Part shown: positions 1-64,000 of the stretch, one piece after another
Position numbering within the stretch: the first letter of the stretch is position 1
How the letters are laid out: each line of letters opens with the position of its first letter
DNA from: Planctomycetota bacterium
GTDB taxonomy: Bacteria; Planctomycetota; MHYJ01; JACPRB01
Length of the DNA: 64,000 nucleotides
NCBI GenBank assembly: GCA_016209705.1
Contig: JACQVR010000065.1
Coordinates: 965-64,964 of the forward strand
Direction: 5' to 3'
Translations under genes and position numbers: made by a program
Notes under the pieces: generated by a model
What the model saw: only the letters and a program-made list of their open reading frames with translations
The model's database searches: none
What the model was told of the DNA's origin: nothing

Positions 1-154
1 CGCCGTGAGGTTCGCGGTCGCTCATCTTGTTTTTCCGGGCCCTTTTAATACCACAAGAGGAGGATGCGCTTTCAGAGTCCGAAGCGGGGGGGCGCCGGCA
101 TCCCCCCTCGCTTCGGCGGCAAGTGCCGCGCCCCGCAATCTTGTGACCGGATGG

Positions 155-262
155 GACGGGGCGCGGAGTCGCGAGTCGCGGGTCCCGAGTCGTGAGTCGC
201 GTTCCCCTGTGGGCGGCTATCCGACTCGGGACTCTCGACTCGAGACTCGGGACACCGCCGCT
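155..262. repeat. Imperfect long inverted repeat built from tandem GAGTCGC/GAGTCGT-type heptamers (arms ~35 nt) around a GC-rich centre, upstream of porin gene
   Basis: Read directly: ggagtcgcgagtcgcgggtcccgagtcgtgagtcgcg ... cgactcgggactctcgactcgagactcggga; right arm is the reverse complement of tandem cgagtc units in the left arm. Confidence 0.6.
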
Positions 263-319
263 CACCATCTGATCACTCTCCTGCGGGCGGCGGTAGTAAG
301 GGCGGCGGGGCGGAAGACG

Positions 320-1693
320 ATGGCCGCGGGGGTCGGCGTCCTGTGGCTGGCCTGCTCGCTTCGGGCGTGGGCCGCGCAAGAGCCGGCGCAGGAGGAGACT
401 CCGAAACCGGCGCCGGAGAAGCCGACTCAAAACGAATACTTCGGCATCCCCGTATCGGGGACTTTTTCCACGAAATATCGCGGCCGCTGGACGAGCGAGG
501 ATCGGGATCAGGATCTCTTTCATTACTTGTCGGTGGATTTCGGCGATCCCGCCCGACAGGACGTGACGGGACATCTCCTACTTCGAGCCACGCAGGATGT
601 GGATGGAGATCGCAATCCCGACGAGTTCTTCGCCTTCACCGACATCACGAATACCTTCAGCAATCGGAACAACGGCCGGCTGTACTACGCTTATCTGGAT
701 GTGACGCATGCGGGGCCGCTGGATCTGGCTCGCGCCGGCAGGCAATTCCTCTATGAAACCCCGGCGCTCTTTTACTTCGACGGCTTTCGGCTCGATTCGA
801 AGCCGTGCGCGGAGGTGAAGAATCTGCAAGTGGGCCTGTACGGCGGCGTCCCGGTTCATATGTATGAATCATCGGCGGGGGGCGACCTCTTGGCCGGAGC
901 GTATCTGGAAGCGCAGCCGTGGAAGGGAGCGAAGGCGCGCGTGGACTATGCCCGGATCCGCGACGATTACCTTTTCGGCACGCAGCGGGACGACCTCTGG
1001 GGAGCGAGCCTGCGGCAATCGCTGGGGGAGATTTTGATCTTGCACGGCCAGTACACGCGCCTGGAAGCGGAAAGCCGGGACCTGCTCCTGCGCGCCAACT
1101 TCTACGAACGGAGCCTGGATCTTCGGGTCGACCTCTCGTGGTACCACCTGTACAACTCCCAGAAGATCCTTTCCATCGAAACGGATTTCTTCTTTTCGTC
1201 CGCCTTTGATTATTTCCCCTACGATCAGGCGCGGCTCCTGGTCGCCAAAGGCGTCGGAGAGTACCTGGTGGTGCAGGGGGGGGTGGACGTCCGCGAGCTC
1301 GACGACGACGCCAAGGAAGCGACGTTCAATCGCGAATTCCGGCGCTTCTATCTCACTCCGGTCTTTTCAAACTGGCCCGTCCCGGGCCTGAGCCTCAGCC
1401 TGACCGGCGAGGCGTGGGAGGTCCCGGGCACCGACAACGGCGACATCCGCACGGGGGGATTCGACGTTAGTCATGCCTACTCGCCACAACTGAAGCTCTC
1501 CGCCGGGGTGGCGTACGCGCTGTTCAAGTACGACTTCTTCGCGAATCTGGAGCGGGAGCGCGTGAGGACCGTGTACGGGAAAATCACCTACAAGGATTTG
1601 AACGGGTTCAAGCTGGACGTGGCCTATGAACTGGAACACGACAGCCTGGATGATTTCCGGACGCTGAAGGTTGGAGCGGCCTATTCGTTCTGA
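320..1693 (+). CDS. Outer-membrane beta-barrel protein, porin-like (candidate Pcc/OmbB-type porin); ~457 aa
   Basis: ATG at 320 inside the ORF track frame 5..1693; N-terminal signal peptide MAAGVGVLWLACSLRAWAAQ; alternating amphipathic beta-strand-like segments rich in Y/F/D/G; C-terminal residue F (GAAYSF), typical of OM beta-barrels; immediately followed by two multiheme cytochromes. Confidence 0.6.
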   Translation: MAAGVGVLWLACSLRAWAAQEPAQEETPKPAPEKPTQNEYFGIPVSGTFSTKYRGRWTSEDRDQDLFHYLSVDFGDPARQDVTGHLLLRATQDVDGDRNPDEFFAFTDITNTFSNRNNGRLYYAYLDVTHAGPLDLARAGRQFLYETPALFYFDGFRLDSKPCAEVKNLQVGLYGGVPVHMYESSAGGDLLAGAYLEAQPWKGAKARVDYARIRDDYLFGTQRDDLWGASLRQSLGEILILHGQYTRLEAESRDLLLRANFYERSLDLRVDLSWYHLYNSQKILSIETDFFFSSAFDYFPYDQARLLVAKGVGEYLVVQGGVDVRELDDDAKEATFNREFRRFYLTPVFSNWPVPGLSLSLTGEAWEVPGTDNGDIRTGGFDVSHAYSPQLKLSAGVAYALFKYDFFANLERERVRTVYGKITYKDLNGFKLDVAYELEHDSLDDFRTLKVGAAYSF

Positions 1694-1701
1694 AAACTCC
1701 A

Positions 1702-2718
1702 ATGATGAAGAAGGTGATGGTCGTCATGGCTGCGACGCTGGCGATTTCCCTTGGCGCCTGCGGGCTCTTGAAATTTCTCGGCCTCGAGAAGGAGCCGGAG
1801 CGGCCGTTCAGCCATCTGAAGCACGGAAAGGAGCAGGATCTGGAATGCCAGAGCTGCCACACGAAGGCCGCCAAGGGGGCTGAAGCCGGAATGCCCGTGA
1901 GCCTGAAGAAATGCATGTTGTGCCACGAAGGGATCGACGAGAAGCAGCCGCCGGAGCGGAAGCTGGCGGCGCTTTATCCGGGCGAAAAACCGGCTTGGTC
2001 GGAGGTGACGAAACTTCCGGACGAGGTGATCTTTTCGCACAAGGTCCATCTCGACAAGAAGGTGGGCTGCGCGGAATGCCACCGGGGGATCGAGGAGAGC
2101 GCGTCGATCACGGAAGCCGTACGGGTGCGAAAAGAAGCTTGCATGGGGTGTCACGCGGAGCGGCAGGCTTCCAACGAATGCTCCACGTGTCACACGGCGA
2201 TTCGGAAAGAGCGGTCCCCTCAGAGCCATGGATTGAGTTGGAAGGAAACGCACGGGAAGGTGGTGCGGCTCGGGATGGAAGATCCTCCCGAGAATCGCTG
2301 CTCGCTGTGTCATACGGAATCGACTTGCACGTCCTGCCACCGCGACGAGCCGCCGAAGAATCACACCCATTTCTGGCGCATCCAGGGACACGCGGTGGCG
2401 GTGGGGGTGGATCGGAGCTCCTGCGCGACCTGTCATCGAACGGACTTCTGCGACCGGTGCCACCAGGATACGCAGCCGCGCACGCACACGGCGGCCTGGG
2501 GCAGTCCTCGAAATTATCATTGCCTCTCCTGCCACACCCCGTTGCGTTCCGAAGGCTGCGCGCTGTGTCACAAGAGCACGCCGAGCCATGCCTTGGCGGC
2601 GCCCAAACCGGACTGGCACACGGAGGGGATGAACTGCCGGCAATGTCACGTGCCGGGGGGGAGCGGACCCATGCCCCACCCGGATAAGGGAGATAACTGC
2701 AATGCATGCCATCCCTAG
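1702..2718 (+). CDS. Multiheme cytochrome c, 13 CxxCH motifs in 338 aa, lipoprotein-type signal (LGAC)
   Basis: CxxCH counted in translation: CQSCH, CMLCH, CAECH, CMGCH, CSTCH, CSLCH, CTSCH, CATCH, CDRCH, CLSCH, CALCH, CRQCH, CNACH; N-term MMKKVMVVMAATLAISLGACG. Confidence 0.85.
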   Translation: MMKKVMVVMAATLAISLGACGLLKFLGLEKEPERPFSHLKHGKEQDLECQSCHTKAAKGAEAGMPVSLKKCMLCHEGIDEKQPPERKLAALYPGEKPAWSEVTKLPDEVIFSHKVHLDKKVGCAECHRGIEESASITEAVRVRKEACMGCHAERQASNECSTCHTAIRKERSPQSHGLSWKETHGKVVRLGMEDPPENRCSLCHTESTCTSCHRDEPPKNHTHFWRIQGHAVAVGVDRSSCATCHRTDFCDRCHQDTQPRTHTAAWGSPRNYHCLSCHTPLRSEGCALCHKSTPSHALAAPKPDWHTEGMNCRQCHVPGGSGPMPHPDKGDNCNACHP

Positions 2719-2863
2719 AAGCGTGTCGAGAAATTCAAGGAGATGTGGAGATATAGGGGATGTAGGAGATAAAACCACGATTCGTGGGGAGAACAGCTCC
2801 ATATCTCCGCTATCCCAACAATCTCCTAGGGAATGCGCCAAGGGTGATTCGCGGGAGGAAGCC

Positions 2864-5731
2864 ATGAACGCAAGAAGAATCCGAGCGGTGTGGCCCCTGT
2901 TGGGTGCTGTCCTATTGCTGCCGATGTGCGGCTGCCTGGATGACGGAGACGAGGGCGTTGCGGGAGATCCCGGCGCCGCCGCGCAACCGCCCCCTACCGA
3001 TACGGTGCTCGATCCCTACAAGTCGCTGCCGGGCGTGGTCCTCTCCATCATCGACGTCGCGGGGGCGTCGGGCGCAGACGGGACGTTCCAGGCGGGCGAC
3101 ACGATTCGGGTGAAATTTACCGTCAAGAAGTCCGACGGCACGGCGCTCCCGGTTTCCGAACTGGACTCCACTTCGATTTACGTCTCGGGTCCCACCTTTA
3201 ACTATCAGCGCGTGATTCCCGCCGCCAGCAACTGGCACACGTCGACGGCATCAAACTCGGACGGCTCCTACACCTACACGTTCGCCTCCGCGATTCCTGC
3301 CACGTACGCGGCTCCCTACAACGATACGAACACCTTCGGGGCCAATGACGGCGAGCTCCAGGGCCAGCCCCTTCTGGCCGGCACATACACGATCGGCATG
3401 CAAGCCTACAAGTACTACACGGTCGAAGGGGTGAATTATCGCGACGTGGGCAACGTGACGAAGGATTTCCTTTTCGGCGGGGCGACCACGCTGGAGCCCC
3501 GCGAGGCCGTGAAACTGGAAAACTGCAATCAGTGCCACGTGACCCTTCAAATGCACGGAGGCACCCGCCGGGATACGAAGCTGTGCGTCCTCTGCCACAC
3601 CGCCGGCGCGGAAGATCGAAACGTCGCCTCGGCGGCGGGAGGCACTCCGGACGTGACCATCGAGTTCAAGGTCATGATTCACAAGATCCATAACGGATTG
3701 CATCTGCCTTCCGTGCTCGGAGTGGCCACCAATCCCAACGGCACGCGTGACTACGCCGCGACGCCGAAGCCCTACAAGATCGTCGGTTACAACAACAGCA
3801 TTCATGATTACTCCGGAGTCGGCTTCCCGGTTTGGCCCAACCTGAATGTGGCGATGCCGCGCGACCAGGGGCACGTCCCTTCAACTCCCGAGGCGTCTCT
3901 GGAAGACGAGATCCGCCGCGGCGTGACCGATTGCGCCAAGTGCCACGGAGATCCGGACGGCGATGGGCCGTTGACCGCCCCCGCGCAAGGGGACCTGGCG
4001 TACGCGCAGCCGTCTCGCCGCGCCTGCGGGGCCTGTCATGACGACATCGACTGGTCGCATCCGTACATCTCCAACGGGCAGACGATGCCATCGCAGGCGA
4101 ACGATTCGGCCTGCGTTCTGTGCCACGTGTCCACGACGAACGGCCTTGACACGGTGAATGCCCACCTGCATCCGCTCAAGAACGCCGCGCTCAATCCGGG
4201 CTTGAACGTCGACATGACGGCCGCGACCCCTTCCGTGGGAACATCGCTCGATCCGGGCGAGAAGCTCGCCGTCACCTTCTCCATCAAGGACGATACCGGA
4301 ACGGATGTCCAGCCCAGCGGGATCGGGCTCAACGTCGTCGTAGCGGGGCCGACCACCAACCGGAACTTGCTCCTGTACACGTCCATTCCCACGGACGCCT
4401 TGGGAGCCATCGCGCCCAGCTACACGTTGAATGTGCCGGAGCGCGTGGCCCTGGAGGGCCTCGGACTGGCCACAGGGGGGGTGGATGTCTTCACGACGGC
4501 CCGCGCTCCGCATTGGAACTTCACGGGCGATCTTACGAGCATCTTGGAAGGCACGTTCACCGGAACGGTCACGACCCTCGCGGCGGCGTCCACGGTGTTT
4601 CAGAACTACGTGGACGCGGTCAGTTCCACCGGGTTCGCCAATAACGACTATATCGTGATCGACCGCGGCTTGGGCACGCAAGAATACCTGCGCGTCCGGC
4701 GCGTCGAAGGGAATCGGTTGTGGTTCTCCACCCGGTACGACAGCTCGGTCTCCTATCAACCCTATCTCCGGATGGCGCACGCTTCAGGCGCCGGTGTCGA
4801 GAAAGTAACGGTCGCGACCAAGGTCGAAGGCACCCAGTGGAGTTGCAACCATACGACGGGCGAGGTCACGTTGGTCGCGGGGCAATTCACGGCCGGTAAG
4901 GCGGTGATTAGCAGCTACACCACGGACTTCGTCATGCCTTCCGTCTTCCCTCCGCCGTTGAACGACTCGCCCGATCTGGACGAAACATGGGGCGAATGGG
5001 CGGGGAAGGCGATCACGAGCGGGACGTACACGGTCGGCGTATGGGGTTCGTACACCTGGACGTACAACGCTTTCGACGACGGTGTTGCGAATCACAACAA
5101 CTCGTACCGAACGACATCCCTGCCCTCTAACAAGGACTTCCTGGTCGGTTCGGCAACCACACTGGCCCCGTACTCGCTCATCGATGTGAGCGCCTCGGGC
5201 GGCCGCTGCAACGAATGTCACAACGAGATCCTCTTCCACGGCGGCAGCCGGCGCAACGTGGAGACGTGCCTCCTATGCCACGGGACGGCCGGATCCGAGG
5301 ACTGGCCCATCTACCGCTCCCCCGTTCCGGCCAATGCGACGCCCGGCGTCACGATCAACTTCAGAACGATGCTGCACAAGATCCACATGGGGGAGGAATT
5401 GGCGAATGCCTCGACCTATACCGTGAACGGCTTTAACGGCGGCGGGCATACCTATGAAGAAGTGGTCTTTCCTGCCATGCCAGGGGCGGTCAAGCACTGC
5501 GACAAGTGCCACGGCTCCTCCGCCGCCTGGAAGGCGCCCGCCGACCGCAATCATCCAACCGAGCAATTCTCGCCCGTGCGCGCGTGGAACGCCGCGTGCG
5601 GTTCATGTCACGATTCCAGCGCTGCACAAGCGCACATCGGGCTTCAGACCTTCAGCGGCTCGGAATCGTGCGCCGTCTGCCACGGGCCGGGACGGGAGTT
5701 CAATGTCGAGTTGATGCATAAGAACCGTTAG
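2864..5731 (+). CDS. Large decaheme c-type cytochrome lipoprotein (~955 aa) with internally duplicated pentaheme modules; candidate cell-surface cytochrome
   Basis: ATG 2864 preceded by gggaggaa RBS; signal + lipobox LLLPMCGC; 10 CxxCH (CNQCH, CVLCH, CAKCH, CGACH, CVLCH, CNECH, CLLCH, CDKCH, CGSCH, CAVCH); repeated module CN(Q/E)CH..(M/F)HGG(T/S)RR..C(V/L)LCH(T/G)AG(A/S)ED and MIHKIHNG / MLHKIHMG; ORF-track 5' extension to 2702 lacks RBS/signal. Confidence 0.8.
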   Translation: MNARRIRAVWPLLGAVLLLPMCGCLDDGDEGVAGDPGAAAQPPPTDTVLDPYKSLPGVVLSIIDVAGASGADGTFQAGDTIRVKFTVKKSDGTALPVSELDSTSIYVSGPTFNYQRVIPAASNWHTSTASNSDGSYTYTFASAIPATYAAPYNDTNTFGANDGELQGQPLLAGTYTIGMQAYKYYTVEGVNYRDVGNVTKDFLFGGATTLEPREAVKLENCNQCHVTLQMHGGTRRDTKLCVLCHTAGAEDRNVASAAGGTPDVTIEFKVMIHKIHNGLHLPSVLGVATNPNGTRDYAATPKPYKIVGYNNSIHDYSGVGFPVWPNLNVAMPRDQGHVPSTPEASLEDEIRRGVTDCAKCHGDPDGDGPLTAPAQGDLAYAQPSRRACGACHDDIDWSHPYISNGQTMPSQANDSACVLCHVSTTNGLDTVNAHLHPLKNAALNPGLNVDMTAATPSVGTSLDPGEKLAVTFSIKDDTGTDVQPSGIGLNVVVAGPTTNRNLLLYTSIPTDALGAIAPSYTLNVPERVALEGLGLATGGVDVFTTARAPHWNFTGDLTSILEGTFTGTVTTLAAASTVFQNYVDAVSSTGFANNDYIVIDRGLGTQEYLRVRRVEGNRLWFSTRYDSSVSYQPYLRMAHASGAGVEKVTVATKVEGTQWSCNHTTGEVTLVAGQFTAGKAVISSYTTDFVMPSVFPPPLNDSPDLDETWGEWAGKAITSGTYTVGVWGSYTWTYNAFDDGVANHNNSYRTTSLPSNKDFLVGSATTLAPYSLIDVSASGGRCNECHNEILFHGGSRRNVETCLLCHGTAGSEDWPIYRSPVPANATPGVTINFRTMLHKIHMGEELANASTYTVNGFNGGGHTYEEVVFPAMPGAVKHCDKCHGSSAAWKAPADRNHPTEQFSPVRAWNAACGSCHDSSAAQAHIGLQTFSGSESCAVCHGPGREFNVELMHKNR

Positions 5732-5781
5732 GAGGAAACGTGGCTTGCGAGTGCCGGAAGAGATGGACGCGGCGCGGGAAC

Positions 5782-6585
5782 ATGATCCTCGCTCAGGGAC
5801 TGTTCCTCTTGGCGCTGGCGTCCATCTTCTGGGCGGCGCTGGCGCGGCGCGGGCCGGCGGCCTCGATGAGCGAAACGCCGCCGCAGGACGTGCCGTCGTT
5901 GCCCCGCGGGCCGGAATCAAGCGGCCCCGTCGCGATAGAGCCTCTTTATGAAACACGAGATCCCGCTGCGGACAAAGCGGCGCGCACCCTTCTCCGCGGC
6001 GGGACCGAAAAGGCGTATGAACGCGAGTTTCGTGAAACCGCGCGGCACCGTCCGGATCGTCTCATGTCGGATATCGAAGCAACTCTGGCGGGCGAGCATC
6101 CCGACGCGCAAAAAGTCGCGGCGTTGCGCGCCGCGTACGAAGTCGGGCGGCTCGACCCGTTTCTTCGCGTGCTCGCTTCCGAGGCGGAAAGTCAGGCGCT
6201 GAGATCCTTCGCGTTGCGGTTCCTGGCCGGCAAGTCGCCACGGACGCCCTCGGCGCGCGCGCTCCTGGCCGATTATGTGAGGATGCGCCCGCCGGAGGAG
6301 GAACAACGACGCGATGCGCTGGCCGCCCTCTTGAGATGGGCGCCCGACCGCGAGCTGGCGGGATATTGGGATCTGTTGACCTTTGAGACCGCGCCGGGGG
6401 CGGCGATCGGCGCGGCGGTGGCCCTGCGCAAGAACGGGAACAATCCGACGGCCGCCGCGGCGCTTCAATACCTGGCGACCGCGCATCCTTCCGCCGAGGT
6501 CCGTCATCGAGCCGCAGAGGAACGTTCGGGCCGGTACTGTCCCGAACATGCCCAAGAGGCGGCGGACCCAGAAGGAGGGTATTGA
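5782..6585 (+). CDS. Membrane-anchored HEAT-repeat-like protein (hypothetical)
   Basis: N-terminal TM MILAQGLFLLALASIFWAAL; C-terminal HEAT/PBS-lyase-like repeats (AAIGAAVALRKNGNNPTAAAALQYLATAHPSAEVRHRAAE). Confidence 0.4.
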   Translation: MILAQGLFLLALASIFWAALARRGPAASMSETPPQDVPSLPRGPESSGPVAIEPLYETRDPAADKAARTLLRGGTEKAYEREFRETARHRPDRLMSDIEATLAGEHPDAQKVAALRAAYEVGRLDPFLRVLASEAESQALRSFALRFLAGKSPRTPSARALLADYVRMRPPEEEQRRDALAALLRWAPDRELAGYWDLLTFETAPGAAIGAAVALRKNGNNPTAAAALQYLATAHPSAEVRHRAAEERSGRYCPEHAQEAADPEGGY

Positions 6586-6667
6586 GCGATGGCGAGGAAT
6601 CGGCCGCATCGATGCGGAAAATTACGGACCTTTGCAAATTGATCATCAAGGACCGCGGTTTTCCGTG

Positions 6668-6683
6668 TGGCAAGAAGCTTGCA
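6668..6683 (+). promoter_or_regulatory. Putative sigma-54 (-24/-12) promoter TGGCAA-N5-TTGCA upstream of tetraheme cytochrome/ResB/CcsA/ACIII-like operon
   Basis: tggcaagaagcttgca matches TGGCAC-N5-TTGCW with one mismatch; the predicted TSS falls ~2 nt before ATG 6696, which conflicts with the GGAGA RBS at -9. Confidence 0.4.
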
Positions 6684-6695
6684 TGGAGATGAGTC

Positions 6696-7367
6696 ATGAA
6701 AAACAAGATTCCGGGCGGTGGGGCGGTGGCGGCGCTCCTGATCGCGATCGGCGCGGCCATGGCGGCGCCTCAAGGGCAGGATGCTGGGAACCGGTACATC
6801 GGGGTCGACAAGTGCAAGAACTGCCATGAGGCCAAGACCAAGGGAAGCCAGTTCTCGCGCTGGAAGGAGACGAAGCACGCCAAAGCCTTCGAGCTTCTCA
6901 CCGGTGATGAGGCCAAGAAAGTCGCCCAAGCCAAAGGAATCTCGGATCCGCACAAGAGCGAGAAATGCCTGAAATGCCATGTCACGGCGTTCGGCCAGCC
7001 CGCCGAACGGCTCGCCAAGGGATTCGAGCCGACCCACGGCATCCAATGCGAAAGCTGCCACGGGCCGGGCGAGAAGCATTTCAAGGTGCGCCTGGCGGCC
7101 GCGGAGGATGAGGAAGAGGGGTATGTCGAAATCCCTGACGGCGAGATCATCAAGAGCCCTCCTCTCAAAACCTGTTTGGGGTGCCACAACGAGGAGAGCC
7201 CGCAGTTCAAGCCCTTCTGCTTCAAGAAGCGGTTCAGCGAGATCCAGCATTGGGACCCTCGCAAGGAGCGAAGCGAGGCGGAAATCAAGGCCGCGCAATG
7301 CGCCTGTCCGGCGGATGGTTGCACCTGCAAGCAAGGGGAATGCGGTGAACTTCACGAGAAAAAGTGA
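6696..7367 (+). CDS. Tetraheme cytochrome c, secreted, with C-terminal Cys-rich tail
   Basis: Signal peptide MKNKIPGGGAVAALLIAIGAAMAAPQ; CKNCH, CLKCH, CESCH, CLGCH; C-term CACPADGCTCKQGECGELH. Confidence 0.8.
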   Translation: MKNKIPGGGAVAALLIAIGAAMAAPQGQDAGNRYIGVDKCKNCHEAKTKGSQFSRWKETKHAKAFELLTGDEAKKVAQAKGISDPHKSEKCLKCHVTAFGQPAERLAKGFEPTHGIQCESCHGPGEKHFKVRLAAAEDEEEGYVEIPDGEIIKSPPLKTCLGCHNEESPQFKPFCFKKRFSEIQHWDPRKERSEAEIKAAQCACPADGCTCKQGECGELHEKK

Positions 7368-9321
7368 TCACCTGAACGCGCCCGGCACGTTGCACGTCCC
7401 GCGGCTGGGACGTTCGTTGGGGCTCGCCGCGGCGCTTTGGTCGGCGCTGACGGTGATCGGGCACCTGGGCGCCGGCGATCTGTTCCGCCACATGTCGGGA
7501 CAGGCCCTTGCGGTCGGAGCGTTCGGAGGCGCCGGCGTTTTCTTTTGGATGATTCGAAAGGGCCTCTTCCGCTGGTTGACGTCGCCTTCCTTCGCCGTCT
7601 CGGCGTTTGCCTTTCTACTTCTGGCCGCCGCGGTGGGAACCGTGGTGCCCCAAGGGATGCCGGCCGAGCAATTTTCGGGACGCTACGGCGCCTGGTCGGG
7701 CGCGCTGCGGTGGGGTGGGGTGCATGACATTTCCCATTCGGTTCCCTTCCGCGGGTTTCTGGTCCTGCTGGCGATTTCGCTGGCCCTGGTGGCGATCAAG
7801 CGGAAAGCGTGGCGCCTCCCGGAATGGGGATTTCTCCTGTCTCACGCGGGTGTCATCGTCATCCTCACGGGCGGTCTGATCGGGAGCGTCTTCGGAATGA
7901 AAGGGTTCATCGACATTCACGAAGGTCAGACGGTCGAGACCGTGGCGCGGCAAGGGGAAGCGCGGCCGACGAGCGGCGTTCCCCTGGGATTCGGCTTGCG
8001 CCTGGACGATTTCGAGATCGAGAGGTATCCGCAACAATACCGCCTTTACGTGTACGCCTTGGCGGGTGACGACGCTCGTGTCGTGGGCTCGCACGACGTC
8101 CGCGTGGACTCCGAATGGCGCCCGGCCGGAGGGGCGAAGGAACAGGTCCGGGTCGTCGCCGTCTATCCCGACTTCACGCTGCGGACCGAGTTGCGCGAGA
8201 CGCCGGAGGGCGGGCCAGCGCTGGTTCTGCGGCTGGAGGAATGGGATGGCCGCACCTTCCCGGTGACTCTTCTGGCCGGAGTCGAGGGCCGCGAGACGCT
8301 CGCCTTGCGCCGGCCTCCCGCGCGGATTCGCTTCCTGTGGGAGGAGGATCCCGCCGCGCTGGGCGCCAAGCCGGAGGAGCACCTCGTCACGTTCGAGGCG
8401 GACGGCGCGTCTCCTCAAGAGACGCACGTCGAACCGGGCGGAAGCTACGCACTGGGAGAGGCTCGCTATCAGCTTGCGGTACTGTCCTATTTCCCGGACT
8501 TCGCCTATGACTCGGAGCGGCGCGAGGGTTACACGCGCTCGTCCACGCCGGGGAATCCCGCGCTGCGCGTCTCGCTAAGGGACTCGCGGTCGGGTGACGT
8601 TGAAGAGCGCTGGCTGTTCGCGAAGATGCCGGATTATGGGGGAACGCACGGTCGCGGCTCCTCCGGAGTGAAGCTCTCGTATCGGCACGTGCCGGCGCGC
8701 GAACCCATGGAACGGGAAATCGTCGTCGCCGGCCGCGCGCGCCAGGTCGTCGAATATCAACGCGCGGTCGAGACCTCGCGAACCGCGCTGCCGCCTGACG
8801 GCGAGCCGTTGGCCGAGGGATTGGATGTGACGGTCGAGCGCCTCGTGGAACGGGCGGAGGAGCTTCATTTTCCCGCGACGCGGTCGGACGTGTGGCGGCG
8901 CCCTGCGGTGGGACTTGAAATCCGCTCGGCCCGCGGAACGCAGCGAATGCTCTTGAAGGCGGGCGTCTCCGAGGCGATCCGACTTTCCGATGGGAAGACC
9001 GTTCTGGTTCTGGATCGGAAGCCGGACGACGTCAAGGCGTTCCGCAGCCGCGTCACGGTCCTCGACAAGGGAGCCGCGGCGCGCCGGGCGACGCTGTCCG
9101 TCAACCATCCGCTCTCGTACGGCGGCTATCGATTCTATCAGTCGAACTATCGGGCGGAGGATCCCACGTACTCGGGGCTCCTCGTGGTCAAGGATCCCGG
9201 GCTGGGCGTCGTGTATGCGGGATTCGGGATGATCTGTGCCGGAGTGATGTTCATCTTCTACGTGCGTCCGGCGATCCTGCGTGCGCGGATCCTCGCCCGA
9301 AGAAAGGTGCTGGAAGGATGA
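7315..9321 (+). CDS. resB: Cytochrome c biogenesis protein ResB/Ccs1 (System II); start uncertain (ATG 7315, GTG 7342 or ATG 7492)
   Basis: ResB hallmark first TM LTSPSFAVSAFAFLLLAAAVGTVVPQG, large periplasmic domain, C-terminal TM; stop overlaps ccsA start (ATGA). The ORF-track 5' extension to 6979 overlaps the cytochrome gene and is rejected. Confidence 0.75.
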   Translation: MVAPASKGNAVNFTRKSDHLNAPGTLHVPRLGRSLGLAAALWSALTVIGHLGAGDLFRHMSGQALAVGAFGGAGVFFWMIRKGLFRWLTSPSFAVSAFAFLLLAAAVGTVVPQGMPAEQFSGRYGAWSGALRWGGVHDISHSVPFRGFLVLLAISLALVAIKRKAWRLPEWGFLLSHAGVIVILTGGLIGSVFGMKGFIDIHEGQTVETVARQGEARPTSGVPLGFGLRLDDFEIERYPQQYRLYVYALAGDDARVVGSHDVRVDSEWRPAGGAKEQVRVVAVYPDFTLRTELRETPEGGPALVLRLEEWDGRTFPVTLLAGVEGRETLALRRPPARIRFLWEEDPAALGAKPEEHLVTFEADGASPQETHVEPGGSYALGEARYQLAVLSYFPDFAYDSERREGYTRSSTPGNPALRVSLRDSRSGDVEERWLFAKMPDYGGTHGRGSSGVKLSYRHVPAREPMEREIVVAGRARQVVEYQRAVETSRTALPPDGEPLAEGLDVTVERLVERAEELHFPATRSDVWRRPAVGLEIRSARGTQRMLLKAGVSEAIRLSDGKTVLVLDRKPDDVKAFRSRVTVLDKGAAARRATLSVNHPLSYGGYRFYQSNYRAEDPTYSGLLVVKDPGLGVVYAGFGMICAGVMFIFYVRPAILRARILARRKVLEG

Positions 9322-10130
9322 GCGCGTTCTTCGCCGAAAGGCCCCTCGTTCTGGCGATTCTCGTCGCCCACGGGATGGCGTTGCTCCTTTGGACGGCCGG
9401 CGCCGTTTTGAAGAAGAAAGGCCTGCGGGTGGGAGCCGGAGTCGTGTTCGGAGTCGCCTTCCTTCTCAACACGGCGGTGATCGCCCAGCGCTGGATCGAG
9501 GCGGGGCGGGCGCCGTTCAAGACGCTGTACGAAACGCTGCTCTTTTATCCGTGGTGCGTGGCGTTGGTAACGCTGGTTCTCCTCGCCCTTTATCGCCTGG
9601 GCGTCTTGATCCCTTTCGCTTCGGCGGCGTGCGCGGGAGGACTCCTCTACGCCGCGTCGCGGCCGGATGTCGAGATCGTCAATCTTCCGCCGGCGCTTCA
9701 GAGCGGATGGTTCGTGCCTCACGTGGTGACGTACTTCGTGGCGTACGCGGCGCTCTTCGCGTCGTTCGCGCTCTCGCTTCTGGCGCTCGTTCGTCCGGCG
9801 TGGAAATCGGAAGGCGGCGAGGCGGGATTCGAGGAGTACGCCCATCGCGCCGTGATGTTCGGTTTCGCGGCGCTCACCATGGGCCTGGTCATGGGCGCGA
9901 TATGGGGCAAGGAAGCCTGGGGCGATTACTGGTCCTGGGATCCCAAGGAGAACTGGGCGCTGGTGAGCTGGCTGGCGTACCTGATCTATCTCCATCTGCG
10001 CCTGGTGAAAGGTTGGCGCGGGCGTCCCGCGCTCGTGGTCTGTCTCCTGGCCTTTGTCGCGGTCGTCTTCACGTATCTGGGGATGAGCTCGCTTCCCTCT
10101 GCATCGGATAGCCTGCATGTTTACCAGTAG
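9318..10130 (+). CDS. ccsA: Cytochrome c assembly protein CcsA/ResC (System II heme lyase subunit)
   Basis: WWD-domain motif WGDYWSWDPKENWALVSWLAYLIYLH; multiple TM helices; translationally coupled to resB. Confidence 0.85.
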   Translation: MSAFFAERPLVLAILVAHGMALLLWTAGAVLKKKGLRVGAGVVFGVAFLLNTAVIAQRWIEAGRAPFKTLYETLLFYPWCVALVTLVLLALYRLGVLIPFASAACAGGLLYAASRPDVEIVNLPPALQSGWFVPHVVTYFVAYAALFASFALSLLALVRPAWKSEGGEAGFEEYAHRAVMFGFAALTMGLVMGAIWGKEAWGDYWSWDPKENWALVSWLAYLIYLHLRLVKGWRGRPALVVCLLAFVAVVFTYLGMSSLPSASDSLHVYQ

Positions 10131-10632
10131 GAAGACCTTGATCGTCGTCGGAATGGCGGCGCTGACGAGCGCCGCGGTCGTGGCGCAGATGACGGGCCGC
10201 GGCGCGAGCGATGTGACGCAGCCGCTGGCGTTCAATCACAAACGCCACATCGAAGAAGGCATGAGTTGCCTGGACTGCCACAAGGGGGCCGACCAGCGGG
10301 CCGAGGCCGGGTTTCCTCCGATCCGGAGCTGTCTCTTGTGCCACTCGGAAGCCAAGGGAACCCATCCCGACGAACCCAAGATCCGGGAATTCGCGGAGCG
10401 CAAGGAGTCCATCCCATGGATTCGGGTGAACCGCATGCCGGGCCATGTCTATTTCTCCCACGCGGCCCACGTGGCGTACGCCAAGATGGACTGCCGCGAA
10501 TGCCACGGAGAGATGAAGGACCGCACCGAGCCCGTCACCCGGTCTCAGGTGGACCATTTGAACATGAACCGGTGCATGGCCTGTCACGACTCGAAAGGGG
10601 TCAGCACCGATTGCCTGCGGTGTCACAAATGA
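10117..10632 (+). CDS. Pentaheme cytochrome c, membrane-anchored (ActA/QrcA-like)
   Basis: CLDCH, CLLCH, CRECH, CMACH, CLRCH; N-terminal anchor/signal MFTSRKTLIVVGMAALTSAAVVAQ; stop overlaps next start (ATGA at 10629-10632). Confidence 0.8.
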   Translation: MFTSRKTLIVVGMAALTSAAVVAQMTGRGASDVTQPLAFNHKRHIEEGMSCLDCHKGADQRAEAGFPPIRSCLLCHSEAKGTHPDEPKIREFAERKESIPWIRVNRMPGHVYFSHAAHVAYAKMDCRECHGEMKDRTEPVTRSQVDHLNMNRCMACHDSKGVSTDCLRCHK

Positions 10633-13049
10633 ACCAGGAACGCGAGACGAAGTGGGGCCGGCGGGAATTCCTGACCGCGGCGGGCGCCGCCGCGGGAGGG
10701 CTCACGCTGGCGGGTTGTTCCGAGAAGGGAGATCCCTACGCCTTGGAGAAGTCGGGGGTTCCCGGGGAGTCCACGTGGAGCCGCGGCGAGGAGAAGTGGA
10801 TCGCCACCGCCTGCGGCATGTGTGCGGCGGGATGCGGCATTCGCGTGCGGGTGGTCGAAGGCCGGGCGGTGAAGATCGAGGGCCATCCGGATTGTCCGCT
10901 GAACCGCGGCGGCGTCGGACCCAAAGGTCAATCGGGACTACAACTGTTGTACCATCCGGACCGGATCCGCGGGCCCTTGCGTCGCGACGGCGCCAGAGGA
11001 TCGGGAAGCTGGAAGCGGGTTTCGTGGGATGACGCCCTGGGAGAGATCGGACGCGCGCTTCGCGAGCTGCGCTCCCAGGGGGAATCGCGCGGCGTGGTCG
11101 TCCTCGACGGCGAACCGCGGGGGATGATGCCGCAGTTATGGGATCGCTTTCTCGAGGCGTACGGGAGCCCCAACCACATCGATCATCACTCCGCGACGGA
11201 CGGCGGAAAGGTCCTCGCGACGGCGTACATGCACGGCGTGCCCGAACTGCCCGCGTACGACTGGGAAAACACGCAGTATGTCCTCGGATTCGGCGCGAGC
11301 CTGTTCGAATCGTGGTGCCAGTCCATTCATTTCATGCGCGCGGCGGTCCACATGCGCCGCGGCGTCCCGGGCCGGCGGGCCAAATTTGTCCAGGTCTCGC
11401 CCCGCTTCTCGGTGACGGCCGCGCGCGCCGACGAGTGGGTGCCCATCGAGCCGGCCACGTACGGAGCCCTCGCGCTCGGCTTGGCGCACGTCTTGATCAA
11501 GGAAGACCTCTACGACGAAGCGTTCGTCCGCGATCACACGTTCGGATTCGAGCCCTGGAAGGATGAGGAAGGGAAGGCGCATCGAGGGTTTCGAGATCTA
11601 GTTCTGGAGGACTATCCGCCCGATAAAGTATCCCCAATCACCGGCGTTCCCGTCGAGACGATCGTGCGCCTGGCGCAGGAAATGGCCGCGCATCGACCCG
11701 CCATTTCGCTGGCGGACGGTGGCGCGGCGGCCGCCACGAACGGATTGGGAACGGCCATGGCGATCCATGCCCTCAACGCTTTGCTGGGAAACCTGGAGCG
11801 TCCCGGAGGAATGATCGTCCAGCGGGCCGCGCCTCTGGCGCCATGGAAAGCCGTCGAGGCGGATGAAACGGCCCGAAAGAACCGGCAGGCGCCGAGAATC
11901 GACGGGACGGGAGACGGGGCTTGCCCGCTCGGAAGAGGTTTCATCCAGGGTCTTCCCGAAACCGTCCTCTCCGGAAATCCCTATCCCGTCAAAGCGCTGT
12001 TTCTTTATCGGTCCAATCCTGTTTTCTCGAAACCCGACGGCCGCCGCTGGGCGGAAGCGATCCAAAAGATCCCGCTCGTGGTGAGCTTTTCCCCCCTGCC
12101 CGATGAGTCCACGTTTTGGGCCGACTTCATCCTGCCGGAATCCACGTACTTCGAACGGTGGGAGATCGTCGAACCCGTCCCCAGCGTGGGCCATCCGGTG
12201 GTGACGTTTCGCCAGCCCGTCGTCGCCCCTCTGTACGACACGATGGCCGCGGGCGACGCGCTGATCCGTCTGGCGAACGCGGTGGGCTCTCCCGTGGCGG
12301 ACGCCTTCCCCTGGGAAAGCTACCGCAAGGCGCTCGAAGAGCGGATCAAAGGTTTCCTGGGAAAAGAAGGGTCGACGGCCGCGACGAAAATGTCGGCCTT
12401 GATCAAAGGACTTCAAAAGGATGGAGGATGGTGGGCTCCCGGATACTCGTTTGAGAAATGGGAGACGGCGTTTCCTACCCCCTCGGGCAAGTTCGAGTTT
12501 TATTCCCGGGAGATCGCCGGTCGGCTCGCGAAGGCGTTCCCGGATGCGGCCGCGCTGGAAAAGCATCTCGCCGGCGCGGGTGTGGCCACGCGCGGGGACG
12601 ACCTGTGCCTTCCTCATTGGGAGCCTCCGCGCTTTTCCGGCAGCGCCGGCGCCTATCCGTTCGTTCTCGTGGTTTATCGAGGGATCAACTACGCGGAAGG
12701 CGGCGTCCGCCACATCCCGGGGCTCCGTGAACTTCCCGGCTCGGGCCGCCTGACGTGGAAGGAGCGCATCGAATTGAACCCCGAGGATGCGCGCCACCTG
12801 GGCATCGACGACGGCACGCCGGTGCGGGTTGAATCTCCCGCGGGCGTGCGCGTTTTGTACGCTCAAATATTTGCGGGAGTTCGTCCCGGGACCGTTGCGC
12901 TTCCGCTCGGTCACGGACCTTGGCCCCCTGAGCCTACCTTGCAGGTCGCCGGCGGCTACGGCCTTCTGGACAATCTGAGCGATCCCTTGGGAGGCATCCT
13001 GGCGCTCCAGGGAACGCGGGTACGCATCCTCAAGGAGGAAGGGGTATGA
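10629..13049 (+). CDS. Molybdopterin-oxidoreductase (MopB) family catalytic-like subunit with Tat signal and N-terminal 4Fe-4S motif (ActB1/PsrA/QrcB-like)
   Basis: ATG 10629 (ORF-track upstream extension lies inside the cytochrome gene); twin-arginine GRREFLTAAGAAAGGLTLAGCS; CGMCAAGCG...HPDCPLNRG MopB FeS-binding N-terminus; ~807 aa. Confidence 0.8.
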   Translation: MNQERETKWGRREFLTAAGAAAGGLTLAGCSEKGDPYALEKSGVPGESTWSRGEEKWIATACGMCAAGCGIRVRVVEGRAVKIEGHPDCPLNRGGVGPKGQSGLQLLYHPDRIRGPLRRDGARGSGSWKRVSWDDALGEIGRALRELRSQGESRGVVVLDGEPRGMMPQLWDRFLEAYGSPNHIDHHSATDGGKVLATAYMHGVPELPAYDWENTQYVLGFGASLFESWCQSIHFMRAAVHMRRGVPGRRAKFVQVSPRFSVTAARADEWVPIEPATYGALALGLAHVLIKEDLYDEAFVRDHTFGFEPWKDEEGKAHRGFRDLVLEDYPPDKVSPITGVPVETIVRLAQEMAAHRPAISLADGGAAAATNGLGTAMAIHALNALLGNLERPGGMIVQRAAPLAPWKAVEADETARKNRQAPRIDGTGDGACPLGRGFIQGLPETVLSGNPYPVKALFLYRSNPVFSKPDGRRWAEAIQKIPLVVSFSPLPDESTFWADFILPESTYFERWEIVEPVPSVGHPVVTFRQPVVAPLYDTMAAGDALIRLANAVGSPVADAFPWESYRKALEERIKGFLGKEGSTAATKMSALIKGLQKDGGWWAPGYSFEKWETAFPTPSGKFEFYSREIAGRLAKAFPDAAALEKHLAGAGVATRGDDLCLPHWEPPRFSGSAGAYPFVLVVYRGINYAEGGVRHIPGLRELPGSGRLTWKERIELNPEDARHLGIDDGTPVRVESPAGVRVLYAQIFAGVRPGTVALPLGHGPWPPEPTLQVAGGYGLLDNLSDPLGGILALQGTRVRILKEEGV

Positions 13050-13867
13050 CGGAGCGCTCAGCCAACTTTGAAAAACCGTCGCGGCGAGGCGTGCTCGGGG
13101 CGATTCTCGGAGCACTGAGTTCCCCGATCGTCCTTTCCAGGCGGCTCTTCGCCGCGGCGGCTCGCCGGAAAATCAAGTGGGGAATGGTCATCGATCTGGA
13201 CAAGTGCACGGGATGCCGGGGGTGCGCCGCGGCGTGCCGGGCGGAGAACAACATCGCCACGGCCGGGCCCGAACGGGCCGAAGAAGGGCGCGGGATCTAC
13301 TGGATGGACCTGCTCACCGTGGAGGAGGGAGAATACCCCAACCTCCGCTCCCAGTTCATTCCCACGCCGTGCAATCACTGCGAGAACGCGCCGTGCGTGA
13401 AGGTCTGCCCGGTGGGCGCGACTTACATTAATGAGGAAGGAATCGTCGCTCAGATCTGGGCACGCTGCATCGGGTGCCGCTATTGCACGACGGCATGCCC
13501 TTACACGCGCCGGTACTTCAACTGGCAGGCGCCGTCATGGCCGGAGGAAGATCGGCAGCGTCTCAATCCCGACGTGGCCACGCGCCCCAAAGGCGTCGTC
13601 GAAAAATGCACGTTCTGTCACCATCGGATCCGCGCGGCGCGCGAGTCCGCCCGCGCGGAGGGGCGGTTGCTGTCCGATGCCGACGTGCGAAAGCTGCCGG
13701 CGTGCGCGCAATCCTGCCCCGCGGAAGCGATCGTCTTCGGGGATCTGAACGATCCGGAGTCTGAGGTGTCGCGCCTGGCCGCCAGCCCGCGGGCTTTCCG
13801 ATTGCAAGAGGAACTGGGCACGCATCCCAAGGTGGTCTATCTGCGGGAGGCCAAATGGCGGGAATAG
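13046..13867 (+). CDS. 4Fe-4S ferredoxin-type subunit (PsrB/NrfC/ActB2-like), Tat-like N-terminus
   Basis: SRRGVLGAILGA; Cys clusters CTGCRGCAAAC, CNHCENAPCVKVCP, CIGCRYCTTACP, CTFCHH, CAQSCP. Confidence 0.85.
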   Translation: MTERSANFEKPSRRGVLGAILGALSSPIVLSRRLFAAAARRKIKWGMVIDLDKCTGCRGCAAACRAENNIATAGPERAEEGRGIYWMDLLTVEEGEYPNLRSQFIPTPCNHCENAPCVKVCPVGATYINEEGIVAQIWARCIGCRYCTTACPYTRRYFNWQAPSWPEEDRQRLNPDVATRPKGVVEKCTFCHHRIRAARESARAEGRLLSDADVRKLPACAQSCPAEAIVFGDLNDPESEVSRLAASPRAFRLQEELGTHPKVVYLREAKWRE

Positions 13868-13872
13868 GAGCC

Positions 13873-15207
13873 ATGGAAATCGAGGAGCCCAGGTCGCCGA
13901 GGTTCACGTTCGAGGTGCAACCGATCTTCGAGCCGCTGCGGAGAACAGGGGCGGGATTTTATTGGGCGGCCGCGGCTCTGCTGGCCGTGGTGGCCTTTGG
14001 GGTTTACGCCTATGTGCGGCAGTATGTTTACGGCCTGGGCGTGACCGGCATGAACCGGCCCATGTACTGGGGCGTGTACATGGCGAACTTCGTCTTCTTC
14101 ATCGGCATCTCGCACGCGGGTACGCTCATTTCGGCGATCTTGCGGGTATCGGGAGCGGAGTGGAGGCGGCCGGTGACCCGCTGCGCCGAGGTGATCACCG
14201 TATTCGCCCTCATCTTCGGCGCCCTCTCGGTAATCCTGGATTTGGGCCGTCCCGACCGGCTCCTGAACGTGCTGCGGCATGGCCGCCTTCAGTCGCCCAT
14301 CCTGTGGGACGTTTGCTGCATCAGCACCTACCTCACGGGAAGCCTCATCTATCTTTATCTCCCGCTCATCCCGGACATGGCGATCTTGAGGGACCGAAAG
14401 GAAGGGCGAGTGTGGCTCTATCGGTTCCTCGCCATCGGTTACCGCGGGACGGCGGGGCAAAAGAAGCGCCTCGAATTCTGGATCGCCGTCATGGCCATCC
14501 TGATCATCCCGATCGCCGTCTCGGTGCACACGGTCGTCTCCTACATCTTCGCCACGACGCTCCAGCCCGGCTGGCACAGCACGATCTTCGGCCCCTATTT
14601 CGTCGTGGGCGCGATTTTCTCGGGGTTGGCGGCGCTCATGATCGCCATGGCGATCATCCGTCGCGGATTCCGTCTCGAAGGGGTCCTCAAGGACATTCAC
14701 TTCAACAATCTGGGACTGATCCTGCTGGTGATGACCTGTCTCATGATCTACTTCACGTTCAACATCTATCTGGTCGAGATCACCGGCAACGAACCTTTGA
14801 TCATGGCGTCGGTGCTGGCCAAGGTCAACGGACCGTATGCCGTGCCGTTTTGGGGGATGATCGTCGGCGGCATGATCGTCCCGGCCATCATTCTGGCTTT
14901 TCCCAAGGGACGCACCGTGACCGGGTGCGTCATCGCCTCGGTCTTGATTCTCGTGGCGATGTGGGTGGAGCGGTTCCTGATCGTAGTCCCCACGCTGATT
15001 CATCCGCGCCTTCCCTGGACCGCAGGTTCCTACGCCCCCACCTGGGTCGAATGGGCGATCACGGCCGGGTGCCTGGCCGCCTTCGCGTTGCTGTACCTGC
15101 TGTTCACCAAGGTGTTCCCGATCGTCTCGATCTGGGAGGTCCAGGAGGGCATCGATGAAGCCATTCCCAAGGTGCGGGAACGGTTCAAGCACTACATGCC
15201 GGACTGA
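13873..15207 (+). CDS. NrfD/PsrC-family polytopic membrane quinone-interacting subunit (ActC-like)
   Basis: Multiple TM helices; NrfD-family pattern; RBS aggag before ATG 13873 (alternative ATG 13855 overlaps upstream stop). Confidence 0.75.
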   Translation: MEIEEPRSPRFTFEVQPIFEPLRRTGAGFYWAAAALLAVVAFGVYAYVRQYVYGLGVTGMNRPMYWGVYMANFVFFIGISHAGTLISAILRVSGAEWRRPVTRCAEVITVFALIFGALSVILDLGRPDRLLNVLRHGRLQSPILWDVCCISTYLTGSLIYLYLPLIPDMAILRDRKEGRVWLYRFLAIGYRGTAGQKKRLEFWIAVMAILIIPIAVSVHTVVSYIFATTLQPGWHSTIFGPYFVVGAIFSGLAALMIAMAIIRRGFRLEGVLKDIHFNNLGLILLVMTCLMIYFTFNIYLVEITGNEPLIMASVLAKVNGPYAVPFWGMIVGGMIVPAIILAFPKGRTVTGCVIASVLILVAMWVERFLIVVPTLIHPRLPWTAGSYAPTWVEWAITAGCLAAFALLYLLFTKVFPIVSIWEVQEGIDEAIPKVRERFKHYMPD

Positions 15208-15234
15208 TCTCCCGCGAAAAGGGGGTGATCGCAC

Positions 15235-16785
15235 GTGACGTTGAAGGCGCGAATCACCCTGCTGGTGCTTCTGGCGACCTTGTCGGAAGCGATCCTCCTC
15301 GGCGTCATCGCGTACAACGGAGTCAGCAGCGTCTCTCGCAATTCCTTCGAATTGAGGCGGATCGTGTCGGTGATCGAGGAAACGAGGGCGCTCAATGCGC
15401 TGCTGTCCCATCTTTCGGATCCCGTCGAGCATGTGCTCAACGGCGGCCGCGACGCTCGCGAGCGGTTCCTCGGTTCCATGGACGATCTCCAGCGCAAGGT
15501 CGCGGGTTGCGCGGCCGCCACCTGTCACGGATACGACAAGCAGCCGCCCCGCATGGCGGGCGAGATGCTGCGCAGTCTCCAATCGATTCGGGCCGACGGG
15601 ACGCGCATCCTCTCCGCGTATCAGCCGGGCGATCCTCCGCCGCTGGCGGAGTGGGCCGAAGGAGTCGACCGTCCCGCGCGCCTGATTTCCCGCGCGACCG
15701 AACAGATGGCGGGAACGCTCATGAACCGCGCCCGCGAGGTCGACGCCGCCTCTCGGGAGACCGATCAGGCCTCGATCCTACTGGTGACGTTCGCCACGCT
15801 CTTCTGCATCGCCCTGTCGGTCGCGCTGGCTCGTCCCCTCGCGCGCGGCATGACCCGCCCGCTGGCGGGCTTGGTCGAGCAGACGCATCGGATCGCGGAG
15901 GGCAACTTCGAGATCCGCGCGAAGGAATCCGGACCGCCCGAGATCGCGACGCTGGCCCGCTCCTTCAACGCGATGCTCGACGCCCTCGGTCATTATCGGG
16001 ATGAATTGCTGGCCCATCGCAAGGAGTTGGAACTGACGGTCGAGGAACGCGTGACCGAACTGCGCCGCAAGGATGAAGACTTGAAGCGGGCCGGACGATT
16101 GGCGAGCGTGGGGCTGGCCGCAGGCGAAGTGGCCCACGATCTCAACAACCCTTTGACGAACATCCTGGTCAATTCCGACGTCCTCCTCGAATCGGCGGAC
16201 ACCCCCGGTCGTTCCCGGGGCCTCGTCGAGGACATCCGCCGGGACGCGGTCCGCTGCCGGGAAATCGCGGCCGGCATCCGGACGTTGAGCCGCGAGCCGG
16301 GGATCGAGATGACGTCGTGTGCGATCAAGGACTTGATCGAGGAGGCCATCCGCATGCTCCGGTTCAAATGGGGACCGCGGCGGATCGCCGTGAAGTACGA
16401 CTCGAACAACGGGCCGGCGGCATGTTTGTGCAGTCGTCCAGGGATGCTGCAATTGCTGGTGAACCTCATTGAGAACGCCATCGACGCGAGTCCCGACGAC
16501 GGCCTCGTGGAAATCCGCCTGCGTGCTTCGGAGGCCGCGATCGTCCTGGAGGTGCAGGATTACGGAGCGGGAATCCCGCCGGAGGCACGCAGATCCCTCT
16601 TCCGGCCTTTCTTCACGAGCAAGGCCGGGGGCACGGGGCTCGGGCTGGCGATCAGCCGGCGCATCGCGGTGCAGCATGAGGGATCGATCGAGTTCGAAAC
16701 GCGCACGGCCGCCGAGGATCCTGAGCGTCACGGAACGCTCTTCCGCGTGACGATCCCCTGCGGACGGGCTGCTGAGGTATCGTGA
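15235..16785 (+). CDS. Sensor histidine kinase (two TM/periplasmic sensor, HAMP, HisKA, HATPase_c)
   Basis: GTG start after aaggggg RBS; HAMP ARSFNAMLDALGHYRDEL; H-box EVAHDLNNPLTNI; G-boxes GTGLGLAISRRI. Confidence 0.8.
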   Translation: MTLKARITLLVLLATLSEAILLGVIAYNGVSSVSRNSFELRRIVSVIEETRALNALLSHLSDPVEHVLNGGRDARERFLGSMDDLQRKVAGCAAATCHGYDKQPPRMAGEMLRSLQSIRADGTRILSAYQPGDPPPLAEWAEGVDRPARLISRATEQMAGTLMNRAREVDAASRETDQASILLVTFATLFCIALSVALARPLARGMTRPLAGLVEQTHRIAEGNFEIRAKESGPPEIATLARSFNAMLDALGHYRDELLAHRKELELTVEERVTELRRKDEDLKRAGRLASVGLAAGEVAHDLNNPLTNILVNSDVLLESADTPGRSRGLVEDIRRDAVRCREIAAGIRTLSREPGIEMTSCAIKDLIEEAIRMLRFKWGPRRIAVKYDSNNGPAACLCSRPGMLQLLVNLIENAIDASPDDGLVEIRLRASEAAIVLEVQDYGAGIPPEARRSLFRPFFTSKAGGTGLGLAISRRIAVQHEGSIEFETRTAAEDPERHGTLFRVTIPCGRAAEVS

Positions 16786-16808
16786 AAGAAAGGGTTTCGT
16801 AAAGAGGT

Positions 16809-16887
16809 GGAACCGCCAAAACGCCGAATCGCCAAACGAGATCCACCGCAAGAAGTACCCGATGGCGCTTTAGCGCTTTGGCGGTTC
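16809..16887 (+). promoter_or_regulatory. Inverted repeat GAACCGCCAAA (16810-16820) / TTTGGCGGTTC (16877-16887) in kinase-regulator intergenic region; left arm is part of a ~27-nt motif also present at 30046-30088
   Basis: Read directly: gtggaaccgccaaaacgccgaatcgccaaa ... gctttggcggttcatc. Confidence 0.45.
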
Positions 16888-16900
16888 ATCTGAATAAAAC

Positions 16901-18334
16901 ATGGAAACGGAAGCGGCGATCCTGATCGTGGATGACGAGGAAGGCACGCGCGCCTCGCTCGCGCGCGCTCTCGATCAGCCGGGGTATCGGGTGCGCGGAG
17001 TGGAGTCCGCCGAAGCGGCGCTGGCCGCTCTGGAGAAAGAATCGTTCGACGTCATCCTCTGCGACATCCGCCTTGGAGGCATGGATGGGTTGGAACTCCA
17101 GAAGCGGATTCGCGCGGATCATCCCGACGTTCCCGTGGTGATGATCACGGCGTACGCCGCCGTCGAAACCGCGGTGCGCGCGCTGAAGCAGGGCGCCTAT
17201 GATTATCTGGCTAAACCTTTTTCCGCGGAAGAGGCGCGCAGCGCCGTCCACCGCGCCCTGGAGAGCCGCCGCCTGCGGCTGGAAAACGACTCGCTCCGCG
17301 AAGTGCTTCGCGGGTTCGCGGGCGAAGTGTGGGTCGGGAATTCCGCGCCGATACGGCGGCTTTATGAGGAGGCGGCCAAAGTGGCGCGCAGCAACGCCAC
17401 CGTCTTCATCAGCGGCGAAAGCGGAACCGGCAAGGAGATCCTGGCGCGATACCTGCACGCGCGCAGTCTTCGGGAGCGAGGGATCTTCGTGGCGCTCAAC
17501 TGCGCGGCCCTTCCGGAGAACCTGGCCGACTCGCAGATGTTCGGCCATGTGCGCGGGGCGTTCACCGGAGCGGTGGCGGATCAGCGCGGCCATCTCGAGC
17601 TGGCTCACGGGGGCACGCTCTTCCTGGATGAGATCGCGGACCTCAAGCTCGACGTCCAAGCCAAGCTGCTGAGGGTGCTGGAGGAACACCACTTTCGGCG
17701 GCTGGGTTCCGAGCGGGAGATCTCCGTGGATGTGCGGGTCCTCGCCGCCGCCCAGCGGAGTCCCGAACAGTTGGTCAAGGAGGGGAAGCTGCGGGAGGAC
17801 CTTTACTATCGGCTCGGGGCGATCCATCTCGAGGTCCCGCCGCTGCGCGAACGGCCGGGCGACATCGCGGATCTGGCGCTGCACTTCCTCGCGCGCTTCT
17901 CGCAGGAGCTCAAGAAGCCCGTCGAAGGATTGGAGCCGGAAGCGCTGAGTTTGCTCGAGAAGTATCCCTGGCCGGGGAACGTGCGGGAGCTCAAGAACGT
18001 GATGGAACGGGCGGCGCTCTTCGTCCAGGCGGGGAGCCGCGTCGGGATCGCGGATTTTCCGGAAAAGATCCGCCGGACTCCGGGCACGGCGCTCTTCGTG
18101 GTGGAGGCTCCTCAGCCGCTCCCGTTGCGGGAATTGTCCCGGCGCTACATCCGCCACGTGTTGGATTTGTGCGACGGCAACCAGGCGAAGGCCGCGCGCC
18201 TCCTGGAGATTTCCCCTTCCACGCTCTGGAGACATTTTTCAAAGACCGAGGCGGCCGCCTTGAAAGATGCCAAGGAGGCTACGCCCGGCTCGCGGGACAA
18301 GGTGCGGACGCCGCATCGTCCGGTGGGTCCATGA
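16901..18334 (+). CDS. Sigma-54-dependent response regulator (NtrC family: receiver + AAA+ + HTH)
   Basis: ILIVDDEEGTRASLARAL...CDIRLGGMDG receiver; [15 protein letters not shown] Walker A; GAFTGA motif; ESELFGH-like; C-terminal HTH. Confidence 0.85.
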   Translation: METEAAILIVDDEEGTRASLARALDQPGYRVRGVESAEAALAALEKESFDVILCDIRLGGMDGLELQKRIRADHPDVPVVMITAYAAVETAVRALKQGAYDYLAKPFSAEEARSAVHRALESRRLRLENDSLREVLRGFAGEVWVGNSAPIRRLYEEAAKVARSNATVFISGESGTGKEILARYLHARSLRERGIFVALNCAALPENLADSQMFGHVRGAFTGAVADQRGHLELAHGGTLFLDEIADLKLDVQAKLLRVLEEHHFRRLGSEREISVDVRVLAAAQRSPEQLVKEGKLREDLYYRLGAIHLEVPPLRERPGDIADLALHFLARFSQELKKPVEGLEPEALSLLEKYPWPGNVRELKNVMERAALFVQAGSRVGIADFPEKIRRTPGTALFVVEAPQPLPLRELSRRYIRHVLDLCDGNQAKAARLLEISPSTLWRHFSKTEAAALKDAKEATPGSRDKVRTPHRPVGP

Positions 18335-18341
18335 ATCTCCC

Positions 18342-18383
18342 GAAATAAACTTCCCCGCGGCTTGCCGCGGGGAAGTTTATTTC
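18342..18383 (+). terminator. Perfect 19-bp stem hairpin (gaaataaacttccccgcgg ctt g ccgcggggaagtttatttc) after regulator gene
   Basis: Perfect palindrome read directly; no long T tract, so a terminator or a regulatory hairpin. Confidence 0.5.
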
Positions 18384-18524
18384 ACATTCATGGGAAACGT
18401 GTCACGCTCGTGTGAAAAGCGCCTTTTCGCCATTCTGGACGTTTGATTTCATTTTTCGTCCCCTTCGGCTCGATTCCTTGTTCCACCCATGGAACGTTGT
18501 CGCCCTTGAGGGGCTTCCAGAGCA

Positions 18525-18540
18525 TGGCAAACGTTTTGCT
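18525..18540 (+). promoter_or_regulatory. Sigma-54 promoter TGGCAA-N5-TTGCT ~57 nt upstream of decaheme cytochrome gene
   Basis: tggcaaacgttttgct matches TGGCAC-N5-TTGCW (1 mismatch); immediately downstream of a sigma-54 activator gene; leader ~46 nt with RBS ggaaggag. Confidence 0.6.
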
Positions 18541-18596
18541 CTACCCCAAGAACACGGCAGAGGTTGTTTACTCCAAGACTCCGGAAGGAGAACGAC

Positions 18597-20714
18597 ATGG
18601 GAAGATCCAAGTATTTCCTTCTGCTTGTGGCGATGTTGCCTCTATTGCCGGCGGCGTCCTGCGGCGGGGAGGACGGAGCCGCAGGCGCTCCGGGCGAGCC
18701 AGGATCGGGACTGACAGGCCCATATCGGGAATTGAGCGCCTCCCTGGCCATCTCGCAGCCGGCCAATGGAACCCATTTTGTGATGGGCGAGCAGGCGGTG
18801 GTCACGGTCATTGTGAAAGACCAATATGACAAAGCATTCTCCCTGAGCGACCTTTCCCAGCTCAGCCTTTATGTATATGGTCCGCAAGAAACGACGAAGA
18901 CCATGACGGCGGTGAATCTGCTCAACGCCTCCACGGATCGTTCCCAAAGGCCGCATCATTACATTGATCTGCTCACGAATCCTGAGGCGCAGTTCGCGAG
19001 CGGGGTCGTGACCTATGCACTCCGGCCGGTCTCCGACGAGGAGCCGGGGACATACATCGTCACCATGCGCGCTGTCCTCAAGGATGCGCCGCTTGAGCAA
19101 GCGATGCCATGCGTCGAGTTCCAGCTCGGAACCGCTATTGCGGAGACTCAGATCATAGATAAGGAGAAGTGCGCCAAATGCCACAAGGGCGCCGCCAGCG
19201 GTCAGTTCTACTTCCACCACGTGGATCCTCGTCAAGTGGGTCAGAGCGGAAGCCCCTCGATAGACTCGCTGCCGGTGATGACCTGCAAGAGCTGTCACAA
19301 CACGGAGGGCTATGCGGCGTACCGCGATCCCGCCAATCCGGACAACCGCATCCCGGATCCCATTGTGAAGCGGGTGCACGGGGTTCACATGGGCAAGCAC
19401 TTGGAGAGCGCCGCCAATCAGACGGTATTTGCGGACTATCTGGACGTGGAGTTTCCCGCTAATGTCAAGAACTGCACCGCCTGTCACTCCGATGACCGCT
19501 GGAAAACCAAGCCGTCGCAGCTTGCCTGCGGTGCCTGCCACGACAATATCTGGTTCGGCGATCCGGCCGCCATGCCGGAGACCGCGGAAGCGCACCCCGG
19601 CGGGCAGCAGGCCGACGATTCCTTGTGTGCGAGCTGCCACCCTGCCGACATCGGCGGAAGCAAGCCGGTGGCGGTGGCGCACCAGATCGAGCCGCCGGCG
19701 TTCCAGAATACGGTGGAACTGAGCATGACTCCTCCGGCCAACGGGGAGTACTACGTGGCCGGTGAAACGCCTCAGGTGACGATCACGATCCGGGATGCGG
19801 CCAGCGGCGCGACGATCAATCCGGCCGCCATTGTCGAGCCGGCCGATTCGCAAGCCGTGCAATCCTTCGAGTGGAGACGGGCGAACTTGTTTGTGTCCGG
19901 ACCCAGAAAGCGCACGATGCCCGTCCTTACAACGGAGGCCATCAACCCCGATCCCACCCACTCGTACGCCAACAATGACTTCCGCGTACGAATCGACCCG
20001 GCCAATGAGGATCTGAGGGTGACACGGTCTTCGACCGCGATCACCTATCAATTGGCGGATGTGGCGGATTTAGAGCCCGGCACGTATACCGCCTTCGTCG
20101 AGATCATGCCGGCTGCTCCTCTCGGCGGCTGGGGTCTGATCAACTTCCAAGTGAAGACCGCGACGGAAGAGCCCATGGTCGCGACCAACTGCATCGATTG
20201 TCACGACGACGCTCGAATGCACGGCAGTTACTTCGCGGTGCAATTCAAGCCCGACATCTGCAAGAACTGCCACGACTATGAGCGTCAGATGCCGGACCGG
20301 ATCACGTGGACCGACCGCAACGCAGGATACGGCGCCGCTCCCCTGGCCAGACGGGTCCACGGCGTCCACTTCGGGCATTACCTCGACAAGCCGGAAGAAG
20401 TGCACGCGACTTACGATTTCTCAGGAGTCATCTTCCCGCAGGACGTGAGAAACTGCGTCAAGTGCCACTCGGAAACGGATGCGTGGAAAACCGAACCGTC
20501 GCGGGTGGCCTGTCTTGCGTGCCACGACAAAGACGCGGCCATTACCCACGCCACGGTAAATACATTGGATGCGACGCCTGCCGACCCGTGGAACGGCGAT
20601 GAGGTGGAAAGTTGCAAAGTATGCCACGGAGCCGGGCGAGAATTCGCTCCCGACAAGGTGCACAATATCTGGGATCCCTATAAGCCGCCCTATCCACGAG
20701 AACCGGCCGAGTAA
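18597..20714 (+). CDS. Second decaheme c-type cytochrome lipoprotein (~705 aa), structural paralog of 2864..5731 with duplicated pentaheme modules
   Basis: ATG 18597 after ggaaggag RBS; signal + lipobox LLPAASCGG; 10 CxxCH (CAKCH, CKSCH, CTACH, CGACH, CASCH, CIDCH, CKNCH, CVKCH, CLACH, CKVCH); repeated KRVHGVHMGKHL / RRVHGVHFGHYL. Confidence 0.8.
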   Translation: MGRSKYFLLLVAMLPLLPAASCGGEDGAAGAPGEPGSGLTGPYRELSASLAISQPANGTHFVMGEQAVVTVIVKDQYDKAFSLSDLSQLSLYVYGPQETTKTMTAVNLLNASTDRSQRPHHYIDLLTNPEAQFASGVVTYALRPVSDEEPGTYIVTMRAVLKDAPLEQAMPCVEFQLGTAIAETQIIDKEKCAKCHKGAASGQFYFHHVDPRQVGQSGSPSIDSLPVMTCKSCHNTEGYAAYRDPANPDNRIPDPIVKRVHGVHMGKHLESAANQTVFADYLDVEFPANVKNCTACHSDDRWKTKPSQLACGACHDNIWFGDPAAMPETAEAHPGGQQADDSLCASCHPADIGGSKPVAVAHQIEPPAFQNTVELSMTPPANGEYYVAGETPQVTITIRDAASGATINPAAIVEPADSQAVQSFEWRRANLFVSGPRKRTMPVLTTEAINPDPTHSYANNDFRVRIDPANEDLRVTRSSTAITYQLADVADLEPGTYTAFVEIMPAAPLGGWGLINFQVKTATEEPMVATNCIDCHDDARMHGSYFAVQFKPDICKNCHDYERQMPDRITWTDRNAGYGAAPLARRVHGVHFGHYLDKPEEVHATYDFSGVIFPQDVRNCVKCHSETDAWKTEPSRVACLACHDKDAAITHATVNTLDATPADPWNGDEVESCKVCHGAGREFAPDKVHNIWDPYKPPYPREPAE

Positions 20715-20721
20715 GCACGTG

Positions 20722-20754
20722 AAAAAAAAGCCCGTCGTGAAGACGGGCTTTTTT
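20722..20754. terminator. Rho-independent (bidirectional) terminator: A-tract, GCCCGTC stem, GTGAA loop, GACGGGC, T6
   Basis: aaaaaaaagcccgtcgtgaagacgggctttttt read directly after cytochrome stop. Confidence 0.8.
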
Positions 20755-20795
20755 GATGGTTCGGCCTCAACGAGGCCGGAGCGTTACTTCAGGCC

Positions 20796-21107
20796 TCAGC
20801 CCGCGAACCGGCGGTCGCTTTCGGGGGCCTCGGTGCCTTCCTTTGCGGCCTTGACGGCCTCGACGACCGTTTCCTGGGTGGCTTTCTTGGTCCCCTTCAT
20901 GACCGCGAGTCCGCCGCGATAGATCAGCTTACCGGTCTTGTCGAGGACGAACGTTGCGTTGACCTGCTTCGCGCCGAATTTGTATTCCTTCCAGTCGTAC
21001 GCCTCAAAGGCGATGTCGGGGACCACTTCGCCCAGCTTCAGGTCGTCCGCCCGCGGCGCGGCCGCCATGGCCAGGAGCGCCACCACGCCGGCTACAGACA
21101 GTCTCAT
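20796..21107 (-). CDS. Small secreted hypothetical protein (redoxin/TlpA-like flanks without CxxC core)
   Basis: Signal peptide MRLSVAGVVALLAMAAAP; segment VNATFVLDKTGKLIYRG resembles redoxin C-terminus but no CxxC. Confidence 0.3.
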   Translation of the reverse strand: MRLSVAGVVALLAMAAAPRADDLKLGEVVPDIAFEAYDWKEYKFGAKQVNATFVLDKTGKLIYRGGLAVMKGTKKATQETVVEAVKAAKEGTEAPESDRRFAG

Positions 21108-21117
21108 GTCGTTTTCC

Positions 21118-21246
21118 TTAGATGAACCGGTCCGGTAGTTCGCTCTTGCCCACCCTTCTCCGGCCGTACAGGATCAGGAATTCCGCCCGTCGGGTTGCGG
21201 CCATCCGTTTCAGGCTCGCCAGCTCCCGCTCCCGGTCAAGCCACAT
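21118..21246 (-). pseudogene. N-terminal 43-codon fragment of an AAA/Arch_ATPase-type ATP-binding protein, truncated by stop
   Basis: Hand translation of minus strand: MWLDRERELASLKRMAATRRAEFLILYGRRRVGKSELPDRFI*; characteristic GRRRVGKS P-loop region then TAA. Confidence 0.4.
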
Positions 21247-21788
21247 GAGCTTCTCCTAAGTAACTTACTTGAAAGTAAACCATATTCCATGGGCGCCTCC
21301 CGGTCCAGTTTTTGCATCGAGGCCCGGCAGAAAGAACCCGGGGGAGTGCCGGTCACTGTTTCAAGCGCGTTCTCGATCCGACCGAGGTGTCCAAGAATTC
21401 AGGGAAGCGGCGCTTTCGAGGCCGCGATGGCGGCGAACCTTTCCGCTCGTTCGAGTCGATGGCCGACTACCGGCGATGGTGCGAGGAAAACCTTCCTGCG
21501 TGGCTCGGCTATGGCCGCTCGATTTAAGTGCCGGCAGGCGCGCGAGATCGCGGACATCTTCACCAAACGCGGCGCGACACGCCATCAGAGAGGATCGCTT
21601 ACAGGCGGTCCGCCGAAAGACCGCTGCAAAACGCAGCGTCGCAATCCTCTGCCATGCATGTTGTTATTCATATCATTTTAATTTGCACGGTTCCCTCCAG
21701 ACGCCGTTGATAAGTCTTTTGGCGGTTGTATGATTGCAACTACTTGATGACCAGTCGGTTGCAAGTTTAGCTCTGCCCACTCCCTGCG

Positions 21789-21804
21789 CGGCACGCCCGT
21801 TGCA
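21789..21804 (+). promoter_or_regulatory. Sigma-54-type promoter CGGCACG-N4-TTGCA upstream of small-TM / NrfD-like operon
   Basis: cggcacgcccgttgca: GG-N10-GC spacing correct, first T replaced by C; predicted TSS ~21815, then RBS aaggggg and ATG 21848. Confidence 0.45.
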
Positions 21805-21847
21805 CTATCGGGAATAGAAGATGAAGAAACAAGAAAGGGGGCGTGCC

Positions 21848-22132
21848 ATGACCGCCATGCAAAAGGGAACCCCGTGGGTCGTGGGCCTGCTGACGTTCGT
21901 GTTCGGCCTGAGCATCGGACTGAGCTGGTATACGTACGGCTATCTGGATTGGGCGACCGTGAGGAAGATGGCCATGATGCTCATCCCGCTGCTGGCCGCA
22001 GCCGTGGTCGTGATGCTGTGGCCGGACAAGGAGGAAAAAGAAAAGAAGGAACGCCCCGACCTTCGTGCTCGGCTCGCCGGGCGGAGACGCCGTGAACTTC
22101 AGGAGGTGGGCAAGGACAAGGAAAGGAGCTAG
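21848..22132 (+). CDS. Small two-TM membrane protein with lysine/glutamate-rich tail (hypothetical)
   Basis: ATG 21848 with aaggggg RBS (ORF track start 21821 also possible); two hydrophobic helices. Confidence 0.45.
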   Translation: MTAMQKGTPWVVGLLTFVFGLSIGLSWYTYGYLDWATVRKMAMMLIPLLAAAVVVMLWPDKEEKEKKERPDLRARLAGRRRRELQEVGKDKERS

Positions 22133-22134
22133 CC

Positions 22135-22314
22135 ATGCCGGTTCTTGCGGAACGTCCCGTTCGCAAAGCGCCCCGCCGGAAGGCGCCTCCGCCGGTCCGG
22201 GAAGGCAAGGCTTTCTACATCGTGACCACGGTGTTGGGCGTCCTCATGTTCCTGCTCGCGATCGGATCGGTGGGGATGATGGTGGCCGCCCAACTGCTCC
22301 TGATCAACTGGTAA
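22135..22314 (+). CDS. 59-aa single-TM protein (hypothetical), below ORF-track length cutoff
   Basis: ATG 22135 after aaaggag RBS; MPVLAERPVRKAPRRKAPPPVREGKAFYIVTTVLGVLMFLLAIGSVGMMVAAQLLLINW*. Confidence 0.45.
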   Translation: MPVLAERPVRKAPRRKAPPPVREGKAFYIVTTVLGVLMFLLAIGSVGMMVAAQLLLINW

Positions 22315-22327
22315 GAGGATCTCATCC

Positions 22328-23920
22328 ATGAGCGTATCGACAGTGACGGATGTGGTCAGGACGCTGGAGCTGGAAGACCGGACGAATGACGGAGCCGCAG
22401 GCGGAGGTCCGCCGGAGAGCCGGATCGGAGTCGGCCGCTTCGGAACCCGCTGGTGGGCCTTTTCCGCCATGCTGGCGGCCGTCGTGACGGCCAGCGTTGC
22501 GGCGTATGCCCGACAACTTGCCCGCGGCTTGGAAGTCACCGGACTGGGAAACATCGGGTCCGGCGGCGCGCCGTGGGGGCTGTACATCACGTTCGACGTC
22601 TACTTCGTCGGGGTGAGTTTCGCCGGGATCACGCTGGCGGCGCTCATCCGCCTTTTCGACCTCTCCAAACTGCGGCCCGTTTCCCGCATGGCGGAACTCC
22701 TGACGATCGTCTCGCTGATGATGGGCGCCTTGAGCGTCATCGTCGATTGCGGGCGCCCCCTGGAGGCGCTCGTGAACATTCCTCGCTTCGCCCGAACGGC
22801 CTCGCCCTTCTTCGGAACGTTCAGCTTGGTCGTCGGCGGATATCTCTTCGCCAGCCTGGTGTACTTCTTCCTGTCCGGACGGTCCGACGCCGCCGCGTGC
22901 GCTCAGCCGAAGGCGTGGCTGCGCGGTTTTCATCGCCTCTGGGCTTCGGGGTACCAAGGATCTCCGGCCGAAAAGCGGCGCCATCATTGCGCTTCGTTCT
23001 GGCTCGCCTTGACGATCCTGCCGCTCCTGGTGACCGCCCATTCCACGCTGGGCTTCATCTTCGGCATCCAAGGGGGGCGGCCGGGATGGTTCAGCGCGCT
23101 CCAGGGACCCAGTTTCGTGGTGATGGCGGGCCTGTCCGGTACGGGGTTGCTCATCGTGATGGCGGCGGTCCTGAGACGCAGCCTGCGCCTCGAGGCGCAT
23201 TACGGGCCGCCCGTTTTCCGCTGGCTCGGAAACCTCCTGATGGTCCTGACGATGATCTACCTCTACTTCATGATCGCCGAGGAATTGACGGCGACTTACG
23301 CATCACCGTATGCCGAATCAAAAGTGGCGCACGCGAGGACGCTGGGCGTCTACGCGCCTCTCTATTGGACGATCGTGGCCTTTCTGGCGGGTACGGTCGC
23401 CATACTCTTCATCCAATTCGTGCACGGCGGAGCGTCCATCGCGTGGACCGCGGCCGCGGGCCTCTTGGGGAATGTGGCGGCGGTGCTCAAGCGGTACCTG
23501 CTCATCGTGTCGCCGCAGACGCATGGGCTTTTCGTCCCCACGGAGGGGAGCTATGCGCCGAGCGGCGTGGAGATCGCCGTCATCCTGGGATTGCTGGCTT
23601 TGGGAGCGCTCTTCATCACGATATTCGTCAAGGTGTTTCCCATCGTTCCCCTCGCAGGAAGCGGGCACCCCGCGGAGCCGGATCCCACCGAGCCGCGGCG
23701 AAAGGGCCCCAGTCGATGCCTCATGTTCTGGGCGATGCTGGCAGTGGGGGTGGGGTTGGCCGCGATAGGATTCCTGGGATCGTCTCGGTTCGGCACGGAA
23801 CCGTATCTCGATCCCGTGATCCCTTACAGCCCGGTTCTCTTCATCGCGGGAGTGATGCTCGCGTTCACTTCGGCGATCGTTTATGAAACGGCGCCCTTGA
23901 GAATCCCGACTCGACGCTGA
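22328..23920 (+). CDS. Second NrfD/PsrC-family polytopic membrane protein (ActF-like?), 530 aa with C-terminal extension
   Basis: Paralogous to 13873..15207 (e.g. FDVYFVGVSFAGITLAALIRL vs ANFVFFIGISHAGTLISAILRV; SVIVDCGRP vs SVILDLGRP). Confidence 0.7.
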   Translation: MSVSTVTDVVRTLELEDRTNDGAAGGGPPESRIGVGRFGTRWWAFSAMLAAVVTASVAAYARQLARGLEVTGLGNIGSGGAPWGLYITFDVYFVGVSFAGITLAALIRLFDLSKLRPVSRMAELLTIVSLMMGALSVIVDCGRPLEALVNIPRFARTASPFFGTFSLVVGGYLFASLVYFFLSGRSDAAACAQPKAWLRGFHRLWASGYQGSPAEKRRHHCASFWLALTILPLLVTAHSTLGFIFGIQGGRPGWFSALQGPSFVVMAGLSGTGLLIVMAAVLRRSLRLEAHYGPPVFRWLGNLLMVLTMIYLYFMIAEELTATYASPYAESKVAHARTLGVYAPLYWTIVAFLAGTVAILFIQFVHGGASIAWTAAAGLLGNVAAVLKRYLLIVSPQTHGLFVPTEGSYAPSGVEIAVILGLLALGALFITIFVKVFPIVPLAGSGHPAEPDPTEPRRKGPSRCLMFWAMLAVGVGLAAIGFLGSSRFGTEPYLDPVIPYSPVLFIAGVMLAFTSAIVYETAPLRIPTRR

Positions 23921-23965
23921 CCGCCGAGTCGGGATTCCATAAGCGAGCGCCGTCAAGGCGCTCGC
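23901..23965. terminator. Twin hairpin element between convergent genes: GAATCCCGACTCG...CGAGTCGGGATTC then ATAAGCG then GCGAGCGCC-GTCAA-GGCGCTCGC; shares GGATTCCATAAGCG with 29158-29171
   Basis: Read directly from sequence. Confidence 0.55.
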
Positions 23966-23966
23966 G

Positions 23967-24854
23967 CTACTTGGCTTTCTCTTTCGGGGTCGCCAGTTTC
24001 ATCTCCGCCGTGTAAGTCATCGAGGTGCCTTGGCTCTCCATGGTCGCTTTTCGTTTCGTGGACTGCATCCTCCCCTTCGCAACGTCCCAGACCCGGTCGG
24101 ACTTGACTTCACCATCGATGTCATCGCGCGTAGGGCCTCCGTCTTGCGAAATCACGACTTGCTTCCCTCCCTCGCGGACTTCCTTCAAAGTGAACTTCGA
24201 TGGCCAGGCTCTTCCGCCTCCGACGCCGAAATTCGTGGGCTCCGGCAGGGACTGGTCGCCTTCCCATTTTCCACCCTTGGCGACCGGCTTCTCGGGAAGC
24301 TGGCCGAACTCCGTTTGGATCTGTCCTTGGAGGACGTCGTCGCTGAAGTGCTGTTTGAATTTTTCGACCAGCGCCTCGTCTTCTTCATCGAGGTCTTCCA
24401 GGACGGTATCCACCACCTTGTCGATCCCTTCGAATTTCTTGCACTCCCCCCGGCGGGTCAATCGGATGTCCATGGGTTTGCCGATGAGCGTGGTGACGAT
24501 CTTCGCGGCGACATCCCCTTTGGGAGGCTTCTTGGTGGAATCGACGTCGACGTCGTCCTCGTCGTCGCTGTAGGTGAGCTTGATGCGGTCGAAGGTCGCC
24601 TTGAGCGTCGCCGTGCCATCCTTGTCCACGGCAGTCACTTCCAGGTCCAACCCGTAGGCCGTTTTCCATTGCACGGAATCTCCGCCGTCGGATTCCGACT
24701 CGAAGGTGGAGGCGTACTCGTAGCGGAATTTGTCCCCCTTCGTGAATTTCCACCCGAGAGCGACTTTCTCCTCCTCTTGGGCGGGCGCCGCGAGCGAAAG
24801 GACGAACGTCAGGGCCGTGACCGTTGTGATGAATCGCATCTTTTTTCTCCTCAT
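23967..24854 (-). CDS. Secreted hypothetical protein (D/E/K-rich)
   Basis: Signal peptide MRRKKMRFITTVTALTFVLSLAAPAQE; start 24854 or 24839. Confidence 0.5.
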   Translation of the reverse strand: MRRKKMRFITTVTALTFVLSLAAPAQEEEKVALGWKFTKGDKFRYEYASTFESESDGGDSVQWKTAYGLDLEVTAVDKDGTATLKATFDRIKLTYSDDEDDVDVDSTKKPPKGDVAAKIVTTLIGKPMDIRLTRRGECKKFEGIDKVVDTVLEDLDEEDEALVEKFKQHFSDDVLQGQIQTEFGQLPEKPVAKGGKWEGDQSLPEPTNFGVGGGRAWPSKFTLKEVREGGKQVVISQDGGPTRDDIDGEVKSDRVWDVAKGRMQSTKRKATMESQGTSMTYTAEMKLATPKEKAK

Positions 24855-25090
24855 GAAACCGTTCAGCGAGCGCACATTATCCTCCGGTCCTCGGTTGCGT
24901 TCAAGATTCCTTCCAAGGCGCCTCCAGGAGCCGGGAACGGAACCGCTTGAGCGTGCGTTCCTCGTGCCCATATTGTTCTCCTTCCACGACCCAAAGCTTC
25001 AACTCGTTCGCGGCGGGCCATACGGAAAGGATTGCCTCCCGCCGTCCCCACAAGAGGACCTTGAGGTTCGCGAGCGGTTCCTGGTCCCCA

Positions 25091-25717
25091 TCATGGATCG
25101 TGAACACGAGGCGCTCCCAGTCGCCGGCAGGCCAATCGAAATTCAAGCTCCATTCGTAGGGAAGCAGGCCGGAGGCTCGCGTAAAGGTCGGCGATGCCGG
25201 CCGCCGAGAGGGCCGAGGCGACCCGCAAGGAGCGGCTGATGAACCATTCTCCCGCTCCGAGCAGGAGGCATCCGAAGAGGGCCGCCAGCGTCACGCGGGC
25301 GATCGGCGAGAGCAGGCCGTGCTCGTGGGAGTATTTGACGAGATAGATTCCGGCGAGGGCCAGGGCGATGGCTCCGATCCACACGGGCACTTTGACGCCG
25401 AGGTTTTTCTCCATGGCGGCGTGGGTTTCTTTCTTTTCGCTCGGCTCCTTGGGGGCGGGTGCCGGCGGGCGGGGCGGCGGTAGGAGTGGCGGTAGAGGAG
25501 AAGGGGGTGCTTGCGCCTCGACACGCGGGGCCGACGGCTCTTCCGGCTTGACCGCCGTGGGGAGCGGCGCTCCTTTTTTGATGCGATCAACGTCCCGGCG
25601 AAGTTCGTCGAAGGCGCGTTGAAGCGAGGAGGCTCTGCTCCAGGCGACGAGGGCGAGGATGGGGGAGATGACCAGGGAACCCAGAGCCAGGGCGGCCAGA
25701 CAGGTTAAGCCGTCCAT
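25091..25717 (-). pseudogene. DUF2339-like N-terminal membrane protein remnant (truncated; full-length family members are far longer)
   Basis: MEKNLGVKVPVWIGAIALALAGIYLVKYSHEHGLLSPIARVTLAALFG typical DUF2339 N-terminus; proline-rich linker; ORF ends after ~208 aa. Confidence 0.35.
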
Positions 25718-25840
25718 GCGGCGGTCCCTTCACCAAACGTGTGTTGACCGTATCGGCGGGAATCCTGCGCTTCGAATGCTGGTGCGTCATTCTACCCATG
25801 GATGGGCGCGATGTGAACTTGAACCAAGTCTCGTTCCTTG

Positions 25841-25874
25841 ACAGGACTAGACTGACATGTCAGTCTAGTCCTGT
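25841..25874. promoter_or_regulatory. 34-bp perfect palindrome ACAGGACTAGACTGACATGTCAGTCTAGTCCTGT: candidate TetR operator overlapping TetR start codon
   Basis: Perfect reverse-complement symmetry verified by hand. Confidence 0.7.
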
Positions 25875-26469
25875 GAAAAACCTTCAGCGCCGGCGGCAGC
25901 TTCTGGACGCCGCCACCGCGGTCTTCGCCGCCAAAGGGTATGGATCGGCTTCCGTCGCGGACATCATCCAGCGGTCCGGCGTCGCCCGTGGAACCTTCTA
26001 TCTTTATTTTGATTCCAAGGCCGACGCGTTCAGCGCCGTCTTGAACGACTATCTCGAGGGATTTCGAGCCCTCGTCACGCGGGAGCTCAAGCGCTCCTAC
26101 CGGCCACCGGCGGTCCTGCGCGCGGTCCGCGAATCCGTGCTCGACTTCCTCGCCTATCACGCCGGCCGCCCGCAACTGGCGGCCGTCGTCTTTCGCGAGG
26201 GAATGTCCATCGAGCCGGAGTTCGCCGCCCCCTTTCTGAAAATGATCCGCGCCATGTCCCGCCACTGGTCGGACGTCATCCGGCGGCTCCAGGAACTCGC
26301 CTTCGTGCGCCGGAGCATCGACCCGCCTTTTCTGGCCACCTGCTTCGTCGGCATGTTCCGCCAGATGATCGTCGATCATGTGATCCCGGATCCTCGCGCC
26401 GACCTGGACCGGCTCGCGGACCAGTGGATCGATTTCACGGTGTACGGAGCCGTGAACCGGGAGGCGTGA
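25873..26469 (+). CDS. TetR/AcrR family transcriptional regulator
   Basis: GTG start; N-terminal HTH RRRQLLDAATAVFAAKGYGSASVADIIQRSGVARGTFYLYFDSKADAF. Confidence 0.8.
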   Translation: MKNLQRRRQLLDAATAVFAAKGYGSASVADIIQRSGVARGTFYLYFDSKADAFSAVLNDYLEGFRALVTRELKRSYRPPAVLRAVRESVLDFLAYHAGRPQLAAVVFREGMSIEPEFAAPFLKMIRAMSRHWSDVIRRLQELAFVRRSIDPPFLATCFVGMFRQMIVDHVIPDPRADLDRLADQWIDFTVYGAVNREA

Positions 26470-26473
26470 AGCC

Positions 26474-27607
26474 GTGTGGACGATCGGAATCCGGAACCTC
26501 CTGCACGACAAGGTCAGACTCTCCGTCACTCTGTTCGGCATCACGTTCGCCGTCGTCCTCATCTTCGTCCAGGTCGGCATGTACCTCGGCTTCATGCGGG
26601 CCTCGTCGGCGGTCATCGATCGCGGCGCGGCGGACATCTGGATCGTCTCGAAGAACTCGGCCAACTTCGACTGGTCCCAGCCGTTCCCGGAACGATACGT
26701 TCACATCGTCCGCTCGACGCCCGGAGTCCAGCGCGCCGAGACGCTGCTTTTCGCCTGGGCGTTCGCCCGGCTGCCGAGGGGCGGAACGGAACAGGTCGAG
26801 ATCATCGGATACCATCCGTCCGCAGGGAAGGGATGGGGACAGCCCTGGGGCCTGGTGGAAGGGGAGGCCCGATCCGTCCTGGGAGGCGACCACGTCATCG
26901 TGGACAAATCGTCCTACCGGCGGCTGGGCGAGCTGCGCGTCGGCGATCGCCTCGAAATCATGGGACGCAGCGTCCGGATCGCCGGATTGACGGAAGGGAT
27001 CCGTCCTCTAACGACCGCTCCGTACGTGTTCGCCTCCTACGAAACGGCGCACCGCATCGCGTCCTACGTGGGGCGCGAGAATACGGTTTTCATTCTCGTC
27101 CAGGCGGCGCCCGGGCACGACGTCGGCGAGGTCGCGGCGCGCCTGGCGCGAAAGCTTCCTCATGTCGATGTCATGACCGCCGCCCAGTGCAGCCGGCGCA
27201 CCCGCTGGTACTGGACCGTTTCGACGGGGATGGGATTCGGATTCCTGCTGACGATCCTCCTCGGTTTCTTCGTCGGCGTGACGGTGGTCGGGCAGACGAT
27301 CTACGCCGACGCGATCGAGCATCTGCGCGAATACGCGACGCTCAAGGCGATCGGAGGCGGAACCCGTGAGCTTCTCATCATCCTGTGGTCGCAGGCGGGT
27401 GTGGCGGCGATCGTGGGCTATGCGGCCGGGACGGGGGGAGCGTTCGGAATCGGAGGCCTGTTCAACCGTCTGGGGCTCTCGGTGGTCTTTCCCCCGGCGT
27501 TGCTGGTGATGGTCGCGGGGGTCACGGTCTTGATGTGCTTGGGAGCGTCGCTGCTGTCCATTCGAAAAGTGCTTCGCGTGGATCCGGCGACCGTGTTCAA
27601 GGCGTGA
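26474..27607 (+). CDS. ABC transporter permease, FtsX/MacB-like
   Basis: GTG start; N-terminal TM, large periplasmic domain, C-terminal 3 TM helices (FtsX topology). Confidence 0.7.
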   Translation: MWTIGIRNLLHDKVRLSVTLFGITFAVVLIFVQVGMYLGFMRASSAVIDRGAADIWIVSKNSANFDWSQPFPERYVHIVRSTPGVQRAETLLFAWAFARLPRGGTEQVEIIGYHPSAGKGWGQPWGLVEGEARSVLGGDHVIVDKSSYRRLGELRVGDRLEIMGRSVRIAGLTEGIRPLTTAPYVFASYETAHRIASYVGRENTVFILVQAAPGHDVGEVAARLARKLPHVDVMTAAQCSRRTRWYWTVSTGMGFGFLLTILLGFFVGVTVVGQTIYADAIEHLREYATLKAIGGGTRELLIILWSQAGVAAIVGYAAGTGGAFGIGGLFNRLGLSVVFPPALLVMVAGVTVLMCLGASLLSIRKVLRVDPATVFKA

Positions 27608-27611
27608 TGCC

Positions 27612-28274
27612 ATGGCGGTTGTCGAAGCGAAAGACGTCTGGAAGATCTTCGAGCCCGGCCATGTGGAGGCCGTTCGCGGAGCGACGTTCAACATCGCGCC
27701 CGGTGAGATCGTCGCCATCATGGGTCCTTCGGGCTCCGGCAAGACGACGCTCTTGATGATGCTCGGGGCGATGCTCTCTCCGACCCGCGGGGAGATTCGC
27801 ATCGCGTCCCAATCGCTGGGCGACCTGCAAGAAGCCGGCAGGGTCGCGCTGCGCCGGCGGCGGATCGGGTTCGTCTTCCAATCGTTCAACCTGTTCCCCT
27901 CGCTGACGGCGCTGGAGAACGTCGCGGTTCCGCTGCGGCTGCTGGGGGCGCGGGATCATCGCCGGCGCGCCGCCGAGGAATTGGAGCGCGTGGGACTGGC
28001 CGGACGCCTGGATTTTCTTCCGGCCAAGCTGAGCGGAGGTCAGCAACAGCGCGTCGCCATCGCCCGCGCGCTGGCGCACGGGCCGGCGGTCATCCTGGCG
28101 GACGAGCCGACCGGAGCGCTCGATTCGACCAACGGCCTGGCCGTGATTCGATTGCTTTCGGAGCGGGCCTCGGAGAAGGGCGCCGCGGTGATCGTGGTCA
28201 CGCATGACGAGCGCTTGAGTGCCGTGGCCCATCGTGTTCTTCGCCTCGAGGACGGCTGCATCGCGGCACTTTGA
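27612..28274 (+). CDS. ABC transporter ATP-binding protein (MacB/LolD-type)
   Basis: Walker A GPSGSGKTT; signature LSGGQQQRVAIARAL; Walker B ILADEPTGALD. Confidence 0.9.
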   Translation: MAVVEAKDVWKIFEPGHVEAVRGATFNIAPGEIVAIMGPSGSGKTTLLMMLGAMLSPTRGEIRIASQSLGDLQEAGRVALRRRRIGFVFQSFNLFPSLTALENVAVPLRLLGARDHRRRAAEELERVGLAGRLDFLPAKLSGGQQQRVAIARALAHGPAVILADEPTGALDSTNGLAVIRLLSERASEKGAAVIVVTHDERLSAVAHRVLRLEDGCIAAL

Positions 28275-28284
28275 GAGAAACGCC

Positions 28285-29100
28285 ATGAGGATCTTCATCG
28301 CATCGGTGCTGTTGGCGGCGGTCGGGGCTGCGACGTGGTATTTGGTCCGTCCCGCCCCGGAGCCGCCCCCCCTCGGCAAGCCGGAGCGGCGCGTCTGGGC
28401 GACGGGCAAGGTCGAAGCATGGAAGCAGGCCCGCGTGGGATCGACGATTTTGGAGCGGATCAAAGTCTTTCTCAAAAGCGAAGGGGACGTGGTCCAGGCG
28501 GGAGAGGCGGTCGTGCTCCTGGAACGGTCGATCGTGGAAGCGCAATGGTCGCGAGCGCGCGCCGTGCGGGAACAGGCGGAACGCGACCTGGCCCGCGCGC
28601 GGCGATTGGTCTCGGAGAACGCGGCTTCCAACGTGGAGGTGGAGAAGGCGGAAACGGCCCTCGCTGTCGCCAAGGCGGATGAAGCGGCGCTGGAGGCGCG
28701 CCTTGAGGATGCGGTCATCAAGGCGCCCTTCGCGGGGGTAATCCTCAAGGTGTATCGGGAACCGGGCGAACTGGCCCACCCCGAGGCGCCGCTCTTCGTA
28801 GTGGGGGATCTATCCAAGCTGAAGGTCCGAGCCGAGGTGGACGAGCTCGAACTGGCGGAGATCCGGACGGGGGTCGCGGTGAGGATTCATCCGGACTCGT
28901 TTCCGGACCTTACGCTGTCGGGACGCATCGAGAAGCTGGCCGGCGCGCTGGGGCGGAAATCGCTCTTCTCGGACGATCCCCAGGAACGGATCGACGCGAA
29001 AGTCCTGGAAGCGGAGATTCACCTGGACGACGCCGGACCCTTGCGGCCGGGAATGAACGTGAGGGTGGAGGTCCTTTCGGCGGGAGAGAGAGCGCGCTGA
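28285..29100 (+). CDS. HlyD/MacA-family periplasmic adaptor (membrane fusion protein)
   Basis: N-terminal TM MRIFIASVLLAAVGAATWYLV; coiled-coil-rich middle; lipoyl/beta-barrel-like C-term. Confidence 0.7.
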   Translation: MRIFIASVLLAAVGAATWYLVRPAPEPPPLGKPERRVWATGKVEAWKQARVGSTILERIKVFLKSEGDVVQAGEAVVLLERSIVEAQWSRARAVREQAERDLARARRLVSENAASNVEVEKAETALAVAKADEAALEARLEDAVIKAPFAGVILKVYREPGELAHPEAPLFVVGDLSKLKVRAEVDELELAEIRTGVAVRIHPDSFPDLTLSGRIEKLAGALGRKSLFSDDPQERIDAKVLEAEIHLDDAGPLRPGMNVRVEVLSAGERAR

Positions 29101-29121
29101 CTCGGATAATTCTTCACCACT

Positions 29122-29180
29122 GGAATCCTGGCTCGGCAGTCCGATGACGCCGAGACAGGATTCCATAAGCGTGCGCGTCA
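29122..29180. terminator. Nested hairpin GGAATCCTG-GCTCGGC...GCCGAG-CAGGATTCC followed by ATAAGCG and short second stem, between convergent genes
   Basis: Read directly; shares motif with 23901-23965. Confidence 0.55.
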
Positions 29181-29978
29181 CGCGATCGCGTCGAGGATCC
29201 AGGATTCCCCGGCCACCACGGAGGGAAAGCCGATCGTGCTCGCGGCCAGCGCGACCACCTGATGCAACTCGTCCTCCATGACGCCCGCCGCGCGCGCTTT
29301 GCGGGCCGCCGAGCGGACCGCGCCTTCACGATACGCGCCCAGCGCGATTCCCAGCTTGACGAGCCGCACGGCCCGTTCATCCAGCGGGCCGGTCGACTCC
29401 GCCTCGCGCAGCAGGTCCCAGGACTTTTCCAGGAGGGGATGCCGCGCGACGAAATTTCGATACGCTTCCGGAGCCGCCTTCTGGACGTTGGGTTCCACCA
29501 TCGCCTGCGCGCATTCCGGACAGCAGCTTCCTACTGTTTCCATGTTCGCGTGCACCTCGCGCTTCTCCTCTTCGCTCAACAGCCGTTCCGCCATGGGAAA
29601 GAGAACGGTGTCCTCCTTCTGGATGTGGTCGCGCAGGTGGGAAAGAACGTCTCGGCCCGCCGCGCGGACGCGCGCCCGCCCGTCGGGGCCGCCGTCCCCG
29701 GAAATCGCCTCCTTGAAGGCGCGGAACTTGTCCGCTTCGTCGCGGTGCTCTTCGAGCATGCACGCGATCGGGCCGACTTCCGTTCCGATGTGCCGCCCCA
29801 GCGCGGGGAAGAGGATCTCCTCCTCCTTCTTGCGGTGAACGGCCAGCTTTTCGTCGAAGAATTCCAGCGCCCCGCGGAGGGCCGCGGCATCGTGCCGCTC
29901 CAGCGCCCGCTCGAACTCGTCCAATTTGCCCAACACCGTTTGATGCTCGCGGCGCAGCACTCGAGTAACGTCCGTCAT
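29178..29978 (-). CDS. Hemerythrin-like HHE cation-binding domain fused to carboxymuconolactone decarboxylase/AhpD-like (CMD) domain
   Basis: Repeated H..E/HxxxE spacing (REHQ, HRKKEEEILFP, EHRDE, HIQKEDTVLFP); C-terminal VKLGIALGAYREGAVRSAARKARAAGVMEDELHQVVALAA. Confidence 0.6.
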   Translation of the reverse strand: MTDVTRVLRREHQTVLGKLDEFERALERHDAAALRGALEFFDEKLAVHRKKEEEILFPALGRHIGTEVGPIACMLEEHRDEADKFRAFKEAISGDGGPDGRARVRAAGRDVLSHLRDHIQKEDTVLFPMAERLLSEEEKREVHANMETVGSCCPECAQAMVEPNVQKAAPEAYRNFVARHPLLEKSWDLLREAESTGPLDERAVRLVKLGIALGAYREGAVRSAARKARAAGVMEDELHQVVALAASTIGFPSVVAGESWILDAIA

Positions 29979-30045
29979 CGTCGGCTCCTCATGCTTGGAA
30001 TCAGATGATCACCCCTTTGCGGGACCCGTAAGAATAATTGCTCAA

Positions 30046-30088
30046 CTTTTGCGGGAACCGCCAAAACGCTGAAACGCCATCGAATGCC
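30046..30088. promoter_or_regulatory. Second copy of GGAACCGCCAAAACGC(T/C)GAA(A/T)CGCCA motif (cf. 16809-16838), in the promoter region of the hemerythrin-CMD gene
   Basis: gcgggaaccgccaaaacgctgaaacgccatcgaatg vs gtggaaccgccaaaacgccgaatcgccaaacgag. Confidence 0.45.
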
Positions 30089-30174
30089 CTCTTCTGGGTT
30101 CTCTTGGCGATTGGGTGCTTTGGAGGTTCATGCGCTTCACAAGAAATAAATCGCGTCCGTTGTTTCTTTACGAA

Positions 30175-30507
30175 TCAGACATCGTCTGGATCCCCTGGAC
30201 ACGCCGGAACCCGGGAACTGTCGGGCACGGGAGGGTCGCCGGCCACTTGGAAATGCTCCGGCAGTTCCGGTTCGGGGCAGGAGAGCCGCGGATGGAGCAG
30301 GCCTAAGGTCTCCAGCTTCTCGCGAATGCGCCGCTCGATCTCCTCCGCGCCGAACAATCCTCTCAAGCCGTAGGGGGCCTGAAACGACGGATCGGTGAAG
30401 ATCCGCCCCATCGCTTGGAAGGACCACCCCATGTGGCCATACTCCTCGATCAAGAGGTCCAGCATCTCGTCCGCGTCGACCGGCGATGCCTGAGCGATCG
30501 GATCCAT
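30175..30507 (-). CDS. Hypothetical protein
   Basis: ORF only; start guessed at MDPIAQASPV. Confidence 0.3.
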   Translation of the reverse strand: MDPIAQASPVDADEMLDLLIEEYGHMGWSFQAMGRIFTDPSFQAPYGLRGLFGAEEIERRIREKLETLGLLHPRLSCPEPELPEHFQVAGDPPVPDSSRVPACPGDPDDV

Positions 30508-30658
30508 CGCGTCCTCGGCCGTTCTCGAACTATGTATGGGGTGTTTCGTGACGTCACCGGCCCTTGTCGGGTGCGTCATCATGAAAGATGAACATCGGGA
30601 TTCCAGCAACGCACGTGCCATCCGCGAGGACCCTTGCGGAGGGCGCCTGAATCGGCTT

Positions 30659-30699
30659 GGAGGCGGAATTTTTCCGAGGCGGAGGCGGAATTTTCCCGA
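30659..30699. repeat. Tandem direct repeat GGAGGCGGAATTTTTCCGA / GGAGGCGGAATTTTCCCGA
   Basis: Read directly; located between dynamin-like gene stop and next gene start on minus strand. Confidence 0.6.
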
Positions 30700-30720
30700 A
30701 ATATCGCGATGTGTCGGAAC

Positions 30721-32073
30721 CTAAGGCGAATGCTTCAGCTCGCGGTGCAACTGGGCGCGGAGCGCCGGAATCTCCGTCTCGACGGCCCCGGCCAGCCGGT
30801 CGCGCTCCTCGGCTCGAAGCTTGGGAAAAGCCCGGACGCCCACCTTTTCGAGCGCGTGCCGCAGATGGGGGTGGACCTTGCCCCACAGAGCGCGCAGGTC
30901 CTCCACCCGGTCCCGCACCAGCAGTTCGCGGGCGTAGAGGCGCTCGAAGATATCGCTCAGACCGGCGACGATCTGCCTTTCCGAACCGCGGATCAGGCCG
31001 CGGATGACGAACGAGCCCGCATAGGCGACCAGCGCCGCGCCGCCGAAGATGACGGCCGGGATCCACCACTCCTGATGCGTGGTGATCGTGATCGCGCCCG
31101 CCAGCCCGGCGAAGAGAATGAGGAAGACGAGAAGCGTCCAGAGCTTCGCTCCGAAACGGCGCAGGTTGCGCCGCGCTTCATCGATGACCCGCGCGTGCAC
31201 GTAAAGCCGCTGCGCGTGCTCTTCGAGCTGCGTGATGAGATTGTCGATCCGTCGGGCGGGCGCGCGTCGGACCTCCCGGATCAGCTCCTCCCGCGTCCCT
31301 TCGAAATCCCGCGCGGGAAGCGCCGGCGGCGCCGCTCCGTCCACCGGAAGATAGGTCGTGAAGATGTGCGGAAGGTCCTTCCGGGGGATGATCTTCCCCA
31401 GGTTCCAGCAGAGCGATCCGTAGGCCCGCGCGAAATCCTGGAGGCTTTCGAAGCGGTCCATCTTGTTCATCACGATGAGCAGCTTGTGATCGATCCCGCG
31501 CAGCGACTGCGTGAAAACCTGGAGCGTCTCGCCCGTCGTGCCCGGCTTTTCGGCGTCGAAAAACACGAACACCACGTCGGCGCGTTCGGCGAACCAGCGG
31601 ACCGCGCCGGCGAAGTCGTAGCCGCGGTCAGATCCTTCTCCCCGCGCGTCGATCATGCCGGGGGAGTCGATCAACGTCACCTCCCGCAGGACCTCCGTCG
31701 AGCGAAGCTTGACGCGGAAGTGGGACAGGAATTCGGGGCCGAAGCTCTTCAAGTCGCCGAACGGGAGCGTCGGATCGGAGACGGCCGCCTGGCCTTCGCG
31801 GTCCTCTTCGGCGCCGTTCATGAGGACGGTGAACGTGTCGTCGGTGGGAGCGAGCCCCGTCTTCTGCACCGGAGCGGCCAGAAGGTGGTTGATGAACGTC
31901 GACTTGCCCGACGAATGATTGCCCAGGAACAGCACGGTCGGCGCGCCCGCGATTTCGCTTTCCCCGGGGCGCCGTTCGAAGGCGAACCTCTCCTCGAGAG
32001 GATCGATGGCTTCGCCGTAGATGCGCTGGACGGCCAGCGCGATGTCGCTCAGCGTCCGTTGCACGGCGCCCAT
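30721..32073 (-). CDS. Dynamin-family (bacterial dynamin-like) GTPase with C-terminal membrane hairpin
   Basis: G1 GNHSSGKST, G3 LIDSPGM, G4 VMNKMD; TM segment LLVFLILFAGLAGAITITT...AVIFGGAALVAYAGSFVI. Confidence 0.7.
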   Translation of the reverse strand: MGAVQRTLSDIALAVQRIYGEAIDPLEERFAFERRPGESEIAGAPTVLFLGNHSSGKSTFINHLLAAPVQKTGLAPTDDTFTVLMNGAEEDREGQAAVSDPTLPFGDLKSFGPEFLSHFRVKLRSTEVLREVTLIDSPGMIDARGEGSDRGYDFAGAVRWFAERADVVFVFFDAEKPGTTGETLQVFTQSLRGIDHKLLIVMNKMDRFESLQDFARAYGSLCWNLGKIIPRKDLPHIFTTYLPVDGAAPPALPARDFEGTREELIREVRRAPARRIDNLITQLEEHAQRLYVHARVIDEARRNLRRFGAKLWTLLVFLILFAGLAGAITITTHQEWWIPAVIFGGAALVAYAGSFVIRGLIRGSERQIVAGLSDIFERLYARELLVRDRVEDLRALWGKVHPHLRHALEKVGVRAFPKLRAEERDRLAGAVETEIPALRAQLHRELKHSP

Positions 32074-32126
32074 TGTACTCGCCCGCGGCGGATCGGGAAC
32101 CGGAATTCGGGGCGCGGGCCTCCGGA

Positions 32127-32864
32127 CTATGGATCATGGACTTCCGGCGGAAGCGGTGGCGTCGGGGAGGTTTCCTTGTCGGGAACGCTGGCGCCATCGA
32201 GAGGAGCCGCGGGCGCTTCCCGTGGCGAAGCGCGAATCCCGCGCCACACCAGGATGGCCAGAAGCGCCGCCGCCGCGCCGTAACCGATCGCCCGGAACCA
32301 CGCGGTGTGACGTACCGGCTCCAGGAGTCGCGCCAGCCCCTCGGCGCCCAGCGCCAAGCCGAAACTGCCGGCGACCGCGCCGATCGCGATGGCGGTCAGG
32401 ATCCGCGCCGACGTCAGTCCGATGAGCCGCCCGAAGATCGTCCCGCCGATGGCGCCCGTGCCGGTGAGCGGAAACATGACGAACAGGATCACCCCGAAAA
32501 ACGCGGAACGGCGATAGAACCGCCGCCGTTCCAGAGTTTCCCGCCCGTTCCGTTCCATCCATCGCAGGCGCCGTCCGAGCCACGGGAGGCGGTACAGCAC
32601 ATCCAGGTGCAGCGCGACGAGCAACGCGGTGCAGACGTCCATGAACGCGACCATTCCGGCGAAGAAGAACGGCGTGAAGAAGACGTCTTCGCGAAGGACG
32701 GGCGCCAGCACGATAAACTTTCCCGCCGCGACGAACGTCACGCCGGCATATCCCATCGCCTCCAGCGCCAGCGTCCAGGACGTGAATCCCACCAGCACCA
32801 CGATCGCCGCCGAGGCGACCGCGAACGGTGCCAGCGTCAGCGCGAGTTTCCAGCTACGCATCAT
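32127..32864 (-). CDS. Polytopic membrane protein (hypothetical), translationally coupled (ATGA) to the last antiporter subunit gene
   Basis: Hydrophobic 245-aa product begins MMRSWKLALTLAPFAVASAAIVVLV; lies within the C-terminal part of a rejected long R/G-rich ORF. Confidence 0.45.
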   Translation of the reverse strand: MMRSWKLALTLAPFAVASAAIVVLVGFTSWTLALEAMGYAGVTFVAAGKFIVLAPVLREDVFFTPFFFAGMVAFMDVCTALLVALHLDVLYRLPWLGRRLRWMERNGRETLERRRFYRRSAFFGVILFVMFPLTGTGAIGGTIFGRLIGLTSARILTAIAIGAVAGSFGLALGAEGLARLLEPVRHTAWFRAIGYGAAAALLAILVWRGIRASPREAPAAPLDGASVPDKETSPTPPLPPEVHDP

Positions 32865-34537
32865 CCGAGCCGCCCGTTCAACGCCAGGACGAAACCGGTC
32901 AAGATCAGCATCGCTCCCAGAAGAACGGCCGCCTGGAAGCCCACGGTGGCCGGCATCTCCGATTCCCGCCATCGCCGCCACCCGTGCCGAAAGGCCGCTC
33001 CGGACCGCTCGGACATGGGCGCGAACGCTTCGAGCGTCCGGCCCAGCGCCTCGAGGAGCGCGCCGGTCGGCCGCCGATAGAGCCGGTCCACGTCGCGCGT
33101 CACCGTTGGCTCTCCCCCCAGCTTCGCGCGCAGCAGCCAGAATCCCAAGGCCGTTCCCAGCAGGAGCTGGATCGCCGCCATTATATGTTCCGCCGTGAAC
33201 GGTTCGTAGAAAGCCGCGTGCGGGAGCATCGCGTAGAGCACCTCCGGACTCACTCCGGTCGTCACGCACACCGCCGCCGCCAAGACCATCGCCGCGATCA
33301 TCGAGGCGGGAGCGTCGCGCCGCCGCGCGGGCGCGGGAGCGCCGCCGAAAAAGGTGAACCACGGAAGCTTCAGCCCCGTGTGGAGAAACGTTCCCATGGA
33401 CGCGATTTCCAGCAGCAGCTCTCCGGTCCAGCGCCCCTCGGCGCCGGCCGCGCCGACGATCATCGACTTGCTGACGAATCCGCTGAACAGCGGCACGCCG
33501 GAAATGGAAAACGCGCCGACCGCGTAGCAGGCGAGCGTCACGGGCATCCAGCGTCCCAGGCCTCCCAGCTCCGTGAGCTTCGCGCGTCCGGTCGCGTGAA
33601 TCACCGCTCCCGCGGCCATCAGCAAGAGTCCTTTGTAGAAGATGTGGGAGAAGGCGTGCGCCGCCGTGCCGTTCAGCGCCAGCGCCGTGCCCAGGCCGAC
33701 GCCGCACACCATGTAGCCGACCTGGCTGATGATGTGATATCCCAGCAGCCGCCGGATGTCGTTCTCGAGCACGGCGAAGATGACTCCGTACAGCGCCATC
33801 GCGATGCCGGCTCCCACCAGGAACTCTTCGCCGGGGAAGCACCGGGCGAGCGCATAGACCGCCGCCTTCGTGGTGTAGGCGCTCAGGAAGACGGTCCCCG
33901 CCGGGGTGGAGCGCGGATAAGCGTCCGGCAACCAGGCATGCAGCGGCGGGATCGCCGCGTTGACCGCCATCCCCGCCAGGATCAGCCAGCCCGCCGCGCC
34001 GCGCAGGCCGATTGCCTCGATCGCCGTGGATCCCGACTCGTGCGCATGCAGCAGTACGCCCGCCAGCAGGCAAGCCGCTCCCGCGACATGGAAATAAAGA
34101 TAGCGCAGCCCGGCGGCCAGCGCCGTGCGCGTCCCGCCGGACCAGATAAGGAACAGCGATCCGAGAGTGAGCCCCTCCCAAAACAGGAACAGGGCCAGGA
34201 AATCGCCGGCCAGCGCCGCGCCCACGCCCGAGCCCGCCAGTCCCAGGCCGGCCGCCCGCACGGCCGTCCTCTCTTCGCGCCAGGCATAGACGGCCGCGAC
34301 GCACGCGAAGCCCGCGAACGCCAGCGCGAAAAGGCGGGCGAGCGCGTCCACGCGCAGAAACACGAGCTCGAATCCCAGAACCTCGATGCCCCATCGCGTC
34401 CCCTCCGGGACGAGAAGCACCAGGATCGTTCCTCCCAGCGGGGCGAGGAGCGACAGCGCCCGCTGCGCCGGCGCGCTCACGAAGGGAAGGAGCGCCGCGG
34501 CCAGCAGGAACGGCATCACCGGATGAAGCTCAATCAT
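32861..34537 (-). CDS. NuoL/MrpA-N-domain-like proton-pumping antiporter subunit (558 aa)
   Basis: Complex I L/M/N family membrane pattern; stop overlaps downstream start. Confidence 0.7.
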   Translation of the reverse strand: MIELHPVMPFLLAAALLPFVSAPAQRALSLLAPLGGTILVLLVPEGTRWGIEVLGFELVFLRVDALARLFALAFAGFACVAAVYAWREERTAVRAAGLGLAGSGVGAALAGDFLALFLFWEGLTLGSLFLIWSGGTRTALAAGLRYLYFHVAGAACLLAGVLLHAHESGSTAIEAIGLRGAAGWLILAGMAVNAAIPPLHAWLPDAYPRSTPAGTVFLSAYTTKAAVYALARCFPGEEFLVGAGIAMALYGVIFAVLENDIRRLLGYHIISQVGYMVCGVGLGTALALNGTAAHAFSHIFYKGLLLMAAGAVIHATGRAKLTELGGLGRWMPVTLACYAVGAFSISGVPLFSGFVSKSMIVGAAGAEGRWTGELLLEIASMGTFLHTGLKLPWFTFFGGAPAPARRRDAPASMIAAMVLAAAVCVTTGVSPEVLYAMLPHAAFYEPFTAEHIMAAIQLLLGTALGFWLLRAKLGGEPTVTRDVDRLYRRPTGALLEALGRTLEAFAPMSERSGAAFRHGWRRWRESEMPATVGFQAAVLLGAMLILTGFVLALNGRLG

Positions 34538-34727
34538 CGTCGCCCTCTTCCGGCTTCTGGAGGAACGCGCGGCCGGCGGCTTTCGTCAGGAGCACGACCG
34601 CGACGCACGATGCGAATCCCAGCACCGCATAAAGCGACGGCGCGTGATGGGAGCGCACGAACAAGAGCTCGGCGATGACGGCGAGCCCCGACGCGCCGGC
34701 GAGGATCCACGCGAATCGGTCCCTCAT
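34530..34727 (-). CDS. Small 2-TM membrane protein inside antiporter operon
   Basis: MRDRFAWILAGASGLAVIAELLFV...; ATGA overlap with upstream gene stop. Confidence 0.5.
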   Translation of the reverse strand: MRDRFAWILAGASGLAVIAELLFVRSHHAPSLYAVLGFASCVAVVLLTKAAGRAFLQKPEEGDDD

Positions 34728-36190
34728 GGCGCGCCTCCGAAAATCTGGGCCGCGGCCCGCGCGGCCAGTTCGTACTGGAGGTTGATGACGGCGGGAAGCG
34801 CGCCGAAGACGACCACCAGCGCGGACGTCGCCACCAGCGGTCCCACCATGAGCCCGGGCGCCTCGCGGACGGCGTCATTGGGAGCTGGATCGAAGTACGC
34901 GGCGCGCACGATGGGCAGCAGGTAGGCCGCGGTGAACAGGGATCCACCCAGGAGGATCGCCAAGGGGACCATCTGCGACGCTTCGATCGCGCCGCGCGCC
35001 AGAATGAGCTTGCCCACGAAGCCGCACAAGCCGGGGAAGCCCACCAGCGCCAGCGACGCGACGGTGAACGCGGCGAACGTCCACGGCATGTGCCGGCCGA
35101 GCCCGCCGAGCCGGCTCACGGTTTCCGCGTGCGTGCTCGCGTAGATGGCTCCCGCGCAGAAGAACAGCGTGATCTTCGCGAATCCGTGGTTGACCATGTG
35201 CAGCATCGCGCCCACCGTGCCGTGGGGCGCCAGGAGCGCCGCGCCGAGCACGATCAGCGAAAGGTGCACGACCGTCGAGTAGGCGAGCCGGCGCTTCAGG
35301 TTGTCCTGGCGCAGCGCCGCGATCGATCCGGCGACGACGGTGACGCCGCACGCGGCGATGAGGACCGCCGGCGCGGCCGAGGACGAGAGCGTGTCGGGGC
35401 CGAACACGTATTGGACCATGCGCAGGCATCCGAAGACGCCCGCCTTCACCACCGCGACGGCGTGGAGCAGCGCGCTCACCGGCGTCGGCGCCACCATCGC
35501 GCCCGGCAGCCAGGCATGAAGCGGCATCACCGCCGCCTTGACCCCGTAGCCGATCGCGTAGAGCGCGAAGAGCCCCGCGAGCGCGCCGCCCGCCAGGCGC
35601 GGGGGAAGAAATCCTCCGGGAACGAAATCGAGCGTCCCCGCCAGCATCCACGTCCATGCCGCCGCCGCGGTCAGCGCCAATCCTCCGGTGAGCGCATAGG
35701 CGAGATAGCGCCGCGCGCCGGCCAGGGCCGCGTCCGTCTCCTTGTGCGCCACGAGCGGGTACGTCGCGAGGGTGAGTCCTTCATAGAAGACCAGAAAGGT
35801 GAGAACGTTCCCGGCGAACGCCACGCCCAGCGCGCAGCCGATCGACGCCGCGAAGCACGCGAAGTAGCGACGCCGGTTTTCCAGGCCCATCGCGCGCACG
35901 TAGCCGGAGGAGTAGACGGACGTGACGACCCATAGACCGGCCGCCAGCAACGCGAACGTCAGGCCGAGAGGATCGACCCGGAAGAAGAGATCGACGCCGG
36001 GAAGGAGCCCCATGAGCCGGACTTCCGGAGCGACGCCGGCACGCACCGCCGGCAGCAAGGCGAGCGCCAGCGCCAGCGAGACGCCCGCCGCGGCGTACGT
36101 CCACGCTTCCGCCCCGCGGCGACGTCCCAGATAGATCGCGGCCGCCGCGGCGAACGGTGCCGCCATCGCGCCCAGCACTCTCGGGTCCAT
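34724..36190 (-). CDS. MrpD/NuoN-like antiporter subunit (second copy)
   Basis: Start ATG at 36190 two nt after upstream TAG; NuoL/M/N-family TM pattern (GLWVVTSVYSSGY, MPLHAWLPGAM). The ORF-track upstream extension to 37441 is an R/G-rich artefact. Confidence 0.7.
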   Translation of the reverse strand: MDPRVLGAMAAPFAAAAAIYLGRRRGAEAWTYAAAGVSLALALALLPAVRAGVAPEVRLMGLLPGVDLFFRVDPLGLTFALLAAGLWVVTSVYSSGYVRAMGLENRRRYFACFAASIGCALGVAFAGNVLTFLVFYEGLTLATYPLVAHKETDAALAGARRYLAYALTGGLALTAAAAWTWMLAGTLDFVPGGFLPPRLAGGALAGLFALYAIGYGVKAAVMPLHAWLPGAMVAPTPVSALLHAVAVVKAGVFGCLRMVQYVFGPDTLSSSAAPAVLIAACGVTVVAGSIAALRQDNLKRRLAYSTVVHLSLIVLGAALLAPHGTVGAMLHMVNHGFAKITLFFCAGAIYASTHAETVSRLGGLGRHMPWTFAAFTVASLALVGFPGLCGFVGKLILARGAIEASQMVPLAILLGGSLFTAAYLLPIVRAAYFDPAPNDAVREAPGLMVGPLVATSALVVVFGALPAVINLQYELAARAAAQIFGGAP

Positions 36191-36192
36191 GA

Positions 36193-37659
36193 CTAAACAC
36201 CTCCCGGGATCGCCGCGCGAACGAGGAGCGCCACCACGCGATCGCTGCCCAGCCCCAGCGCCGCCACGCCCCCGCCCAGAAGCGCGCACGCGGCGACCAG
36301 GCCGGCGGGACCCTCGCGCTCCGGGCAGGCTTCGCCGGAACGCGCGAAGTAGAGCCGCTCCACGATGCGGAAGGCATAGAACGCGCTCGCCAAGCTCCCG
36401 GCGACGATCGCGAAAGCCATTCCCGGTCGGCCCGACTCCAGTGCGCCCATCAGGACGTACCATTTCCCGAAGAAGCCGCACAAAGGCGGCAGACCCACGA
36501 GCGAGAAGGCGGCCACGGCCATCGCGGCGGCCGTCCAGGGCGCGCGCGCCCGCACGCGCGCCAGGTCGCCCACCTCGCGCACGCCGAAGCGGTGCGCCAG
36601 CTCGGCCGCGCCCACGAAGAGCGTCGCCTTCATCAGCGCGTCGTTCGCGAGGTGGAGGATCGCGCCCGTCAGCGCCGCCGCGTTGGCCAGACCGATCCCG
36701 AGGACCACCAGACCCATCTGCGAGACGCTCGAGTAGGCCAGCAGCCGGCGCAGATCGGCCTCGCGCGCCGCCAGCAGCGCGCCGGCGATCAACGCGACCG
36801 CTCCCGTCACGCAGAGCAGATCGGCCACGATCGGCGCGCGCCCCAGCCCCGCGGGGCCGTAGACCCAGAACAGGATGCGGATGAGCGCGTAGGCGGAAAC
36901 CTTCGTGACCAGCGGCGCCATGAGCGCCGCGGCCGATAACGGCGCCCGCGCGTAGGCCCCCGGCATCCAGCCGTGCAGGGGAAAGAGCCCCATCTTGATG
37001 GCCAGTCCGCTGATCATGAACGCCAACGCCAGGATCGTCAGGCGCGGATCGGCCCCGGCCGCGATCCGGGCCGCGGCATCGTCCATGTTCAGCGTGCCCG
37101 TGGCCGCGTACACATGACCCACGCCCAGGAGGTACAAGGAGGCGCCCAAGCTGCCGATCACCAGGTACCGCACCGCCGCGCGCGGAGCCCCGCGCCCCCC
37201 GGAGGCCACGAGCGCGTACGCGCTGAGCGAGGCCACTTCGAGGTGAACGAAGAGATTGAAAAGGTCGGCGGAGGCGATCATGCCCATCAGTCCGCTGACC
37301 AGGAGCAGCGCGCAGGTGTTGAATCCGGGCTCGCGCTCGCCGAGCTCCCGCCGCCGCACGTCGCCCAGGGCGCCGTGCACGATCAGCGCCGTCGCCGCCA
37401 CGAACGCGGCCACGAACGCGCTCAGCGCGTCCAACCTCCACTCGATGCCCAGCGGAGGCGCCCAGCCGCCCATATGGGTGACGAGCCGTTCGCCCGCCGC
37501 CGCGAGCGCCGCGCCGGCGAAGGACAGCGCCGCCGTCGCCGCCAGCGCGCCCAGCGCGATCCAGCGCGCCGCGCCCCGCAGGTATCCCCCCAGCGCGCCG
37601 CAGAGGAGCGCGCTCAAGAACGGGACGAGGAACAGGAGGGCCGGCAGGGTGGAGTTCAT
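36193..37659 (-). CDS. mrpD: MrpD/NuoM-like antiporter subunit
   Basis: LFPLHGWMPGAYARAP, multiple TM helices; ATGA coupling to mrpC. Confidence 0.75.
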   Translation of the reverse strand: MNSTLPALLFLVPFLSALLCGALGGYLRGAARWIALGALAATAALSFAGAALAAAGERLVTHMGGWAPPLGIEWRLDALSAFVAAFVAATALIVHGALGDVRRRELGEREPGFNTCALLLVSGLMGMIASADLFNLFVHLEVASLSAYALVASGGRGAPRAAVRYLVIGSLGASLYLLGVGHVYAATGTLNMDDAAARIAAGADPRLTILALAFMISGLAIKMGLFPLHGWMPGAYARAPLSAAALMAPLVTKVSAYALIRILFWVYGPAGLGRAPIVADLLCVTGAVALIAGALLAAREADLRRLLAYSSVSQMGLVVLGIGLANAAALTGAILHLANDALMKATLFVGAAELAHRFGVREVGDLARVRARAPWTAAAMAVAAFSLVGLPPLCGFFGKWYVLMGALESGRPGMAFAIVAGSLASAFYAFRIVERLYFARSGEACPEREGPAGLVAACALLGGGVAALGLGSDRVVALLVRAAIPGGV

Positions 37660-38012
37660 GGTTCCTCCTCCGGCCGGCGCCGCTCCACGATCGATCCTTC
37701 CTCCTCCTGAAGCCGGCGCAGGATCGCCAGCGCCACGCCCAGCGTCGAGACCGCCACCACGATGGCCGTCAACATCAGGGCGTGCGGCAGGGGATTGTTC
37801 AGCGGGCGATCGTCGCCCTCCGCCAGGATAGGCACCGTGGCGCCGTCGCGCACGGCCAGCAGCACGAAGAAGAGGATGATGCCCGACTGCGCGAGCGACA
37901 GGCCGACGATCGTCTTGAATAGATTCTGATGCGTCAGCACGAGGTACAGTCCCAGCATCACCAGGGCGGCATACGGCAGGTACGGTCCGCGCGCGAAGAG
38001 ATAATCGATCAC
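37656..38012 (-). CDS. mrpC: MrpC/NuoK-like small antiporter subunit
   Basis: GTG start at 38012 overlapping upstream TGA; 3 TM ~118 aa. Confidence 0.65.
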   Translation of the reverse strand: MIDYLFARGPYLPYAALVMLGLYLVLTHQNLFKTIVGLSLAQSGIILFFVLLAVRDGATVPILAEGDDRPLNNPLPHALMLTAIVVAVSTLGVALAILRRLQEEEGSIVERRRPEEEP

Positions 38013-38452
38013 GGCGAGACCTCCTTGTCGCCGGCGAGGCTCTGGAAGAGCGAAACCATGACGCCCGCCACCGCCAGCGCCACGCTCGCTTCGACGATGA
38101 GAATGCCCACCCAGCGCCGTTGCGCCGGTTCCAGCGACGGCAAGGGAAGCGCGGCGTAGTCGAGCATCGGCCGGCCGGCCAGCAAGGGGATGGCGGCGAG
38201 CGTCGCGTACGCCAACACGCCCGCCGCGGCCAGTGCCGCCGAGCCGCGCTGGGACAGCATGAGAGACGGAGTCGCGCGCCCGTGCACGAGCATCATCAGG
38301 ATCATCGACGCGCCCAGCAGCACGCCCCCTTGGAAGCCGCCGCCCGGGCTCGTGTGCCCGTGAAAGACCACGTACAGCGCGAAGATCTGGAGGCACGCCA
38401 CGAGCGGGCCCAGGAGGACGCGCAGCATCAGGCTGTCGAAGGGCGCCGTCAT
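38009..38452 (-). CDS. mrpB: MrpB/MnhB antiporter subunit
   Basis: Signature HGHTSPGGGFQGG. Confidence 0.75.
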   Translation of the reverse strand: MTAPFDSLMLRVLLGPLVACLQIFALYVVFHGHTSPGGGFQGGVLLGASMILMMLVHGRATPSLMLSQRGSAALAAAGVLAYATLAAIPLLAGRPMLDYAALPLPSLEPAQRRWVGILIVEASVALAVAGVMVSLFQSLAGDKEVSP

Positions 38453-38976
38453 GGCTTCCTCCCCAGGAGCAGGATGCAGGCCATCGCGGCGGTCAAGATC
38501 ACCGTCGTTTCGATGAGCGTGTCGAAGCTGCGGTAGTCCGCCAGCACGGCGGTCACGACGTTCGGGGTGGCCGTGTCCTGAAGCGCGCGTTCGATATACG
38601 CCGGCGCCACGTGGCGGGTCGGCGCGGACTGGGGATCGCCGAAGGGCGGCAGCGCGTCGATGCCCCAGAGCAGCACGAAGCCGATCGCCCCGACGCCGGC
38701 CAGCGCCGCCGCGCGGGCCAATGGACCCTGGCGGACGACTTCCCGCGGATCGATGCGGCGCAGCAGCGTCATCAGAAGGACCGTCGAGATGCTCGCGCCG
38801 ACGACCGCTTCGGTGAACGCGACGTCGACCGCACCGAGAACCGCCAGGAGCACGGCGATCAGGCCGCTGAACGCCGACAGAAGCGCCATCGTCGCGAAGA
38901 GGTCCCGCACGCGGATGAGCGCGATTCCCAGCGCCACCAGCATGACGCTCAGCAACCCGCCGATATAGGGATTCAT
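38449..38976 (-). CDS. MnhB-related/DUF4040-type membrane subunit (MrpA C-terminal-domain-like, MbhD/E-like)
   Basis: DYRSFDTLIETTVILTA motif; start MNPYIGGLL at 38976 overlapping mrpG stop. Confidence 0.6.
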   Translation of the reverse strand: MNPYIGGLLSVMLVALGIALIRVRDLFATMALLSAFSGLIAVLLAVLGAVDVAFTEAVVGASISTVLLMTLLRRIDPREVVRQGPLARAAALAGVGAIGFVLLWGIDALPPFGDPQSAPTRHVAPAYIERALQDTATPNVVTAVLADYRSFDTLIETTVILTAAMACILLLGRKP

Positions 38977-39287
38977 GATTTCACCTTCGGCGGCGCCCAG
39001 GGAGCATGTCCTGCTTCCATCGCCGCCCGCGCGAGCATGTGGCCCACCAGCGGGCACGTCAGATAAAGAAATCCGATGGCCAGAAGCAGCTTGAACGCCG
39101 TCAGCGAGAAGCCCAGATGGAACGCGGCGCCCAAGAGCACGAGCGGGCCGCCCAGCGTGTCGGTGACCCCCACCACGTGAAGCCGGCAGTAAAGGTCGGG
39201 AAAGCGCACCAAGCCCACGCTGGCCACGAGCTGGAAGAAGAGTCCCGTCGCGAAGAGCCCCGTGCCGATCATCTCCATCGCCGTCAT
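38973..39287 (-). CDS. mrpG: MrpG/MnhG antiporter subunit
   Basis: ~104 aa 3 TM; RLHVVGVTDTLGGPL motif. Confidence 0.65.
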   Translation of the reverse strand: MTAMEMIGTGLFATGLFFQLVASVGLVRFPDLYCRLHVVGVTDTLGGPLVLLGAAFHLGFSLTAFKLLLAIGFLYLTCPLVGHMLARAAMEAGHAPWAPPKVKS

Positions 39288-39550
39288 AGCCCGCCTCTCT
39301 CTTTCACGTACTTGGCCAGCAGCAGCGTCGTCACCAGGTTCAGCAGATAAAACGCCAGCGCGATGTCCACGAACATGTCCGCGCGCGCATAGAGCAGCCC
39401 CACCAGGACCATGAGCACCGCGATTTTCGTTCCGATGCCGTTGAGCGCGACCACGCGGTCGAAGACGGTGGGGCCCGCGATCACGCGTCCCAGGTAAGGG
39501 ATCGCCAGGATGAGCGTCGCCACAGTGGCCGCCAGGAAGACGTGCGTCAT
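39284..39550 (-). CDS. mrpF: MrpF/MnhF antiporter subunit
   Basis: ~88 aa two-TM product MTHVFLAATVATLILAIPYL...; ATGA overlap with mrpE stop. Confidence 0.6.
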   Translation of the reverse strand: MTHVFLAATVATLILAIPYLGRVIAGPTVFDRVVALNGIGTKIAVLMVLVGLLYARADMFVDIALAFYLLNLVTTLLLAKYVKERGGL

Positions 39551-40032
39551 GGGCCGCCTCCCCGAAAGACGCCGCCGACGCGGCGCACGACGTCGCCCGT
39601 CTCGATCTCGCGAGCGGAAACCGGGTCCAGAGCGTGCACCGTCATGAGGTCCGGAGCGATGTCCAGCGTCACGGTGCCGGGCGTCAACGTGATGGAGCAC
39701 CCCGCCAGCGTGAGGGCGCGCTCATCGGAGAGGCTGGGCACGGCGCGCACCACGCGCGGCGCCAGGGAAGCGCGCGGGGCGAGCGCCAACCGCGCCACCC
39801 GGAGGTTGGACTTGAGCACTTGCCAGAGCAGCCAGGGCACATAACCCGCGAAGCGTCCCAGCGGGAAACGCTCGTCCGTGCGCGGGCGGGCCAGGAACGC
39901 GACTCCCAGCGCCGCCGCTCCCCCGGCGCCCAGGTGAAGGACGTCCATCTTGCCCGATAGCAGAATCCAGATCCCCCAGAGGAAGCCGGCGATGGTCAGG
40001 AACCGAAGCAAGCGCATGGTCTTTCCTTTCAT
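39547..40032 (-). CDS. mrpE: MrpE/MnhE antiporter subunit
   Basis: LTLAGCSITLTPGTVTLDIAPD motif typical of MrpE; start MKGKTMRLL. Confidence 0.65.
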   Translation of the reverse strand: MKGKTMRLLRFLTIAGFLWGIWILLSGKMDVLHLGAGGAAALGVAFLARPRTDERFPLGRFAGYVPWLLWQVLKSNLRVARLALAPRASLAPRVVRAVPSLSDERALTLAGCSITLTPGTVTLDIAPDLMTVHALDPVSAREIETGDVVRRVGGVFRGGGP

Positions 40033-40036
40033 GGAA

Positions 40037-40861
40037 TCATTCGATGGCTTCCAGGAATGAAAGCGTGGAATTGTCGCGGACCACCCAGACGGGGAGCGGC
40101 GAGGAAAGCACGACGCGTTCCGCAACGCTTCCGAACAGCAGCGTGACAGCGGGGGACCGCCGGCGCGAACCGAGCACGATCTGCCCGTAGCGGCCGGTCC
40201 GCGCTTCGCGGAGAATCGTGGAGGCGGCGTGGCCGCCCAGGAGCGCGCGGCACCGCACCGGGCGGTCCGTCCCGAGCTCGGCGCGGAAGACGGCGAGATC
40301 GCGCCGGACGCGCGCCTCCATGCTCCGCGCGAACTCGGCATAGCTCGGGCCGAGCTTGTGATAGCCGGTGGGCACTTCGAAGACGTGCAGCAGGTCCATC
40401 GGCCTCTCTTCAGCCGCCGCCAGGCGGGCCGCGAAGCGAGCCGCGCGCATCGAGTCGGGTCCGAAATCGATCGGAACGAGCAGCGGCCCGCGCGGAGCGG
40501 AAGCGCCGGGAGGAAGCGTCAGGATCGAGCACGCGGCGCGGCGCAGCAGCCGCTGGGTCAGCATGCCCGATTCGGCGGTGACGATCAGGTCGCAATCGCA
40601 GGCCTGTTCCAGCGCCCCTTCGACGGGATCCCCGGCTCGCGCCACGAAGCACACGCGGGCCCACGTGGCCGACCACACCAGGCGCTCCCAGGCGCCGTCC
40701 GGAGATTCGGACATCCGCGCCGCGTGCAGGACGGTGAGGTGCTCGCAGGCGAAGCGCCGCTCGAGATCCAAGGCCGCGTTCAGCACGGACTCGCGCGTCC
40801 GCGGCTCGGTGACGAGCGCCAGGATCGTCCGCGTCGGAACTCCGGCCTTCGCATCACGCAT
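40037..40861 (-). CDS. Universal stress protein, tandem UspA domains
   Basis: RTILALVTEP... and GPLLVPIDFGPDS...LGSVAERVVLSSPLPVWVV USP motifs. Confidence 0.7.
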   Translation of the reverse strand: MRDAKAGVPTRTILALVTEPRTRESVLNAALDLERRFACEHLTVLHAARMSESPDGAWERLVWSATWARVCFVARAGDPVEGALEQACDCDLIVTAESGMLTQRLLRRAACSILTLPPGASAPRGPLLVPIDFGPDSMRAARFAARLAAAEERPMDLLHVFEVPTGYHKLGPSYAEFARSMEARVRRDLAVFRAELGTDRPVRCRALLGGHAASTILREARTGRYGQIVLGSRRRSPAVTLLFGSVAERVVLSSPLPVWVVRDNSTLSFLEAIE

Positions 40862-40874
40862 CGCCGGAGGTAGG

Positions 40875-40890
40875 TGCAAGCGGCGTGCCA
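40875..40890 (-). promoter_or_regulatory. Sigma-54 promoter (minus strand) TGGCACG-CCGC-TTGCA, consensus-perfect, immediately upstream of usp-mrp operon and downstream of sigma-54 activator gene
   Basis: Plus-strand tgcaagcggcgtgcca = reverse complement TGGCACGCCGCTTGCA; predicted TSS ~40864 makes the usp mRNA nearly leaderless. Confidence 0.5.
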
Positions 40891-40918
40891 CGCGCGCGGG
40901 ATGCTTGGAAGCTATATC

Positions 40919-42271
40919 TTAATCGGATCCACGGAGCTTGCGGTAGAGCGTGGCGCGGTCGATCTCCAGCATCCGCGCCGCTCGCGCCTTGTTGCGGCCG
41001 ACGTGTTGATAAACCCACGCGACGTAGTCACGGACGTGCTGAGCCAGTGGCTTGATCTCGATGGGCGGCATGGCCGCGCCGCCGGTCGCTGCGCGCGCCG
41101 GAAGCAGGAGGCCCGTGAGATCGGCGATTTCGATCCGGCCGCCGCCGGGTTTCATGGCGACCAGGCGCTGGAGGACGTTTTCAAGCTCGCGCACGTTGCC
41201 GGGCCAGGAGTGGGCCATCAGGACCTCCAGGACGCCCGTCGCGAAACCCGCGGCGGGGCGGCCGCTCTCGCGGGCCAGACCGCGCAGGATGTGTTCGCAC
41301 AGCAGCGGGAGATCCGCCAGGCGCGCCCGCAGCGGAGGCAAGTAGATCGGGAAGACATGGATGCGATAGAACAGATCCTCGCGAAACCGTCCGGCGTGGA
41401 CTTCGCTCATGAGATCGCGATTGGTCGCGGTGATGAGCCGGAAGTCGACGCGGGTGGGCCGCGAGGATCCGACGCGGTGGATCGTCTTGTCCTGTAGCAC
41501 GCGCAGGAGCTTCACTTGCGTCGCCAGAGGCAGCTCGCCGATCTCATCGAGAAAGAGCGTCCCGCCGTGGGCCGCTTCGATGAATCCGACGCGCTCGGCG
41601 CCGGCGCCGGTGAACGCGCCGCGCACGTACCCGAAGAGCTCGCTTTCCAGCAGGCTGTCGGGAATCGACGCCGGATGCACGGCGACGAAGGGCGCCTCCC
41701 GCCGCGGCGACGAACGATGAATGGCGCGGGCGACGAGCTCCTTGCCGGTCCCGCTTTCGCCGTAGAGGGCCGCGGGCACGCTCGTGCTCGCCGCGCGCGA
41801 GATGAGGCGGTAGACGTTCCGCATCTCCTCGCTGATGCCGATGAGTCCGGGGAAAAGCTCCTGGGAGGCGAGGTCATCGCGCCCCGCGGACAGCTCGCGC
41901 AATCGCCGGACCTCGCGCACGTGTTCGATCAGGAATTGCACGTGCTCGGCCCGCACCGGCTGGACGATGAACCCTTCCACCCCGCACTTGATCGCCTCCC
42001 GGTCGTGCTCCCGAAGCTGCCGGTCGGTGACGACGAGCAGCGAGAGGTCCGGATACGCGTGACGCAAACCCAGCACGAGATCGATTCCCCGGCTCGATTC
42101 GATCGCCAAGTCGATGATCGCCGCGTCGAACAAGGCGGTCTCCAGGATCTTCTGCGCCTCGTTCAGATTCATGGCGACCGATACTGTGATTCCCTCGACG
42201 GCCTCCGCGGCCGTCCGGATCCTGCCGGATAAGGCTTGCCCCGCCGCGACCAAGACCCGGAAAATGTTCAT
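40919..42271 (-). CDS. Sigma-54-dependent transcriptional activator (NtrC family; atypical receiver, AAA+, HTH)
   Basis: [29 protein letters not shown]-terminal [18 protein letters not shown]. Confidence 0.85.
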
Positions 42272-42507
42272 GGTGTCAGTGTAGAATAATACAACAGTAA
42301 ATTGAAGCAGAGGTTGCAGAAGTAATCATCACTATTGAGGGTTGTTGCGCGGATCAAGAGCGATTTTAGGAGTCGCTTCGATTCAGTTTCCGAGCTACTC
42401 CCGATGATGCGCTCGTGCTTCTTCTCGTCTCCCACGTTTTCATCTCCCGGCGCCTCCGGATGGGGTATTATTTTCTGCGGAGCACTCGAATTGGCATGGG
42501 GCGATCT

Positions 42508-43926
42508 ATGCGATTCTCGATATCCTCGGCCTTGCGCCTTGTTGTTGGAATGGTCCCACTCCTGACCTGCACGTGTTTTCTCGACCTCTCGGAATCCGGA
42601 TCGAGCTCCGCTCGGGTTGTCCGAGCGGCGCCTCTGAATGTCTCGGCTGGAGCGCTGCGCCTCGACGCTTCGCCCGCCGGCCCGGTCGCTCAATCGGTCG
42701 ACGTGAACGCCATCGGGGCTTCCGGCGTGGCGTCCGAATACGACTTCACCTCGCCGGGCGGCACGGCGATGTCGTTCGCCGTCTCCACGAGTCTCGTCGG
42801 TAACCAAGGCGCGGTCGAAATCTCCGTGGCCCGCGTCAATCCGGACGGCGCGTCGGTGTCGCCCAACCCTCTGTGGGATCTGTGGAACGACGGACTGCGC
42901 GTCTCCGGCGCGGGGACGTTCGTTCGAGGTTCCGAGATCGTCGCGCGGGGCGATGGGTTCACCCGGCTGACGATCACCGGGGCGATCCAGGATACCGAAC
43001 TGCTCCGGATTCGATCGTATGACCCCTCGGGCGGGATCACGGATACCTCGCTCGTCCGCATTCGCCCCGGCGAGGAGTCCGAGATCAATTTGTCGATCCC
43101 GTCGCCCTTGTCGGAGTACGACGGCCTCAAAGACCTGCTCACGATCTACAGCAGCCAGTCCGCCGTGTTCGGAATGCCCACGGTGGCGGTCTCGGGAGAT
43201 CGGGTCAGCATCGTTTGTTATGAAGGCGATCAAAGCCCCGAATACTATTGGCCGCTGGACAAGTATGAGCTGCGCATGCAGTACGACATGACCTCCGGCG
43301 CGGCGACCGGCGGGGGAAGCGAAGAGACCAATCAAGACAGCGGGAATTGGCGGGATCACGAAATCGCCGGGCTTTACAACGTGCTGGCCTTGGTTCATTG
43401 CGACGGATGGAGCGTCTCCGTCAGGCTTTCCTTCGATCGCGGCGCGTCGTTTGGCCAGAATGTTTCTTTGGACAACCTCACGGGCGGCGGCCGGCGATTG
43501 ATTCAAGTCGCCATGGCGGCCGATTACACGCTGGGCATCGCGTACTGGAGCGAAGCGGACCGAAGCGCACAACTCAAGTATGTGGAAGGACACCCCTCGC
43601 AGGTGGACGCCTTCGGTTCGCTGCTTCGATACCAGTTCGGCACGTCGCATACCCTGTATTCGGCGTCCGCGCCGGATGGATATATCCCCGCCGTCATCGG
43701 CATGGACTTTACGTCCGGAGGAGATCTTGTCATCGTGTATAACGAATCGACGCGCGCTTCCTTCGGCGGGGACGGCGGTCCGATCATGGTCGCCGACAGC
43801 GCGGCCGCCGCGGAGGGCGGCTTCCAGGCCGCCGAACCGCCGCCGTTGGCTCCGGGCATGACGGAGGCGCTGCCGCCGCCGGATCCCGACGACGCGAATC
43901 AGCTCCGAATCTTAAGGCTCCCGTAG
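42508..43926 (+). CDS. Secreted hypothetical protein (S/G/T-rich)
   Basis: Signal MRFSISSALRLVVGMVPLLTCTCFL; no recognisable domain. Confidence 0.4.
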   Translation: MRFSISSALRLVVGMVPLLTCTCFLDLSESGSSSARVVRAAPLNVSAGALRLDASPAGPVAQSVDVNAIGASGVASEYDFTSPGGTAMSFAVSTSLVGNQGAVEISVARVNPDGASVSPNPLWDLWNDGLRVSGAGTFVRGSEIVARGDGFTRLTITGAIQDTELLRIRSYDPSGGITDTSLVRIRPGEESEINLSIPSPLSEYDGLKDLLTIYSSQSAVFGMPTVAVSGDRVSIVCYEGDQSPEYYWPLDKYELRMQYDMTSGAATGGGSEETNQDSGNWRDHEIAGLYNVLALVHCDGWSVSVRLSFDRGASFGQNVSLDNLTGGGRRLIQVAMAADYTLGIAYWSEADRSAQLKYVEGHPSQVDAFGSLLRYQFGTSHTLYSASAPDGYIPAVIGMDFTSGGDLVIVYNESTRASFGGDGGPIMVADSAAAAEGGFQAAEPPPLAPGMTEALPPPDPDDANQLRILRLP

Positions 43927-45174
43927 CCTGACGTCGACGTACGCGCTGAACGTCATCGCGCGGTCGCGCCGCCGGCGCGCCTCGTTGATGAGCGTGTCGA
44001 TGGAGCGCTTCACCTTGCTGCCGTGAACCTTCTTGCCGTTGACCGTGATGACCACCGGCTTATCCAGATCGACCATGGCATCGTCCAGCCACACGCGCAG
44101 TTGCTTCACTTCCTCGCACGTCACGTTGATCGCGTTGCCCGCCCGGCGCGCGCGGATGAGCACGGGGGGCCGGAATTCCGCGCGCGTCTCGCTCTCGCGT
44201 CCGGACATGTCGAGATGCGTCACCAGAATCGGCTGAGCGTTGGTTCGCTTCGTCGCCTCGACCCAGTAGGCGCCCGGGAAGGCTTTCTCGTACGTCTTCC
44301 AGACGACCTCGTCCGGATACGTGCGGCGGCGCCGCTCCTCGAACCAGGCCGCGATTTCGGCGTCGTTGCCGAGCGTCCAGTCGTGGCCGCCGTCGGCGTG
44401 CTCGCGATAATCCAGATCGTACTTGAGGGCGGCGATCGCGTCCTTGGCCGCGCGCACGATGTCGATGGGGATCAGTTGGTCTTTCGCGCCGACGACCCAG
44501 TGGATCGGCAGGTTGCTGAAGTTCTCGCACAGCATCGGAATGAGCGTGCCGTCCTTCTTGCGCCGCACGTCAGGCGCGCCGCAGCGCGGGGCGATGGCGG
44601 CGAAGCGGTCCGGAACGTATTCGGCGAGATCGAACGTCCCGCCGGCGCCCATCGACATCCCGTCGAGGACGATGCGGTTGGGATCCACGTTCAGCTCGCG
44701 GGTCAATTCGTCGATCGCGGTGAGGACATGCGAGTGTCCCTGGCGCGAACTCCAGGTATGGCGAACCGTCGTCGGCGCCAGCACGATGAAACGCTCGCGA
44801 ACCGCGGCGTTCCGCAGCCACATGCGGATCCAGCCTGAGCCCGCCTTATCATGACCGCCACGGTTCGTGCCGTGGAGCGTCACGAGCAACGGCCACGATT
44901 TCGCCGGGTCGTACGATCTCGGCACGTGGAACGCGTACCCGAAGGCCTCGCCGTCGTGGAGCGTCTTGCTGCGGCGTTCGACCACTTCGCCGAGCGGGCA
45001 CGTCGCCTCGCCATACGTGCGCGTTCGGACGCAGCGCTCGACGGCGGAGAACTCGTGCCGGCGCAGTTCCGCGCAGAGCGCCCGGCGCTTTTCGCGATCG
45101 TTCTCCGCGAGGGCGCGTTCCACGAAATCCTGAAGGGGGACTTGCGCGAGGGCGAGAAGCAAGAGCGCCGTCAT
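43912..45174 (-). CDS. Secreted alpha/beta hydrolase (esterase/peptidase-type, GxSxG)
   Basis: Signal MTALLLLALAQ; LHGTNRGG and nucleophile elbow GMSMGAGG. Confidence 0.6.
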   Translation of the reverse strand: MTALLLLALAQVPLQDFVERALAENDREKRRALCAELRRHEFSAVERCVRTRTYGEATCPLGEVVERRSKTLHDGEAFGYAFHVPRSYDPAKSWPLLVTLHGTNRGGHDKAGSGWIRMWLRNAAVRERFIVLAPTTVRHTWSSRQGHSHVLTAIDELTRELNVDPNRIVLDGMSMGAGGTFDLAEYVPDRFAAIAPRCGAPDVRRKKDGTLIPMLCENFSNLPIHWVVGAKDQLIPIDIVRAAKDAIAALKYDLDYREHADGGHDWTLGNDAEIAAWFEERRRRTYPDEVVWKTYEKAFPGAYWVEATKRTNAQPILVTHLDMSGRESETRAEFRPPVLIRARRAGNAINVTCEEVKQLRVWLDDAMVDLDKPVVITVNGKKVHGSKVKRSIDTLINEARRRRDRAMTFSAYVDVRLREP

Positions 45175-45281
45175 ATTCTTTAAGACTGTTCCGGAACAGC
45201 GTCTCCATGCACGGCGGTCGAAGCGGTTTATTCTCGATTCGCTGTTGCATTATTCATGGGTCATGATATGATAGTTTCAGC

Positions 45282-45725
45282 ATGGACCCGCGCCTTCAAA
45301 CCCCGATCGGGCCCGATGGGGCGCATGCACCTCAGGAGAGCCGCTCCGGCCGGAAGGCGGAGCGGTTCCAGGTTCACGATTACGTCCTCACCGTGACGAA
45401 GTCCGGCGGATTGGTCCCCCTGGGAAAGAAAAGGAACCTGGCGGTCCGGCTCGTCGATGTGAGCGCGATGGGAGCGCTGGTGGAGAGCGTCGAGGAGCTG
45501 GCGCGGGAGTCCAAGGTCCGCTTCTCCCTCCATCTCACCAAGTTCGAGGATACGCTTCACGCCGAAGGGACGGTGGTGAGGGTCTTCCGGAAACGGCGCG
45601 GCGACAACGAGGTGTGGCACGCCGGAATCAAGTTCGGCCCGATGGATCCCGCCACCGTCAGGCTCGTGAACCACATGGCGAGCTGGTTCACCTCTTATCA
45701 AGCCAGGTTTCGCAAGAGCCGCTGA
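45282..45725 (+). CDS. PilZ domain protein (c-di-GMP receptor-like)
   Basis: RKAERFQV ... VRLVDVSAMGALV (RxxxR / DxSxxG). Confidence 0.6.
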   Translation: MDPRLQTPIGPDGAHAPQESRSGRKAERFQVHDYVLTVTKSGGLVPLGKKRNLAVRLVDVSAMGALVESVEELARESKVRFSLHLTKFEDTLHAEGTVVRVFRKRRGDNEVWHAGIKFGPMDPATVRLVNHMASWFTSYQARFRKSR

Positions 45726-45786
45726 ACCGTTTCGCTTCCCGGCGGCTTTGGGTTATCATTTCCGTCGTCGACGTGAAGTCGAACTT

Positions 45787-46581
45787 ATGTTCACGCTCCT
45801 TCCGCTGAACCTTTTCATCATTCTGGCCACTTCCATCCAGGATTCTCAAGAAACCCTGCGCAAATTCGAAGAGGCGTCGGCCACCCCGCGCAGGGACGGG
45901 CAGGAAGAACGGCGCGACCCGCCGCGCAGCGATTCTTCCACGCGCCGGCCGGGCAACATTTTCGACGACCTGTTCCACGATGTCCTAGAAGCGACGATCT
46001 TGCACCCCTTCTTCGGCGGCCCGATCCGATATGACGTGTATCCCTACGCGCTGGAGAACGCTTATTTCCGCCGGGAAGGCATGGGGCGCGGCGACGCATA
46101 CGCGTTCGACGCGACCACTCGCTACGGGCGCGTCGAACATGACCTTCACCTGTTCGACGTCGCCGCCTCCCTTCGGCTTCCTTCCGGCGACGACGCGCGG
46201 TTCGAAGCCATGTATTACGTGGAGAAGACCGCCGATGGCATCGATACGCTGGCCTTTGAGCGGTTCGAGTTGAATTACGGATTCAGTGGCGCCCCTTCGT
46301 TGGTCCGTTTCTCAACCGGCTGGGGCGTCGCGTTCATGCAAGGCGAGCGGGTCTCCACCGCTCTGAGCCTGCAAGCCGGACTCGAGATCTATCCCGCCCC
46401 GCCCCTCAGCTTTCATGGCCGCGCCGGGATCATGTTCTTCGGCGGAAGCCGCGTGTGGGCTCTCGAGGTGTACGCCGCCTGGCATGTGGGGCGAATGGCT
46501 TTCACCTTCGGCGTCCATTCCTTGATCAACGACGCCGAGGATCTGACCGCCCCTACGTTGGGAATGGCGATGTGGTTCTAA
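45787..46581 (+). CDS. Hypothetical secreted/OM beta-barrel-like protein ending in F
   Basis: Signal MFTLLPLNLFIILATSIQDSQ; aromatic-rich alternating segments; C-terminal ...GMAMWF. Confidence 0.4.
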   Translation: MFTLLPLNLFIILATSIQDSQETLRKFEEASATPRRDGQEERRDPPRSDSSTRRPGNIFDDLFHDVLEATILHPFFGGPIRYDVYPYALENAYFRREGMGRGDAYAFDATTRYGRVEHDLHLFDVAASLRLPSGDDARFEAMYYVEKTADGIDTLAFERFELNYGFSGAPSLVRFSTGWGVAFMQGERVSTALSLQAGLEIYPAPPLSFHGRAGIMFFGGSRVWALEVYAAWHVGRMAFTFGVHSLINDAEDLTAPTLGMAMWF

Positions 46582-46797
46582 AATGTCACCTCAGCTGCAG
46601 ATCAACCACGAAGACACCAAGTCACCAGGAACCGCTTTGGGTAAGGGGCCTTCATCAACCTCTTTCCGAAGTTCGGACATCCTATCGAACCGAAGAGAGC
46701 TTGGCCGCCGATGTGATATGCAATCTAAATATAGTTTGGGCGTCCTTTCGGGCTGCTTGGTGGCTTTGTGTCTTGGTGGTTCACGAATAGGTCCACG

Positions 46798-48207
46798 TTA
46801 GACGATCCCGCACGCTGCTTCCGCGGGCTCGCGCAGCGTCTCCCTCAATCGCCGCAGTCCCTTCGTGAGTTGATCCTGGGTCCGAGGTTGTCCCAGGCAG
46901 ACGCGAATCGCGCTCTGGCAGGGAACCGGGCCCACCGCGAACGATTCCGCCGGTGAGACGGAGACGCCGTTGCGCCGGGCGCGGGCCGCGAACGCGTCGC
47001 CGCGCCACGGGTGGGGCAGCGGCAGCCAGAGATGGTAACTGGCGTCGCTTGCGCCGGAGGGGATGAACGTTCCCAGAATCTTCCGCGCCAGACCCATTCG
47101 CTCCGCCGCCTCTTTGCGGTGGCGGGTCACCAAGCGGGACGCGATGTCGCCGCAGATCCACGACGCCGCGATCTCCCCCATCAAAGGGGCCGCCATCCAG
47201 TTCGACATCCAGGCGCGCTCCGCCATGCGCTCCATCCCTTTGGGCGGCGCAAGCAGATACGCGATGCGCAGGCCCGGGGCGAGCAGCTTGGACGTGCCCG
47301 CGATGAAATAAGTCCGCTCCGGTGCGAATGAAGCGAGCGGCGGAGGCGCGCCTTCGAGCAGCGGGCCGTAGACGTCGTCCTCGACGATCGCAATCCCATA
47401 AGTGCGCGCCATGGCCGCAATCTCCCGCCGGCGCCGCTCGGGCATCACGATCCCGGTGGGATTCTGAAGGTTCGGCAGACAATAAAGCGTCTTGGCTTCT
47501 CCCTTGCGGCAGGCGGCTTCGAACGCATCCGGCCGTAACCCGTCACCGTCCATCGGGAGGCCGTGAAGGCGCAGATGGAGACGCCGCGCCAGGACCTTCA
47601 TTCCGCGATACGTGAGCGCCTCGGTCAGGACCGTGTCTCCAGGCCGCGTGATGGATCCGAATGCCACTTCCATCGCGTGCTGCGCGCCGGCGCAGATGAC
47701 GATCCGCTCGGGACGCGCGTCCAGGCCGAACCGGCGGATCCAGCGCGCGCCCGCAAGTCGGTGCGGCATGAATCCGGCGCGCGTCTGGTACTCCAGCAAC
47801 GGGCCCCAACGCTTCGAAGCGCGGAGCTTGCGAAACGATTCGTCCAGCGCGCGGCGGGCCTCGCCCTCCGCCAGAGGAGGCGGCCAGTTCTCGTCCATCG
47901 CGATTCCCGCCTCGCCGCGCTCCGGCTCCAAGGAAAGCGACGGCGTGTCCCCCGAGGAGCGGACGAACGTTCCGCGGCCGACCTCGCCGCCAATCAGGCC
48001 GCGCCGCTCCGCCTCCGCGTACGCGCGCGTCACCGTCCCGACGGTCACGCCCAATCGTTCGGCCAGCTCCCGGTGCGTGGGAAGCCGCGTTCCGGGCGCA
48101 AGCTTTCCTGCGTCGATGTCCGCCGCGAGCGTATCCGCGATCGACCGGTAGAGCGCGCCGGTCCGGTCCGTCAGCTTCGGGGTCCAGAGGGTCATGGCGA
48201 AATCCAT
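46798..48207 (-). CDS. MocR/GabR-family regulator (GntR HTH fused to PLP aminotransferase-like domain)
   Basis: Start MDFAMTLW; HTH LPTHRELAERLGVTVGTVTRAYAEAERRGLI; long class-I aminotransferase-like domain. Confidence 0.75.
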   Translation of the reverse strand: MDFAMTLWTPKLTDRTGALYRSIADTLAADIDAGKLAPGTRLPTHRELAERLGVTVGTVTRAYAEAERRGLIGGEVGRGTFVRSSGDTPSLSLEPERGEAGIAMDENWPPPLAEGEARRALDESFRKLRASKRWGPLLEYQTRAGFMPHRLAGARWIRRFGLDARPERIVICAGAQHAMEVAFGSITRPGDTVLTEALTYRGMKVLARRLHLRLHGLPMDGDGLRPDAFEAACRKGEAKTLYCLPNLQNPTGIVMPERRRREIAAMARTYGIAIVEDDVYGPLLEGAPPPLASFAPERTYFIAGTSKLLAPGLRIAYLLAPPKGMERMAERAWMSNWMAAPLMGEIAASWICGDIASRLVTRHRKEAAERMGLARKILGTFIPSGASDASYHLWLPLPHPWRGDAFAARARRNGVSVSPAESFAVGPVPCQSAIRVCLGQPRTQDQLTKGLRRLRETLREPAEAACGIV

Positions 48208-48221
48208 TGACGAGCGCCTTG

Positions 48222-48264
48222 AATAATTGTATCCATTATATGCTAATAATTGTATGGATACAAT
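48222..48264. promoter_or_regulatory. Candidate MocR operator: inverted repeat ATTGTATCCAT-N17-ATGGATACAAT plus direct repeat AATAATTGTAT x2, in divergent intergenic region
   Basis: Read directly: gaataattgtatccattatatgctaataattgtatggatacaat. Confidence 0.55.
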
Positions 48265-49615
48265 AAAAACGAGCGCGCCGGCCGGCCGCTCGTTGACCCT
48301 CGGGCGCGTCTTCTGGTTCTGGCTGCCCTTGGGCTCCATGTGGCTCCTCATGAACGTGGAGCAGCCTCTCTGCGCCGCCGTCGTCGCCCGCCTGCCCGAC
48401 GCCGTGCGCAGCCTGGCGGCGTTCGGCCTGGCGTTCTCCCTCGCGGTGTTTCTGGAGAGTCCCATCGTCTCGCTCCTGACGGCCGGCAACGCCTTGGCGG
48501 TGAACCGCGCTTCGTATGCCCGCCTTCTCGGCTTCACGCACGCCATGAACGCGGTCTTGTTCGGACTTCACCTCACGATCGGATTGACGCCCATGTATCA
48601 GACGATCGTGTGCGGGTGGATCGGAGCGCCGGAGTCCCTCCTCCCGATCAGTCGAACGGCGTTTCTGTTGATGGCGCCATGTACGCCGCTGGTTGCCTAC
48701 CGGCGTCTCTGGCAGGGAGTGCTGATCCGGCATCATCGGCCGGGGAAAGTGGCGGCGGTCATGGTCGTGCGGCTGGCCGCCATGCTGCTGGCGCTGGTCG
48801 CCGGCTTGCTATGGGGCCGCTGGCCGGGCGCTTACGTCGGCACCGCCGCCATCAGCGTCGGCGTCGCCGCCGGCGCGCTGGCGGCCTGGATCTTCGCTCG
48901 GCCCTACCTTTCGAGCGGCGGGTCGGGGCGTTCCCTCTCCTGGAATCGCCTGCTTTCCTTTTATACTCCCTTGGGGTTGACGGGGGTCATCCATCAATCG
49001 GTGGAGCCGATCCTTTTCACCGCGATGAGCCATGCGGCGCTCCCCTTGGAGTCGCTGGCGACTTGGCCGGTGATGATCGGTCTGGTGGGCATCCTGATCG
49101 GCATGGGGCGCGCCCAGCAGGAAATCACCGTGGCGCTGTTGAACGACAGGTCTTCCTTCATTCAACTGCGGCGTTTTTCATCATGGCTGGCTTTTTCGAT
49201 GACGTGTTTCATGGCCATGGTGGCGCTCACGCCGGTGGGGTCGCTGTGGTTTGAGACTTTTAGCGGATTGAAGCCGGAACTGGCGCGGCTGGCCGAGTGG
49301 CCGGCGATCCTCTTCGCGATCGTGCCGGGGCTGGCCGTCTTCCGCTCATGGTGGCGGGGCGTCCTGATCCAGCGGCATCGGACGACTCCGGTCGGCATCG
49401 GGACGGCGCTCAATGTCGCGGTGCTCTTGATCTTTTCGTGGGCGGGCGTCGCGTGGAATGGGGCGCCTGGAATCGTCGTGGCCGCCGCGGCGTATGCCTT
49501 TTCGGTCGGGGCTGAATGCCTTTATTTGGGATGGCAGAGCCGCCTCGCCATGGCCGGCGCCGAAGGGCGGATCGAAATCGATGGCGCGACGATGCTGAAA
49601 GAGGAAGTGGTGTAA
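48254..49615 (+). CDS. Polytopic (~12 TM) membrane transporter-like protein (MATE/MOP-superfamily-like), divergent from MocR
   Basis: ATG 48254 inside operator arm; hydrophobic throughout; family assignment uncertain. Confidence 0.4.
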   Translation: MDTIKTSAPAGRSLTLGRVFWFWLPLGSMWLLMNVEQPLCAAVVARLPDAVRSLAAFGLAFSLAVFLESPIVSLLTAGNALAVNRASYARLLGFTHAMNAVLFGLHLTIGLTPMYQTIVCGWIGAPESLLPISRTAFLLMAPCTPLVAYRRLWQGVLIRHHRPGKVAAVMVVRLAAMLLALVAGLLWGRWPGAYVGTAAISVGVAAGALAAWIFARPYLSSGGSGRSLSWNRLLSFYTPLGLTGVIHQSVEPILFTAMSHAALPLESLATWPVMIGLVGILIGMGRAQQEITVALLNDRSSFIQLRRFSSWLAFSMTCFMAMVALTPVGSLWFETFSGLKPELARLAEWPAILFAIVPGLAVFRSWWRGVLIQRHRTTPVGIGTALNVAVLLIFSWAGVAWNGAPGIVVAAAAYAFSVGAECLYLGWQSRLAMAGAEGRIEIDGATMLKEEVV

Positions 49616-49624
49616 AGTGTTTGG

Positions 49625-49695
49625 CTCGTAGCTGGTAGCTCGTGGCTGGAAGCAGCTACAAGCTACAGGCTGCCAGCTATCAGCTTTCAGGGGAT
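49625..49695. repeat. Inverted array of tandem TAGCTGG-type units (gtagctggtagctcgtggctgg ... cagctacaagctacaggctgccagctatcagc)
   Basis: Read directly. Confidence 0.55.
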
Positions 49696-49731
49696 TCGGA
49701 CGCGGCGGATTTGCAACAGAGTGTGAGCGGC

Positions 49732-50313
49732 ATGAAATATTTGCTTCGCGTGGCGGCGGAACAAGATGCGGCGCAGATCCAGTCGATCTACGCGCCGGTC
49801 GTTCGCGATACGGCTATCTCGTTCGAAATCGTTCCGCCTTCCGCGGAGGAAATGGCGGGGCGAATGGCCAAGATTTCCCAGAAATACCCGTGGCTGGTCT
49901 GCGAAGATCAAGGGGAGATCCTCGGTTATGCGTACGCCGGCCCGCACCGCGAACGGGTGGCGTACCAATGGTCGGCGGAGGTGTCGGCTTATATTCGCGA
50001 AGGGATGCGGCGTCGGGGAATCGGACGGACCTTGTACGCGGCGCTCTTTCGGATCCTGGTGCTTCAAGGATACGTCAACGCCTACGCCGGCATCACGCTC
50101 CCGAATCCGGCGAGCGTGGGACTGCACGAAGCGTTCGGCTTCCGGCCGGTAGGAGTGTACCGAGGCATCGGTTACAAGTTCGGGGCGTGGCATGACGTTG
50201 GCTGGTGGCACTTTCCGCTTCAGCCGCCCCCGCGCGATCCGCGGCCGCCGGTTCCTTTTCCGCGGATTCGGGATTCCTCTGAGTGCGGCGCGGCGCTGGG
50301 GACATCACAATAG
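49732..50313 (+). CDS. GNAT N-acetyltransferase of the phosphinothricin acetyltransferase (PAT/ArsN1-like) family
   Basis: IQSIYAPVVRDTAISFE..PWLVCEDQGEILGYAYAGPHRERVAYQWSAEVSAYI..RRGIGRTLY..GFRPVGVYRGIGYKFGAWHDV pattern. Confidence 0.7.
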   Translation: MKYLLRVAAEQDAAQIQSIYAPVVRDTAISFEIVPPSAEEMAGRMAKISQKYPWLVCEDQGEILGYAYAGPHRERVAYQWSAEVSAYIREGMRRRGIGRTLYAALFRILVLQGYVNAYAGITLPNPASVGLHEAFGFRPVGVYRGIGYKFGAWHDVGWWHFPLQPPPRDPRPPVPFPRIRDSSECGAALGTSQ

Positions 50314-50326
50314 AAAGGAGAGAATT

Positions 50327-50806
50327 ATGGATCGAGGCGAGCATCTGCGGAAGTTGGCGGACACGATGGAGCGCACGCAGGCTGCTTTCGACGCGGGACC
50401 GGCCACGTTGGCCCGATCATACGGGCCGGGGAAATGGACGGCGAAGGAAATCCTCGGCCACGTGACCGATCACGAGCTGATCACGCTGACTCGGTTGCAT
50501 TTCATTCTGGCGGAGGACCATCCTCCGATTCCGCCTTACACGGCGGACCTCTGGCCGGCGCGGTTGCGATACAAGGATCAGGACGCAAACCTGCTCAAGC
50601 AGCTCTACGTGGCGGCGCGGCAAAACCTGATGCGGCTCGTCGAGACGATGACCGAAGCCGAGTTCGCTCGCACCGGCCGCCATCCGGAATACGACGCTTA
50701 CACGGCGGAGATGCTGATTCAGAAAGTCGCCGACCATAATGCGCATCACCTGACGCAGATCCAAGCCATCCGGGAGGGACGGACGTGGGAGCCTCCACGC
50801 GCGTGA
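50327..50806 (+). CDS. DinB/YfiT-like (DinB_2) metal-dependent hydrolase family protein
   Basis: ATG 50327 with aaaggagag RBS; conserved His pattern HVTDHE ... ADHNAHH. Confidence 0.6.
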   Translation: MDRGEHLRKLADTMERTQAAFDAGPATLARSYGPGKWTAKEILGHVTDHELITLTRLHFILAEDHPPIPPYTADLWPARLRYKDQDANLLKQLYVAARQNLMRLVETMTEAEFARTGRHPEYDAYTAEMLIQKVADHNAHHLTQIQAIREGRTWEPPRA

Positions 50807-50871
50807 TGGAATTTGACATCGGTGGCCGAAAACGGCGAGTCTTCTCCACGGGCTCCAGGTACATTGACGCG

Positions 50872-52335
50872 ATGAATCCGACCGCCGCGCTCGATCCCGA
50901 GCGCTGCTACCGCGCGCTCGCGTCCCGCGACGCCCGCTTCGACGGCGTCTTCTTCGTCGGCGTCACCACGACCGGCGTTTACTGCCGGCCGGTGTGCCGC
51001 GCCAGGCTGCCGAAGCGCGCCAACTGCGTCTTTTTCGCCAGCGCCACGGCGGCCGAGCGGGAAGGGTTCCGGCCCTGCCTGCGATGCCGGCCCGAACTCG
51101 CGCCGGGGCGCGCCCCTGTGGACGCCGCGAGTCGACTCGCGGGCGCCGTGGCGGCGCGCATCGCCGCCGGAGGCTTCAACGGAACGTGGGTTCGCGACGC
51201 GGCACGGGGGCTCTCCGTCAGCGAACGCCGGTTTCGCCGCATGGTCAAACGCACCTTGGGCGTGGGGCCTTCCCGCCTGGCCCAGACGCACCGCCTCCTC
51301 CTGGCCAAGCGGCTGCTCACGGATTCGTCGCTGCCGATCACGTCGATCGCCTTCGCCAGCGGGTTTTCGAGCCTGCGCCGTTTCAATGCGCTTTTTCGCG
51401 AAAGGTACCGGCTTCACCCCGGCGCGCTCCGCAAATCGGCCGCCGGACGCGAACGTCAAGGCGAGAAGCTTATCTTCACGTTGTCCTACCGGCCGCCAAT
51501 GGCGTGGGATCGCCTTCTGGCGTTTCTCGCCGCCCGCGCCACGCCGGGTGTCGAGGTCGTGGAGGCGGGAAAGTACCAACGGACCGTCTCTCTGAATAAT
51601 CATCGCGGTTGGATTTCCGTCGGCCCGGACGAAACGCTTCACAACCTCCGCGTTGAAATGACTCCATCTTTGCTGCCCGTCCTGGGGTCGCTGCTTCTGA
51701 AACTCCGCCGCCTGTTCGATCTCGATGCGGAACCGAACCTGATCGAGGCGCATCTGACCGGCGATCCGCGGCTCCGTTCGCTCGTGCGGCGGCAGACGGG
51801 ATTGCGGATTCCCGGCGCCATGGATGGTTTCGAGCTCGCCGTGCGCGCCGTTCTCGGGCAGCAAGTGACGGTCAGCGCGGCGACGACGTTGGCCGGCCGG
51901 ATCGCCGCGGCGTGGAACGCGCCCGCCGAGACGGGACATCCTTCGCTGACGCGGTATGGCTTCGACGCGGCGCGTCTGTCATCGGTTCGCCCCGCGCGAC
52001 TATCCGCCATCGGCCTGCCCATGAAGCGCGCCGAGGCGATCGTGCGGCTGGCACGTGCGGTCGCGGAACGGGAGCTCGATCTCGGCGCCGGGGCGGAGTC
52101 CACGATTGAGCGGCTTCAGGATCTGCCCGGCATCGGCGCGTGGACGGCCCAGTACATCGCGCTTCGAGCGCTTCATTGGCCGGACGCCTTTCCCCATTCC
52201 GACCTGGCTTTGCGCAAGGCGCTGGGCGGCGCGTCGCCGCGGGACGTCCTGGCGGCGGGCGAGCGCTGGCGTCCCTGGCGCGGCTATGCGGTGATGCATC
52301 TGTGGAGTCCACAGTCCATAGTCCAGAGTCCGTAG
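50872..52335 (+). CDS. Ada-type regulatory protein fused to DNA-3-methyladenine glycosylase II (Ada_Zn + AraC HTH + AlkA HhH-GPD)
   Basis: YCRPVCRARLPKRANCVFFASATAAEREGFRPCLRCRP zinc motif; AraC HTH SLPITSIAFASGFSSLRRFNALFRERY; HhH LQDLPGIGAWTAQYIALRAL. Confidence 0.75.
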   Translation: MNPTAALDPERCYRALASRDARFDGVFFVGVTTTGVYCRPVCRARLPKRANCVFFASATAAEREGFRPCLRCRPELAPGRAPVDAASRLAGAVAARIAAGGFNGTWVRDAARGLSVSERRFRRMVKRTLGVGPSRLAQTHRLLLAKRLLTDSSLPITSIAFASGFSSLRRFNALFRERYRLHPGALRKSAAGRERQGEKLIFTLSYRPPMAWDRLLAFLAARATPGVEVVEAGKYQRTVSLNNHRGWISVGPDETLHNLRVEMTPSLLPVLGSLLLKLRRLFDLDAEPNLIEAHLTGDPRLRSLVRRQTGLRIPGAMDGFELAVRAVLGQQVTVSAATTLAGRIAAAWNAPAETGHPSLTRYGFDAARLSSVRPARLSAIGLPMKRAEAIVRLARAVAERELDLGAGAESTIERLQDLPGIGAWTAQYIALRALHWPDAFPHSDLALRKALGGASPRDVLAAGERWRPWRGYAVMHLWSPQSIVQSP

Positions 52336-52420
52336 TCGTACTCCCCCATCCTCGCCCCCGGGGGCTGCGGGGGGAGGAGACTATGGACTGTGGACTCTGG
52401 ACTATGGACTTACAGCGTGG
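52305..52420. repeat. Long imperfect inverted repeat made of tandem 9-mers (AGTCCACAG/AGTCCATAG/AGTCCAGAG ... GACTATGGA/GACTGTGGA/GACTCTGGA) flanking a C5-G5/G6 GC stem, spanning the alkA 3' end and the alkA-ogt spacer
   Basis: Read directly: agtccacagtccatagtccagagtccgtagtc...cccccgggggctgcgggggg...gactatggactgtggactctggactatggact. Confidence 0.65.
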
Positions 52421-52482
52421 CGAAAACCAGCGTAGGAAACGTTGGGATGCGGCTTTGCCGCGCTGAGGCCGGGAGGAACTCC

Positions 52483-52980
52483 ATGAACGGAAGTGAGCGC
52501 TTCTTCAGCGTGCTCGGAAGCCCGATCGGCGACTTGACGCTCGTGGCGGATGATCATGCCTTGCTTGAAGTCAGCATGGAACACCCGTCGGCGCGCTCCG
52601 GCGCGGGCTTGCGGCGCGACGACCGTCGGCTGGCGGAGGCGCGCCGGCAGCTTCGCGCCTACTTCGCCGGCGAGTTGAGAGAGTTCCGGTTGTCGCTCGC
52701 GCTTCAGGGGACGCCGTTTCAGAGGCGCGTCTGGGCCGGGCTACAAACGATACCCTACGGCGAGACGATCAGCTATGCCGAGCTGGCGCGGCGGATCGGC
52801 CGGCCGAAAGCCGGCCGCGCGGTCGGCGGGGCGAATCACCGCAATCCGATCGCGATCATCGTGCCGTGCCATCGCGTTATCGGCGCGGATGGGACATTGG
52901 TCGGTTACGGCGGCGGCCTCGAGCGGAAGAAAACGCTGCTCGCGCTCGAAGCCCGCGTCGCGGCGCTCCTGAAAACGTAA
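52483..52980 (+). CDS. ogt: Methylated-DNA-protein-cysteine methyltransferase (Ogt/MGMT)
   Basis: Active-site PCHRV; HTH-like GETISYAELARRIG; RBS gggagga. Confidence 0.85.
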   Translation: MNGSERFFSVLGSPIGDLTLVADDHALLEVSMEHPSARSGAGLRRDDRRLAEARRQLRAYFAGELREFRLSLALQGTPFQRRVWAGLQTIPYGETISYAELARRIGRPKAGRAVGGANHRNPIAIIVPCHRVIGADGTLVGYGGGLERKKTLLALEARVAALLKT

Positions 52981-53020
52981 CCCGACCTATTTGTGAACTA
53001 TTCGGGTTAAGGGTTGAACC

Positions 53021-54448
53021 ATGCTCCTTCTTGAACCCGGGCTTCGCCGCGATCTCTGGCAGGCCGTCGGAGAGGTCATCGAAAACTACGTGGAAAGCGT
53101 CTCCACGGATCGAGTCGCTCCGCCGCTCGATCCGGACCGCTTACGCTCCCTGCTCGCGCGGTTTGACTTCAACAGTCCCACGGAGCCGCGCGAGGCGATC
53201 GAATTCGCCGCCCGAAATCTGCGGGACCATCAGGTGCACGTGCCGCATCCGCGCTACTTCGGCATGTTCAATCCGGCGCCGGCCACGATGGGCATCCTGG
53301 GCGACGCGCTGGCCGCGGCATTCAACCCTCAACTGGCGGTGTGGAGTCACAATCCCTTCGCCGTCGAAGTGGAGCGTCACCTCGTGCGCGCGTTCGCGGG
53401 AAAGTTCGGCTGCGACCCCGATGGGGTGGAAGGCACGCTCTGCGCGGGCGGCATGGAGGCCAACCATACCGCCGTGCTGACCGCGTTGACGCGGGCCTAT
53501 CCGCGTTTCACGGAGGAGGGGGTCCGGAGCCTGGACGCCGAGCCCGTGCTGTACGTGACGCGGGAGTCCCACGACTCGTTCAAGAAAGCCGCGCGCTTGT
53601 GCGGTCTGGGAACGCGGGCCGCCGTACCCGTGCCCACGGACCGCGCCGGACGCATGGATCCGGCGGCGCTCCACGATCTGATCCGGCGTGACCGCGCCGA
53701 GGGGCGCAACCCATTCATGGTTGTCGCGACGATCGGCACCACCGCCGGCGGCTTCGTGGATCCGTTGGAGGCGATCGTCGATATCGCGGCGCGCGCAGGG
53801 CTCTGGTGCCATACCGACGCCGCGTGGGGCGGCGCCGCGGCGCTCGTGCCCGAGCTGCGGCATCTCGTGCGCGGCATCGAGCGCGCGGACTCGGTCACGT
53901 TCGACGCGCATAAATGGTTTTCCGTGCCGATGGGGGCGGGCATCTATTTCACGCGCCATGCGGGCCTTCTCGAAAAGACGTTTCGCGTCGGCGACAGTTA
54001 TATGCCTCGGGATGCGCGTCACTTGGACGTGACCGATCCTTACGCGGCCTCGATGCAATGGTCGCGCCGGTTCATCGGACTGAAGATCTTTCTCCCGCTC
54101 GCGGCGGCGGGCTGGAGCGGCTACGAGGAAACCATTCGTCACATGACCGCCATGGGCGCGCTGATGAAGGACAAGCTGGAAGGGTCCGGGTGGGAGCTCG
54201 TCAACGAATCGCCCTTGCCGCTGGCGTGTTTTTTCGATGCCACGCGTCCCGACGGGCGCTCCGCGGAATATCTCCAGGCCGTCTGTGATCGCGTGCTCGC
54301 TTCGGGCCAGGCGTGGATTTCGATGCCTCGAATCCTCGGCGGCCAACCGGCGCTGCGCGCGTGCATCTGCAATTACCGGACGGAGCCGGGAGACATCGAA
54401 TTCCTTGTGAGCGTTCTCGATCAGGCGCGGCGGGCCGTCGCCACATGA
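53021..54448 (+). CDS. PLP-dependent group II amino-acid decarboxylase family protein
   Basis: Conserved lysine motif SVTFDAHKWFSVPMGAGIYF. Confidence 0.7.
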   Translation: MLLLEPGLRRDLWQAVGEVIENYVESVSTDRVAPPLDPDRLRSLLARFDFNSPTEPREAIEFAARNLRDHQVHVPHPRYFGMFNPAPATMGILGDALAAAFNPQLAVWSHNPFAVEVERHLVRAFAGKFGCDPDGVEGTLCAGGMEANHTAVLTALTRAYPRFTEEGVRSLDAEPVLYVTRESHDSFKKAARLCGLGTRAAVPVPTDRAGRMDPAALHDLIRRDRAEGRNPFMVVATIGTTAGGFVDPLEAIVDIAARAGLWCHTDAAWGGAAALVPELRHLVRGIERADSVTFDAHKWFSVPMGAGIYFTRHAGLLEKTFRVGDSYMPRDARHLDVTDPYAASMQWSRRFIGLKIFLPLAAAGWSGYEETIRHMTAMGALMKDKLEGSGWELVNESPLPLACFFDATRPDGRSAEYLQAVCDRVLASGQAWISMPRILGGQPALRACICNYRTEPGDIEFLVSVLDQARRAVAT

Positions 54449-54466
54449 TGAGGGACAATCATCCTT

Positions 54467-54679
54467 TCAGCGCGTGAACGAACTGTTCGACCGTTGATCC
54501 TGCTCTCCTTCAAGCCATGCTTGGATCGCTTCTCGGATGTTCTGAAGGGCTTCGCGGCGGGTGCGTCCCTGGCTGATGCAGCCGGGAAGCGTCAAGCATT
54601 CGACGGTCCACCAGCCATCCGGATTTGTCGCCAGTTTTACGTCGAATTCGATCTCTGGAACGACGACTCGCGCAACCAT
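54467..54679 (-). CDS. hicB: HicB/UPF0150-family antitoxin-like protein
   Basis: VVVPEIEFDVKLATNPDGWWTVECLTLPGCISQGRTRREALQNIREAIQAWLE. Confidence 0.55.
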   Translation of the reverse strand: MVARVVVPEIEFDVKLATNPDGWWTVECLTLPGCISQGRTRREALQNIREAIQAWLEGEQDQRSNSSFTR

Positions 54680-54737
54680 TATTGGGATTCTACCGGGGTC
54701 GAGCGAAATTGTCGAATCGAGAAGAAAGATGGACGTT

Positions 54738-55055
54738 TCAAGCTCGTCCTGATCTTCCCCAAATCCGCATCAGTGTTTGGGCATTTGCAGGCGCGCGGGC
54801 GCCCACGTCGTTGTTGAAGTAGAGCCACGCTTCGCGCGCGCCGGACGTTCGAATGCGCCGCGCCCACGCCTTGAGCTCGGCGTCCGAATAGTCGTGATGG
54901 TACCAGCGATGAACCCCATGAAAGCGCACGTATACGGTCCGGAATATTTTGGCGTAGCGCTCCTCGAACCACCGCGCCGTCGGTAGACCCTCCGGGTAAA
55001 AATACCCCTTCCAGCTCCGGTACAGCCATCCCGTGCAGCCGATCCAAGCCTTCAT
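54738..55055 (-). pseudogene. Internally deleted DUF72 (YecE-like) remnant: N-terminal and C-terminal blocks joined, ~100 aa instead of ~250
   Basis: IGCTGWLYRSWKGYFYPEGLP (DUF72 N-term) directly followed by FHGVHRWYHHDYSDAELKAWARRI...AWLYFNND (DUF72 C-term). Confidence 0.4.
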
Positions 55056-55105
55056 GGGCACTCTCATTTCAAGTCCAGGCGCCGGCCTCTTGAGCGGAAG
55101 CCGCT

Positions 55106-55408
55106 TTACCTCATCCAAAGCAGGGACGAGAGGGAAATCGGCACAATGCGAGGGTCCGGCACTACGACATCGTCTTCCAGGGTGACCAGAAGGCCGAAGG
55201 GAGCGTTATAGACGGTCTTCTCCATGAAGGCGCGCAGCCCCAGCGTATCCTCGTGCGGGTCCACGCGCTTTCGATATTTCACTTCGATCGGGATCCTGCG
55301 CGTTCCCACCGGACGTGCCAGCTCGATCGCACGCATCGCGATGTGCAAACTGGCGCTCGCGCGCTCGGGCCGGCGCGCGATGGACGATCTGGGATGGGCG
55401 CTCGACAT
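55106..55408 (-). pseudogene. C-terminal fragment of a DUF4143-type AAA ATPase
   Basis: IPIEVKYRKRVDPHEDTLGLRAFMEKT...GLLVT resembles DUF4143 C-terminal block; no N-terminal ATPase domain. Confidence 0.35.
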
Positions 55409-55818
55409 CTTCGCGCACCGGCGCGGGGAACTCGATATGATCTTGGGCTACACGGGAACGCACCTCTGGCACGACTTCGGCAACGCGTCGTATTTCTTTC
55501 TTTACTGCCACTGGTACGCCGCGGCGGCGTGTGGCTATCTGAAGAAGGAAGACGAGGAGCGCGCGCCACGTGGGTTATCTCATTCAGGAGGCGTTGCTCA
55601 AGGTGTAACGAGAGCAGGGCACGTGGTGGGACCACAAACTGGGCGGCGAGGTCTGCGGGACGGCGATGGCGCGCTTGGCGCTGGGGGAACTCAAATGGCT
55701 TTGCCCCCGCGCGTTCGAAACGCCAATCGAATCGTTGAAGAAGCCCAAGGCGCCGAGAAAAGAGTTCTGAGCACTTATTGGTTGACAATAATATCGTGAC
55801 ACGATATGATTTCCCGGC

Positions 55819-56103
55819 GTGATCCGCTCGTTCCGGAATGCAGAGACCGAGCGGGTGTTTTCGGGAATTCGATCGAGGAGCTTTCCTCCGGAGATTCAGC
55901 GCGCGGCCTTGAGAAAGTTGATCATGATCCACCGTTCCGGGACCCTTGCGGACCTTCGCGTTCCGCCGGCCAATCGGCTCGAAAAGCTTTCCGGTGGACG
56001 GAAGGGTCAATATTCTATTCGGATCAACGATCAATGGCGCGTTTGCTTTCGCTTTCAGGAGGGAGACGTTTGGGACGTGGAGATCGTTGACTATCACGCA
56101 TAA
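55819..56103 (+). CDS. higB: HigB-type toxin (RelE/ParE superfamily, plasmid-maintenance killer)
   Basis: GTG start; PANRLEKLSGGRKGQYSIRINDQWRVCFRFQEGDVWDVEIVDYH. Confidence 0.8.
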   Translation: MIRSFRNAETERVFSGIRSRSFPPEIQRAALRKLIMIHRSGTLADLRVPPANRLEKLSGGRKGQYSIRINDQWRVCFRFQEGDVWDVEIVDYHA

Positions 56104-56115
56104 GAAAGAAGAGCC

Positions 56116-56442
56116 ATGGCCAAGAGGAATCAAACGCCGCACGGCTTTCTGGATCCCATCCATCCGGGAGAAATCCTCATCGAGGAGTTCCTCAAGCCGA
56201 TGGGACTGTCGCAGTACCGCTTGGCCAAGGACCTGAGGATTTCGCCCATGCGGGTCAGCGAGATCGTGCGCGGTCGGAGAAGCATCAGCCCGGCCACCGG
56301 GCTTCTCCTCTCCCGGTATTTCGGGATGTCGGAATCCTTTTTTCTCGGCCTTCAAGAGGAATACGACCTTCGCAGGGCCAAGCAGGACGCTCAGGTGAAG
56401 AAAGCCTTGGCACGGATCCGGCCGATTCGACATGTGGGATAA
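56116..56442 (+). CDS. higA: HigA-type antitoxin (XRE-family HTH)
   Basis: IHPGEILIEEFLKPMGLSQYRLAKDLRISPMRVSEIVRGRRSISPATGLLLSRYFG. Confidence 0.8.
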   Translation: MAKRNQTPHGFLDPIHPGEILIEEFLKPMGLSQYRLAKDLRISPMRVSEIVRGRRSISPATGLLLSRYFGMSESFFLGLQEEYDLRRAKQDAQVKKALARIRPIRHVG

Positions 56443-56454
56443 ACTTCTTGGGGG

Positions 56455-56721
56455 GTGGACATGAACCCGTGCGCTTTGGACGAGCTTGAAAAGATGGCCC
56501 AGGGCAATCGACGATTCGGAGCCCGGCTGCGCATCGTTTCCGGAATCGGCCTCATCCTTTTCGGACTTGCCTTGTCCGTTGGGTGCGGCGCGATGCTGAT
56601 CGATACGGTGACCCACACCGGCTTTCAGGCCGGCTCATCAATCGCCTTCTTTGGCCTGGGCGCGCTTCTCGGCCTCGCCTCGTTGATCGGCGGCGTGCGA
56701 CTGCTCCGTGGCCGCCTCTGA
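56455..56721 (+). CDS. Small two-TM membrane protein (hypothetical)
   Basis: LRIVSGIGLILFGLALSVGCGAMLI ... IAFFGLGALLGLASLIGGV. Confidence 0.4.
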   Translation: MDMNPCALDELEKMAQGNRRFGARLRIVSGIGLILFGLALSVGCGAMLIDTVTHTGFQAGSSIAFFGLGALLGLASLIGGVRLLRGRL

Positions 56722-56836
56722 TGACCGACATGGCGGGGCCGTGAGCTTCCCGCGCATCGTCGGTCTGCCAATCCTTGACCCGGCGGATGCCACCGGACAG
56801 TCTATCCGTAGGTTAAATGACCTACATAAAGGTGAC

Positions 56837-57124
56837 ATGAAGTTCGCCAACGTGCGCGAGTTGAAGATCAACTCGAACTCCATTCTGAAAGACCTGGCCG
56901 AAGAAGACGTGGTGATCACCAACCGGGGCAAACCGGTGGCGGCGGTGATTTACATGGACGAAGACCTTCTGGATTCCTTCGTCCTCTCCCATCACCCCGC
57001 CTTGCTGAGGAGCATTGAGAGGGACGTCCGGCGCTGGAAGCGCGGGAAGCTGCGTCCGTACACGCTCGAGGAAGCCAAAGCCCGTTTGCTTCGCCGCCGA
57101 ACTCGACGAACCCGCCGCCGATGA
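56837..57124 (+). CDS. Phd/YefM-family antitoxin
   Basis: ATG 56837 with aaaggtga RBS; MKFANVRELKINSNSILKDLAEEDVVITNRGKPVAAVI. Confidence 0.75.
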   Translation: MKFANVRELKINSNSILKDLAEEDVVITNRGKPVAAVIYMDEDLLDSFVLSHHPALLRSIERDVRRWKRGKLRPYTLEEAKARLLRRRTRRTRRR

Positions 57125-57441
57125 AGCCGGTACAGGAGATCCTTCTCTTTCCCAAGGCGGTGCGGGACCTGGAGAAGCTGGATCAAAAGTACACCCGGCA
57201 AGTCCTGGAGGACGTGGAGCTGCTGCGCAACGATCCCTGGCCGGCCGGAAAAATCAAGAAGCGTCGCGGCACGCCGCTCTGGGAAATCAAGACCGGAGAT
57301 TATCGCAGTTTGTTCCTTCTGGAGCCGAAACGAGCGGTCATCGCCCGAGGGGTCAACCGCAAGACGCTTGAAGCCGCCGTCAAATCTTTCGACATAAGAT
57401 ACGTGCTGGATTGGCTGCGCCGCCAGGAAGGCAAAGCGTAG
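57121..57441 (+). CDS. RelE/ParE-family toxin
   Basis: ATGA overlap with antitoxin; KIKKRRGTPLWEIKTGDYRSLFLLEPKRAVIARGVNRK. Confidence 0.7.
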   Translation: MKPVQEILLFPKAVRDLEKLDQKYTRQVLEDVELLRNDPWPAGKIKKRRGTPLWEIKTGDYRSLFLLEPKRAVIARGVNRKTLEAAVKSFDIRYVLDWLRRQEGKA

Positions 57442-57462
57442 CTCACCAGCCCGCGCGATACC

Positions 57463-58305
57463 TCACAACCCGAGAAGAGATCCCGGATCGCCCAGGAAGA
57501 ACTCCTCCAGCGGCACGCCCTCGCGGCCGACGATCAAGACGCGCGACCAGGGAAAGCGTTTCCGGAACGCCGCCAAGCCGCCGAGGCGCCCCGGGCGGCC
57601 GCTTTTGACCTCCACTCCCACGCGTTCGCGGCCGGCTTGGACGACATAATCCACTTCATCGTTCCGCTCGCGCCAGGTGCCGATCGCGAACCGCGGCGGC
57701 GACAGCGCGTTGAGAAGATGCGCCCCGACCGCGTTCTCGACGAGCCGGCCCCAAAAGGCCGGGTCCTCCTGCGCTTCGGCGAGCGTGAGACCGGAAAGGG
57801 CGCTCACGAGCGCGTTGTTCCAGAAAACGATCTTCGGGCTTGAACCCCGCCGGCGGTCGCGGCCGGACATGCGTTCCAACCCCGAAACGAGAAAGGAAGC
57901 CTCGAGAAGCCGCAGATAGTGCGCCAGCGTCACCGTGTTGCCCGCATCGTGGAGCGTTCCGAGCATCTTGTTGAACGACAGGATCTCGGCTGGATGCTGC
58001 GCGGCCAGGCCGAACAGGTGCCGCAGAAGCATCGGCTTGCCGACCTGTTGGAGCGAAAGCACGTCGCGCGCGATGGCGGTTTCCACGAGCGCGTCGGCGA
58101 TGTAACGCCGCCACGCCTCCTCATCGCGGATCATCGGAGCGGCGCCGGGATAGCCGCCGAAGAAGAGCCATCGCTCCAGGTTCCATCCGAACGCCTCTCG
58201 GCATTCCCGATACGACCAATGCGGGCCGCGGTGCATATAGAAACGCCCGGCGAGGCTCTCCGTGAGTCCTTTCTGCACGAGCAACGCCGAAGAACCGAGC
58301 AGCAA
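57463..58305 (-). pseudogene. 5'-truncated DUF4143-family AAA ATPase (N-terminal P-loop region missing), adjacent to IS transposase
   Basis: Begins at GSSALL...ESLAGRF block; C-terminal DEVDYVVQAGRERVGVEVKSG DUF4143-like; no Walker A. Confidence 0.45.
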
Positions 58306-58459
58306 AGGCCGGATCGGGGCTTTCTCGCGGCGATCCTCCTCCCACAGCGCCTTGACGGCCTCGCTCCAGCCCTGTATCCCGCCGCTGATTCGTCTTCAGA
58401 TTTAAGGGGGCCGCGCCGCCGGCCCTGGGCGATACGCGAAGGGCACAGCATCCTCCGGA

Positions 58460-59641
58460 TTAGCGATGGACCTGGACCCAGGCGGGCATGAGGAGGTCCA
58501 AGGGTGGCGATTCTACTTCTTGGCTCCAAAGCAAGAGCACGGCGAGCGCTTGGCGAAAAATCCCCAACTCCGGGCCTCCGTTTCGGTCCTGCGTCACCTG
58601 CCGCAGGCGCTCGGCGGTCGTTTGAACCTGCCCCTCCAGCACGACGAAGACGTAATACAATCCCACCACTGCCACCAACCGTTTCAGCCCCTCTTCGTTC
58701 TTTAGTTGGTGAGCGGCCAGATCCAACATGGATTTTAAGTCCTTGAAAAGCTCCTCTTCCTTAAACCTTTTCGCGTACCAGTCCGCGGCCTCACTGAGCT
58801 CGGCCCGGTTCGTGGCCAGATACCAGGTGTCATCGCTGGGGTCGTTGGCCTCAAGCGCCGGAAGTCGCCGAATCGCCACGTGGAGGTTCTTTTGGTGTTC
58901 CTGGGTATAGGCGACGTTGGAGTAGCTCCGGCTCTCTCCCGGACCGATCGGGAGGTTTTGAAGTTCTACCCACTGGCCGGCGATCCGAACGAAAGCATCT
59001 CGATGCAATCGAATGACGTACGAGGCCTCCGCTTTTTCGATCGCCTCGAACAGCTCGGTCTTGGCAAACCCTCGATCCGCCAAGATCACGATCCGATGCC
59101 GAAGCTCCGGTGAGAGCCACCCCAAGAAGCGTTCTACCAATTCGATCTCTAGATCGGTCATCATGTTCTGAAGGTATCCTTCCGCCACGACCTGCACAGC
59201 CAACGGCAAGGCTCGCCCGTGATAGGGCAACGCGATCACTAGGCCCCAGAAGCCTTTACCCAGCTTGGTCCAGTCCAGCGTCACCAGGATCGGCCCCTTC
59301 TGCTCGGGAGCATCCCGGGGGTCCAAGAGGTGATGCGTTTGAGCTTCCCACAGTTCTTCCGCTTCGAAGACGCTGCGGGTCAGAAATCGCCAGATGCGGA
59401 ACTTCTTATATCGGAAGCTGTACGATCGCTTCGTTCCGTTTGGCTCGACCTGATAGAGCCACAGCCGCCGCGCCCACGCCGACAGGTTCGGCTCTTGAAC
59501 CTGAGCCAGAGCCCACATCAGAAGGCTCAGCGTCTTGACGGCACTGCGATGAACCCTGGACAAAACCCGTTCGGAGTATTTCATTATGGGCAAGGTCAGT
59601 GCTCTCATTTTCCTCTCCCTCTCTCTCGTTCCAGACTCCAA
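58460..59641 (-). mobile_element. IS4/IS701-like DDE transposase gene (IS element; ends not defined)
   Basis: DDE region IVILADRGFAKTELFEAI; YLATNRAELSEAADWYAKRF; ~390 aa. Confidence 0.65.
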
Positions 59642-59926
59642 GAGAGGGAGGGGATTTTTTTCTACCCCGATTCGCTCGGCTCAATCGCCTGAACCGCAAG
59701 CGGGACAACTGCTTGGACACGTCAGAGAACAGCCGCCCAAGAGAAAGAAGAGAGAGAAGAAAGAGAAGTTCCATCGGCAGCGATCGAGGCCCCCTCCCTC
59801 TCGCCCCGCCTTCGAGTATACCCTAAACTGGCGCAGGCGGGCGGCGCGGCCCCCCTCCCCGTGAAACTGAAGTCGAGTCAGATGCACTCATCGAAGGCCT
59901 GGAGGGACTCGCCGCGGATGGCGGAC

Positions 59927-60544
59927 TCACCATAGATCGGTATAATGACGCTGATTCTCATCCAGCAACTCGAGATCGTCGGCCTCATCCACGTCGCGCT
60001 CCGGCGGAAGCAATTTCCATGTATATCCTTTGGACCGGAGACGGTCCAGCGTCGCCTGGAGAACCCCGTCAGTGCCCCACGGGATGCCTGCGAACGCGTC
60101 AAGCTGGAGGCGCGAGGCGATGAGGTAATAACCGCCGTCCGGGCAGGGCCCCAACGCCGCATCGACGCTCCGCGCAGCCTCGAAGGCCTCTTCCACTCGA
60201 GCCTCCGTGAGGGACGGAATGTCGCTGCCGGCGATCGCCGCCACCTCATGTCGTTGAAGCAGGATCCGCAAGCAGTCCGCGAGGCGATTCGAAAGATCTC
60301 CATCCGCTTGAGGGAGAGTTGGTACTTCATACGCTCGGGCGAACTCGACCGCCCGGTTTCCGGGGTCGACGAACACCACGAAATCGTAGGATCGGCCGAC
60401 GTGTTCCTGGATCTGACTTTTCAAAATGTCTTCGTAAACCCGACAGGCCGCATTCGCGCCGATCCGGGCGGCAAGACGGGTCTTCACTTTCCCCGGCTCC
60501 GGATACCGGGCGAAGAGCGCCAGAACGTGGCCATTCAACAACAT
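59927..60544 (-). CDS. DUF2064-family nucleotidyltransferase-fold protein (rSAM/selenodomain-associated transferase 1, TIGR04282-like)
   Basis: VLALFARYPEPGKVKTRLAARIGANAACRVYEDIL N-terminus typical of DUF2064; start overlaps upstream gene stop. Confidence 0.6.
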   Translation of the reverse strand: MLLNGHVLALFARYPEPGKVKTRLAARIGANAACRVYEDILKSQIQEHVGRSYDFVVFVDPGNRAVEFARAYEVPTLPQADGDLSNRLADCLRILLQRHEVAAIAGSDIPSLTEARVEEAFEAARSVDAALGPCPDGGYYLIASRLQLDAFAGIPWGTDGVLQATLDRLRSKGYTWKLLPPERDVDEADDLELLDENQRHYTDLW

Positions 60545-63009
60545 TCACCTCCAGGGGCGCAGCACCGGAACTCCGCATGCGATGCCGCGTCGAAAACCAC
60601 GAAATGGTCCCGGTACGGGGGTTCCGACAACTTGGCGGCCGTATCCGTGCAAACTTCCACCGCTTCGTTCCTCGGGAAGAGGTGGCCTTCTTCGTCCATG
60701 ACGGACTGGTAGGGCCCCAGATACGCGGCCCACTGCCCCAAGAACTTGCAACCTTCCTTTTTCTCGAACTTGAAACCCCGCACCGAGACGGAGTAGAACT
60801 TGATGCCCTCGACTTCCTTCCAGTACGTCTTCTCGAGCAGCGTGATCCCGTAAAATCCGGCGCGCTCCAGTTCCGCCGAAAATTCCTCGGTCGTGAGCGC
60901 ACCGCCCAAGCATTGGCCTCGGAATTCTGGATCGTTCTCGAGCCGCGCCGGGACCCGGCGGTCCGCGACGATGTCGGACACGACGATCCGGCCGAAATTC
61001 CTCAGGACCCGCCACATCTCCCGGAACACCCGCTTCTTATCCGGCGAGAGATTGATCACGCAATTCGACAAGACTACGTCGGCGGTCCGGTCCGGCAGCG
61101 GAATTTCTTCAAGGTATCCTTTCCGGAACTCCACATTGGGGTATCCCAGCCGCCGCGCCACGATGTCCGCGCTGCGCCGCGCCCTTTCCAGCATGAGATC
61201 TGTCATATCGATGCCGTAGACCCGGCCTTTCGGGCCGACTTTTTTCGAGGCGATAAAACAATCGATGCCGCCGCCGGACCCGAGATCCACGACCGCCTCG
61301 CCGGCCACCAGGCCGGCGATCGCCACCGGGCTGCCGCAGCCGTAGAAGACGTCCAGCACCTCCTGCGGGATGTGCGCCGTATCCTCTTTGGAGTAACTCT
61401 TCGGACAGCACAGCTCTTTCTGCGGCTTCTCCGCCGCGGTCGAATAAAATTCCCGGACGGGCCGGCGGGCCGCGTCGAGATCGACCGAAAGAACGCACGC
61501 CGAGCGTCCCAGCGCCACGCCGGTTCCGTCTTCATCCGCACACACCCTCAAACCGTCGCCTCGACCGGAATACGGCACCGGACGGTGGAAGCCGGTCTTC
61601 GGTCCCCGCATGGTTTCGCGGCAAAGCTCTTCCATGGCGTCGTAGTACGATTGCTTGTAAAGCTCGCAGTACGGATCGAGATGCGCCATGCGCTCCACGC
61701 CGGATCCGGAATCCGCGTGCGCGTAGCTGTGTTCGATGTCGCCGCCGCCGCAGACGAAACGGATCGGGCATTCACGACATACGGGCTTCTTCACGACCGT
61801 CAACGCGCGAATCGCGCGCAACACCGGAGAGTCCAGCCAGATGTTTCGAAGTGGCTGTTCCAGCACGCTGCCGCACCGCAGGTCCGGCGCATTTGCGAGC
61901 GCCGCGGAAGGATAGACGTGGCCGTCCGAGTAGACGCACATGCTTTCGAAGCCGGCGTTGGAGAGGTCATATCGCACCGATCGGTCGGATCCGGCGCGCA
62001 ACCGGAATGCCTCCCAGTTGTCGACGATAATCCCGCTCTCGCGCGCGGCGACCCGCGCTTGGCGCAACGTTTCCAATGCGTCCTGCGCGGAAAGGCTGTA
62101 GTCGTCGGTGGAATCCATCGCCCGCCCCCGCTTGTGCGGCCACAGCAAGTGGTGGGTTTTCGCCCCGAGCTGCGCGACTAGGCGCGTGATCCGGGGGACG
62201 TCGGCGGCGTTCCGGCGGCAGACCGCCGTGGTCACGACCACATCGAAACCTTCTCGCACCGCCGTCCGGATGCCGTCGCAAATCCCCTGAAACGTTCCTT
62301 TGCCGCGAATCGGGTCGTTGGACGCGGCGTCCGCCCCATCCAGACTGATTTGCAGACCCAGCCGCCCGCGGTCGCAGGCGCGGAGCGCTTCCAGCCGCTT
62401 TCCGCTGAAGAGCAGGCCGTTGGTCAGGATGATCAGACGAGCCCGCGACGTCGCGTGGCGGATGAGCTCGAAGAGATCCGGCCGCACGAAGGGCTCGCCG
62501 CCCGTGAAAAAGACCAGCTCCACGCCGAGTTCGAACGCTTGGTCAAGGACATCTTTCACGCGCTCCGCCGGCAATCCGCGGTCGCCGTCCGGACCAGAGC
62601 CGACCAGACAATGGGCGCATTTCAAGTTGCACGAGTTGTTGGTGTGCACCCAAAGCTCCCGCAACCGGGTCGGCGCGAGGGCCTCATCCCTACCGCCATG
62701 GAAGCGGCCGTTGATCCGCTCCCGCCCGATCAAACCACGCCGCTCCAGGTGGCTGAAAAAGGTCGCGGCGTGCAACTGGGCCTCGTGAGGCGCCAGGCTC
62801 CGGCGTTGCGCGTACAAGGTGGCCACTTCGCCGAACGCGCGGTTCCCGTCAACCAGCTCCAGCAGCTCCGCGCCGCGCGCATCGCTTCCGATCCAGTTTC
62901 CCCGCTCCGGGTCCAGAAAGAGCGCGACTCCGTCTCGATCGACCCGGACCATATCGGGGCGATGCACGACTTGTCTGGCCTCTATCGTTTTCATGACGTC
63001 CCTCTTCAT
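60535..63009 (-). CDS. Fusion protein: N-terminal radical SAM + SPASM/twitch domain, C-terminal ArsM-type As(III) S-adenosylmethionine methyltransferase (~824 aa)
   Basis: r[11 protein letters not shown] + FFTGGEP; SPASM-like [19 protein letters not shown]; ArsM hallmarks CCPKSY...[61 protein letters not shown]-terminal CCAPGGECC; start MKRDVMK at 63009 (or MKTIEA 62994); the rest of the ORF-track frame 60535..63630 is R-rich artefact. Confidence 0.75.
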
Positions 63010-64000
63010 TTCAAAATGGCAGCCATGATGGCGGACATGACTCCCGCGGCGGGCAACGTGACGATCCAGGCCAGCGCGATAGAGACGACAGCCTTCCGCC
63101 GGAGGCGATGGGTCGCCGTTCCCAATCCAAAAAGCGATCCGCATGAGACGTGCGTCGTCGAAACCGGCAGACCATACCTGGATGCGAGCGCGGTCAAGGC
63201 CGCCGTCACTAGGTTGGCCGTGATTCCCTGTCCGTGATTCATTTCGGTGATCTTTTTCGCCATGGTTTCGGCAACCCGCCTCGCTTGAAGGAGGGCTCCG
63301 AGCGCGATCGCCAATCCGACTACGACGGTCGAGGAGCCCACATCGAGCGCCCGTGCGGCCAGCAGCAGAGCGACGATCTTGGGGGTGTCGTTGAGGCCCC
63401 GCGCGAACGAAACGGCCCCGGCGCTTACGACATGGCCCGTGTCCAGGGCGCTTTGCGCATCGATCGAGAAGAGAGTTCCCTGATATCGGTCCTGGCACAC
63501 TGTCAAGGTCGGGACACCGGAGGCCGCTTGGGTTCGCCCGCTTGCGAGAACCGCCACGGGAACCCATCGCTCTCCGACGCAGATGCATGTCTCGCGGCGC
63601 ACGCCCATGCGAACCCGCAGAGAACGACATAGTGGATAGAGAACCAGGGTCAGCGCCGCCGCGGCCAGGGGTGAGATCAATAATGGGAGAAAGAATTTTG
63701 CCCCAAGCATCGAGAAACGGACATCTCCCTGTGCCAGGACCAGTCCCGCTCCCGTAAGCGCGCCGATCAACGCGTGGGTGGTCGAGATGGGAAAAGACAG
63801 AAGCGTCGCCAGGATCACCGTAAGAGCCGCTGAAAGACCGACGGCGGTAGCGAAGGTCGAGGCTCCCGCCACCTCATCGGGGACGAGTCCCGCGCCGCTG
63901 AACGTTTTGACCAGCTCTCCGGCGAAAAGGAAAGCAACGGCGGATCCCGCCAACGTGCAGAACGTTCCCCACGCGAGGGCCATCCCATAGCGTGTGGTCC
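63006..64000 (-). CDS. PiT-family inorganic phosphate (arsenate?) transporter, 5' end beyond window
   Basis: GLNDTPKI and PVSTTH PHO4-family motifs; the N-terminal GANDVAN repeat is not yet present, implying the gene continues past position 64000; stop overlaps rSAM-ArsM start (ATGA). Confidence 0.7.
   Translation of the reverse strand, partial: TTRYGMALAWGTFCTLAGSAVAFLFAGELVKTFSGAGLVPDEVAGASTFATAVGLSAALTVILATLLSFPISTTHALIGALTGAGLVLAQGDVRFSMLGAKFFLPLLISPLAAAALTLVLYPLCRSLRVRMGVRRETCICVGERWVPVAVLASGRTQAASGVPTLTVCQDRYQGTLFSIDAQSALDTGHVVSAGAVSFARGLNDTPKIVALLLAARALDVGSSTVVVGLAIALGALLQARRVAETMAKKITEMNHGQGITANLVTAALTALASRYGLPVSTTHVSCGSLFGLGTATHRLRRKAVVSIALAWIVTLPAAGVMSAIMAAILK

Follow-up and report, generated by a model that had tools for sequence, protein, structure and literature searches.

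What is the function of three closely spaced genes, encoding a putative outer-membrane barrel and two multiheme cytochromes, in an uncultured groundwater planctomycete? In the 64,000 nucleotides of DNA that we analysed (the window), these ORFs lie at 320-1693, 1702-2718, and 2864-5731, all on the + strand. An earlier note had read them as a porin-cytochrome conduit, comprising a 457-aa barrel protein that ends in F, a 338-aa protein with 13 CxxCH motifs, and a 955-aa protein with 10 CxxCH motifs and a lipobox. All of these features are present. We confirmed that these are real genes and not chance ORFs, because the barrel and 13-heme families are large and the gene order is kept across 79 independent genome loci. 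For these three genes, we infer both a conduit function and a direction of electron flow. The barrel, the 13-heme lipoprotein, and the MtrC-type decaheme cytochrome quite likely form a conduit that moves respiratory electrons across the outer membrane. This reading is supported by a plug-less model of the barrel, by the constant adjacency of the barrel and 13-heme genes, and by the lipoboxes.

The first gene (320..1693, HY716_08370) is annotated as hypothetical, and NCBI's protein call (MBI4564686.1) is the same 457 aa. The protein has a Sec signal peptide with AWA/A and a C-terminal end of ...AAYSF; the final F is kept across the family. The AF2 model (pLDDT 86, pTM 0.80) has 22 strands, and the signal peptide and the barrel account for all 457 aa, with no plug domain. 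This model indicates that the product is a 22-strand, plug-less outer-membrane barrel. We found no model for this family in Pfam or NCBIfam. The protein also has no homology to curated families of outer-membrane proteins (OmpA, TonB-dependent receptors, and others), two of which the earlier note had named as findings that would speak against its reading. We considered MtrB/PioB as well and ruled it out, as the MtrB/PioB models were not matched. At E <= 1e-3, the family has 1,073 representatives (clusters at 50% identity).

Among barrel genes whose sequence ran on downstream, a homolog of the 13-heme gene follows directly in 83/83 pairs (82 loci). These loci are from Planctomycetota (including anammox lineages), Nitrospirota, SAR324, Acidiferrobacterales, and others, and at least six phylum-level groups show the adjacency. 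For the barrel versus the 13-heme protein, pairwise distances give a correlation of r = 0.89, and for the barrel versus the decaheme, r = 0.58 (29 triples). The barrel and 13-heme genes stay together in all the phyla covered, and they co-diverge. A pattern of co-divergence like this one was reported earlier for Pcc by Shi et al. An ortholog of the decaheme gene follows the pair in about 33 loci from Planctomycetota. In four related loci, the gene after the pair is for a TtrA-like molybdoenzyme instead of an MtrC-like protein, so a surface cytochrome is not the only partner of the pair.

Might the barrel be nothing more than a channel for diffusion or for a substrate (e.g., chelated metals, polysulfide, or tetrathionate) that is merely co-expressed with the cytochromes and has no cytochrome inside? 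We consider this very unlikely. That one specific cytochrome family adjoins the barrel in every checkable locus, with such strong co-divergence, would not be expected for an ordinary porin, and 22 strands without a plug or constriction domain would form an unusually wide open pore. Also, 22 strands fall within the range of 18-22 predicted for known Pcc porins.

The second gene (1702..2718, MBI4564687.1) begins 8 nt after the barrel gene and is annotated as "cytochrome c3 family." Its product, of 338 aa, contains exactly 13 CxxCH motifs, or 26 aa per heme, the lowest residue-per-heme ratio of the locus. Its lipobox, LGAC, is at residues 17-20. We found 477 matches to this family at E <= 1e-10; among the matches listed, 114/120 have 13 CxxCH motifs, and nearly all of the homologs keep the lipobox Cys20. 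These features mark it as a conserved putative lipoprotein. The N-terminal ~165 aa match ActA and QrcA (E = 1e-11 to 4e-16), and this part also matches the ActA fold (Foldseek probability 1.0), which was the only fold match in PDB. The QrcA model gives 65 bits, far under its cutoff of 180, and the C-terminal half of the predicted structure has low confidence (pLDDT about 50-65). Membership in the MtrA/DmsE family was rejected (TIGR03508, 22.9 bits versus a cutoff of 192; no match to the MtrA fold). Overall, the base of the 13-heme protein appears to be an ActA/QrcA-like pentaheme module, as opposed to OmaB or MtrA. The protein shares with ActA a membrane anchor at the N-terminus; unlike ActA or QrcA, it has about 8 extra hemes, and its gene is coupled to a gene for an outer-membrane barrel.

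The third gene (2864..5731, MBI4564688.1, annotated as hypothetical) lies within a longer ORF (2702-5731) with 10 CxxCH motifs, arranged five plus five. The true start is MNARR at 2864, with GGGAGG upstream, which gives a protein of 955 aa that is identical to NCBI's. It scores 269 bits against TIGR03507 (cutoff 209.3) and matches PF22113 twice. A profile of its family matches MtrF (3pmq, E = 3.3e-28), as well as MtrC and UndA. The alignment to MtrF is collinear from the lipobox and linker through hemes 1-5 to hemes 6-10, and the homologs keep the lipobox and the G/D-rich linker. It thus shares with MtrF, OmcA, and UndA the layout of a surface decaheme, with a lipobox, a G/D linker, and two pentaheme domains. 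It is about 285 aa longer than Shewanella's decahemes; both its N-terminal domain and the stretch between its two heme domains are larger. Judging from these matches, the protein is a true member of the OmcA/MtrC family, of the Shewanella type and not OmcB-like, and we propose that it is the cell-surface terminal cytochrome. The earlier note had suggested that both cytochromes are lipid-anchored; lipoboxes are conserved family-wide in each, which points the same way.

The earlier note had also likened the locus to the OmbB-OmaB-OmcB conduit of Geobacter sulfurreducens. The gene order does agree (the barrel first, the inner cytochrome next, and the outer lipoprotein cytochrome last), and OmbB, compared by description, is also a small barrel (about 20 strands) with the same overall mechanism proposed. 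But the protein families do not agree. OmaB is soluble and has 8 hemes, while its counterpart here has 13 hemes and is probably lipidated and ActA/QrcA-derived. OmcB, with 12 hemes, has no relation to MtrC, while its counterpart has 10 hemes and belongs, by its family score, with OmcA/MtrC.

The locus has in common with Shewanella MtrCAB (PDB 6R2Q) the concept of a barrel-sheathed heme wire. MtrB, however, has 26 strands and about 650-700 aa, versus 22 strands and 457 aa here, and the gene order is barrel-wire-MtrC instead of mtrC-A-B. By analogy to MtrA in MtrB, the 13-heme chain would lie inside the lumen of the barrel, and this wire would span the roughly 4-nm membrane and protrude into the periplasm. 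The MtrC-like decaheme would then cap the barrel at the cell surface. One point against this picture is that the "periplasmic" wire would carry a lipid anchor, in contrast to MtrA and OmaB.

The genes downstream (5740-20714, all on the + strand) include potential partners. The first gene is an ORF of 281 aa (5740..6585) with a hydrophobic segment at the N-terminus. Its only Pfam match is weak and HEAT-like (HEAT_2, sub-threshold), and we found no homolog of this ORF in 82 related loci. It is probably co-transcribed with the module, and it is doubtful that it belongs to the conduit system. Next is a c554-like tetraheme cytochrome (6696..7367, 223 aa) with a signal peptide, 4 CxxCH motifs, and a match to PF13435 (5.5e-17). 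Its homologs are downstream of the MtrC-like gene in over 20 related loci, and we propose that it is a periplasmic shuttle. A ResB/CcsB-like gene (7423-9321; PF05140, 2.8e-37; start uncertain) and a CcsA-like gene (9318-10130; PF01578, 2.3e-39; TIGR03144, 185.2 bits, just under the cutoff of 187.6) appear to be a System II pair for cytochrome c maturation. This pair, which would mature the island's 42 c-type hemes, also adjoins the module in four other loci (L004, L007, L011, and L027).

The pair is followed by genes for a QrcA/ActA-like pentaheme protein (10117-10632; QrcA, 103.5 bits), a molybdopterin-like subunit with a Tat signal (10629-13049; QrcB, 274.8 bits; Pfam Molybdopterin), a 4Fe-4S subunit (13046-13867; QrcC, 288.5 bits; Pfam Fer4), and an NrfD-type membrane subunit (13855-15207; QrcD, 45.8 bits; Pfam NrfD). 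Together (10117..15207), these appear to encode a four-subunit, Qrc-like complex that interacts with quinones. Because all four Qrc scores from NCBIfam are under the equivalog cutoffs, an ACIII-like quinol oxidase is equally possible. Qrc-like genes are near the module in many related loci.

Given these neighbors, we considered whether the inner membrane, as for ActA, holds the anchor of the 13-heme lipoprotein, which would then serve the Qrc-like complex as a cytochrome subunit or docking partner. The eight extra hemes would then cross the periplasm into the barrel and form a continuous wire, with no diffusible shuttle. The homology of the N-terminal ~165 aa to ActA and QrcA, in both sequence and fold, fits this idea, as does the conserved N-terminal membrane anchor of the family. 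Also, Mo-like/FeS/NrfD genes adjoin the barrel/13-heme pair in many loci, and at four of these (L004, first copy; L005; L010; L036) they come directly after it with no intervening MtrC-like gene. However, the window already has a separate gene for a QrcA-like pentaheme protein, directly before that of the Mo-like subunit. The 13-heme gene is paired with the barrel gene and not with the Qrc genes, and thirteen hemes, at an estimated 10-13 nm or so, may fall short of crossing the periplasm plus the outer membrane. We view this arrangement as improbable.

The rest of the island contains a sensor histidine kinase (15235-16785; HAMP, HisKA, HATPase_c) and a sigma-54-dependent response regulator (16901-18334; Response_reg, Sigma54_activat, HTH_8), which are candidate regulators of the island, and a second MtrC/OmcA-like decaheme lipoprotein (18597..20714, HY716_08435, annotated as hypothetical). 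NCBI's call for the latter is the same 705-aa protein. It has 10 CxxCH motifs, the lipobox ASCGGEDG, and a match to PF22113 (1.1e-26), and it scores 164.7 bits against TIGR03507, under the cutoff of 209. It is possibly an OmcA-like partner.

In which direction do the electrons flow? Qrc proper runs inward (quinone reduction), while ACIII runs outward. We lean weakly towards outward (reductive) flow because an MtrC-type surface cytochrome is typical of reducer clusters. Electrons from the menaquinol pool would pass through the Qrc-like complex (MHC/Mo-like/FeS/NrfD) and the c554-like shuttle to the conduit, and the surface decaheme would reduce acceptors that are insoluble or macromolecular (for example, Fe(III)/Mn(IV) oxides or humics); the second decaheme may aid this delivery. 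Alternatively, and with clearly lower probability, the same assembly could run in reverse and draw electrons from a cathode or from Fe(II), Mn(II), or reduced humics outside the cell. These electrons would travel inward along the 13-heme wire and via the c554-like shuttle to the Qrc-like complex (menaquinone reduction, as in Desulfovibrio Qrc) or to a terminal oxidase or reductase. The adjacent membrane complex does best match subunits of Qrc, a quinone reductase fed from the periplasm, and multiheme conduits are in principle reversible. Members of the barrel family are also found in MAGs of Acidiferrobacterales, Betaproteobacteria, and Nitrospirota, lineages that include lithotrophs. On the other hand, the clusters of Fe(II) oxidizers (Mto/Pio) usually lack an MtrC-type surface cytochrome, and this island has two; also, the sub-equivalog Qrc scores leave the ACIII-like alternative just as possible.

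The locus is a hybrid variant of an already known type. Among described systems, it is closest to the two-gene Pcc of Ca. Kuenenia stuttgartiensis (kuste4024/4025) and Anaeromyxobacter spp., which comprises a porin and a 338-344 aa cytochrome with 12-14 hemes (Shi, Fredrickson & Zachara 2014, PMC4245776). Compared by description, the two are alike in that a porin gene adjoins a cytochrome gene, here for 338 aa and 13 hemes, and Kuenenia is from the same phylum as our host. However, those systems were described without an outer-membrane cytochrome, and the large cytochrome was proposed to be sufficient, whereas an MtrC-family decaheme is found here and in the Planctomycetota loci counted above. 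Also, their cytochrome was predicted to be soluble and periplasmic, whereas the lipobox here is conserved family-wide. The earlier note's proposal of a distinct Pcc variant therefore stands as to type. Its argument from heme counts does not: 13 hemes are not new in themselves, as a ~340-aa, 12-14-heme cytochrome with a porin has been known since 2014. Anammox MAGs carry homologous barrel/13-heme pairs (for instance, the cytochrome at L043 has 343 aa and 13 hemes), and an anammox orthologous pair is reported in the literature to be expressed during electrode respiration. The three-gene module, which quite likely carries electrons across the outer membrane, is found in dozens of Planctomycetota genomes, whose annotations call its products hypothetical or "cytochrome c3" and nothing more.

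The window has a G+C content of about 60-70%. Within the plus-strand ORF at 5-1693, an ATG at 320 begins a 457-aa protein with a Sec-type leader (MAAGVGVLWLACSLRAWA, followed by AQEP) and the C-terminus AAYSF. We will call this protein the barrel. The ORF at 1702-2718, also on the plus strand, starts 8 nt past the barrel's stop codon; its 338-aa product, the wire, contains exactly 13 CxxCH. The plus-strand ORF at 2702-5731 contains 10 CxxCH, arranged 5+5. Its functional start is MNARR at 2864, with GGGAGG just before it, which gives a protein of 955 aa with a lipobox-like LLPMCGC (the cap). An exact look-up found the identical three proteins in GenBank on a 73.6 kb contig of a Planctomycetota MAG: MBI4564686.1 (barrel, "hypothetical"), MBI4564687.1 (wire, "cytochrome c3 family protein"), and MBI4564688.1 (cap, "hypothetical"). 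Because the ORFs, the motif counts, and the GenBank proteins agree, the earlier note described these genes accurately.

The 320-nt non-coding leader 5' of the barrel gene holds an imperfect inverted repeat of 36 nt at 157-257 (81% complementary; arms 157-192 and 222-257), which consists of tandem GAGTCGCG / CGACTCGGGAC-like units. A regulator may bind there, or the repeat may be an upstream terminator or a REP-like element. A promoter and terminator scan of 1-7500 gave nothing above shuffled background.

The earlier note proposed counting the beta strands encoded at 320-1693, and the confident AlphaFold2 (AF2) model has 22. The barrel has no family in Pfam or NCBIfam (the sole match is a sub-threshold one of its C-terminus to Porin_4, 17.8 bits vs. 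a cutoff of 27), and it has no match among PDB sequences. It is not an MtrB/PioB/MtoB protein (PF11854 or TIGR03509), as these match the family HMM and have 26-28 strands in about 650-800 aa. Its top structural neighbours are TonB-dependent receptors and fimbrial ushers, which are recognized by a plug or N-/C-terminal periplasmic domains, a TonB box, and family HMM matches; the barrel does not qualify as either. Thus the earlier note's concern that the barrel might belong to an unrelated family of outer-membrane proteins was not borne out. Essentially all homologs end in an aromatic residue, almost always F, which is consistent with an outer-membrane protein that is assembled by BAM.

In an exhaustive profile search of representatives clustered at 50% identity, the barrel family numbered 1,073 sequences at E <= 1e-3, of which 834 passed E <= 1e-10. 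So, this is a sizeable family that lacks a curated Pfam or NCBIfam model. Its membership extends to proteins from anammox MAGs. When the profile was widened with sequences from Nitrospirota, SAR324, and anammox bacteria and was run against a word-prefiltered named collection, all 30 matches were already known. Given standard barrel geometry (n = 22, S about 24), the modelled barrel would have a C-alpha diameter of ~4 nm. Barrels of this size class house the plug of TonB receptors, so a slim heme-peptide chain would be expected to fit.

The wire belongs to a family with hundreds of members, all of them labelled "cytochrome c3 family." Among the 120 best homologs, 114 have 13 CxxCH. Every heme-motif Cys and His is invariant, as are several further His. 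Cys20, which ends an N-terminal hydrophobic segment, is kept in at least 90% of homologs, usually in a [GA][GA]C context. This indicates that the lipobox that the earlier note saw in this protein is a trait of the whole family. Residues 7-165 or so resemble QrcA (65.3 bits vs. a cutoff of 180, for a match at 7-164), and the same stretch is similar to ActA from four structures of Alternative Complex III (E = 4e-16 to 5e-11). The AF2 model is good for the N-terminal half and poor for the C-terminal half. Foldseek with this model against the PDB found ActA chains alone; MtrA was absent.

We considered two known identities for the wire. It scores 22.9 bits against the model for MtrA/DmsE/MtoA/PioA (TIGR03508, cutoff 192.2), has 13 hemes instead of 10, and has no fold match to MtrA. 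A full QrcA (NF041781) or subunit A of Alternative Complex III should reach the equivalog score over its full length, and should be a penta- or hexaheme subunit that is encoded with Mo-like, FeS, and NrfD subunits. The wire's match is partial and below the cutoff, the wire is encoded beside a barrel, and a separate QrcA-like gene (103.5 bits) accompanies the Qrc-like genes of the window. Given the sequence matches to QrcA and ActA, the fold matches to ActA only, and the low DmsE/MtrA score, the wire looks like an ActA/QrcA-type pentaheme protein with eight added hemes, and not like a relative of MtrA. With 26 residues per heme, it is more tightly packed than MtrA, for which about 33 residues per heme is quoted in the literature. 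The homology to ActA, along with the presence of Mo/FeS genes directly after the barrel and wire genes in some loci, also suggests a rival, less likely arrangement, in which the wire would be anchored in the inner membrane and docked on the Qrc-like complex.

The cap is a member of the OmcA/MtrC family: it scores 269 bits against TIGR03507 (cutoff 209.3), and its ten CxxCH lie in two pentaheme domains. It also has two matches to PF22113 (MtrC/MtrF domains II/IV; 1.1e-41). A profile of 20 orthologs aligns to MtrF (3pmq; 3.3e-28) in five collinear pieces, which are the lipobox with a G/D-rich linker, hemes 1-2, hemes 3-5, hemes 6-7, and hemes 8-10. Further matches of this profile are UndA, the MtrC in the 6R2Q complex, and S. 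oneidensis MtrC. The cap's N-terminus, LLPMCGC-LDDGDEG, aligns to the lipobox region of MtrF, and a regular expression found the canonical L-x-G/A-C and a G/D-rich linker in 35 of 40 homologs. The cap is thus predicted to have a lipoprotein signal and a flexible G/S/D linker. It exceeds MtrC and MtrF in length by ~285 aa, which lie in its N-terminal domain and in a ~360-aa segment between the heme domains. The earlier note had likened the architecture to ombB-omaB-omcB of Geobacter; the two cytochromes are not of the OmaB and OmcB types: there are 13 and 10 CxxCH instead of 8 and 12, the wire has a lipobox while OmaB is soluble, and the cap belongs to the OmcA/MtrC family.

To examine the distribution of these genes, we searched one genome per GTDB species with a profile from 13 close barrel sequences. 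We analyzed the resulting 79 loci, and three more from exact look-ups, with ORF calls and phmmer. Most loci are from MAGs of Planctomycetota, including bins labelled Brocadiaceae, Ca. Anammoxibacter, and Ca. Subterrananammoxibius. The others are from Nitrospirota/Thermodesulfovibrionales, SAR324, Acidiferrobacterales, Beta- and Deltaproteobacteria, and Coatesbacteria. Wherever the sequence runs on, a homolog of the wire is encoded directly 3' of the barrel (83 pairs). Because this pairing is obligate, it is unlikely that the barrel is a plain substrate porin. An ortholog of the cap comes next in about 33 Planctomycetota loci (600-1,100 bits, 10 CxxCH), and in four further loci it is upstream or divergently transcribed. 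In related loci, a c554-like tetraheme cytochrome commonly follows the cap, and Qrc-like Mo/FeS/NrfD genes and ResB/CcsA often lie nearby.

For 29 complete triples, we compared pairwise distances with Mantel tests. The correlations, all of which are inflated by shared species history, were r = 0.89 for barrel and wire, 0.67 for wire and cap, and 0.58 for barrel and cap (p = 0.001 for each). This ranking matches the pattern reported by Shi et al. 2014 (PMC4245776), in which the porin and the inner cytochrome co-evolve and the outer cytochrome is more exchangeable.

The barrel is steady at about 430-480 aa, while the heme number of the adjacent cytochrome depends on the lineage: 13 in Planctomycetota and 12 in SAR324 (loci L065, L070, and L080; SAR324/Delta). 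In Nitrospirota, Betaproteobacteria, and Acidiferrobacterales (L059-L078, with others) it is 7, and the gene is flanked by a divergently transcribed 9-heme gene on its upstream side and by a gene for 6-8 hemes on its downstream side. In Ca. Anammoxibacter (L048 and L054) it is 19, and another 19-heme protein follows.

Some loci differ in what surrounds the pair. In four loci from Planctomycetota, namely L004 (153-6883), L005 (808-7643), L010 (7917-14524), and L036 (7917-13995), the MtrC-like gene after the pair is replaced by genes for a small 3-4-heme cytochrome, a ~1,050-aa TtrA-like molybdoenzyme with a Tat signal, and an FeS subunit. Therefore, the pair may also serve periplasmic molybdoenzymes. 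Genes for multiheme quinol dehydrogenases of the NapC/NirT family (CymA-like) adjoin the barrel gene in L001 (8586-10004) and L002 (9106-9723), where the window has a Qrc-like complex; the inner-membrane entry modules seem to be interchangeable among related loci. Also, the barrel and wire genes are present twice in several MAGs, on the same or different contigs (L004; L006 and L021; L020 and L037; L036 and L077; L050 and L051; L016 and L018), which suggests paralogous conduits, as in Geobacter.

In the window, the cap gene is followed on the plus strand by a 281-aa ORF (5740-6585), which we do not treat as a core part of the system, as it has no homolog in any related locus. Next are a c554-like tetraheme cytochrome (6696-7367), ResB and CcsA (7423-10130), a four-gene complex of multiheme cytochrome, Mo-like, FeS, and NrfD subunits (10117-15207), and a histidine kinase with a sigma-54 activator (15235-18334; activator at 16901-18334). 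For the four-gene complex, QrcA-D are the best-scoring models, with each subunit below its equivalog cutoff. Across five cytochromes there are 42 CxxCH motifs in total.

Directly after the activator gene, 18597-20714 (+) encodes a second MtrC/OmcA-like decaheme lipoprotein (HY716_08435; 705 aa, "hypothetical" in GenBank). It has 10 CxxCH, an ASCGGEDG lipobox, a match to PF22113, and a below-cutoff score of 164.7 bits for TIGR03507. Three small ORFs without a family match (20569-22132) separate it from another NrfD-type (NrfD/DsrP-like) membrane protein (22328-23920, +; 530 aa). A sigma-54-like -24/-12 motif, TGGCAAACGTTTTGCT (18525-18540; 1 mismatch), lies ~55 nt 5' of the second decaheme gene, and another, TGGCAAGAAGCTTGCA (6668-6683, +; 1 mismatch), lies 12 nt 5' of the c554-like start at 6696. 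The pattern is not enriched across the window (25 matches vs. 20.4 expected from shuffles), and we treat these two putative sites directly 5' of cytochrome genes as a lead only.

Farther along the window, 32000-41000 differs from the rest: it is markedly richer in G+C (68-72%), and its AT skew is strongly positive, with values up to 0.31. Its genes are on the minus strand, and one of them (34724-37441) codes for 905 aa that include a Proton_antipo_M domain (Mrp/Nuo antiporter). At 60535-63630 (-) is a 1,031-aa fusion of radical SAM, SPASM, and class I SAM methyltransferase domains.

Shi et al. 2014 (PMC4245776) defined porin-cytochrome (Pcc) clusters by their architecture, with porins of 18-22 strands whose mutual identity is as low as 8%. 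With 22 strands, a cytochrome gene 8 nt after the barrel's stop codon, and 83 such pairs, the system belongs to the Pcc class in this sense, as the earlier note had proposed. Shi et al. also described two-gene clusters from Kuenenia and Anaeromyxobacter, whose cytochromes have 338-344 aa and 12-14 hemes. The barrel and wire fit this published description, and similar pairs occur in anammox MAGs, so, from this match by description, they very probably belong to the same lineage. The anammox pair is expressed when growth depends on an electrode.

Earlier work flagged PCC genes in MAGs of Planctomycetota, once adjoining an NrfD-type complex, and porin-multiheme cytochrome clusters that resemble Mtr and Pcc, yet are divergent from them, were recently reported from Acidobacteriota and Verrucomicrobiota. 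PCC3 and PCC4 of Fe(II) oxidizers have other components. In the searchable literature, we did not find a description of a conserved Planctomycetota module that combines a small Pcc-type barrel with a 13-heme wire that is lipidated and derived from ActA, and with a cap that truly belongs to the OmcA/MtrC family. Nor did we find anything specific on a 13-heme porin partner or on an MtrC-type cytochrome in Planctomycetota Pcc clusters.

Of the models considered, a porin-cytochrome conduit has the best support; the genes at 320-5731 are real and conserved, and they probably encode a functional conduit in the outer membrane. Fold class, family memberships, lipoboxes, synteny, and co-divergence were computed. 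From these we infer how the parts would be threaded, exposed, and in contact: the barrel would sheathe the lipid-anchored wire, the MtrC-type lipoprotein would cap the barrel at the cell surface, and the Qrc-like complex and the c554-like cytochrome would link the conduit to the quinone pool. As for direction, the Qrc-like neighbour is compatible with inward flow as well. However, MtrC-type caps such as this one accompany reducers and are usually missing from the clusters of Fe(II) oxidizers (Shi et al. 2014, PMC4245776), so we lean towards outward flow.

A more ambitious proposal is that the conduit represents a distinct chimeric trans-envelope class, and that this is the main route of extracellular electron transfer in non-anammox Planctomycetota. 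We think that this is improbable. Under this proposal, an unmodelled family of 22-strand barrels and a lipid-anchored 13-heme wire may have been joined by a horizontally acquired, Shewanella-type MtrC cap, and the wire may have arisen by extension of the ActA/QrcA pentaheme subunit of an inner-membrane quinol complex. In its strongest form, the wire's ActA-like head may still dock on the adjacent Qrc-like complex. If so, quinol oxidation and the crossing of the outer membrane would occur in one supercomplex, without a diffusible shuttle.

The porin-cytochrome conduit is not categorically new, and it would not startle a specialist. It does imply that conduits for extracellular electron transfer are modular, as the barrel and the wire that accompany an MtrC-type surface cytochrome need not be related to MtrAB. 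HMM-based surveys that demand MtrB or MtrA beside MtrC will therefore overlook such systems, and both the barrel family and the 13-heme family merit curated models.

Planctomycetota abound in groundwater, sediments, soils, and wastewater. As far as we know, those outside the anammox clade are not considered to respire metals or humic substances. The module is present in dozens of genomes, beside its own genes for cytochrome maturation and quinone coupling, which turns extracellular electron transfer by Planctomycetota into a concrete hypothesis, and cloning could test it. The conduit thus extends the modularity of Mtr and Pcc systems and gives extracellular electron transfer in this phylum a basis that can be tested.

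Follow-up and report, generated by a model that had tools for sequence, protein, structure and literature searches.

A predicted trans-envelope electron conduit of separable modules in an uncultured groundwater planctomycete

Background

The described systems closest to the locus reported here are the conduits MtrCAB of Shewanella and Pcc (OmbB-OmaB-OmcB) of Geobacter, DmsEFAB-type systems, and two inner-membrane quinone complexes, namely alternative complex III (ACIII; ActABCDEF), which is a quinol oxidase, and Qrc (QrcABCD). MtrCAB combines a barrel, a heme-dense wire from periplasm to surface and a decaheme lipoprotein from the OmcA/MtrC family; Shewanella adds OmcA as an accessory decaheme. 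Qrc is described as a quinone reductase fed by electrons from the periplasm, and work on syntrophic sulfate reducers has put forward a Qrc-type link at the inner membrane as part of an extracellular electron chain (PMC10553843). Within the Planctomycetota, a PCC beside an NrfD-type cluster has been drawn for the MAG OFTM248 (PMC10732223), which corresponds to locus L026 of the comparison set used here.

Results and discussion

Gene content and layout

The cluster analysed here spans about 24 kb (320-23,920) of a 64-kb stretch of DNA, hereafter the window, and belongs to an uncultured groundwater planctomycete; its genes are predicted to be able to take electrons of respiration from the inner membrane out to the surface of the cell. 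The analysis covers the genes and their families, the positions of motifs, the predicted fold of the barrel, and synteny. The cluster has four parts (Table 1). An outer-membrane trio consists of a 22-strand barrel, a lipoprotein with 13 hemes and a decaheme lipoprotein of the OmcA/MtrC family; ResB and CcsA accompany a tetraheme c554; the third part is an inner-membrane quinone module, and the fourth a kinase with an NtrC-type regulator and two sigma-54-type promoter boxes. The initial annotation had named these genes, and every element that it listed was found, all genes on the + strand and essentially where it had placed them. The tiers that it recognized (quinone module, periplasmic cytochromes, porin-cytochrome pair and lipoprotein decahemes) agree with the gene content, as do its claims of System II heme-attachment genes within the cluster and of a kinase/NtrC-type pair, and a sigma-54-type box does precede a decaheme gene. 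Its description of the region as contiguous is slightly generous, given that the stretch from 20.7 to 21.8 kb contains, besides a terminator and a small ORF on the minus strand, about 700 bp in which no gene is convincing. The 42 CxxCH heme motifs of the 64-kb window all fall between 1.7 and 20.7 kb, in five multiheme ORFs, and no ORF elsewhere holds more than one. As the window starts just 319 bp 5' of the first gene, the left border of the cluster is out of view.

Table 1. Coordinates of genes and sequence elements in and next to the cluster
Feature	Position	Strand	Remarks
Imperfect inverted repeat	157..257	.	36-nt arms, 81% complementary; 5' of barrel gene
Outer-membrane beta-barrel, 457 aa	320..1693	+	Sec signal, C-terminal Phe
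13-heme c-type cytochrome, 338 aa	1702..2718	+	13 CxxCH, lipobox-like LGAC
Decaheme (5+5) OmcA/MtrC-family lipoprotein, 955 aa	2864..5731	+	TIGR03507, PF22113
267-aa protein	5782..6585	+	N-terminal hydrophobic segment; poorly conserved
Sigma-54-type -24/-12 box TGGCAAGAAGCTTGC	6668..6682	+	Ends 13 nt 5' of c554 ATG
Tetraheme c554-type periplasmic cytochrome	6696..7367	+	PF13435 62.9 bits
ResB/CcsB cytochrome c biogenesis, System II	~7345..9321	+	PF05140 129 bits
CcsA/ResC heme-handling, System II	9318..10130	+	PF01578 135.7 bits
Pentaheme cytochrome, ActA/QrcA-like	10117..10632	+	Profile and structure matches
MopB-family subunit	10629..13049	+	TAT motif, LAGC lipobox; structure-relative matches
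Four-cluster-type FeS subunit	13046..13867	+	Resembles ActB C-terminal domain, QrcC
NrfD-family membrane subunit, ActC-like	13855..15207	+	231 bits to 6F0K_C
Sensor histidine kinase	15235..16785	+	TM, periplasmic domain, TM, HAMP, HisKA, HATPase
NtrC-type sigma-54 activator	16901..18334	+	REC, AAA+ with GAFTGA, HTH_8
Hairpin, perfect 20-bp stem	18342..18383	.	3' of regulator gene
Sigma-54-type -24/-12 box TGGCAAACGTTTTGC	18525..18539	+	58 nt 5' of second decaheme ATG
Second decaheme, MtrC-like lipoprotein, 705 aa	18597..20714	+	PF22113 94 bits; monocistronic
Intrinsic terminator	20722..20754	.	A-run, GC stem, T-run; bidirectional in form
Two-helix membrane protein, 103 aa	21821..22132	+	Kept 5' of NrfD2 in relatives
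Single-helix membrane protein, 59 aa	22135..22314	+	
Second NrfD-family subunit (NrfD2), 530 aa	22328..23920	+	34% identical to first NrfD

The outer-membrane trio

The barrel matches no Pfam or NCBIfam model and belongs to an unnamed family; its structure model (pLDDT 85) shows 22 strands. The adjoining cytochrome has one heme per 26 residues, its first five, N-terminal hemes resemble ActA/QrcA, and all five orthologs compared have 13 CxxCH motifs, a length of 336-343 aa and the N-terminal Cys. In the compared loci the barrel gene strictly adjoins the 13-heme gene, and we propose that the 13-heme protein is a trans-outer-membrane wire with the barrel as its sheath. The first decaheme (TIGR03507, 269 bits against a cutoff of 209.3; two PF22113 matches, 142.7 bits) is a putative surface electron-transfer terminus; 10 hemes and a lipobox recur in its orthologs, lipoprotein signals are present on both decahemes of the cluster, and the structure model has low confidence in the heme domains. 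No family match was found for the 267-aa protein that follows; tblastn matched it weakly in L018 and L021, and it showed no detectable similarity to the 232-aa product encoded at the same position in L006 and L008. The inverted repeat ahead of the barrel gene contains no sigma-54 box.

The trio follows the three-part plan of MtrCAB, including a decaheme above the curated OmcA/MtrC cutoff, and the separately encoded second decaheme parallels the accessory OmcA. It differs in that the barrel is no member of the MtrB/PioB family, with about 22 strands predicted where MtrCAB has 26, that the wire, which carries a lipobox and 13 hemes, reaches only 22.9 bits with the DmsE/MtrA model (cutoff 192), and that the porin comes first in gene order. 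Further, the first decaheme has an enlarged middle beta region at its length of 955 aa, no Cys pair is left over in either decaheme to form the domain III disulfide, and the inner-membrane partner is not CymA. The order porin, periplasmic multiheme, outer lipoprotein multiheme is shared with Geobacter Pcc, as are a porin of about 440-460 aa and a transcription factor tied to the cluster; OmbB and OmaB are here compared by layout and size. In contrast to Pcc, with its 8 and 12 hemes, the two cytochromes here have 13 and 10, and the outer one is of the MtrC family.

Periplasmic cytochrome and heme attachment

The c554-type cytochrome, a proposed periplasmic shuttle, ends in a Cys-rich tail that is kept in its orthologs. 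Of the two System II genes that follow, ResB has an uncertain start between 7315 and 7492, and CcsA scores slightly below the TIGR03144 cutoff (185.2 versus 187.6 bits).

The inner-membrane quinone module

To judge from its sequence relationships, the quinone module is a hybrid of ACIII and Qrc. The best solved relatives of the pentaheme, the proposed electron exit of the module, are ACIII ActA chains (80 bits), the FeS subunit matches residues 795-1023 of ACIII ActB (197.5 bits), and NrfD, the proposed quinol/quinone site, matches ActC of R. marinus (6F0K_C, E 3e-67). The pentaheme and FeS subunit score below the cutoffs of the QrcA (103.5 versus 180 bits) and QrcC (288.5 versus 400 bits) HMMs. 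The MopB-like subunit finds its closest solved structures in ArrA (290 bits) and PsrA (232 bits). It lacks both the Mo-ligand Cys, with Thr aligned to that of ArrA/PsrA, and the fourth FS0 Cys, with Gly aligned to that of the CP[RK]GQ motif; both are missing throughout the family, and the subunit is probably non-catalytic.

Three subunits of the module have their nearest solved relatives in ACIII, with which it also shares an apparently cofactor-less MopB part and the presence of a second NrfD paralog. Unlike in ACIII, MopB and FeS are encoded by separate genes, MopB retains three of the four FS0 cysteines and is far nearer ArrA/PsrA than ActB (53-59 bits), and NrfD2 lies 7 kb off and resembles ActC, not ActF; no ActD or ActE homologs were detected. 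With Qrc it shares an arrangement as four separate genes (cytochrome first, then MopB-like, FeS and NrfD), a periplasm-facing, TAT-exported disposition and a MopB without Mo ligand. It is distinguished from Qrc by scores below all four NCBIfam equivalog cutoffs (QrcD 45.8 versus 570) and by a pentaheme rather than hexaheme cytochrome, and the window contains no sulfate-reduction context.

The 103-aa protein ahead of NrfD2 is 41-51% identical to its counterparts in L010, L012, L020 and L028, and a family search with the 59-aa protein gave nothing over threshold. An NrfD2-type gene (54-56%) lies immediately 3' of the FeS gene in L001 and L008, and in some relatives this is the sole NrfD type.

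Regulatory elements

The periplasmic domain of the kinase carries a conserved C-x4-C-H-G-Y-x-K motif, whose C-x4-C-H portion is kept even in a Nitrospinae ortholog of 22% identity; this is a candidate c-heme site, and the kinase is possibly a redox sensor. Kinase-regulator pairs also follow NrfD in L009, L010, L012, L020 and L028. The regulator (PF00158, 217 bits; PF00072, 114 bits) is followed by a hairpin that probably marks the operon end. The pattern TGGCA-N6-TTGC occurs four times in the window against 0.36 expected, an 11-fold enrichment, and two of the four matches, both correctly placed for promoters, lie between genes of the cluster on the + strand. With the box so near the c554 start, hardly any leader remains there; among relatives, L001 has a sigma-54 box at the same place before c554, and L006 has one before the barrel gene. 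We propose that the regulator acts at the two boxes of the cluster, 5' of which no shared activator site was found.

Synteny and modularity

Across about 90 related loci the constant core is the barrel and 13-heme pair, which lies next to the ACIII/Qrc-like module in planctomycete genomes of at least eight species and next to a NapC/NirT gene in others. The order barrel, 13-heme, decaheme, c554/ResB/CcsA, pentaheme, MopB, FeS, NrfD recurs in L001/L016, L006/L008/L029, L012, L015, L018, L019 and L021. In L005 and L007 a NapC/NirT quinol dehydrogenase gene replaces the module beside the pair, as expected if the job of the neighbour of the pair is quinol oxidation. The recurring order and this replacement add weight to a functional link between the modules. 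The quinone module also occurs without the conduit in many genomes of many phyla, suggesting that its use is general and not confined to extracellular electron transfer. The pair is joined in L010, and in the first of the L006 clusters, to a Nar-type molybdoenzyme instead of a decaheme, suggesting that it does not always serve mineral reduction. This variant, which does not occur in the window, is akin to DmsEFAB-type systems in combining the pair with a TAT-exported molybdoenzyme, FeS subunit and chaperone, and in a modular use like that of MtrAB-like pairs with different terminal partners; it differs in its Nar-type enzyme of 1050 aa and NarJ-like chaperone.

Proposed mechanism and direction of electron flow

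We consider it reasonably probable that the locus is a planctomycete trans-envelope conduit of separable modules that carries electrons outward. The ActA-like pentaheme, degenerate lipid-anchored MopB, ActB2/QrcC-like FeS and ActC-like NrfD subunits would form an inner-membrane ACIII/Qrc hybrid complex exchanging electrons with the menaquinone pool, with NrfD2, along with the two small membrane proteins, as an alternative or additional subunit. From there electrons would pass to periplasmic cytochromes, with c554 as the shuttle, cross the outer membrane through the 13-heme lipoprotein in its 22-strand, new-family barrel, and be passed by the OmcA/MtrC-family decaheme to acceptors outside the cell, for instance minerals of Fe(III) or Mn(IV), humics or a partner cell. 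ResB and CcsA would provide heme attachment, and the kinase, as a possible c-heme redox sensor, would act with the NtrC-type activator on two sigma-54 promoters. The first lies ahead of the operon that runs from c554 to the regulator, implying positive autoregulation if the activator drives it, and the second ahead of the apparently separately acquired second MtrC-like decaheme.

The same hardware might instead run inward, with Fe(II), a syntrophic partner or a cathode-like mineral as the electron source and the Qrc-like module acting as a cytochrome c:menaquinone reductase. This would be in keeping with the four-gene order, the similarities to the QrcA, QrcB and QrcC HMMs, and the description of Qrc as a quinone reductase and proposed entry for partner-derived electrons (PMC10553843). 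The association of the pair with a Nar-type reductase in L010 and L006 would likewise fit uptake for nitrate reduction. However, three of the four subunits are nearer ACIII than Qrc, the QrcD score is far below its cutoff, and ACIII, as the nearer relative, oxidises quinol. Moreover, oxidising conduits such as MtoAB and PioAB are not known to have an MtrC-type surface decaheme, whereas two are present here, and we regard inward flow as unlikely. A more doubtful proposition is that the neighbours are independent, the module being a general quinol:cytochrome c oxidoreductase feeding periplasmic or inner-membrane reductases, the multihemes periplasmic, and co-location a result of shared heme attachment and regulation. 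The module does occur alone, often with its own kinase and sigma-54 activator, in Acidobacteriota, Thermodesulfobacteriota, Chloroflexota and some Planctomycetota, and Suarez et al. take similar clusters of NrfD type to encode complexes of nitrogen or oxygen respiration (PMC10732223). Against such independence stand the multi-gene order shared by the planctomycete genomes, the NapC/NirT gene in the same place in L005 and L007, the constant adjacency of barrel and 13-heme genes, and the lipoprotein signals of both decahemes.

Evolutionary provenance of the cluster

The arrangement had been regarded as unusual and as a potentially transferable island; its recurrence in related uncultured planctomycetes points instead to a layout typical of a clade and a lineage trait. 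Codon usage shows no skew relative to the flanks (centroid distance 0.286 versus 0.284 for random partitions, p = 0.46) and GC is similar (0.632 versus 0.650). Neither a tRNA nor an integrase nor direct repeats at the flanks came to light, no mobility gene borders the cluster on the side visible there, and the only transposase of the window lies 35 kb away. These features leave the island idea unsupported for the cluster as a whole, and orthologous clusters diverge in step within Planctomycetota (MopB 55-70%). A recent transfer of the entire 24-kb region thus appears very improbable, notwithstanding the shuffling of modules from genome to genome and the distribution of the second decaheme.

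The latter is the probable exception. It scores below the TIGR03507 cutoff (164.7 versus 209.3 bits), and its top Foldseek match is MtrC (6QYC, E 3e-15). Homologs 55-66% identical occur in unrelated contexts in Chloroflexota, Verrucomicrobiota, Nitrospirae and other phyla, one of them adjoining a HerA/TrwB-like ATPase amid small ORFs. Since the gene is monocistronic and missing at the same position in relatives, where the regulator gene is followed directly by those for the 103-aa protein and NrfD2, it is probably a self-contained, laterally acquired cassette.

Gene content of the multiheme cluster

The gene cluster at 320-23920 is best read as a modular electron conduit across the cell envelope, with its function, localisation and regulation all standing as predictions from sequence. 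Given that the high GC content produces many spurious ORFs, the gene set was fixed through translation, heme-motif counts and family searches (see table), and re-examination by these means found the gene coordinates of the initial annotation to be accurate. A window-wide count recovered five multiheme ORFs with 42 CxxCH motifs, all within 1.7-20.7 kb, and none in the remaining 43 kb of the window.

Features of the cluster and its flanks, with positions in the window
Feature	Position	Strand	Basis
Long imperfect inverted repeat	157-257
Sec-signal protein, 457 aa, terminal Phe (barrel)	320-1693	+	translation
338-aa protein, 13 CxxCH (c13)	1702-2718	+	heme-motif count
955-aa protein, 10 CxxCH (first decaheme)	2864-5731	+	heme-motif count
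Unassigned 267-aa protein	5782-6585	+	translation
Sigma-54 box	6668-6682	coding
Tetraheme c554-type cytochrome	6696-7367	+	family search
ResB	about 7345-9321	+	PF05140
CcsA	9318-10130	+	PF01578
Pentaheme cytochrome	10117-10632	+	family search
MopB-family protein	10629-13049	+	family search
FeS protein	13046-13867	+	family search
NrfD protein	13855-15207	+	family search
HAMP-HisKA kinase	15235-16785	+	family search
Inverted repeat	16810-16887
NtrC-type activator	16901-18334	+	family search
Perfect 20-bp hairpin	18342-18383
Sigma-54 box	18525-18539	coding
Second 10-heme protein (second decaheme)	18597-20714	+	heme-motif count
Terminator	20722-20754
Small membrane protein (tm103)	21821-22132	+
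Small membrane protein	22135-22314	+
Second NrfD (NrfD2)	22328-23920	+
Hemerythrin/CMD-domain gene	29178-29978
Sigma-54 box	30606-30620	-
Mrp/Nuo-type operon	32861-40891	-
Sigma-54 box	40876-40890
Second sigma-54 activator gene	40919-42271
DUF4143 protein	56116-57441
DDE transposase	58460-59641	-

A constant barrel and 13-heme pair with exchangeable partners

The barrel protein was not matched by any family in Pfam or NCBIfam; a profile of 37 homologs matched 1077 clusters at 50% identity (567 with E <= 1e-30), and it therefore represents a large unnamed family. In its AF2 model (pLDDT 84.9, pTM 0.79), 22 long strands form a barrel, and it gave neither a sequence match to the MtrB/PioB family model (TIGR03509) nor a specific structural match to MtrB. 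In the related loci compared, the barrel gene is always followed by a gene for a protein of 336-343 aa with exactly 13 CxxCH motifs and an N-terminal lipobox-like cysteine. The version in this cluster, c13, has one heme per 26 residues, and its hemes 1-5 are similar to ActA/QrcA and also to the pentaheme cytochrome of the same cluster. The MtrA/DmsE model TIGR03508 gives it 22.9 bits against a cutoff of 192.2, and it has 13 hemes rather than ten. Together with the adjacent first decaheme, the pair follows the same order of porin, periplasmic multiheme and outer lipoprotein multiheme as the Geobacter Pcc (OmbB-OmaB-OmcB); the comparison covers gene order and heme counts, the Geobacter partners carrying 8 and 12 hemes as against 13 and 10 here. 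This order is conserved in three of the related loci (L001, L005 and L006). Directly upstream of the barrel gene lies an inverted repeat of GAGTCGCG-like units, in which no promoter motif was recognised.

About 90 related loci, designated by L and a number, were read and then scored by tblastn. A MopB alignment served to seed a genome scan, that of the barrel being too divergent as a seed; a genome scan with one MopB sequence as query gave no match. Among planctomycetes, L001/L016, L006/L008/L029, L012, L015, L018, L019 and L021 repeat the full order of barrel, c13, decaheme, c554, ResB, CcsA and quinone module. In L026 (MAG OFTM248) the barrel and c13 genes lie immediately upstream of the quinone module, an arrangement that was drawn by Suarez et al. 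(PMC10732223), and in L005 and L007 a NapC/NirT gene adjoins the pair instead. In L010 (1034-6406) and the first cluster of L006 (2315-9565), the pair is succeeded by genes for a 4-heme lipoprotein, a 1050-aa TAT MopB protein and a 188-aa FeS protein, with a NarJ-like chaperone called after the latter in L006 only and not in L010. From their gene content, these two loci are predicted to encode a conduit whose partner is a Nar-type molybdoenzyme in place of the decaheme. As the partners differ among loci (decaheme, NapC/NirT or Nar-type), the barrel and c13 thus form the constant unit, with the partners being exchangeable. In the literature we found no description of the conserved arrangement beyond the OFTM248 figure; multiheme clusters or single mtrC genes of Planctomycetota are pointed out in surveys.

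The quinone module

The four-gene quinone module is found in many phyla, often alongside a kinase and sigma-54 activator of its own and without a conduit. Its MopB protein shows 55-70% identity within Planctomycetota, about 60% in Acidobacteriota, and 36-47% in Thermodesulfobacteriota, Chloroflexota, Nitrospinota and others. Locus L013 (JADGQO010000036.1), labelled 'Fibrobacteria bacterium', shares the kinase type and shows 66% identity in MopB; binning or taxonomy may have given it the wrong label, or the module may have been transferred.

The closest solved structures of the pentaheme, FeS and NrfD proteins belong to alternative complex III (ACIII), namely ActA (80 bits), the C-terminal domain of ActB (197 bits, ActB residues 795-1023) and ActC (231 bits), respectively. 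Those of MopB are ArrA (290 bits) and PsrA (232 bits), with ActB being matched weakly (53-59 bits). The MopB N-terminus bears a TAT motif followed by LAGC. In the family alignment, a threonine occupies the position of the Mo-ligand cysteine of ArrA and PsrA, and the fourth cysteine of the N-terminal FeS site (FS0) is replaced by the glycine of an invariant GPKG motif, both losses being family-wide. MopB is probably non-catalytic. Although its top HMM matches are to polysulfide, thiosulfate and arsenate reductases, its identification as a functional enzyme of these kinds was rejected, given that all the matches lie far under the cutoffs and that both of these cysteines are missing.

The module resembles Qrc in comprising four separate genes (cytochrome, MopB-like, FeS and NrfD) and in its MopB without the Mo ligand, and it scores below each of the Qrc equivalog cutoffs of NCBIfam (QrcA 103.5 against 180, QrcB 274.8 against 440, QrcC 288.5 against 400, and QrcD 45.8 against 570). 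It resembles ACIII in possessing both an ActA-type pentaheme and an ActC-type NrfD subunit, but ActB is a single fused MopB-like and FeS polypeptide, whereas here the two are encoded by separate genes that overlap by 4 nt. In the comparison with ActD, the monoheme ActE and ActF, the cluster ORFs yielded no class I cytochrome c domain, and the two small membrane proteins downstream showed no family match. Based on the closest structural matches, the cysteine losses in MopB and the sub-cutoff Qrc scores, we call the module a hybrid of ACIII and Qrc and a member of neither family. The solved relatives of the second NrfD protein, which is 34% identical to the first, are ActC chains and not ActF. 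Given that tblastn recovers this type as the only NrfD after the FeS gene in L001 and L008, it represents either an alternative subunit or an additional one.

Two decaheme cytochromes of the OmcA/MtrC type

The first decaheme belongs to the OmcA/MtrC family (TIGR03507, 269 bits, cutoff 209.3; PF22113, 142.7, cutoff 30), and the second scores 94 against the same PF22113 cutoff and 164.7 with TIGR03507, under the cutoff. Both display the four-domain order of OmcA/MtrC, in which pentaheme blocks are parted by beta-rich domains, with a 5+5 heme layout (residues 221-417 and 782-936 in the first; 192-344 and 532-673 in the second). Their N-termini, as read from the sequence, are lipobox-like (PMCGC and AASC), and both are predicted surface lipoproteins; orthologs of the first retain the ten hemes and the lipobox. 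The AF2 model of the second is confident, and reliable, only in its beta domains (45-185 and 370-525). Hence, its top Foldseek match to MtrC (6QYC, E 3e-15, 569 columns), which leads the next match by ten orders of magnitude, is supportive rather than decisive; the TM score against MtrC reaches no more than 0.23-0.26 owing to poor modelling of the heme domains.

The second decaheme shows only about 26% identity to the first. In L010 and L020, tblastn places the genes for tm103 (a 103-aa two-helix membrane protein) and NrfD2 directly after the regulator gene, which marks the 18.4-21.8 kb segment as an insertion specific to this genome. The decaheme it carries shows 55-66% identity to proteins labelled Chloroflexota, Dehalococcoidia, Verrucomicrobiota, Nitrospirae and Schekmanbacteria. 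These relatives occur in unrelated gene contexts, one of them adjoining a HerA/TrwB-like ATPase. This orphan decaheme family keeps such identity as a stand-alone gene across Chloroflexota, Verrucomicrobiota, Nitrospirae and Planctomycetota MAGs (including L090 and L091), a spread that suggests frequent lateral transfer of a predicted surface cytochrome and makes the family a candidate for lateral exchange between phyla. The possibility that the genes downstream of the close homolog in L090 are tm103 and NrfD2 was tested and ruled out.

Heme attachment and regulation

A System II pair for heme attachment is encoded between the c554 and pentaheme genes (ResB/CcsB, PF05140, 129 bits; CcsA/ResC, PF01578, 135.7 bits), with CcsA scoring 185.2 bits with TIGR03144, marginally under the cutoff of 187.6. 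The C-terminal 25 residues of the tetraheme c554 form a tail rich in Cys, CACPADGCTCKQGECG; orthologs of this cytochrome keep the C..GECG core of the tail and vary in the number of CxC units. The tail may be a metal-binding appendage.

The NtrC-type activator combines REC, sigma-54 AAA+ and HTH_8 domains, with a GAFTGA motif read from the sequence. The sigma-54 box TGGCA-N6-TTGC occurs four times in the window as against 0.36 expected, and two of the boxes lie within the cluster, both intergenic and on the coding strand. A box occupies the equivalent position upstream of c554 in L001, and another lies upstream of the barrel gene in L006. The -12 element in this cluster ends 13 nt short of the c554 ATG, and the equivalent L001 box lies 40 nt upstream; the former, if real, would therefore yield a near-leaderless or leaderless transcript. 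Only trivial 8-mers are shared upstream of the boxes in the window, L001 and L006, with no common activator-binding motif, and the 64-kb window contains no rpoN. Control of the boxes by the cluster's activator is a prediction. The boxes, taken together with the hairpin 3' of the regulator gene and a textbook terminator 3' of the second decaheme gene, point to likely transcription units at 320-6585, 6696-18334 (including the kinase and activator) and 18597-20714 alone. These terminators were read straight from the sequence; a consensus scan of the window for sigma-70 promoters and terminators performed at or under chance level, and no Rfam families were detected in the window.

The periplasmic domain of the kinase carries a C-x4-C-H-G-Y-x-K-[RQ]-P motif (residues about 88-105) in all orthologs examined, and its C-x4-C-H core is retained in a Nitrospinae protein at 22% identity. 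This core may be a covalent c-heme site, in which case the kinase would be a periplasmic redox sensor. The 115 nt that separate the kinase gene from that of the regulator contain an inverted repeat with 25-nt arms, 84% complementary, as a possible attenuator or processing site.

Direction of electron flow and implications

Inward flow through the putative conduit is a live rival, as it is the known direction of Qrc, which has also been proposed to act in the uptake of partner-derived electrons (PMC10553843). Outward flow appears more likely, because the cluster has two decahemes of the MtrC family and three subunits of the quinone module resemble ACIII. Under the outward reading, an ACIII/Qrc-type assembly would here act as the quinol dehydrogenase of the inner membrane in extracellular electron transfer (EET), and the barrel and c13 would make up a fourth porin-cytochrome conduit family, unrelated in sequence to the others. 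Non-anammox Planctomycetota abound in groundwater, sediments and soils and, to our knowledge, do not figure among the bacteria listed as metal-respiring or electroactive. With a pathway for electron export that is conserved and looks complete, this large uncultured group would become part of iron, manganese and humic cycling. The barrel, the 13-heme wire and the MtrC-like cap would also constitute a compact parts list for heterologous testing.

These elements can be joined in a broader scenario, which we offer tentatively and consider rather unlikely to hold as a whole. The barrel and c13 would form an unnamed and widespread trans-outer-membrane electron "socket", the barrel family having about 1000 clusters at 50% identity. 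In planctomycetes its outer plug would be either MtrC-type decahemes or Nar-type molybdoenzymes, and its inner plug either NapC/NirT or the ACIII/Qrc-like complex. The ArrA/PsrA-like MopB, with three FS0 cysteines and no Mo ligand, would be an evolutionary intermediate between the catalytic Psr/Arr enzymes and the cofactor-less scaffolds of ACIII and Qrc. The system would be switched by the kinase sensing the periplasmic redox state through a heme covalently bound at C-x4-C-H.

Genomic flanks

The initial annotation had further suggested that the cluster could be a transferable EET island, an idea that compositional comparison with the flanks did not bear out. The codon-usage centroid distance between 13 cluster genes and 23 flank genes is 0.286, against a mean of 0.284 for random partitions (p = 0.46), and the cluster has a GC content of 0.632, as against 0.650 for the flanks. 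There are no tRNAs in the window, and no integrase or bordering repeats at the cluster within it, the left border falling outside the window. To the right of the cluster lie genes for an ABC exporter, a hemerythrin protein and a dynamin-like GTPase, together with a Mrp/Nuo-type membrane operon. The only transposase in the window, at 58.5 kb, is of the DDE type and lies with several small ORFs beside a DUF4143 protein, about 35 kb from the cluster; this region is unrelated to the cluster finding.

The Mrp/Nuo-type operon encodes three Proton_antipo_M proteins and a NuoK-like protein, and is distinguished by a GC content near 0.70 and a strong AT skew. Upstream of it lie TGGCACGCCGCTTGC, a perfect sigma-54 box, and the gene for a second sigma-54 activator. 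The fourth box of the window, TGGCACGTGCGTTGC, lies upstream of minus-strand ORFs, near the hemerythrin/CMD-domain gene.

Follow-up and report, generated by a model that had tools for sequence, protein, structure and literature searches.

An ACIII/Qrc-family quinone module and a System II pair in a putative extracellular-electron-transfer island of a Planctomycetota bacterium

Among the described systems closest to the present locus, alternative complex III (ACIII) is represented by ActABCDEF, with structures 6F0K, 6BTM, 6LOD and 8K9E. Qrc, a cytochrome c:menaquinone oxidoreductase, draws its protons from the cytoplasm (PMC6303296, PMC13059093). For ACIII-like clusters, a role as quinol oxidases in iron reduction has been proposed (PMC9386147), and in the Planctomycetota or KSB1 MAG OFTM248 a similar cluster is found downstream of a porin-cytochrome complex; in the figure that shows it, the annotated neighbours include sigma-54-interaction regions and a kinase of the NtrC family (PMC10732223). 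ACIII-like clusters akin to the present one have already been published from MAGs, and the locus described here is a variant combination of known parts and no new kind of system.

Cluster-linked System II haem attachment is known from Wolinella succinogenes, where it is represented by NrfI/CcsA1. Anammox planctomycetes carry two System II pairs (PMC4222556). The DNA analysed, a stretch of 64 kb referred to as the window, comes from the MAG of an uncultured member of the Planctomycetota, and the related genome loci compared with it are designated by L-numbers (L001 etc.).

Gene content, promoter and regulators of the operon

The ORF listing and the Pfam and NCBIfam scans gave seven plus-strand genes from 6696 to 15207. 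A preliminary description had reported these genes, several ATGA overlaps and the element TGGCAAGAAGCTTGCA; all were confirmed at the positions it gave, the ATGA overlaps being three in number. It had closed the operon at 15207, which did not hold, given that the transcription unit continues past this position through a histidine kinase and a sigma-54 activator to an inverted repeat at 18342-18383.

6668-6683, plus strand: sigma-54 (-24/-12) element TGGCAAGAAGCTTGCA, 11 of 12 specified consensus positions matched
6696-7367, plus strand: tetrahaem c554-like cytochrome (PF13435, 5.5e-17), four CXXCH, signal peptide, Cys-rich C-terminal tail
7345 (GTG) or 7390 (TTG) to 9321, plus strand: ResB/CcsB, System II haem handling (PF05140, 3.5e-37)
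9318-10130, plus strand: CcsA/ResC, System II haem lyase subunit (PF01578, 2.3e-39)
10117-10632, plus strand: membrane-anchored pentahaem cytochrome (ActA/QrcA-like), five CXXCH, N-terminal TM segment
10629-13049, plus strand: Tat-exported lipoprotein, MopB-like subunit, GRREFLT twin-arginine motif, lipobox LAGC
13046-13867, plus strand: four-cluster FeS subunit (QrcC/ActB2/NrfC-like), 16 Cys in four ferredoxin-type groups, RR motif, CRYC
13855-15207, plus strand: ActC-type NrfD, quinone-interacting membrane subunit (PF03916, 1.1e-36)
15235-16785, plus strand: sensor histidine kinase (HAMP, HisKA and HATPase_c domains), two TM segments, periplasmic domain with CxxxxCH
16901-18334, plus strand: NtrC-type sigma-54-dependent response regulator (Response_reg; Sigma54_activat, 1.6e-64; HTH_8)
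18342-18383, plus strand: perfect 20-nt inverted repeat directly after the regulator gene

The ATGA overlaps join resB to ccsA, the pentahaem gene to mopB, and mopB to fes, while ccsA and the pentahaem gene overlap by 14 nt and fes and nrfD by 13 nt. The inverted repeat is a probable operon terminator.

A sigma-54 promoter at 6668-6683 is a well supported prediction. The core pattern TGGCA-N6-TTGCW has four matches in the window versus 0.06 expected from shuffles, and the motif is kept 5' of the c554 gene in L001, L007, L009, L011 and L086, even in loci with another gene order, such as c554 placed between resB and ccsA. Pairs of a kinase and a sigma-54 activator adjoin the module in L003, L004, L007, L029, L036, L063, L068, L072, L073 and L085. 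The earlier proposal of a sigma-54 operon is upheld by the non-random motif, by its conservation 5' of c554 and by the presence of the NtrC-type activator and the kinase in the same operon. Nonetheless, the motif ends just 12 nt before the ATG at 6696 and, therefore, the predicted start site leaves almost no leader; a GGAGA Shine-Dalgarno-like sequence is upstream of the predicted transcription start site, which counts against the promoter-led reading. The spacing is alike in L007 (13 nt) and ordinary in L001, L009 and L011 (37-39 nt).

The regulator has an ortholog with 72% identity in L007, and the CxxxxCH motif of the kinase (CAAATCHGY), a possible haem-c sensor motif, is kept in L007 and L008. 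We infer that the operon is controlled by its own kinase and regulator: the NtrC-type protein encoded at the 3' end, with the kinase as its partner, would activate the 6668-6683 promoter, from which c554, resB, ccsA, the pentahaem gene, the pseudo-MopB, FeS and nrfD genes, the kinase and the regulator would all be transcribed.

The ResB/CcsA pair

ResB has four hydrophobic segments, a VNHP motif and a His in SHAGVIV. CcsA carries the canonical WWD motif WGKEAWGDYWSWDPKE, with His on both flanks, and scores 185.2 bits against TIGR03144 (cut-off 187.6). The sizes of the two proteins, 270 aa for CcsA and 658 aa for ResB, fit the canonical anammox pair and not the modified one (PMC4222556).

There is close to an even chance that these proteins are the general housekeeping System II pair of the genome and that their position reflects inherited planctomycete synteny. 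Both the canonical motif and the canonical sizes favour this, as does the continuous series formed by more than 100 CcsA homologs (53-70% identity), which are mostly from Planctomycetes. No second ResB/CcsA pair is found within the 64 kb window. The three other Planctomycetota ResB-CcsA loci examined are all cytochrome-rich with Rieske/cytochrome b genes nearby, and in none of these three contexts does an ACIII-like module adjoin the pair; the c554-ResB-CcsA triad is present in two of them (L086 and L088), with c554 directly upstream. However, if the pair were the general one, an activator-dependent sigma-54 promoter would render all cytochrome c maturation conditional. Cluster-linked precedents from Geobacter (PMC2700814) and Tenderiales (bioRxiv 10.1101/2022.05.06.490989) also count against a housekeeping role, as does the second, divergent CcsA-like gene of L086 (585 aa, 27% identity). 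Indeed, this gene and the two anammox pairs (PMC4222556) indicate that paralogy is common in the phylum. A dedicated pair, as the preliminary description had it, is unproven. Given that ResB/CcsA are co-transcribed with multihaem cytochrome genes, local maturation capacity is suggested, and a canonical System II pair in this position would raise haem-attachment capacity upon induction of the haem-rich regulon.

The quinone module, its flanking genes and the direction of electron flow

Among solved structures, the NrfD, FeS and pentahaem subunits are nearest to ActC (6f0k_C; 3.1e-67, 231 bits), the C-terminus of ActB (2.4e-57) and ActA (8k9e_A; 1.6e-21), respectively. The Qrc equivalog models all score under their cut-offs: 103.5 bits for the pentahaem protein against QrcA (NF041781, cut-off 180), 288.5 for the FeS subunit against QrcC (cut-off 400), 45.8 for NrfD against QrcD (cut-off 570) and 274.8 against a cut-off of 440 for the remaining one. 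NrfD keeps 14 of the 14 ActC cytoplasmic half-channel residues, plus Asp169 and Ser245, while the quinol-pocket residues His139 and Asp253 of ActC are not conserved and only three of six periplasmic half-channel residues are kept. By ORF listing and domain scan, neither ActD nor ActE (monohaem) nor ActF follows nrfD. The resemblance to ACIII and Qrc seen in the preliminary description is, therefore, real in its matches to ActA, ActB and ActC and does not extend to membership, given the Qrc scores and the lack of ActD/E/F. The membrane subunit is ActC-like, the MopB is nearest to ArrA/PsrA, and the Qrc models stay below cut-off. Judged by sequence, the four-gene module is an ACIII/Qrc-family complex that is a member of neither ACIII nor Qrc.

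The following features lie on either side of the operon; the upstream porin-cytochrome genes and the downstream sigma-54 units had been missed at first reading.

317-1693, plus strand: outer-membrane beta-barrel HY716_08370, 457 aa, signal peptide, C-terminal ...AAYSF
1702-2718, plus strand: 13-haem c-type cytochrome, 13 CXXCH, lipoprotein-like signal, Cytochrome_C7 and MtrC/F domains (Pfam)
2702-5731, plus strand: 10-haem large cytochrome with MtrC/MtrF-like domains (PF22113, 1e-41), 10 CXXCH
5740-6585, plus strand: conserved 281-aa ORF, N-terminal hydrophobic segment, no Pfam match
18525-18540, plus strand: second sigma-54-like element TGGCAAACGTTTTGCT, 5' of a 10-haem cytochrome gene (18564-20714)
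21789-21804, plus strand: third sigma-54-like element CGGCACGCCCGTTGCA, 11 of 12 positions matched
21821-22132, plus strand: 103-aa hydrophobic ORF after the CGGCACGCCCGTTGCA element
22328-23920, plus strand: second NrfD paralog (NrfD Pfam, 1.6e-18; ActC, 7e-20)

HY716_08370 is the probable porin of a porin-cytochrome conduit: AF2 predicts an all-beta fold of about 24 strands (pLDDT 81.7), and the Foldseek PDB matches of this model are outer-membrane barrels. Only 25 homologs of the barrel were found, with no Pfam match, and its gene is syntenic in L001 and L005. The 13-haem cytochrome, syntenic in L001, L005, L009 and L011, is probably the periplasmic or in-barrel component. The 2702-5731 cytochrome, whose true start is probably internal, near MNARRI..., has homologs in L088 (57% identity) and L001 (38%) and is a candidate extracellular cytochrome. 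For the 281-aa ORF, L011 has a homolog in the same position (31% identity), where L088 has a 283-aa gene. The second NrfD is 34% identical to that of the module; in L001 and L021 the module itself contains an NrfD of this second type.

L001, which is on the same contig as L010, has the complete order of ten genes from barrel to nrfD; L009 and L011 have it from the 13-haem gene on, which is also where their stored sequences begin. L005 has the barrel, multihaem genes and module, and L007 the genes from c554 through the regulator. In L003, L004 and L012, which are close relatives, the four-gene module has neither conduit nor ResB/CcsA genes nearby and, for this reason, the link to extracellular electron transfer appears lineage-specific. 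Given that barrel, multihaem cytochromes and a second NrfD flank it, the locus looks like an extracellular-electron-transfer island. We hold with moderate confidence that the operon is the central one of such an island and that the flow is outward.

Because the module adjoins outer-membrane cytochrome conduit genes, the operon most likely connects the quinone pool with the outside of the cell. Gene content, motif statistics, synteny, the missing cofactor ligands and the kept residues are direct observations, from which we infer the assembly of the complex, its electron partners and the direction of flow as follows. In the ACIII/Qrc-family complex that the module would form, facing the periplasm and reacting with quinone, the ActC-type NrfD would exchange electrons with menaquinone/menaquinol near the outer face, and protons through its fully conserved cytoplasmic half-channel. 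The four FeS clusters would relay electrons to the membrane-anchored pentahaem cytochrome, with the MopB-like lipoprotein serving as a non-catalytic scaffold. The c554-like protein (4.5e-13 to N. europaea c554, 1bvb), a probable periplasmic carrier, would ferry them across the periplasm to the upstream conduit of outer-membrane barrel, 13-haem and 10-haem MtrC/F-like cytochromes. The outward direction is the likeliest, with insoluble Fe(III)/Mn(IV) or humics being respired.

The same parts could also work inward, which we consider unlikely, with Fe(II), a cathode-like mineral or a partner cell as the electron source and energy conserved through a Qrc-like menaquinone reduction at the outer face with cytoplasmic protons. 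Nitrosomonas c554 does pass electrons towards the quinone pool, and the top NCBIfam matches of the cytochrome and FeS subunits are Qrc models. Moreover, Qrc draws protons from the cytoplasmic side (PMC6303296, PMC13059093), for which the half-channel of NrfD is complete, and ACIII has been proposed as the quinone-pool entry in electron-uptake organisms (bioRxiv 10.1101/2022.05.06.490989). Nonetheless, this NrfD is far nearer to the quinol-oxidising ActC than to QrcD (231 versus 45.8 bits). Large surface cytochromes of the MtrC/F-like kind are a typical trait of metal reducers, which also speaks for outward flow, although the sequence gives nothing decisive for either direction.

The MopB-like subunit and comparison with known systems

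The Tat signal (GRREFLT) and the lipobox (LAGC) expected in MopB are both present, whereas the FeS motif ascribed to its N-terminus has just three of the usual four cysteines: in this FS0 motif the fourth Cys is Gly across the clade, and C62, C65 and C69 never vary. Each of the three MopB domains has its Pfam match. The best PDB matches are ArrA (2.4e-85) and PsrA (9e-68), with ActB at just 1e-13, and PhsA (326.6 bits) and ArrA (299.4 bits) lead the NCBIfam matches. The subunit is thus nearest to catalytic families, but its own Mo ligands are not intact: the ligand Cys of ArrA/PsrA aligns with Thr, in a column that varies among homologs (T/S/N/G/D/A/L). This column is mostly Ser/Thr across the clade and is followed by a conserved Asp/Glu. 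From these alignments, the MopB-like lipoprotein is a pseudo-catalytic subunit in which the Mo ligand is lost. Given the three invariant FS0 cysteines and the Asp/Glu beside the lost ligand, a residual cofactor is possible.

It is very unlikely that MopB, FeS and NrfD form a working Psr/Phs/Arr/Ttr-type molybdo- or tungsto-enzyme that reduces a soluble substrate and is supplied with electrons by the cytochromes in an accessory role. The database matches, the full set of domains and the Ser/Thr of most clade members next to the Asp/Glu would agree with such an enzyme. However, the PhsA and ArrA scores fall far short of the curated thresholds of 694 and 1600 bits, FS0 has lost its fourth Cys, and the ligand column is also Gly, Ala, Leu or Asn in orthologs of 55-65% identity. 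Across the genome loci, 12 MopBs retain an HSSIC-type motif and not one of them has an upstream pentahaem gene, while 46 of the 57 pentahaem-linked ones have no Cys in the ligand region. The NrfD is, furthermore, of the 10-helix ActC type, which the literature ties to non-catalytic partners (PMC6303296).

Most improbable of all is a canonical ACIII in which ActB is split and which supplies the terminal oxidase of an aerobic or denitrifying chain: the top structural-database matches are indeed ActA-, ActB2- and ActC-like, and canonical clusters are known from Planctomycetota MAGs (PMC10732223), but nrfD is not followed by an ActD, monohaem ActE or ActF gene, the second NrfD, 7 kb off, matches ActC and not ActF, oxidase genes were not found among the window ORFs scanned, and the MopB part resembles ActB weakly (1e-13).

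The locus shares with ACIII a membrane-anchored pentahaem cytochrome, a four-cluster FeS module, a 10-helix-type NrfD with all 14 cytoplasmic half-channel residues and the quinol-site Asp169, and a periplasm-facing MopB-like subunit with Tat signal and lipobox and without Mo ligand. It differs in that the ActB equivalent is split in two genes, with a MopB part much nearer to ArrA/PsrA that retains three FS0 cysteines, in the lack of ActD, ActE and ActF and of oxidase genes in the window ORFs scanned, in the loss of the quinol-pocket His139 and Asp253, and in the partnership with multihaem conduit genes.

QrcABCD of sulfate-reducing Desulfobacterota has the same gene order (cytochrome c, MopB-like, FeS, NrfD), a non-catalytic MopB-like lipoprotein, and a Tyr between two Cys at the QrcC quinone site (PMC13059093), as in the CRYC of the FeS subunit, and two of the subunits have QrcA and QrcC as their top NCBIfam models. 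However, all four scores are below the equivalog cut-offs, the NrfD is ActC-type rather than QrcD-type, and the host is a planctomycete. In L081 and L083, true Qrc loci from the same scan, the subunits tested score above cut-off, and the MopBs share just 34% identity with that of the window. Hydrogenase, formate dehydrogenase and sulfate-reduction genes were not seen among the window ORFs scanned.

The cluster-linked System II of Geobacter (ResB/ResC, PMC2700814) and Tenderiales (uet-ccsAB, bioRxiv 10.1101/2022.05.06.490989) is likewise co-transcribed with multihaem cytochrome genes, but the present pair is canonical and the cytochromes of the locus have solely CXXCH sites, the one atypical site being the CxxxxCH of the kinase. 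The ACIII-like clusters of MAGs (MBNT15, PMC9386147; Planctomycetota/KSB1, PMC10732223) also combine an ActABC-like module with multihaem cytochromes, and in MBNT15 (PMC9386147) a tetrahaem protein replaces the monohaem ActE, as here; in-operon ResB/CcsA, FS0 cysteine loss, promoter conservation and a second NrfD are not mentioned in these reports. Finally, although the barrel has no detectable sequence family and the haem counts (13 and 10) and gene order differ, the locus resembles the Geobacter Pcc and Shewanella MtrCAB conduits in that a single string of genes combines an outer-membrane barrel with two multihaem cytochromes, a compact one and a large one with MtrC/F domains.

The operon and its ResB/CcsA pair

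The seven genes named in the preliminary description were all found as described, in the ORF listing and by domain scans, and are arranged on the plus strand as follows.

Genes of the operon
6696-7367, +: c554-like tetrahaem cytochrome
7345 or 7390 (start) to 9321, +: ResB (PF05140)
9318-10130, +: CcsA (PF01578)
10117-10632, +: pentahaem cytochrome, five CXXCH motifs, hydrophobic segment at residues 7-25
10629-13049, +: MopB, GRREFLT twin-arginine motif and LAGC lipobox
13046-13867, +: FeS protein, 16 cysteines and an RR motif
13855-15207, +: NrfD

Neighbouring genes overlap by ATGA at three junctions and by 13-14 nt at two more, and the G+C content is approximately 62-66% over the locus. The c554-like protein ends in a cysteine-rich tail, CACPADGCTCKQGECGELH (7270-7367), which is present in all the orthologs compared (the related loci L006, L007, L001, L009, and L011 from other genomes) and is highly variable in length, with a greatly lengthened form in L007 and short forms in L001, L009, and L011.

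The assignment of ResB and CcsA to a System II cytochrome c maturation pair is borne out by the detection of PF01578 and PF05140 and by the motifs of the two proteins, given that CcsA contains the WWD motif WGKEAWGDYWSWDPKE with flanking histidine and ResB contains VNHP (VNx1-4P motif). The score of CcsA against TIGR03144 is slightly below the cut-off (185.2 versus 187.6). The motif of CcsA is a published one, and the sizes of both proteins match those of the canonical anammox pair, not those of the modified one (PMC4222556). Judging from their sequences, ResB and CcsA look functional and canonical.

The pair had also been proposed to be dedicated to the heme-dense cytochromes of the operon. 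Homologs of CcsA with 53-70% identity are numerous in Planctomycetes, and tblastn with all proteins of the locus revealed no second resB/ccsA pair within the 64 kb window. All haem motifs of the locus cytochromes are CXXCH, with none of the atypical motifs that would justify a specialised lyase. Three ResB/CcsA contexts were examined outside the loci with the module. In two of these, L086 (5227-8849) and L088 (1451-10120), ResB and CcsA form a triad with c554, and multihaem or Rieske/cytochrome b genes come directly after it; L088 also carries mhc1009-like and orf281-like genes. In the third, L087 (6457-8819), ResB and CcsA occur without c554, and Rieske/cytochrome b genes are found a few kb upstream. 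A second, divergent CcsA-like gene of 585 aa is encoded on the other strand of L086, at 453-2210(-). Given its occurrence in L086 and L088, the c554-ResB-CcsA triad seems to be a cassette that recurs among the cytochrome-rich respiratory loci of Planctomycetota. System II pairs linked to gene clusters have precedents in Geobacter (PMC2700814) and in Tenderiales (bioRxiv 10.1101/2022.05.06.490989).

Subunits of the proposed quinone module

The last four of the seven genes form a module of pentahaem cytochrome, MopB, FeS protein, and NrfD. When compared with solved structures, NrfD matches ActC of alternative complex III (ACIII) at 3.1e-67. For the FeS protein the match is to the C-terminal half of ActB (2.4e-57), and for the pentahaem protein it is to ActA chains (1.6e-21 to 4e-16). 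The ActC residues described for R. marinus (PMC5928083) were mapped onto NrfD through the alignment. The cytoplasmic half-channel is identical throughout (14/14 residues), and Asp169 and Ser245 are likewise retained; Asp stands in place of His139 and Ile in place of Asp253, and three of the six periplasmic channel residues are unchanged.

Modules of this type are spread over many phyla (MAGs of Rokubacteria, Bacteroidota, Ignavibacteria, Acidobacteria, and Syntrophia, among others), and the relatives retrieved by the genome-collection scan have 70% identity or less. The gene after such a module often encodes a tetrahaem c554-like protein, and the presence of such a gene next to the module in distant phyla suggests a conserved partnership between the two. 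A larger tetrahaem protein (386-481 aa) is encoded after the module, not before it, in L063 (14425-15870), L044 (5304-6464), and L060 (14460-15629), and in loci related to these (L052, L065, and L070) the corresponding gene matches c554.

The best matches of MopB are ArrA (2.4e-85), PsrA (9e-68), and the PhsA model, and its matches to ActB range from 1e-13 to 1e-6. It nonetheless scores below the curated cut-offs of catalytic reductase families (PhsA 326.6/694, ArrA 299.4/1600, TtrA 119.4/1750). The lipobox anticipated after the Tat signal is indeed LAGC and accompanies the twin-arginine motif. Inspection of the molybdenum site, also called for in the preliminary description, showed that the ligand cysteine is missing, with a threonine aligned to the cysteine that ligates Mo in ArrA and PsrA. 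This column contains T, S, N, G, D, A, or L in 33 homologs, with the same set of residues in orthologs of at least 55% identity, and no conserved Mo-coordinating residue (Cys, Sec, Ser, or Asp) occupies it in MopB and its orthologs. The N-terminal FeS motif (FS0) is partly eroded: C62, C65, and C69 are invariant, and the fourth cysteine is a glycine (GPKGQ) in 11 of the 11 loci of the clade, where the four-cysteine motif of a [4Fe-4S] cluster was not found. QrcB and the N-terminal domain of ActB reportedly carry no cofactor (PMC13059093, PMC6303296) and, given the loss of the Mo ligand, MopB looks like a subunit that functionally resembles these scaffolds. It would represent a stage on the way from an active molybdoenzyme to QrcB and ActB, which lack the cofactor, and is a useful case for the transition from catalytic subunit to scaffold because the ligand is gone and FS0 is partly eroded.

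The cysteines of FS0 were rejected as proof of a cluster. The QrcB sequences that pass the equivalog cut-off (L081, 8907-11372, and L083, 9088-11496) keep all four of them although QrcB is described as cofactor-less (PMC13059093), which means that retention of cysteines proves nothing by itself. A cluster may be present in some QrcB proteins, or else the motif is retained in its absence.

The loss of the ligand tends to go with the presence of the pentahaem gene. An HSSIC-type motif is kept by 12 MopBs of the genome loci, none of which (0/12) has a pentahaem gene upstream, and among the 57 MopBs that do have one, 46 have no cysteine in the ligand region. In the remaining 11, most of them from Rokubacteria and Methylomirabilota, a cysteine is found at an offset position, two residues earlier (VRCL...), and for this reason a strict rule by which an upstream pentahaem gene means no cysteine near the ligand was discarded; the association is a strong tendency and not absolute. 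The offset cysteine, two residues before the canonical ligand column, is conserved within [VA]RC[LM]... and occurs in the Rokubacteria and Methylomirabilota loci L058 (second copy), L063, L067, L068, L072, L073, and L077, and in L085 (Myxococcales). In these proteins metal coordination may still be possible.

The sigma-54 promoter and a probable outer-membrane conduit

A sigma-54 site was sought as GG-N10-GC with consensus flanks that is commoner than chance, conserved, and close to a gene for an enhancer-binding protein. The element proposed at the start of the operon, TGGCAAGAAGCTTGCA at 6668-6683, matches 11 of 12 consensus positions, in agreement with its original description. Shuffled sequence would be expected to contain 0.06 copies of the pattern TGGCA-N6-TTGCW, and the window contains four, each directly 5' of a same-strand ORF; a looser sigma-54 scan added a site at 21789. 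A sigma-54-like motif precedes the c554 gene in related loci regardless of gene order, being found in L007, where c554 comes first as in the window, in L001, L009, and L011, where c554 sits between resB and ccsA, and in L086, a locus of another kind. At its 3' end, the operon encodes a histidine kinase and then an NtrC-type activator with a Sigma54_activat domain, and in many distant lineages such a kinase and activator pair adjoins the four-gene module. Given the excess of the motif, its conservation before c554, the regulators within the operon, and the module-adjacent pairs elsewhere, the promoter at 6668-6683 is regarded as real. A perfect 20-nt inverted repeat after the activator gene was detected apart from the terminator scan; scans of 5600-18700 for sigma-70 promoters and terminators gave counts at chance level. 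Comparison of three sigma-54 upstream regions for a common activator site (7- to 9-mers) gave only scattered near-chance matches, and no such site is proposed.

The motif lies 12 nt from the ATG in the window and 13 nt in L007, and at an ordinary 37-39 nt in L001, L009, and L011. With a spacing of 12 nt, the expected start site, approximately 12 nt downstream, would leave almost no leader and give a near-leaderless mRNA. A Shine-Dalgarno-like GGAGA is found between the -12 element and the ATG (6685-6698), with the same geometry in L007. As it lies 5' of the predicted start, transcripts reading through from upstream genes and those initiated by sigma-54 would differ in translation.

The periplasmic sensor domain of the kinase (gene 15235-16785, residues about 85-100) contains CAAATCHGY, the sole CxxxxCH motif of the locus, which is kept in the orthologs of L007 (CSATTCHGY) and L008 (CAATSCHGY). 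This motif may bind haem c covalently and act as a redox sensor.

Elsewhere in the window, two sites match all 12 consensus positions. One, on the minus strand at 30605-30620, comes after a dynamin-family GTPase gene (30721-32073) and just 5' of a 148-aa ORF (30175-30621). The other (40875-40890) is found in a minus-strand stretch (32000-42300) of higher G+C (68-72%), where a universal stress protein gene and antiporter-like genes of the Mrp/Nuo type (PF00361) lie downstream of this site and of a second sigma-54 activator gene (40919-42271).

Upstream of the operon are four tightly spaced genes on the same strand, and two further units are found downstream.

Genes flanking the operon
Upstream, +: predicted outer-membrane beta-barrel protein (AF2 pLDDT 81.7; Foldseek matches to porins and usher barrels)
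Upstream, +: 13-haem cytochrome
Upstream, +: 10-haem cytochrome with MtrC/F domains (PF22113, 1e-41)
Upstream, +: conserved 281-aa ORF
18564-20714: 10-haem, lipoprotein-like cytochrome with MtrC/F domain, preceded by the sigma-54-like element TGGCAAACGTTTTGCT (18525)
21821-23920: small hydrophobic ORF (103 aa) and second NrfD, with the sigma-54-like element at 21789

A barrel gene adjoining genes for periplasmic and extracellular multihaem cytochromes is the arrangement of porin-cytochrome conduits, and the upstream genes, with the predicted barrel fold, match it. The string of genes from barrel to nrfD is fully kept in L001 (same contig as L010) and, from the 13-haem gene on, where the stored sequence starts, in L009 and L011; L005 and L007 contain partial versions. 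The cytochrome at 18564-20714 probably belongs to the same sigma-54 regulon. The second NrfD (530 aa) is 34% identical to that of the module, and in L001 (13262-14836) and L021 this type replaces the ActC-type subunit within the module, so that the two membrane subunits may be interchangeable. With putative conduit genes upstream, and sigma-54 elements before cytochrome and NrfD genes downstream, the whole locus can be read as a sigma-54-controlled island for extracellular electron transfer.

From homology and synteny, which underlie every step, the following path is proposed. The ActC-type subunit would oxidise menaquinol, and the FeS clusters would relay the electrons to the pentahaem cytochrome. 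The next carrier would be c554, which would deliver them to the 13-haem cytochrome inside the barrel for onward passage to the 10-haem cytochrome at the surface. A serious rival is flow in reverse, from an external donor to a Qrc-like reduction of quinone. The conserved cytoplasmic half-channel of NrfD is compatible with either direction.

Whether for respiration of minerals and humics by the outward path or for electron uptake by the reverse one, the island is a concrete and testable pathway in Planctomycetota, combining in one conserved locus the genes for a quinone module, for a periplasmic carrier, for an outer-membrane conduit, and for haem attachment with its own sigma-54 regulator. Anoxic sediments and groundwater are rich in Planctomycetota, and the respiration of those that do not perform anammox is poorly known. 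The island would also extend the short list of inner-membrane gates, which includes CymA of Shewanella and ImcH, CbcL, and CbcBA of Geobacter.

For an MBNT15 genome, a role in iron reduction has been proposed for ACIII-like clusters with linked multihaem cytochromes (PMC9386147). NrfD-containing clusters, one of them downstream of a porin-cytochrome complex, have been described in Planctomycetota and KSB1 MAGs, with sigma-54-interaction regions and an NtrC-family kinase listed among the flanking genes in a figure legend (PMC10732223). Each part has a precedent, and the gain is incremental and not conceptual. What is new here is the System II pair within the operon, the conserved promoter, the part-eroded FS0, the mosaic of ActC-type and QrcB-like subunits, and the second NrfD.

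Relation to Qrc and alternative complex III

The interpretation originally placed on the locus, a sigma-54 operon joining a maturation pair, possibly a dedicated one, to an ACIII/Qrc-like module, stands for the most part in weakened form, and the feature itself is real. For the ACIII/Qrc layout, the four-gene order and a resemblance to Act subunits were upheld, but not assignment to either system, given that the Qrc cut-offs are missed and ActD, ActE, and ActF are absent.

The window shares with Qrc the order cytochrome c, MopB-like protein, FeS protein, and NrfD, and a MopB without ligand. However, all subunits fall below the cut-offs of the Qrc equivalogs NF041781-NF041784 (QrcA 103.5/180, QrcB 274.8/440, QrcC 288.5/400, QrcD 45.8/570), whereas L081 and L083, used as positive controls, exceed them for the subunits tested (QrcB 522 and 492, and in L081 also QrcD 641 and QrcA 229). 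The true Qrc loci of the same scan also have a type of NrfD other than that of the window.

With ACIII, the window shares a pentahaem cytochrome with an N-terminal helix, as in ActA. The comparison of NrfD with ActC points both ways, since the cytoplasmic channel is complete but quinol-site and periplasmic residues are partly changed. So does that with ActB, whose FeS part is matched strongly and whose MopB part is matched weakly, with three FS0 cysteines retained. No ActD, monohaem ActE, or ActF is encoded after nrfD, where the next gene is the histidine kinase, and the second NrfD, 7 kb downstream, matches ActC and not ActF.

It is a tentative and rather doubtful proposal that the clade is a distinct, unnamed subfamily of NrfD complexes, an ACIII/Qrc hybrid that would combine a split pseudo-MopB with a three-cysteine (possibly [3Fe-4S]) FS0, an ActC-type subunit exchangeable for the second NrfD (the window encodes both, with a separate sigma-54 element for each), a dedicated c554, and a sigma-54 regulon under a periplasmic redox sensor kinase with haem c, and would serve as an inner-membrane gate for extracellular electron transfer in Planctomycetota. 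With Qrc scores under the cut-offs and no ActD, ActE, or ActF, the predicted complex falls within a broadly defined ACIII/Qrc family, as a member of neither named system.
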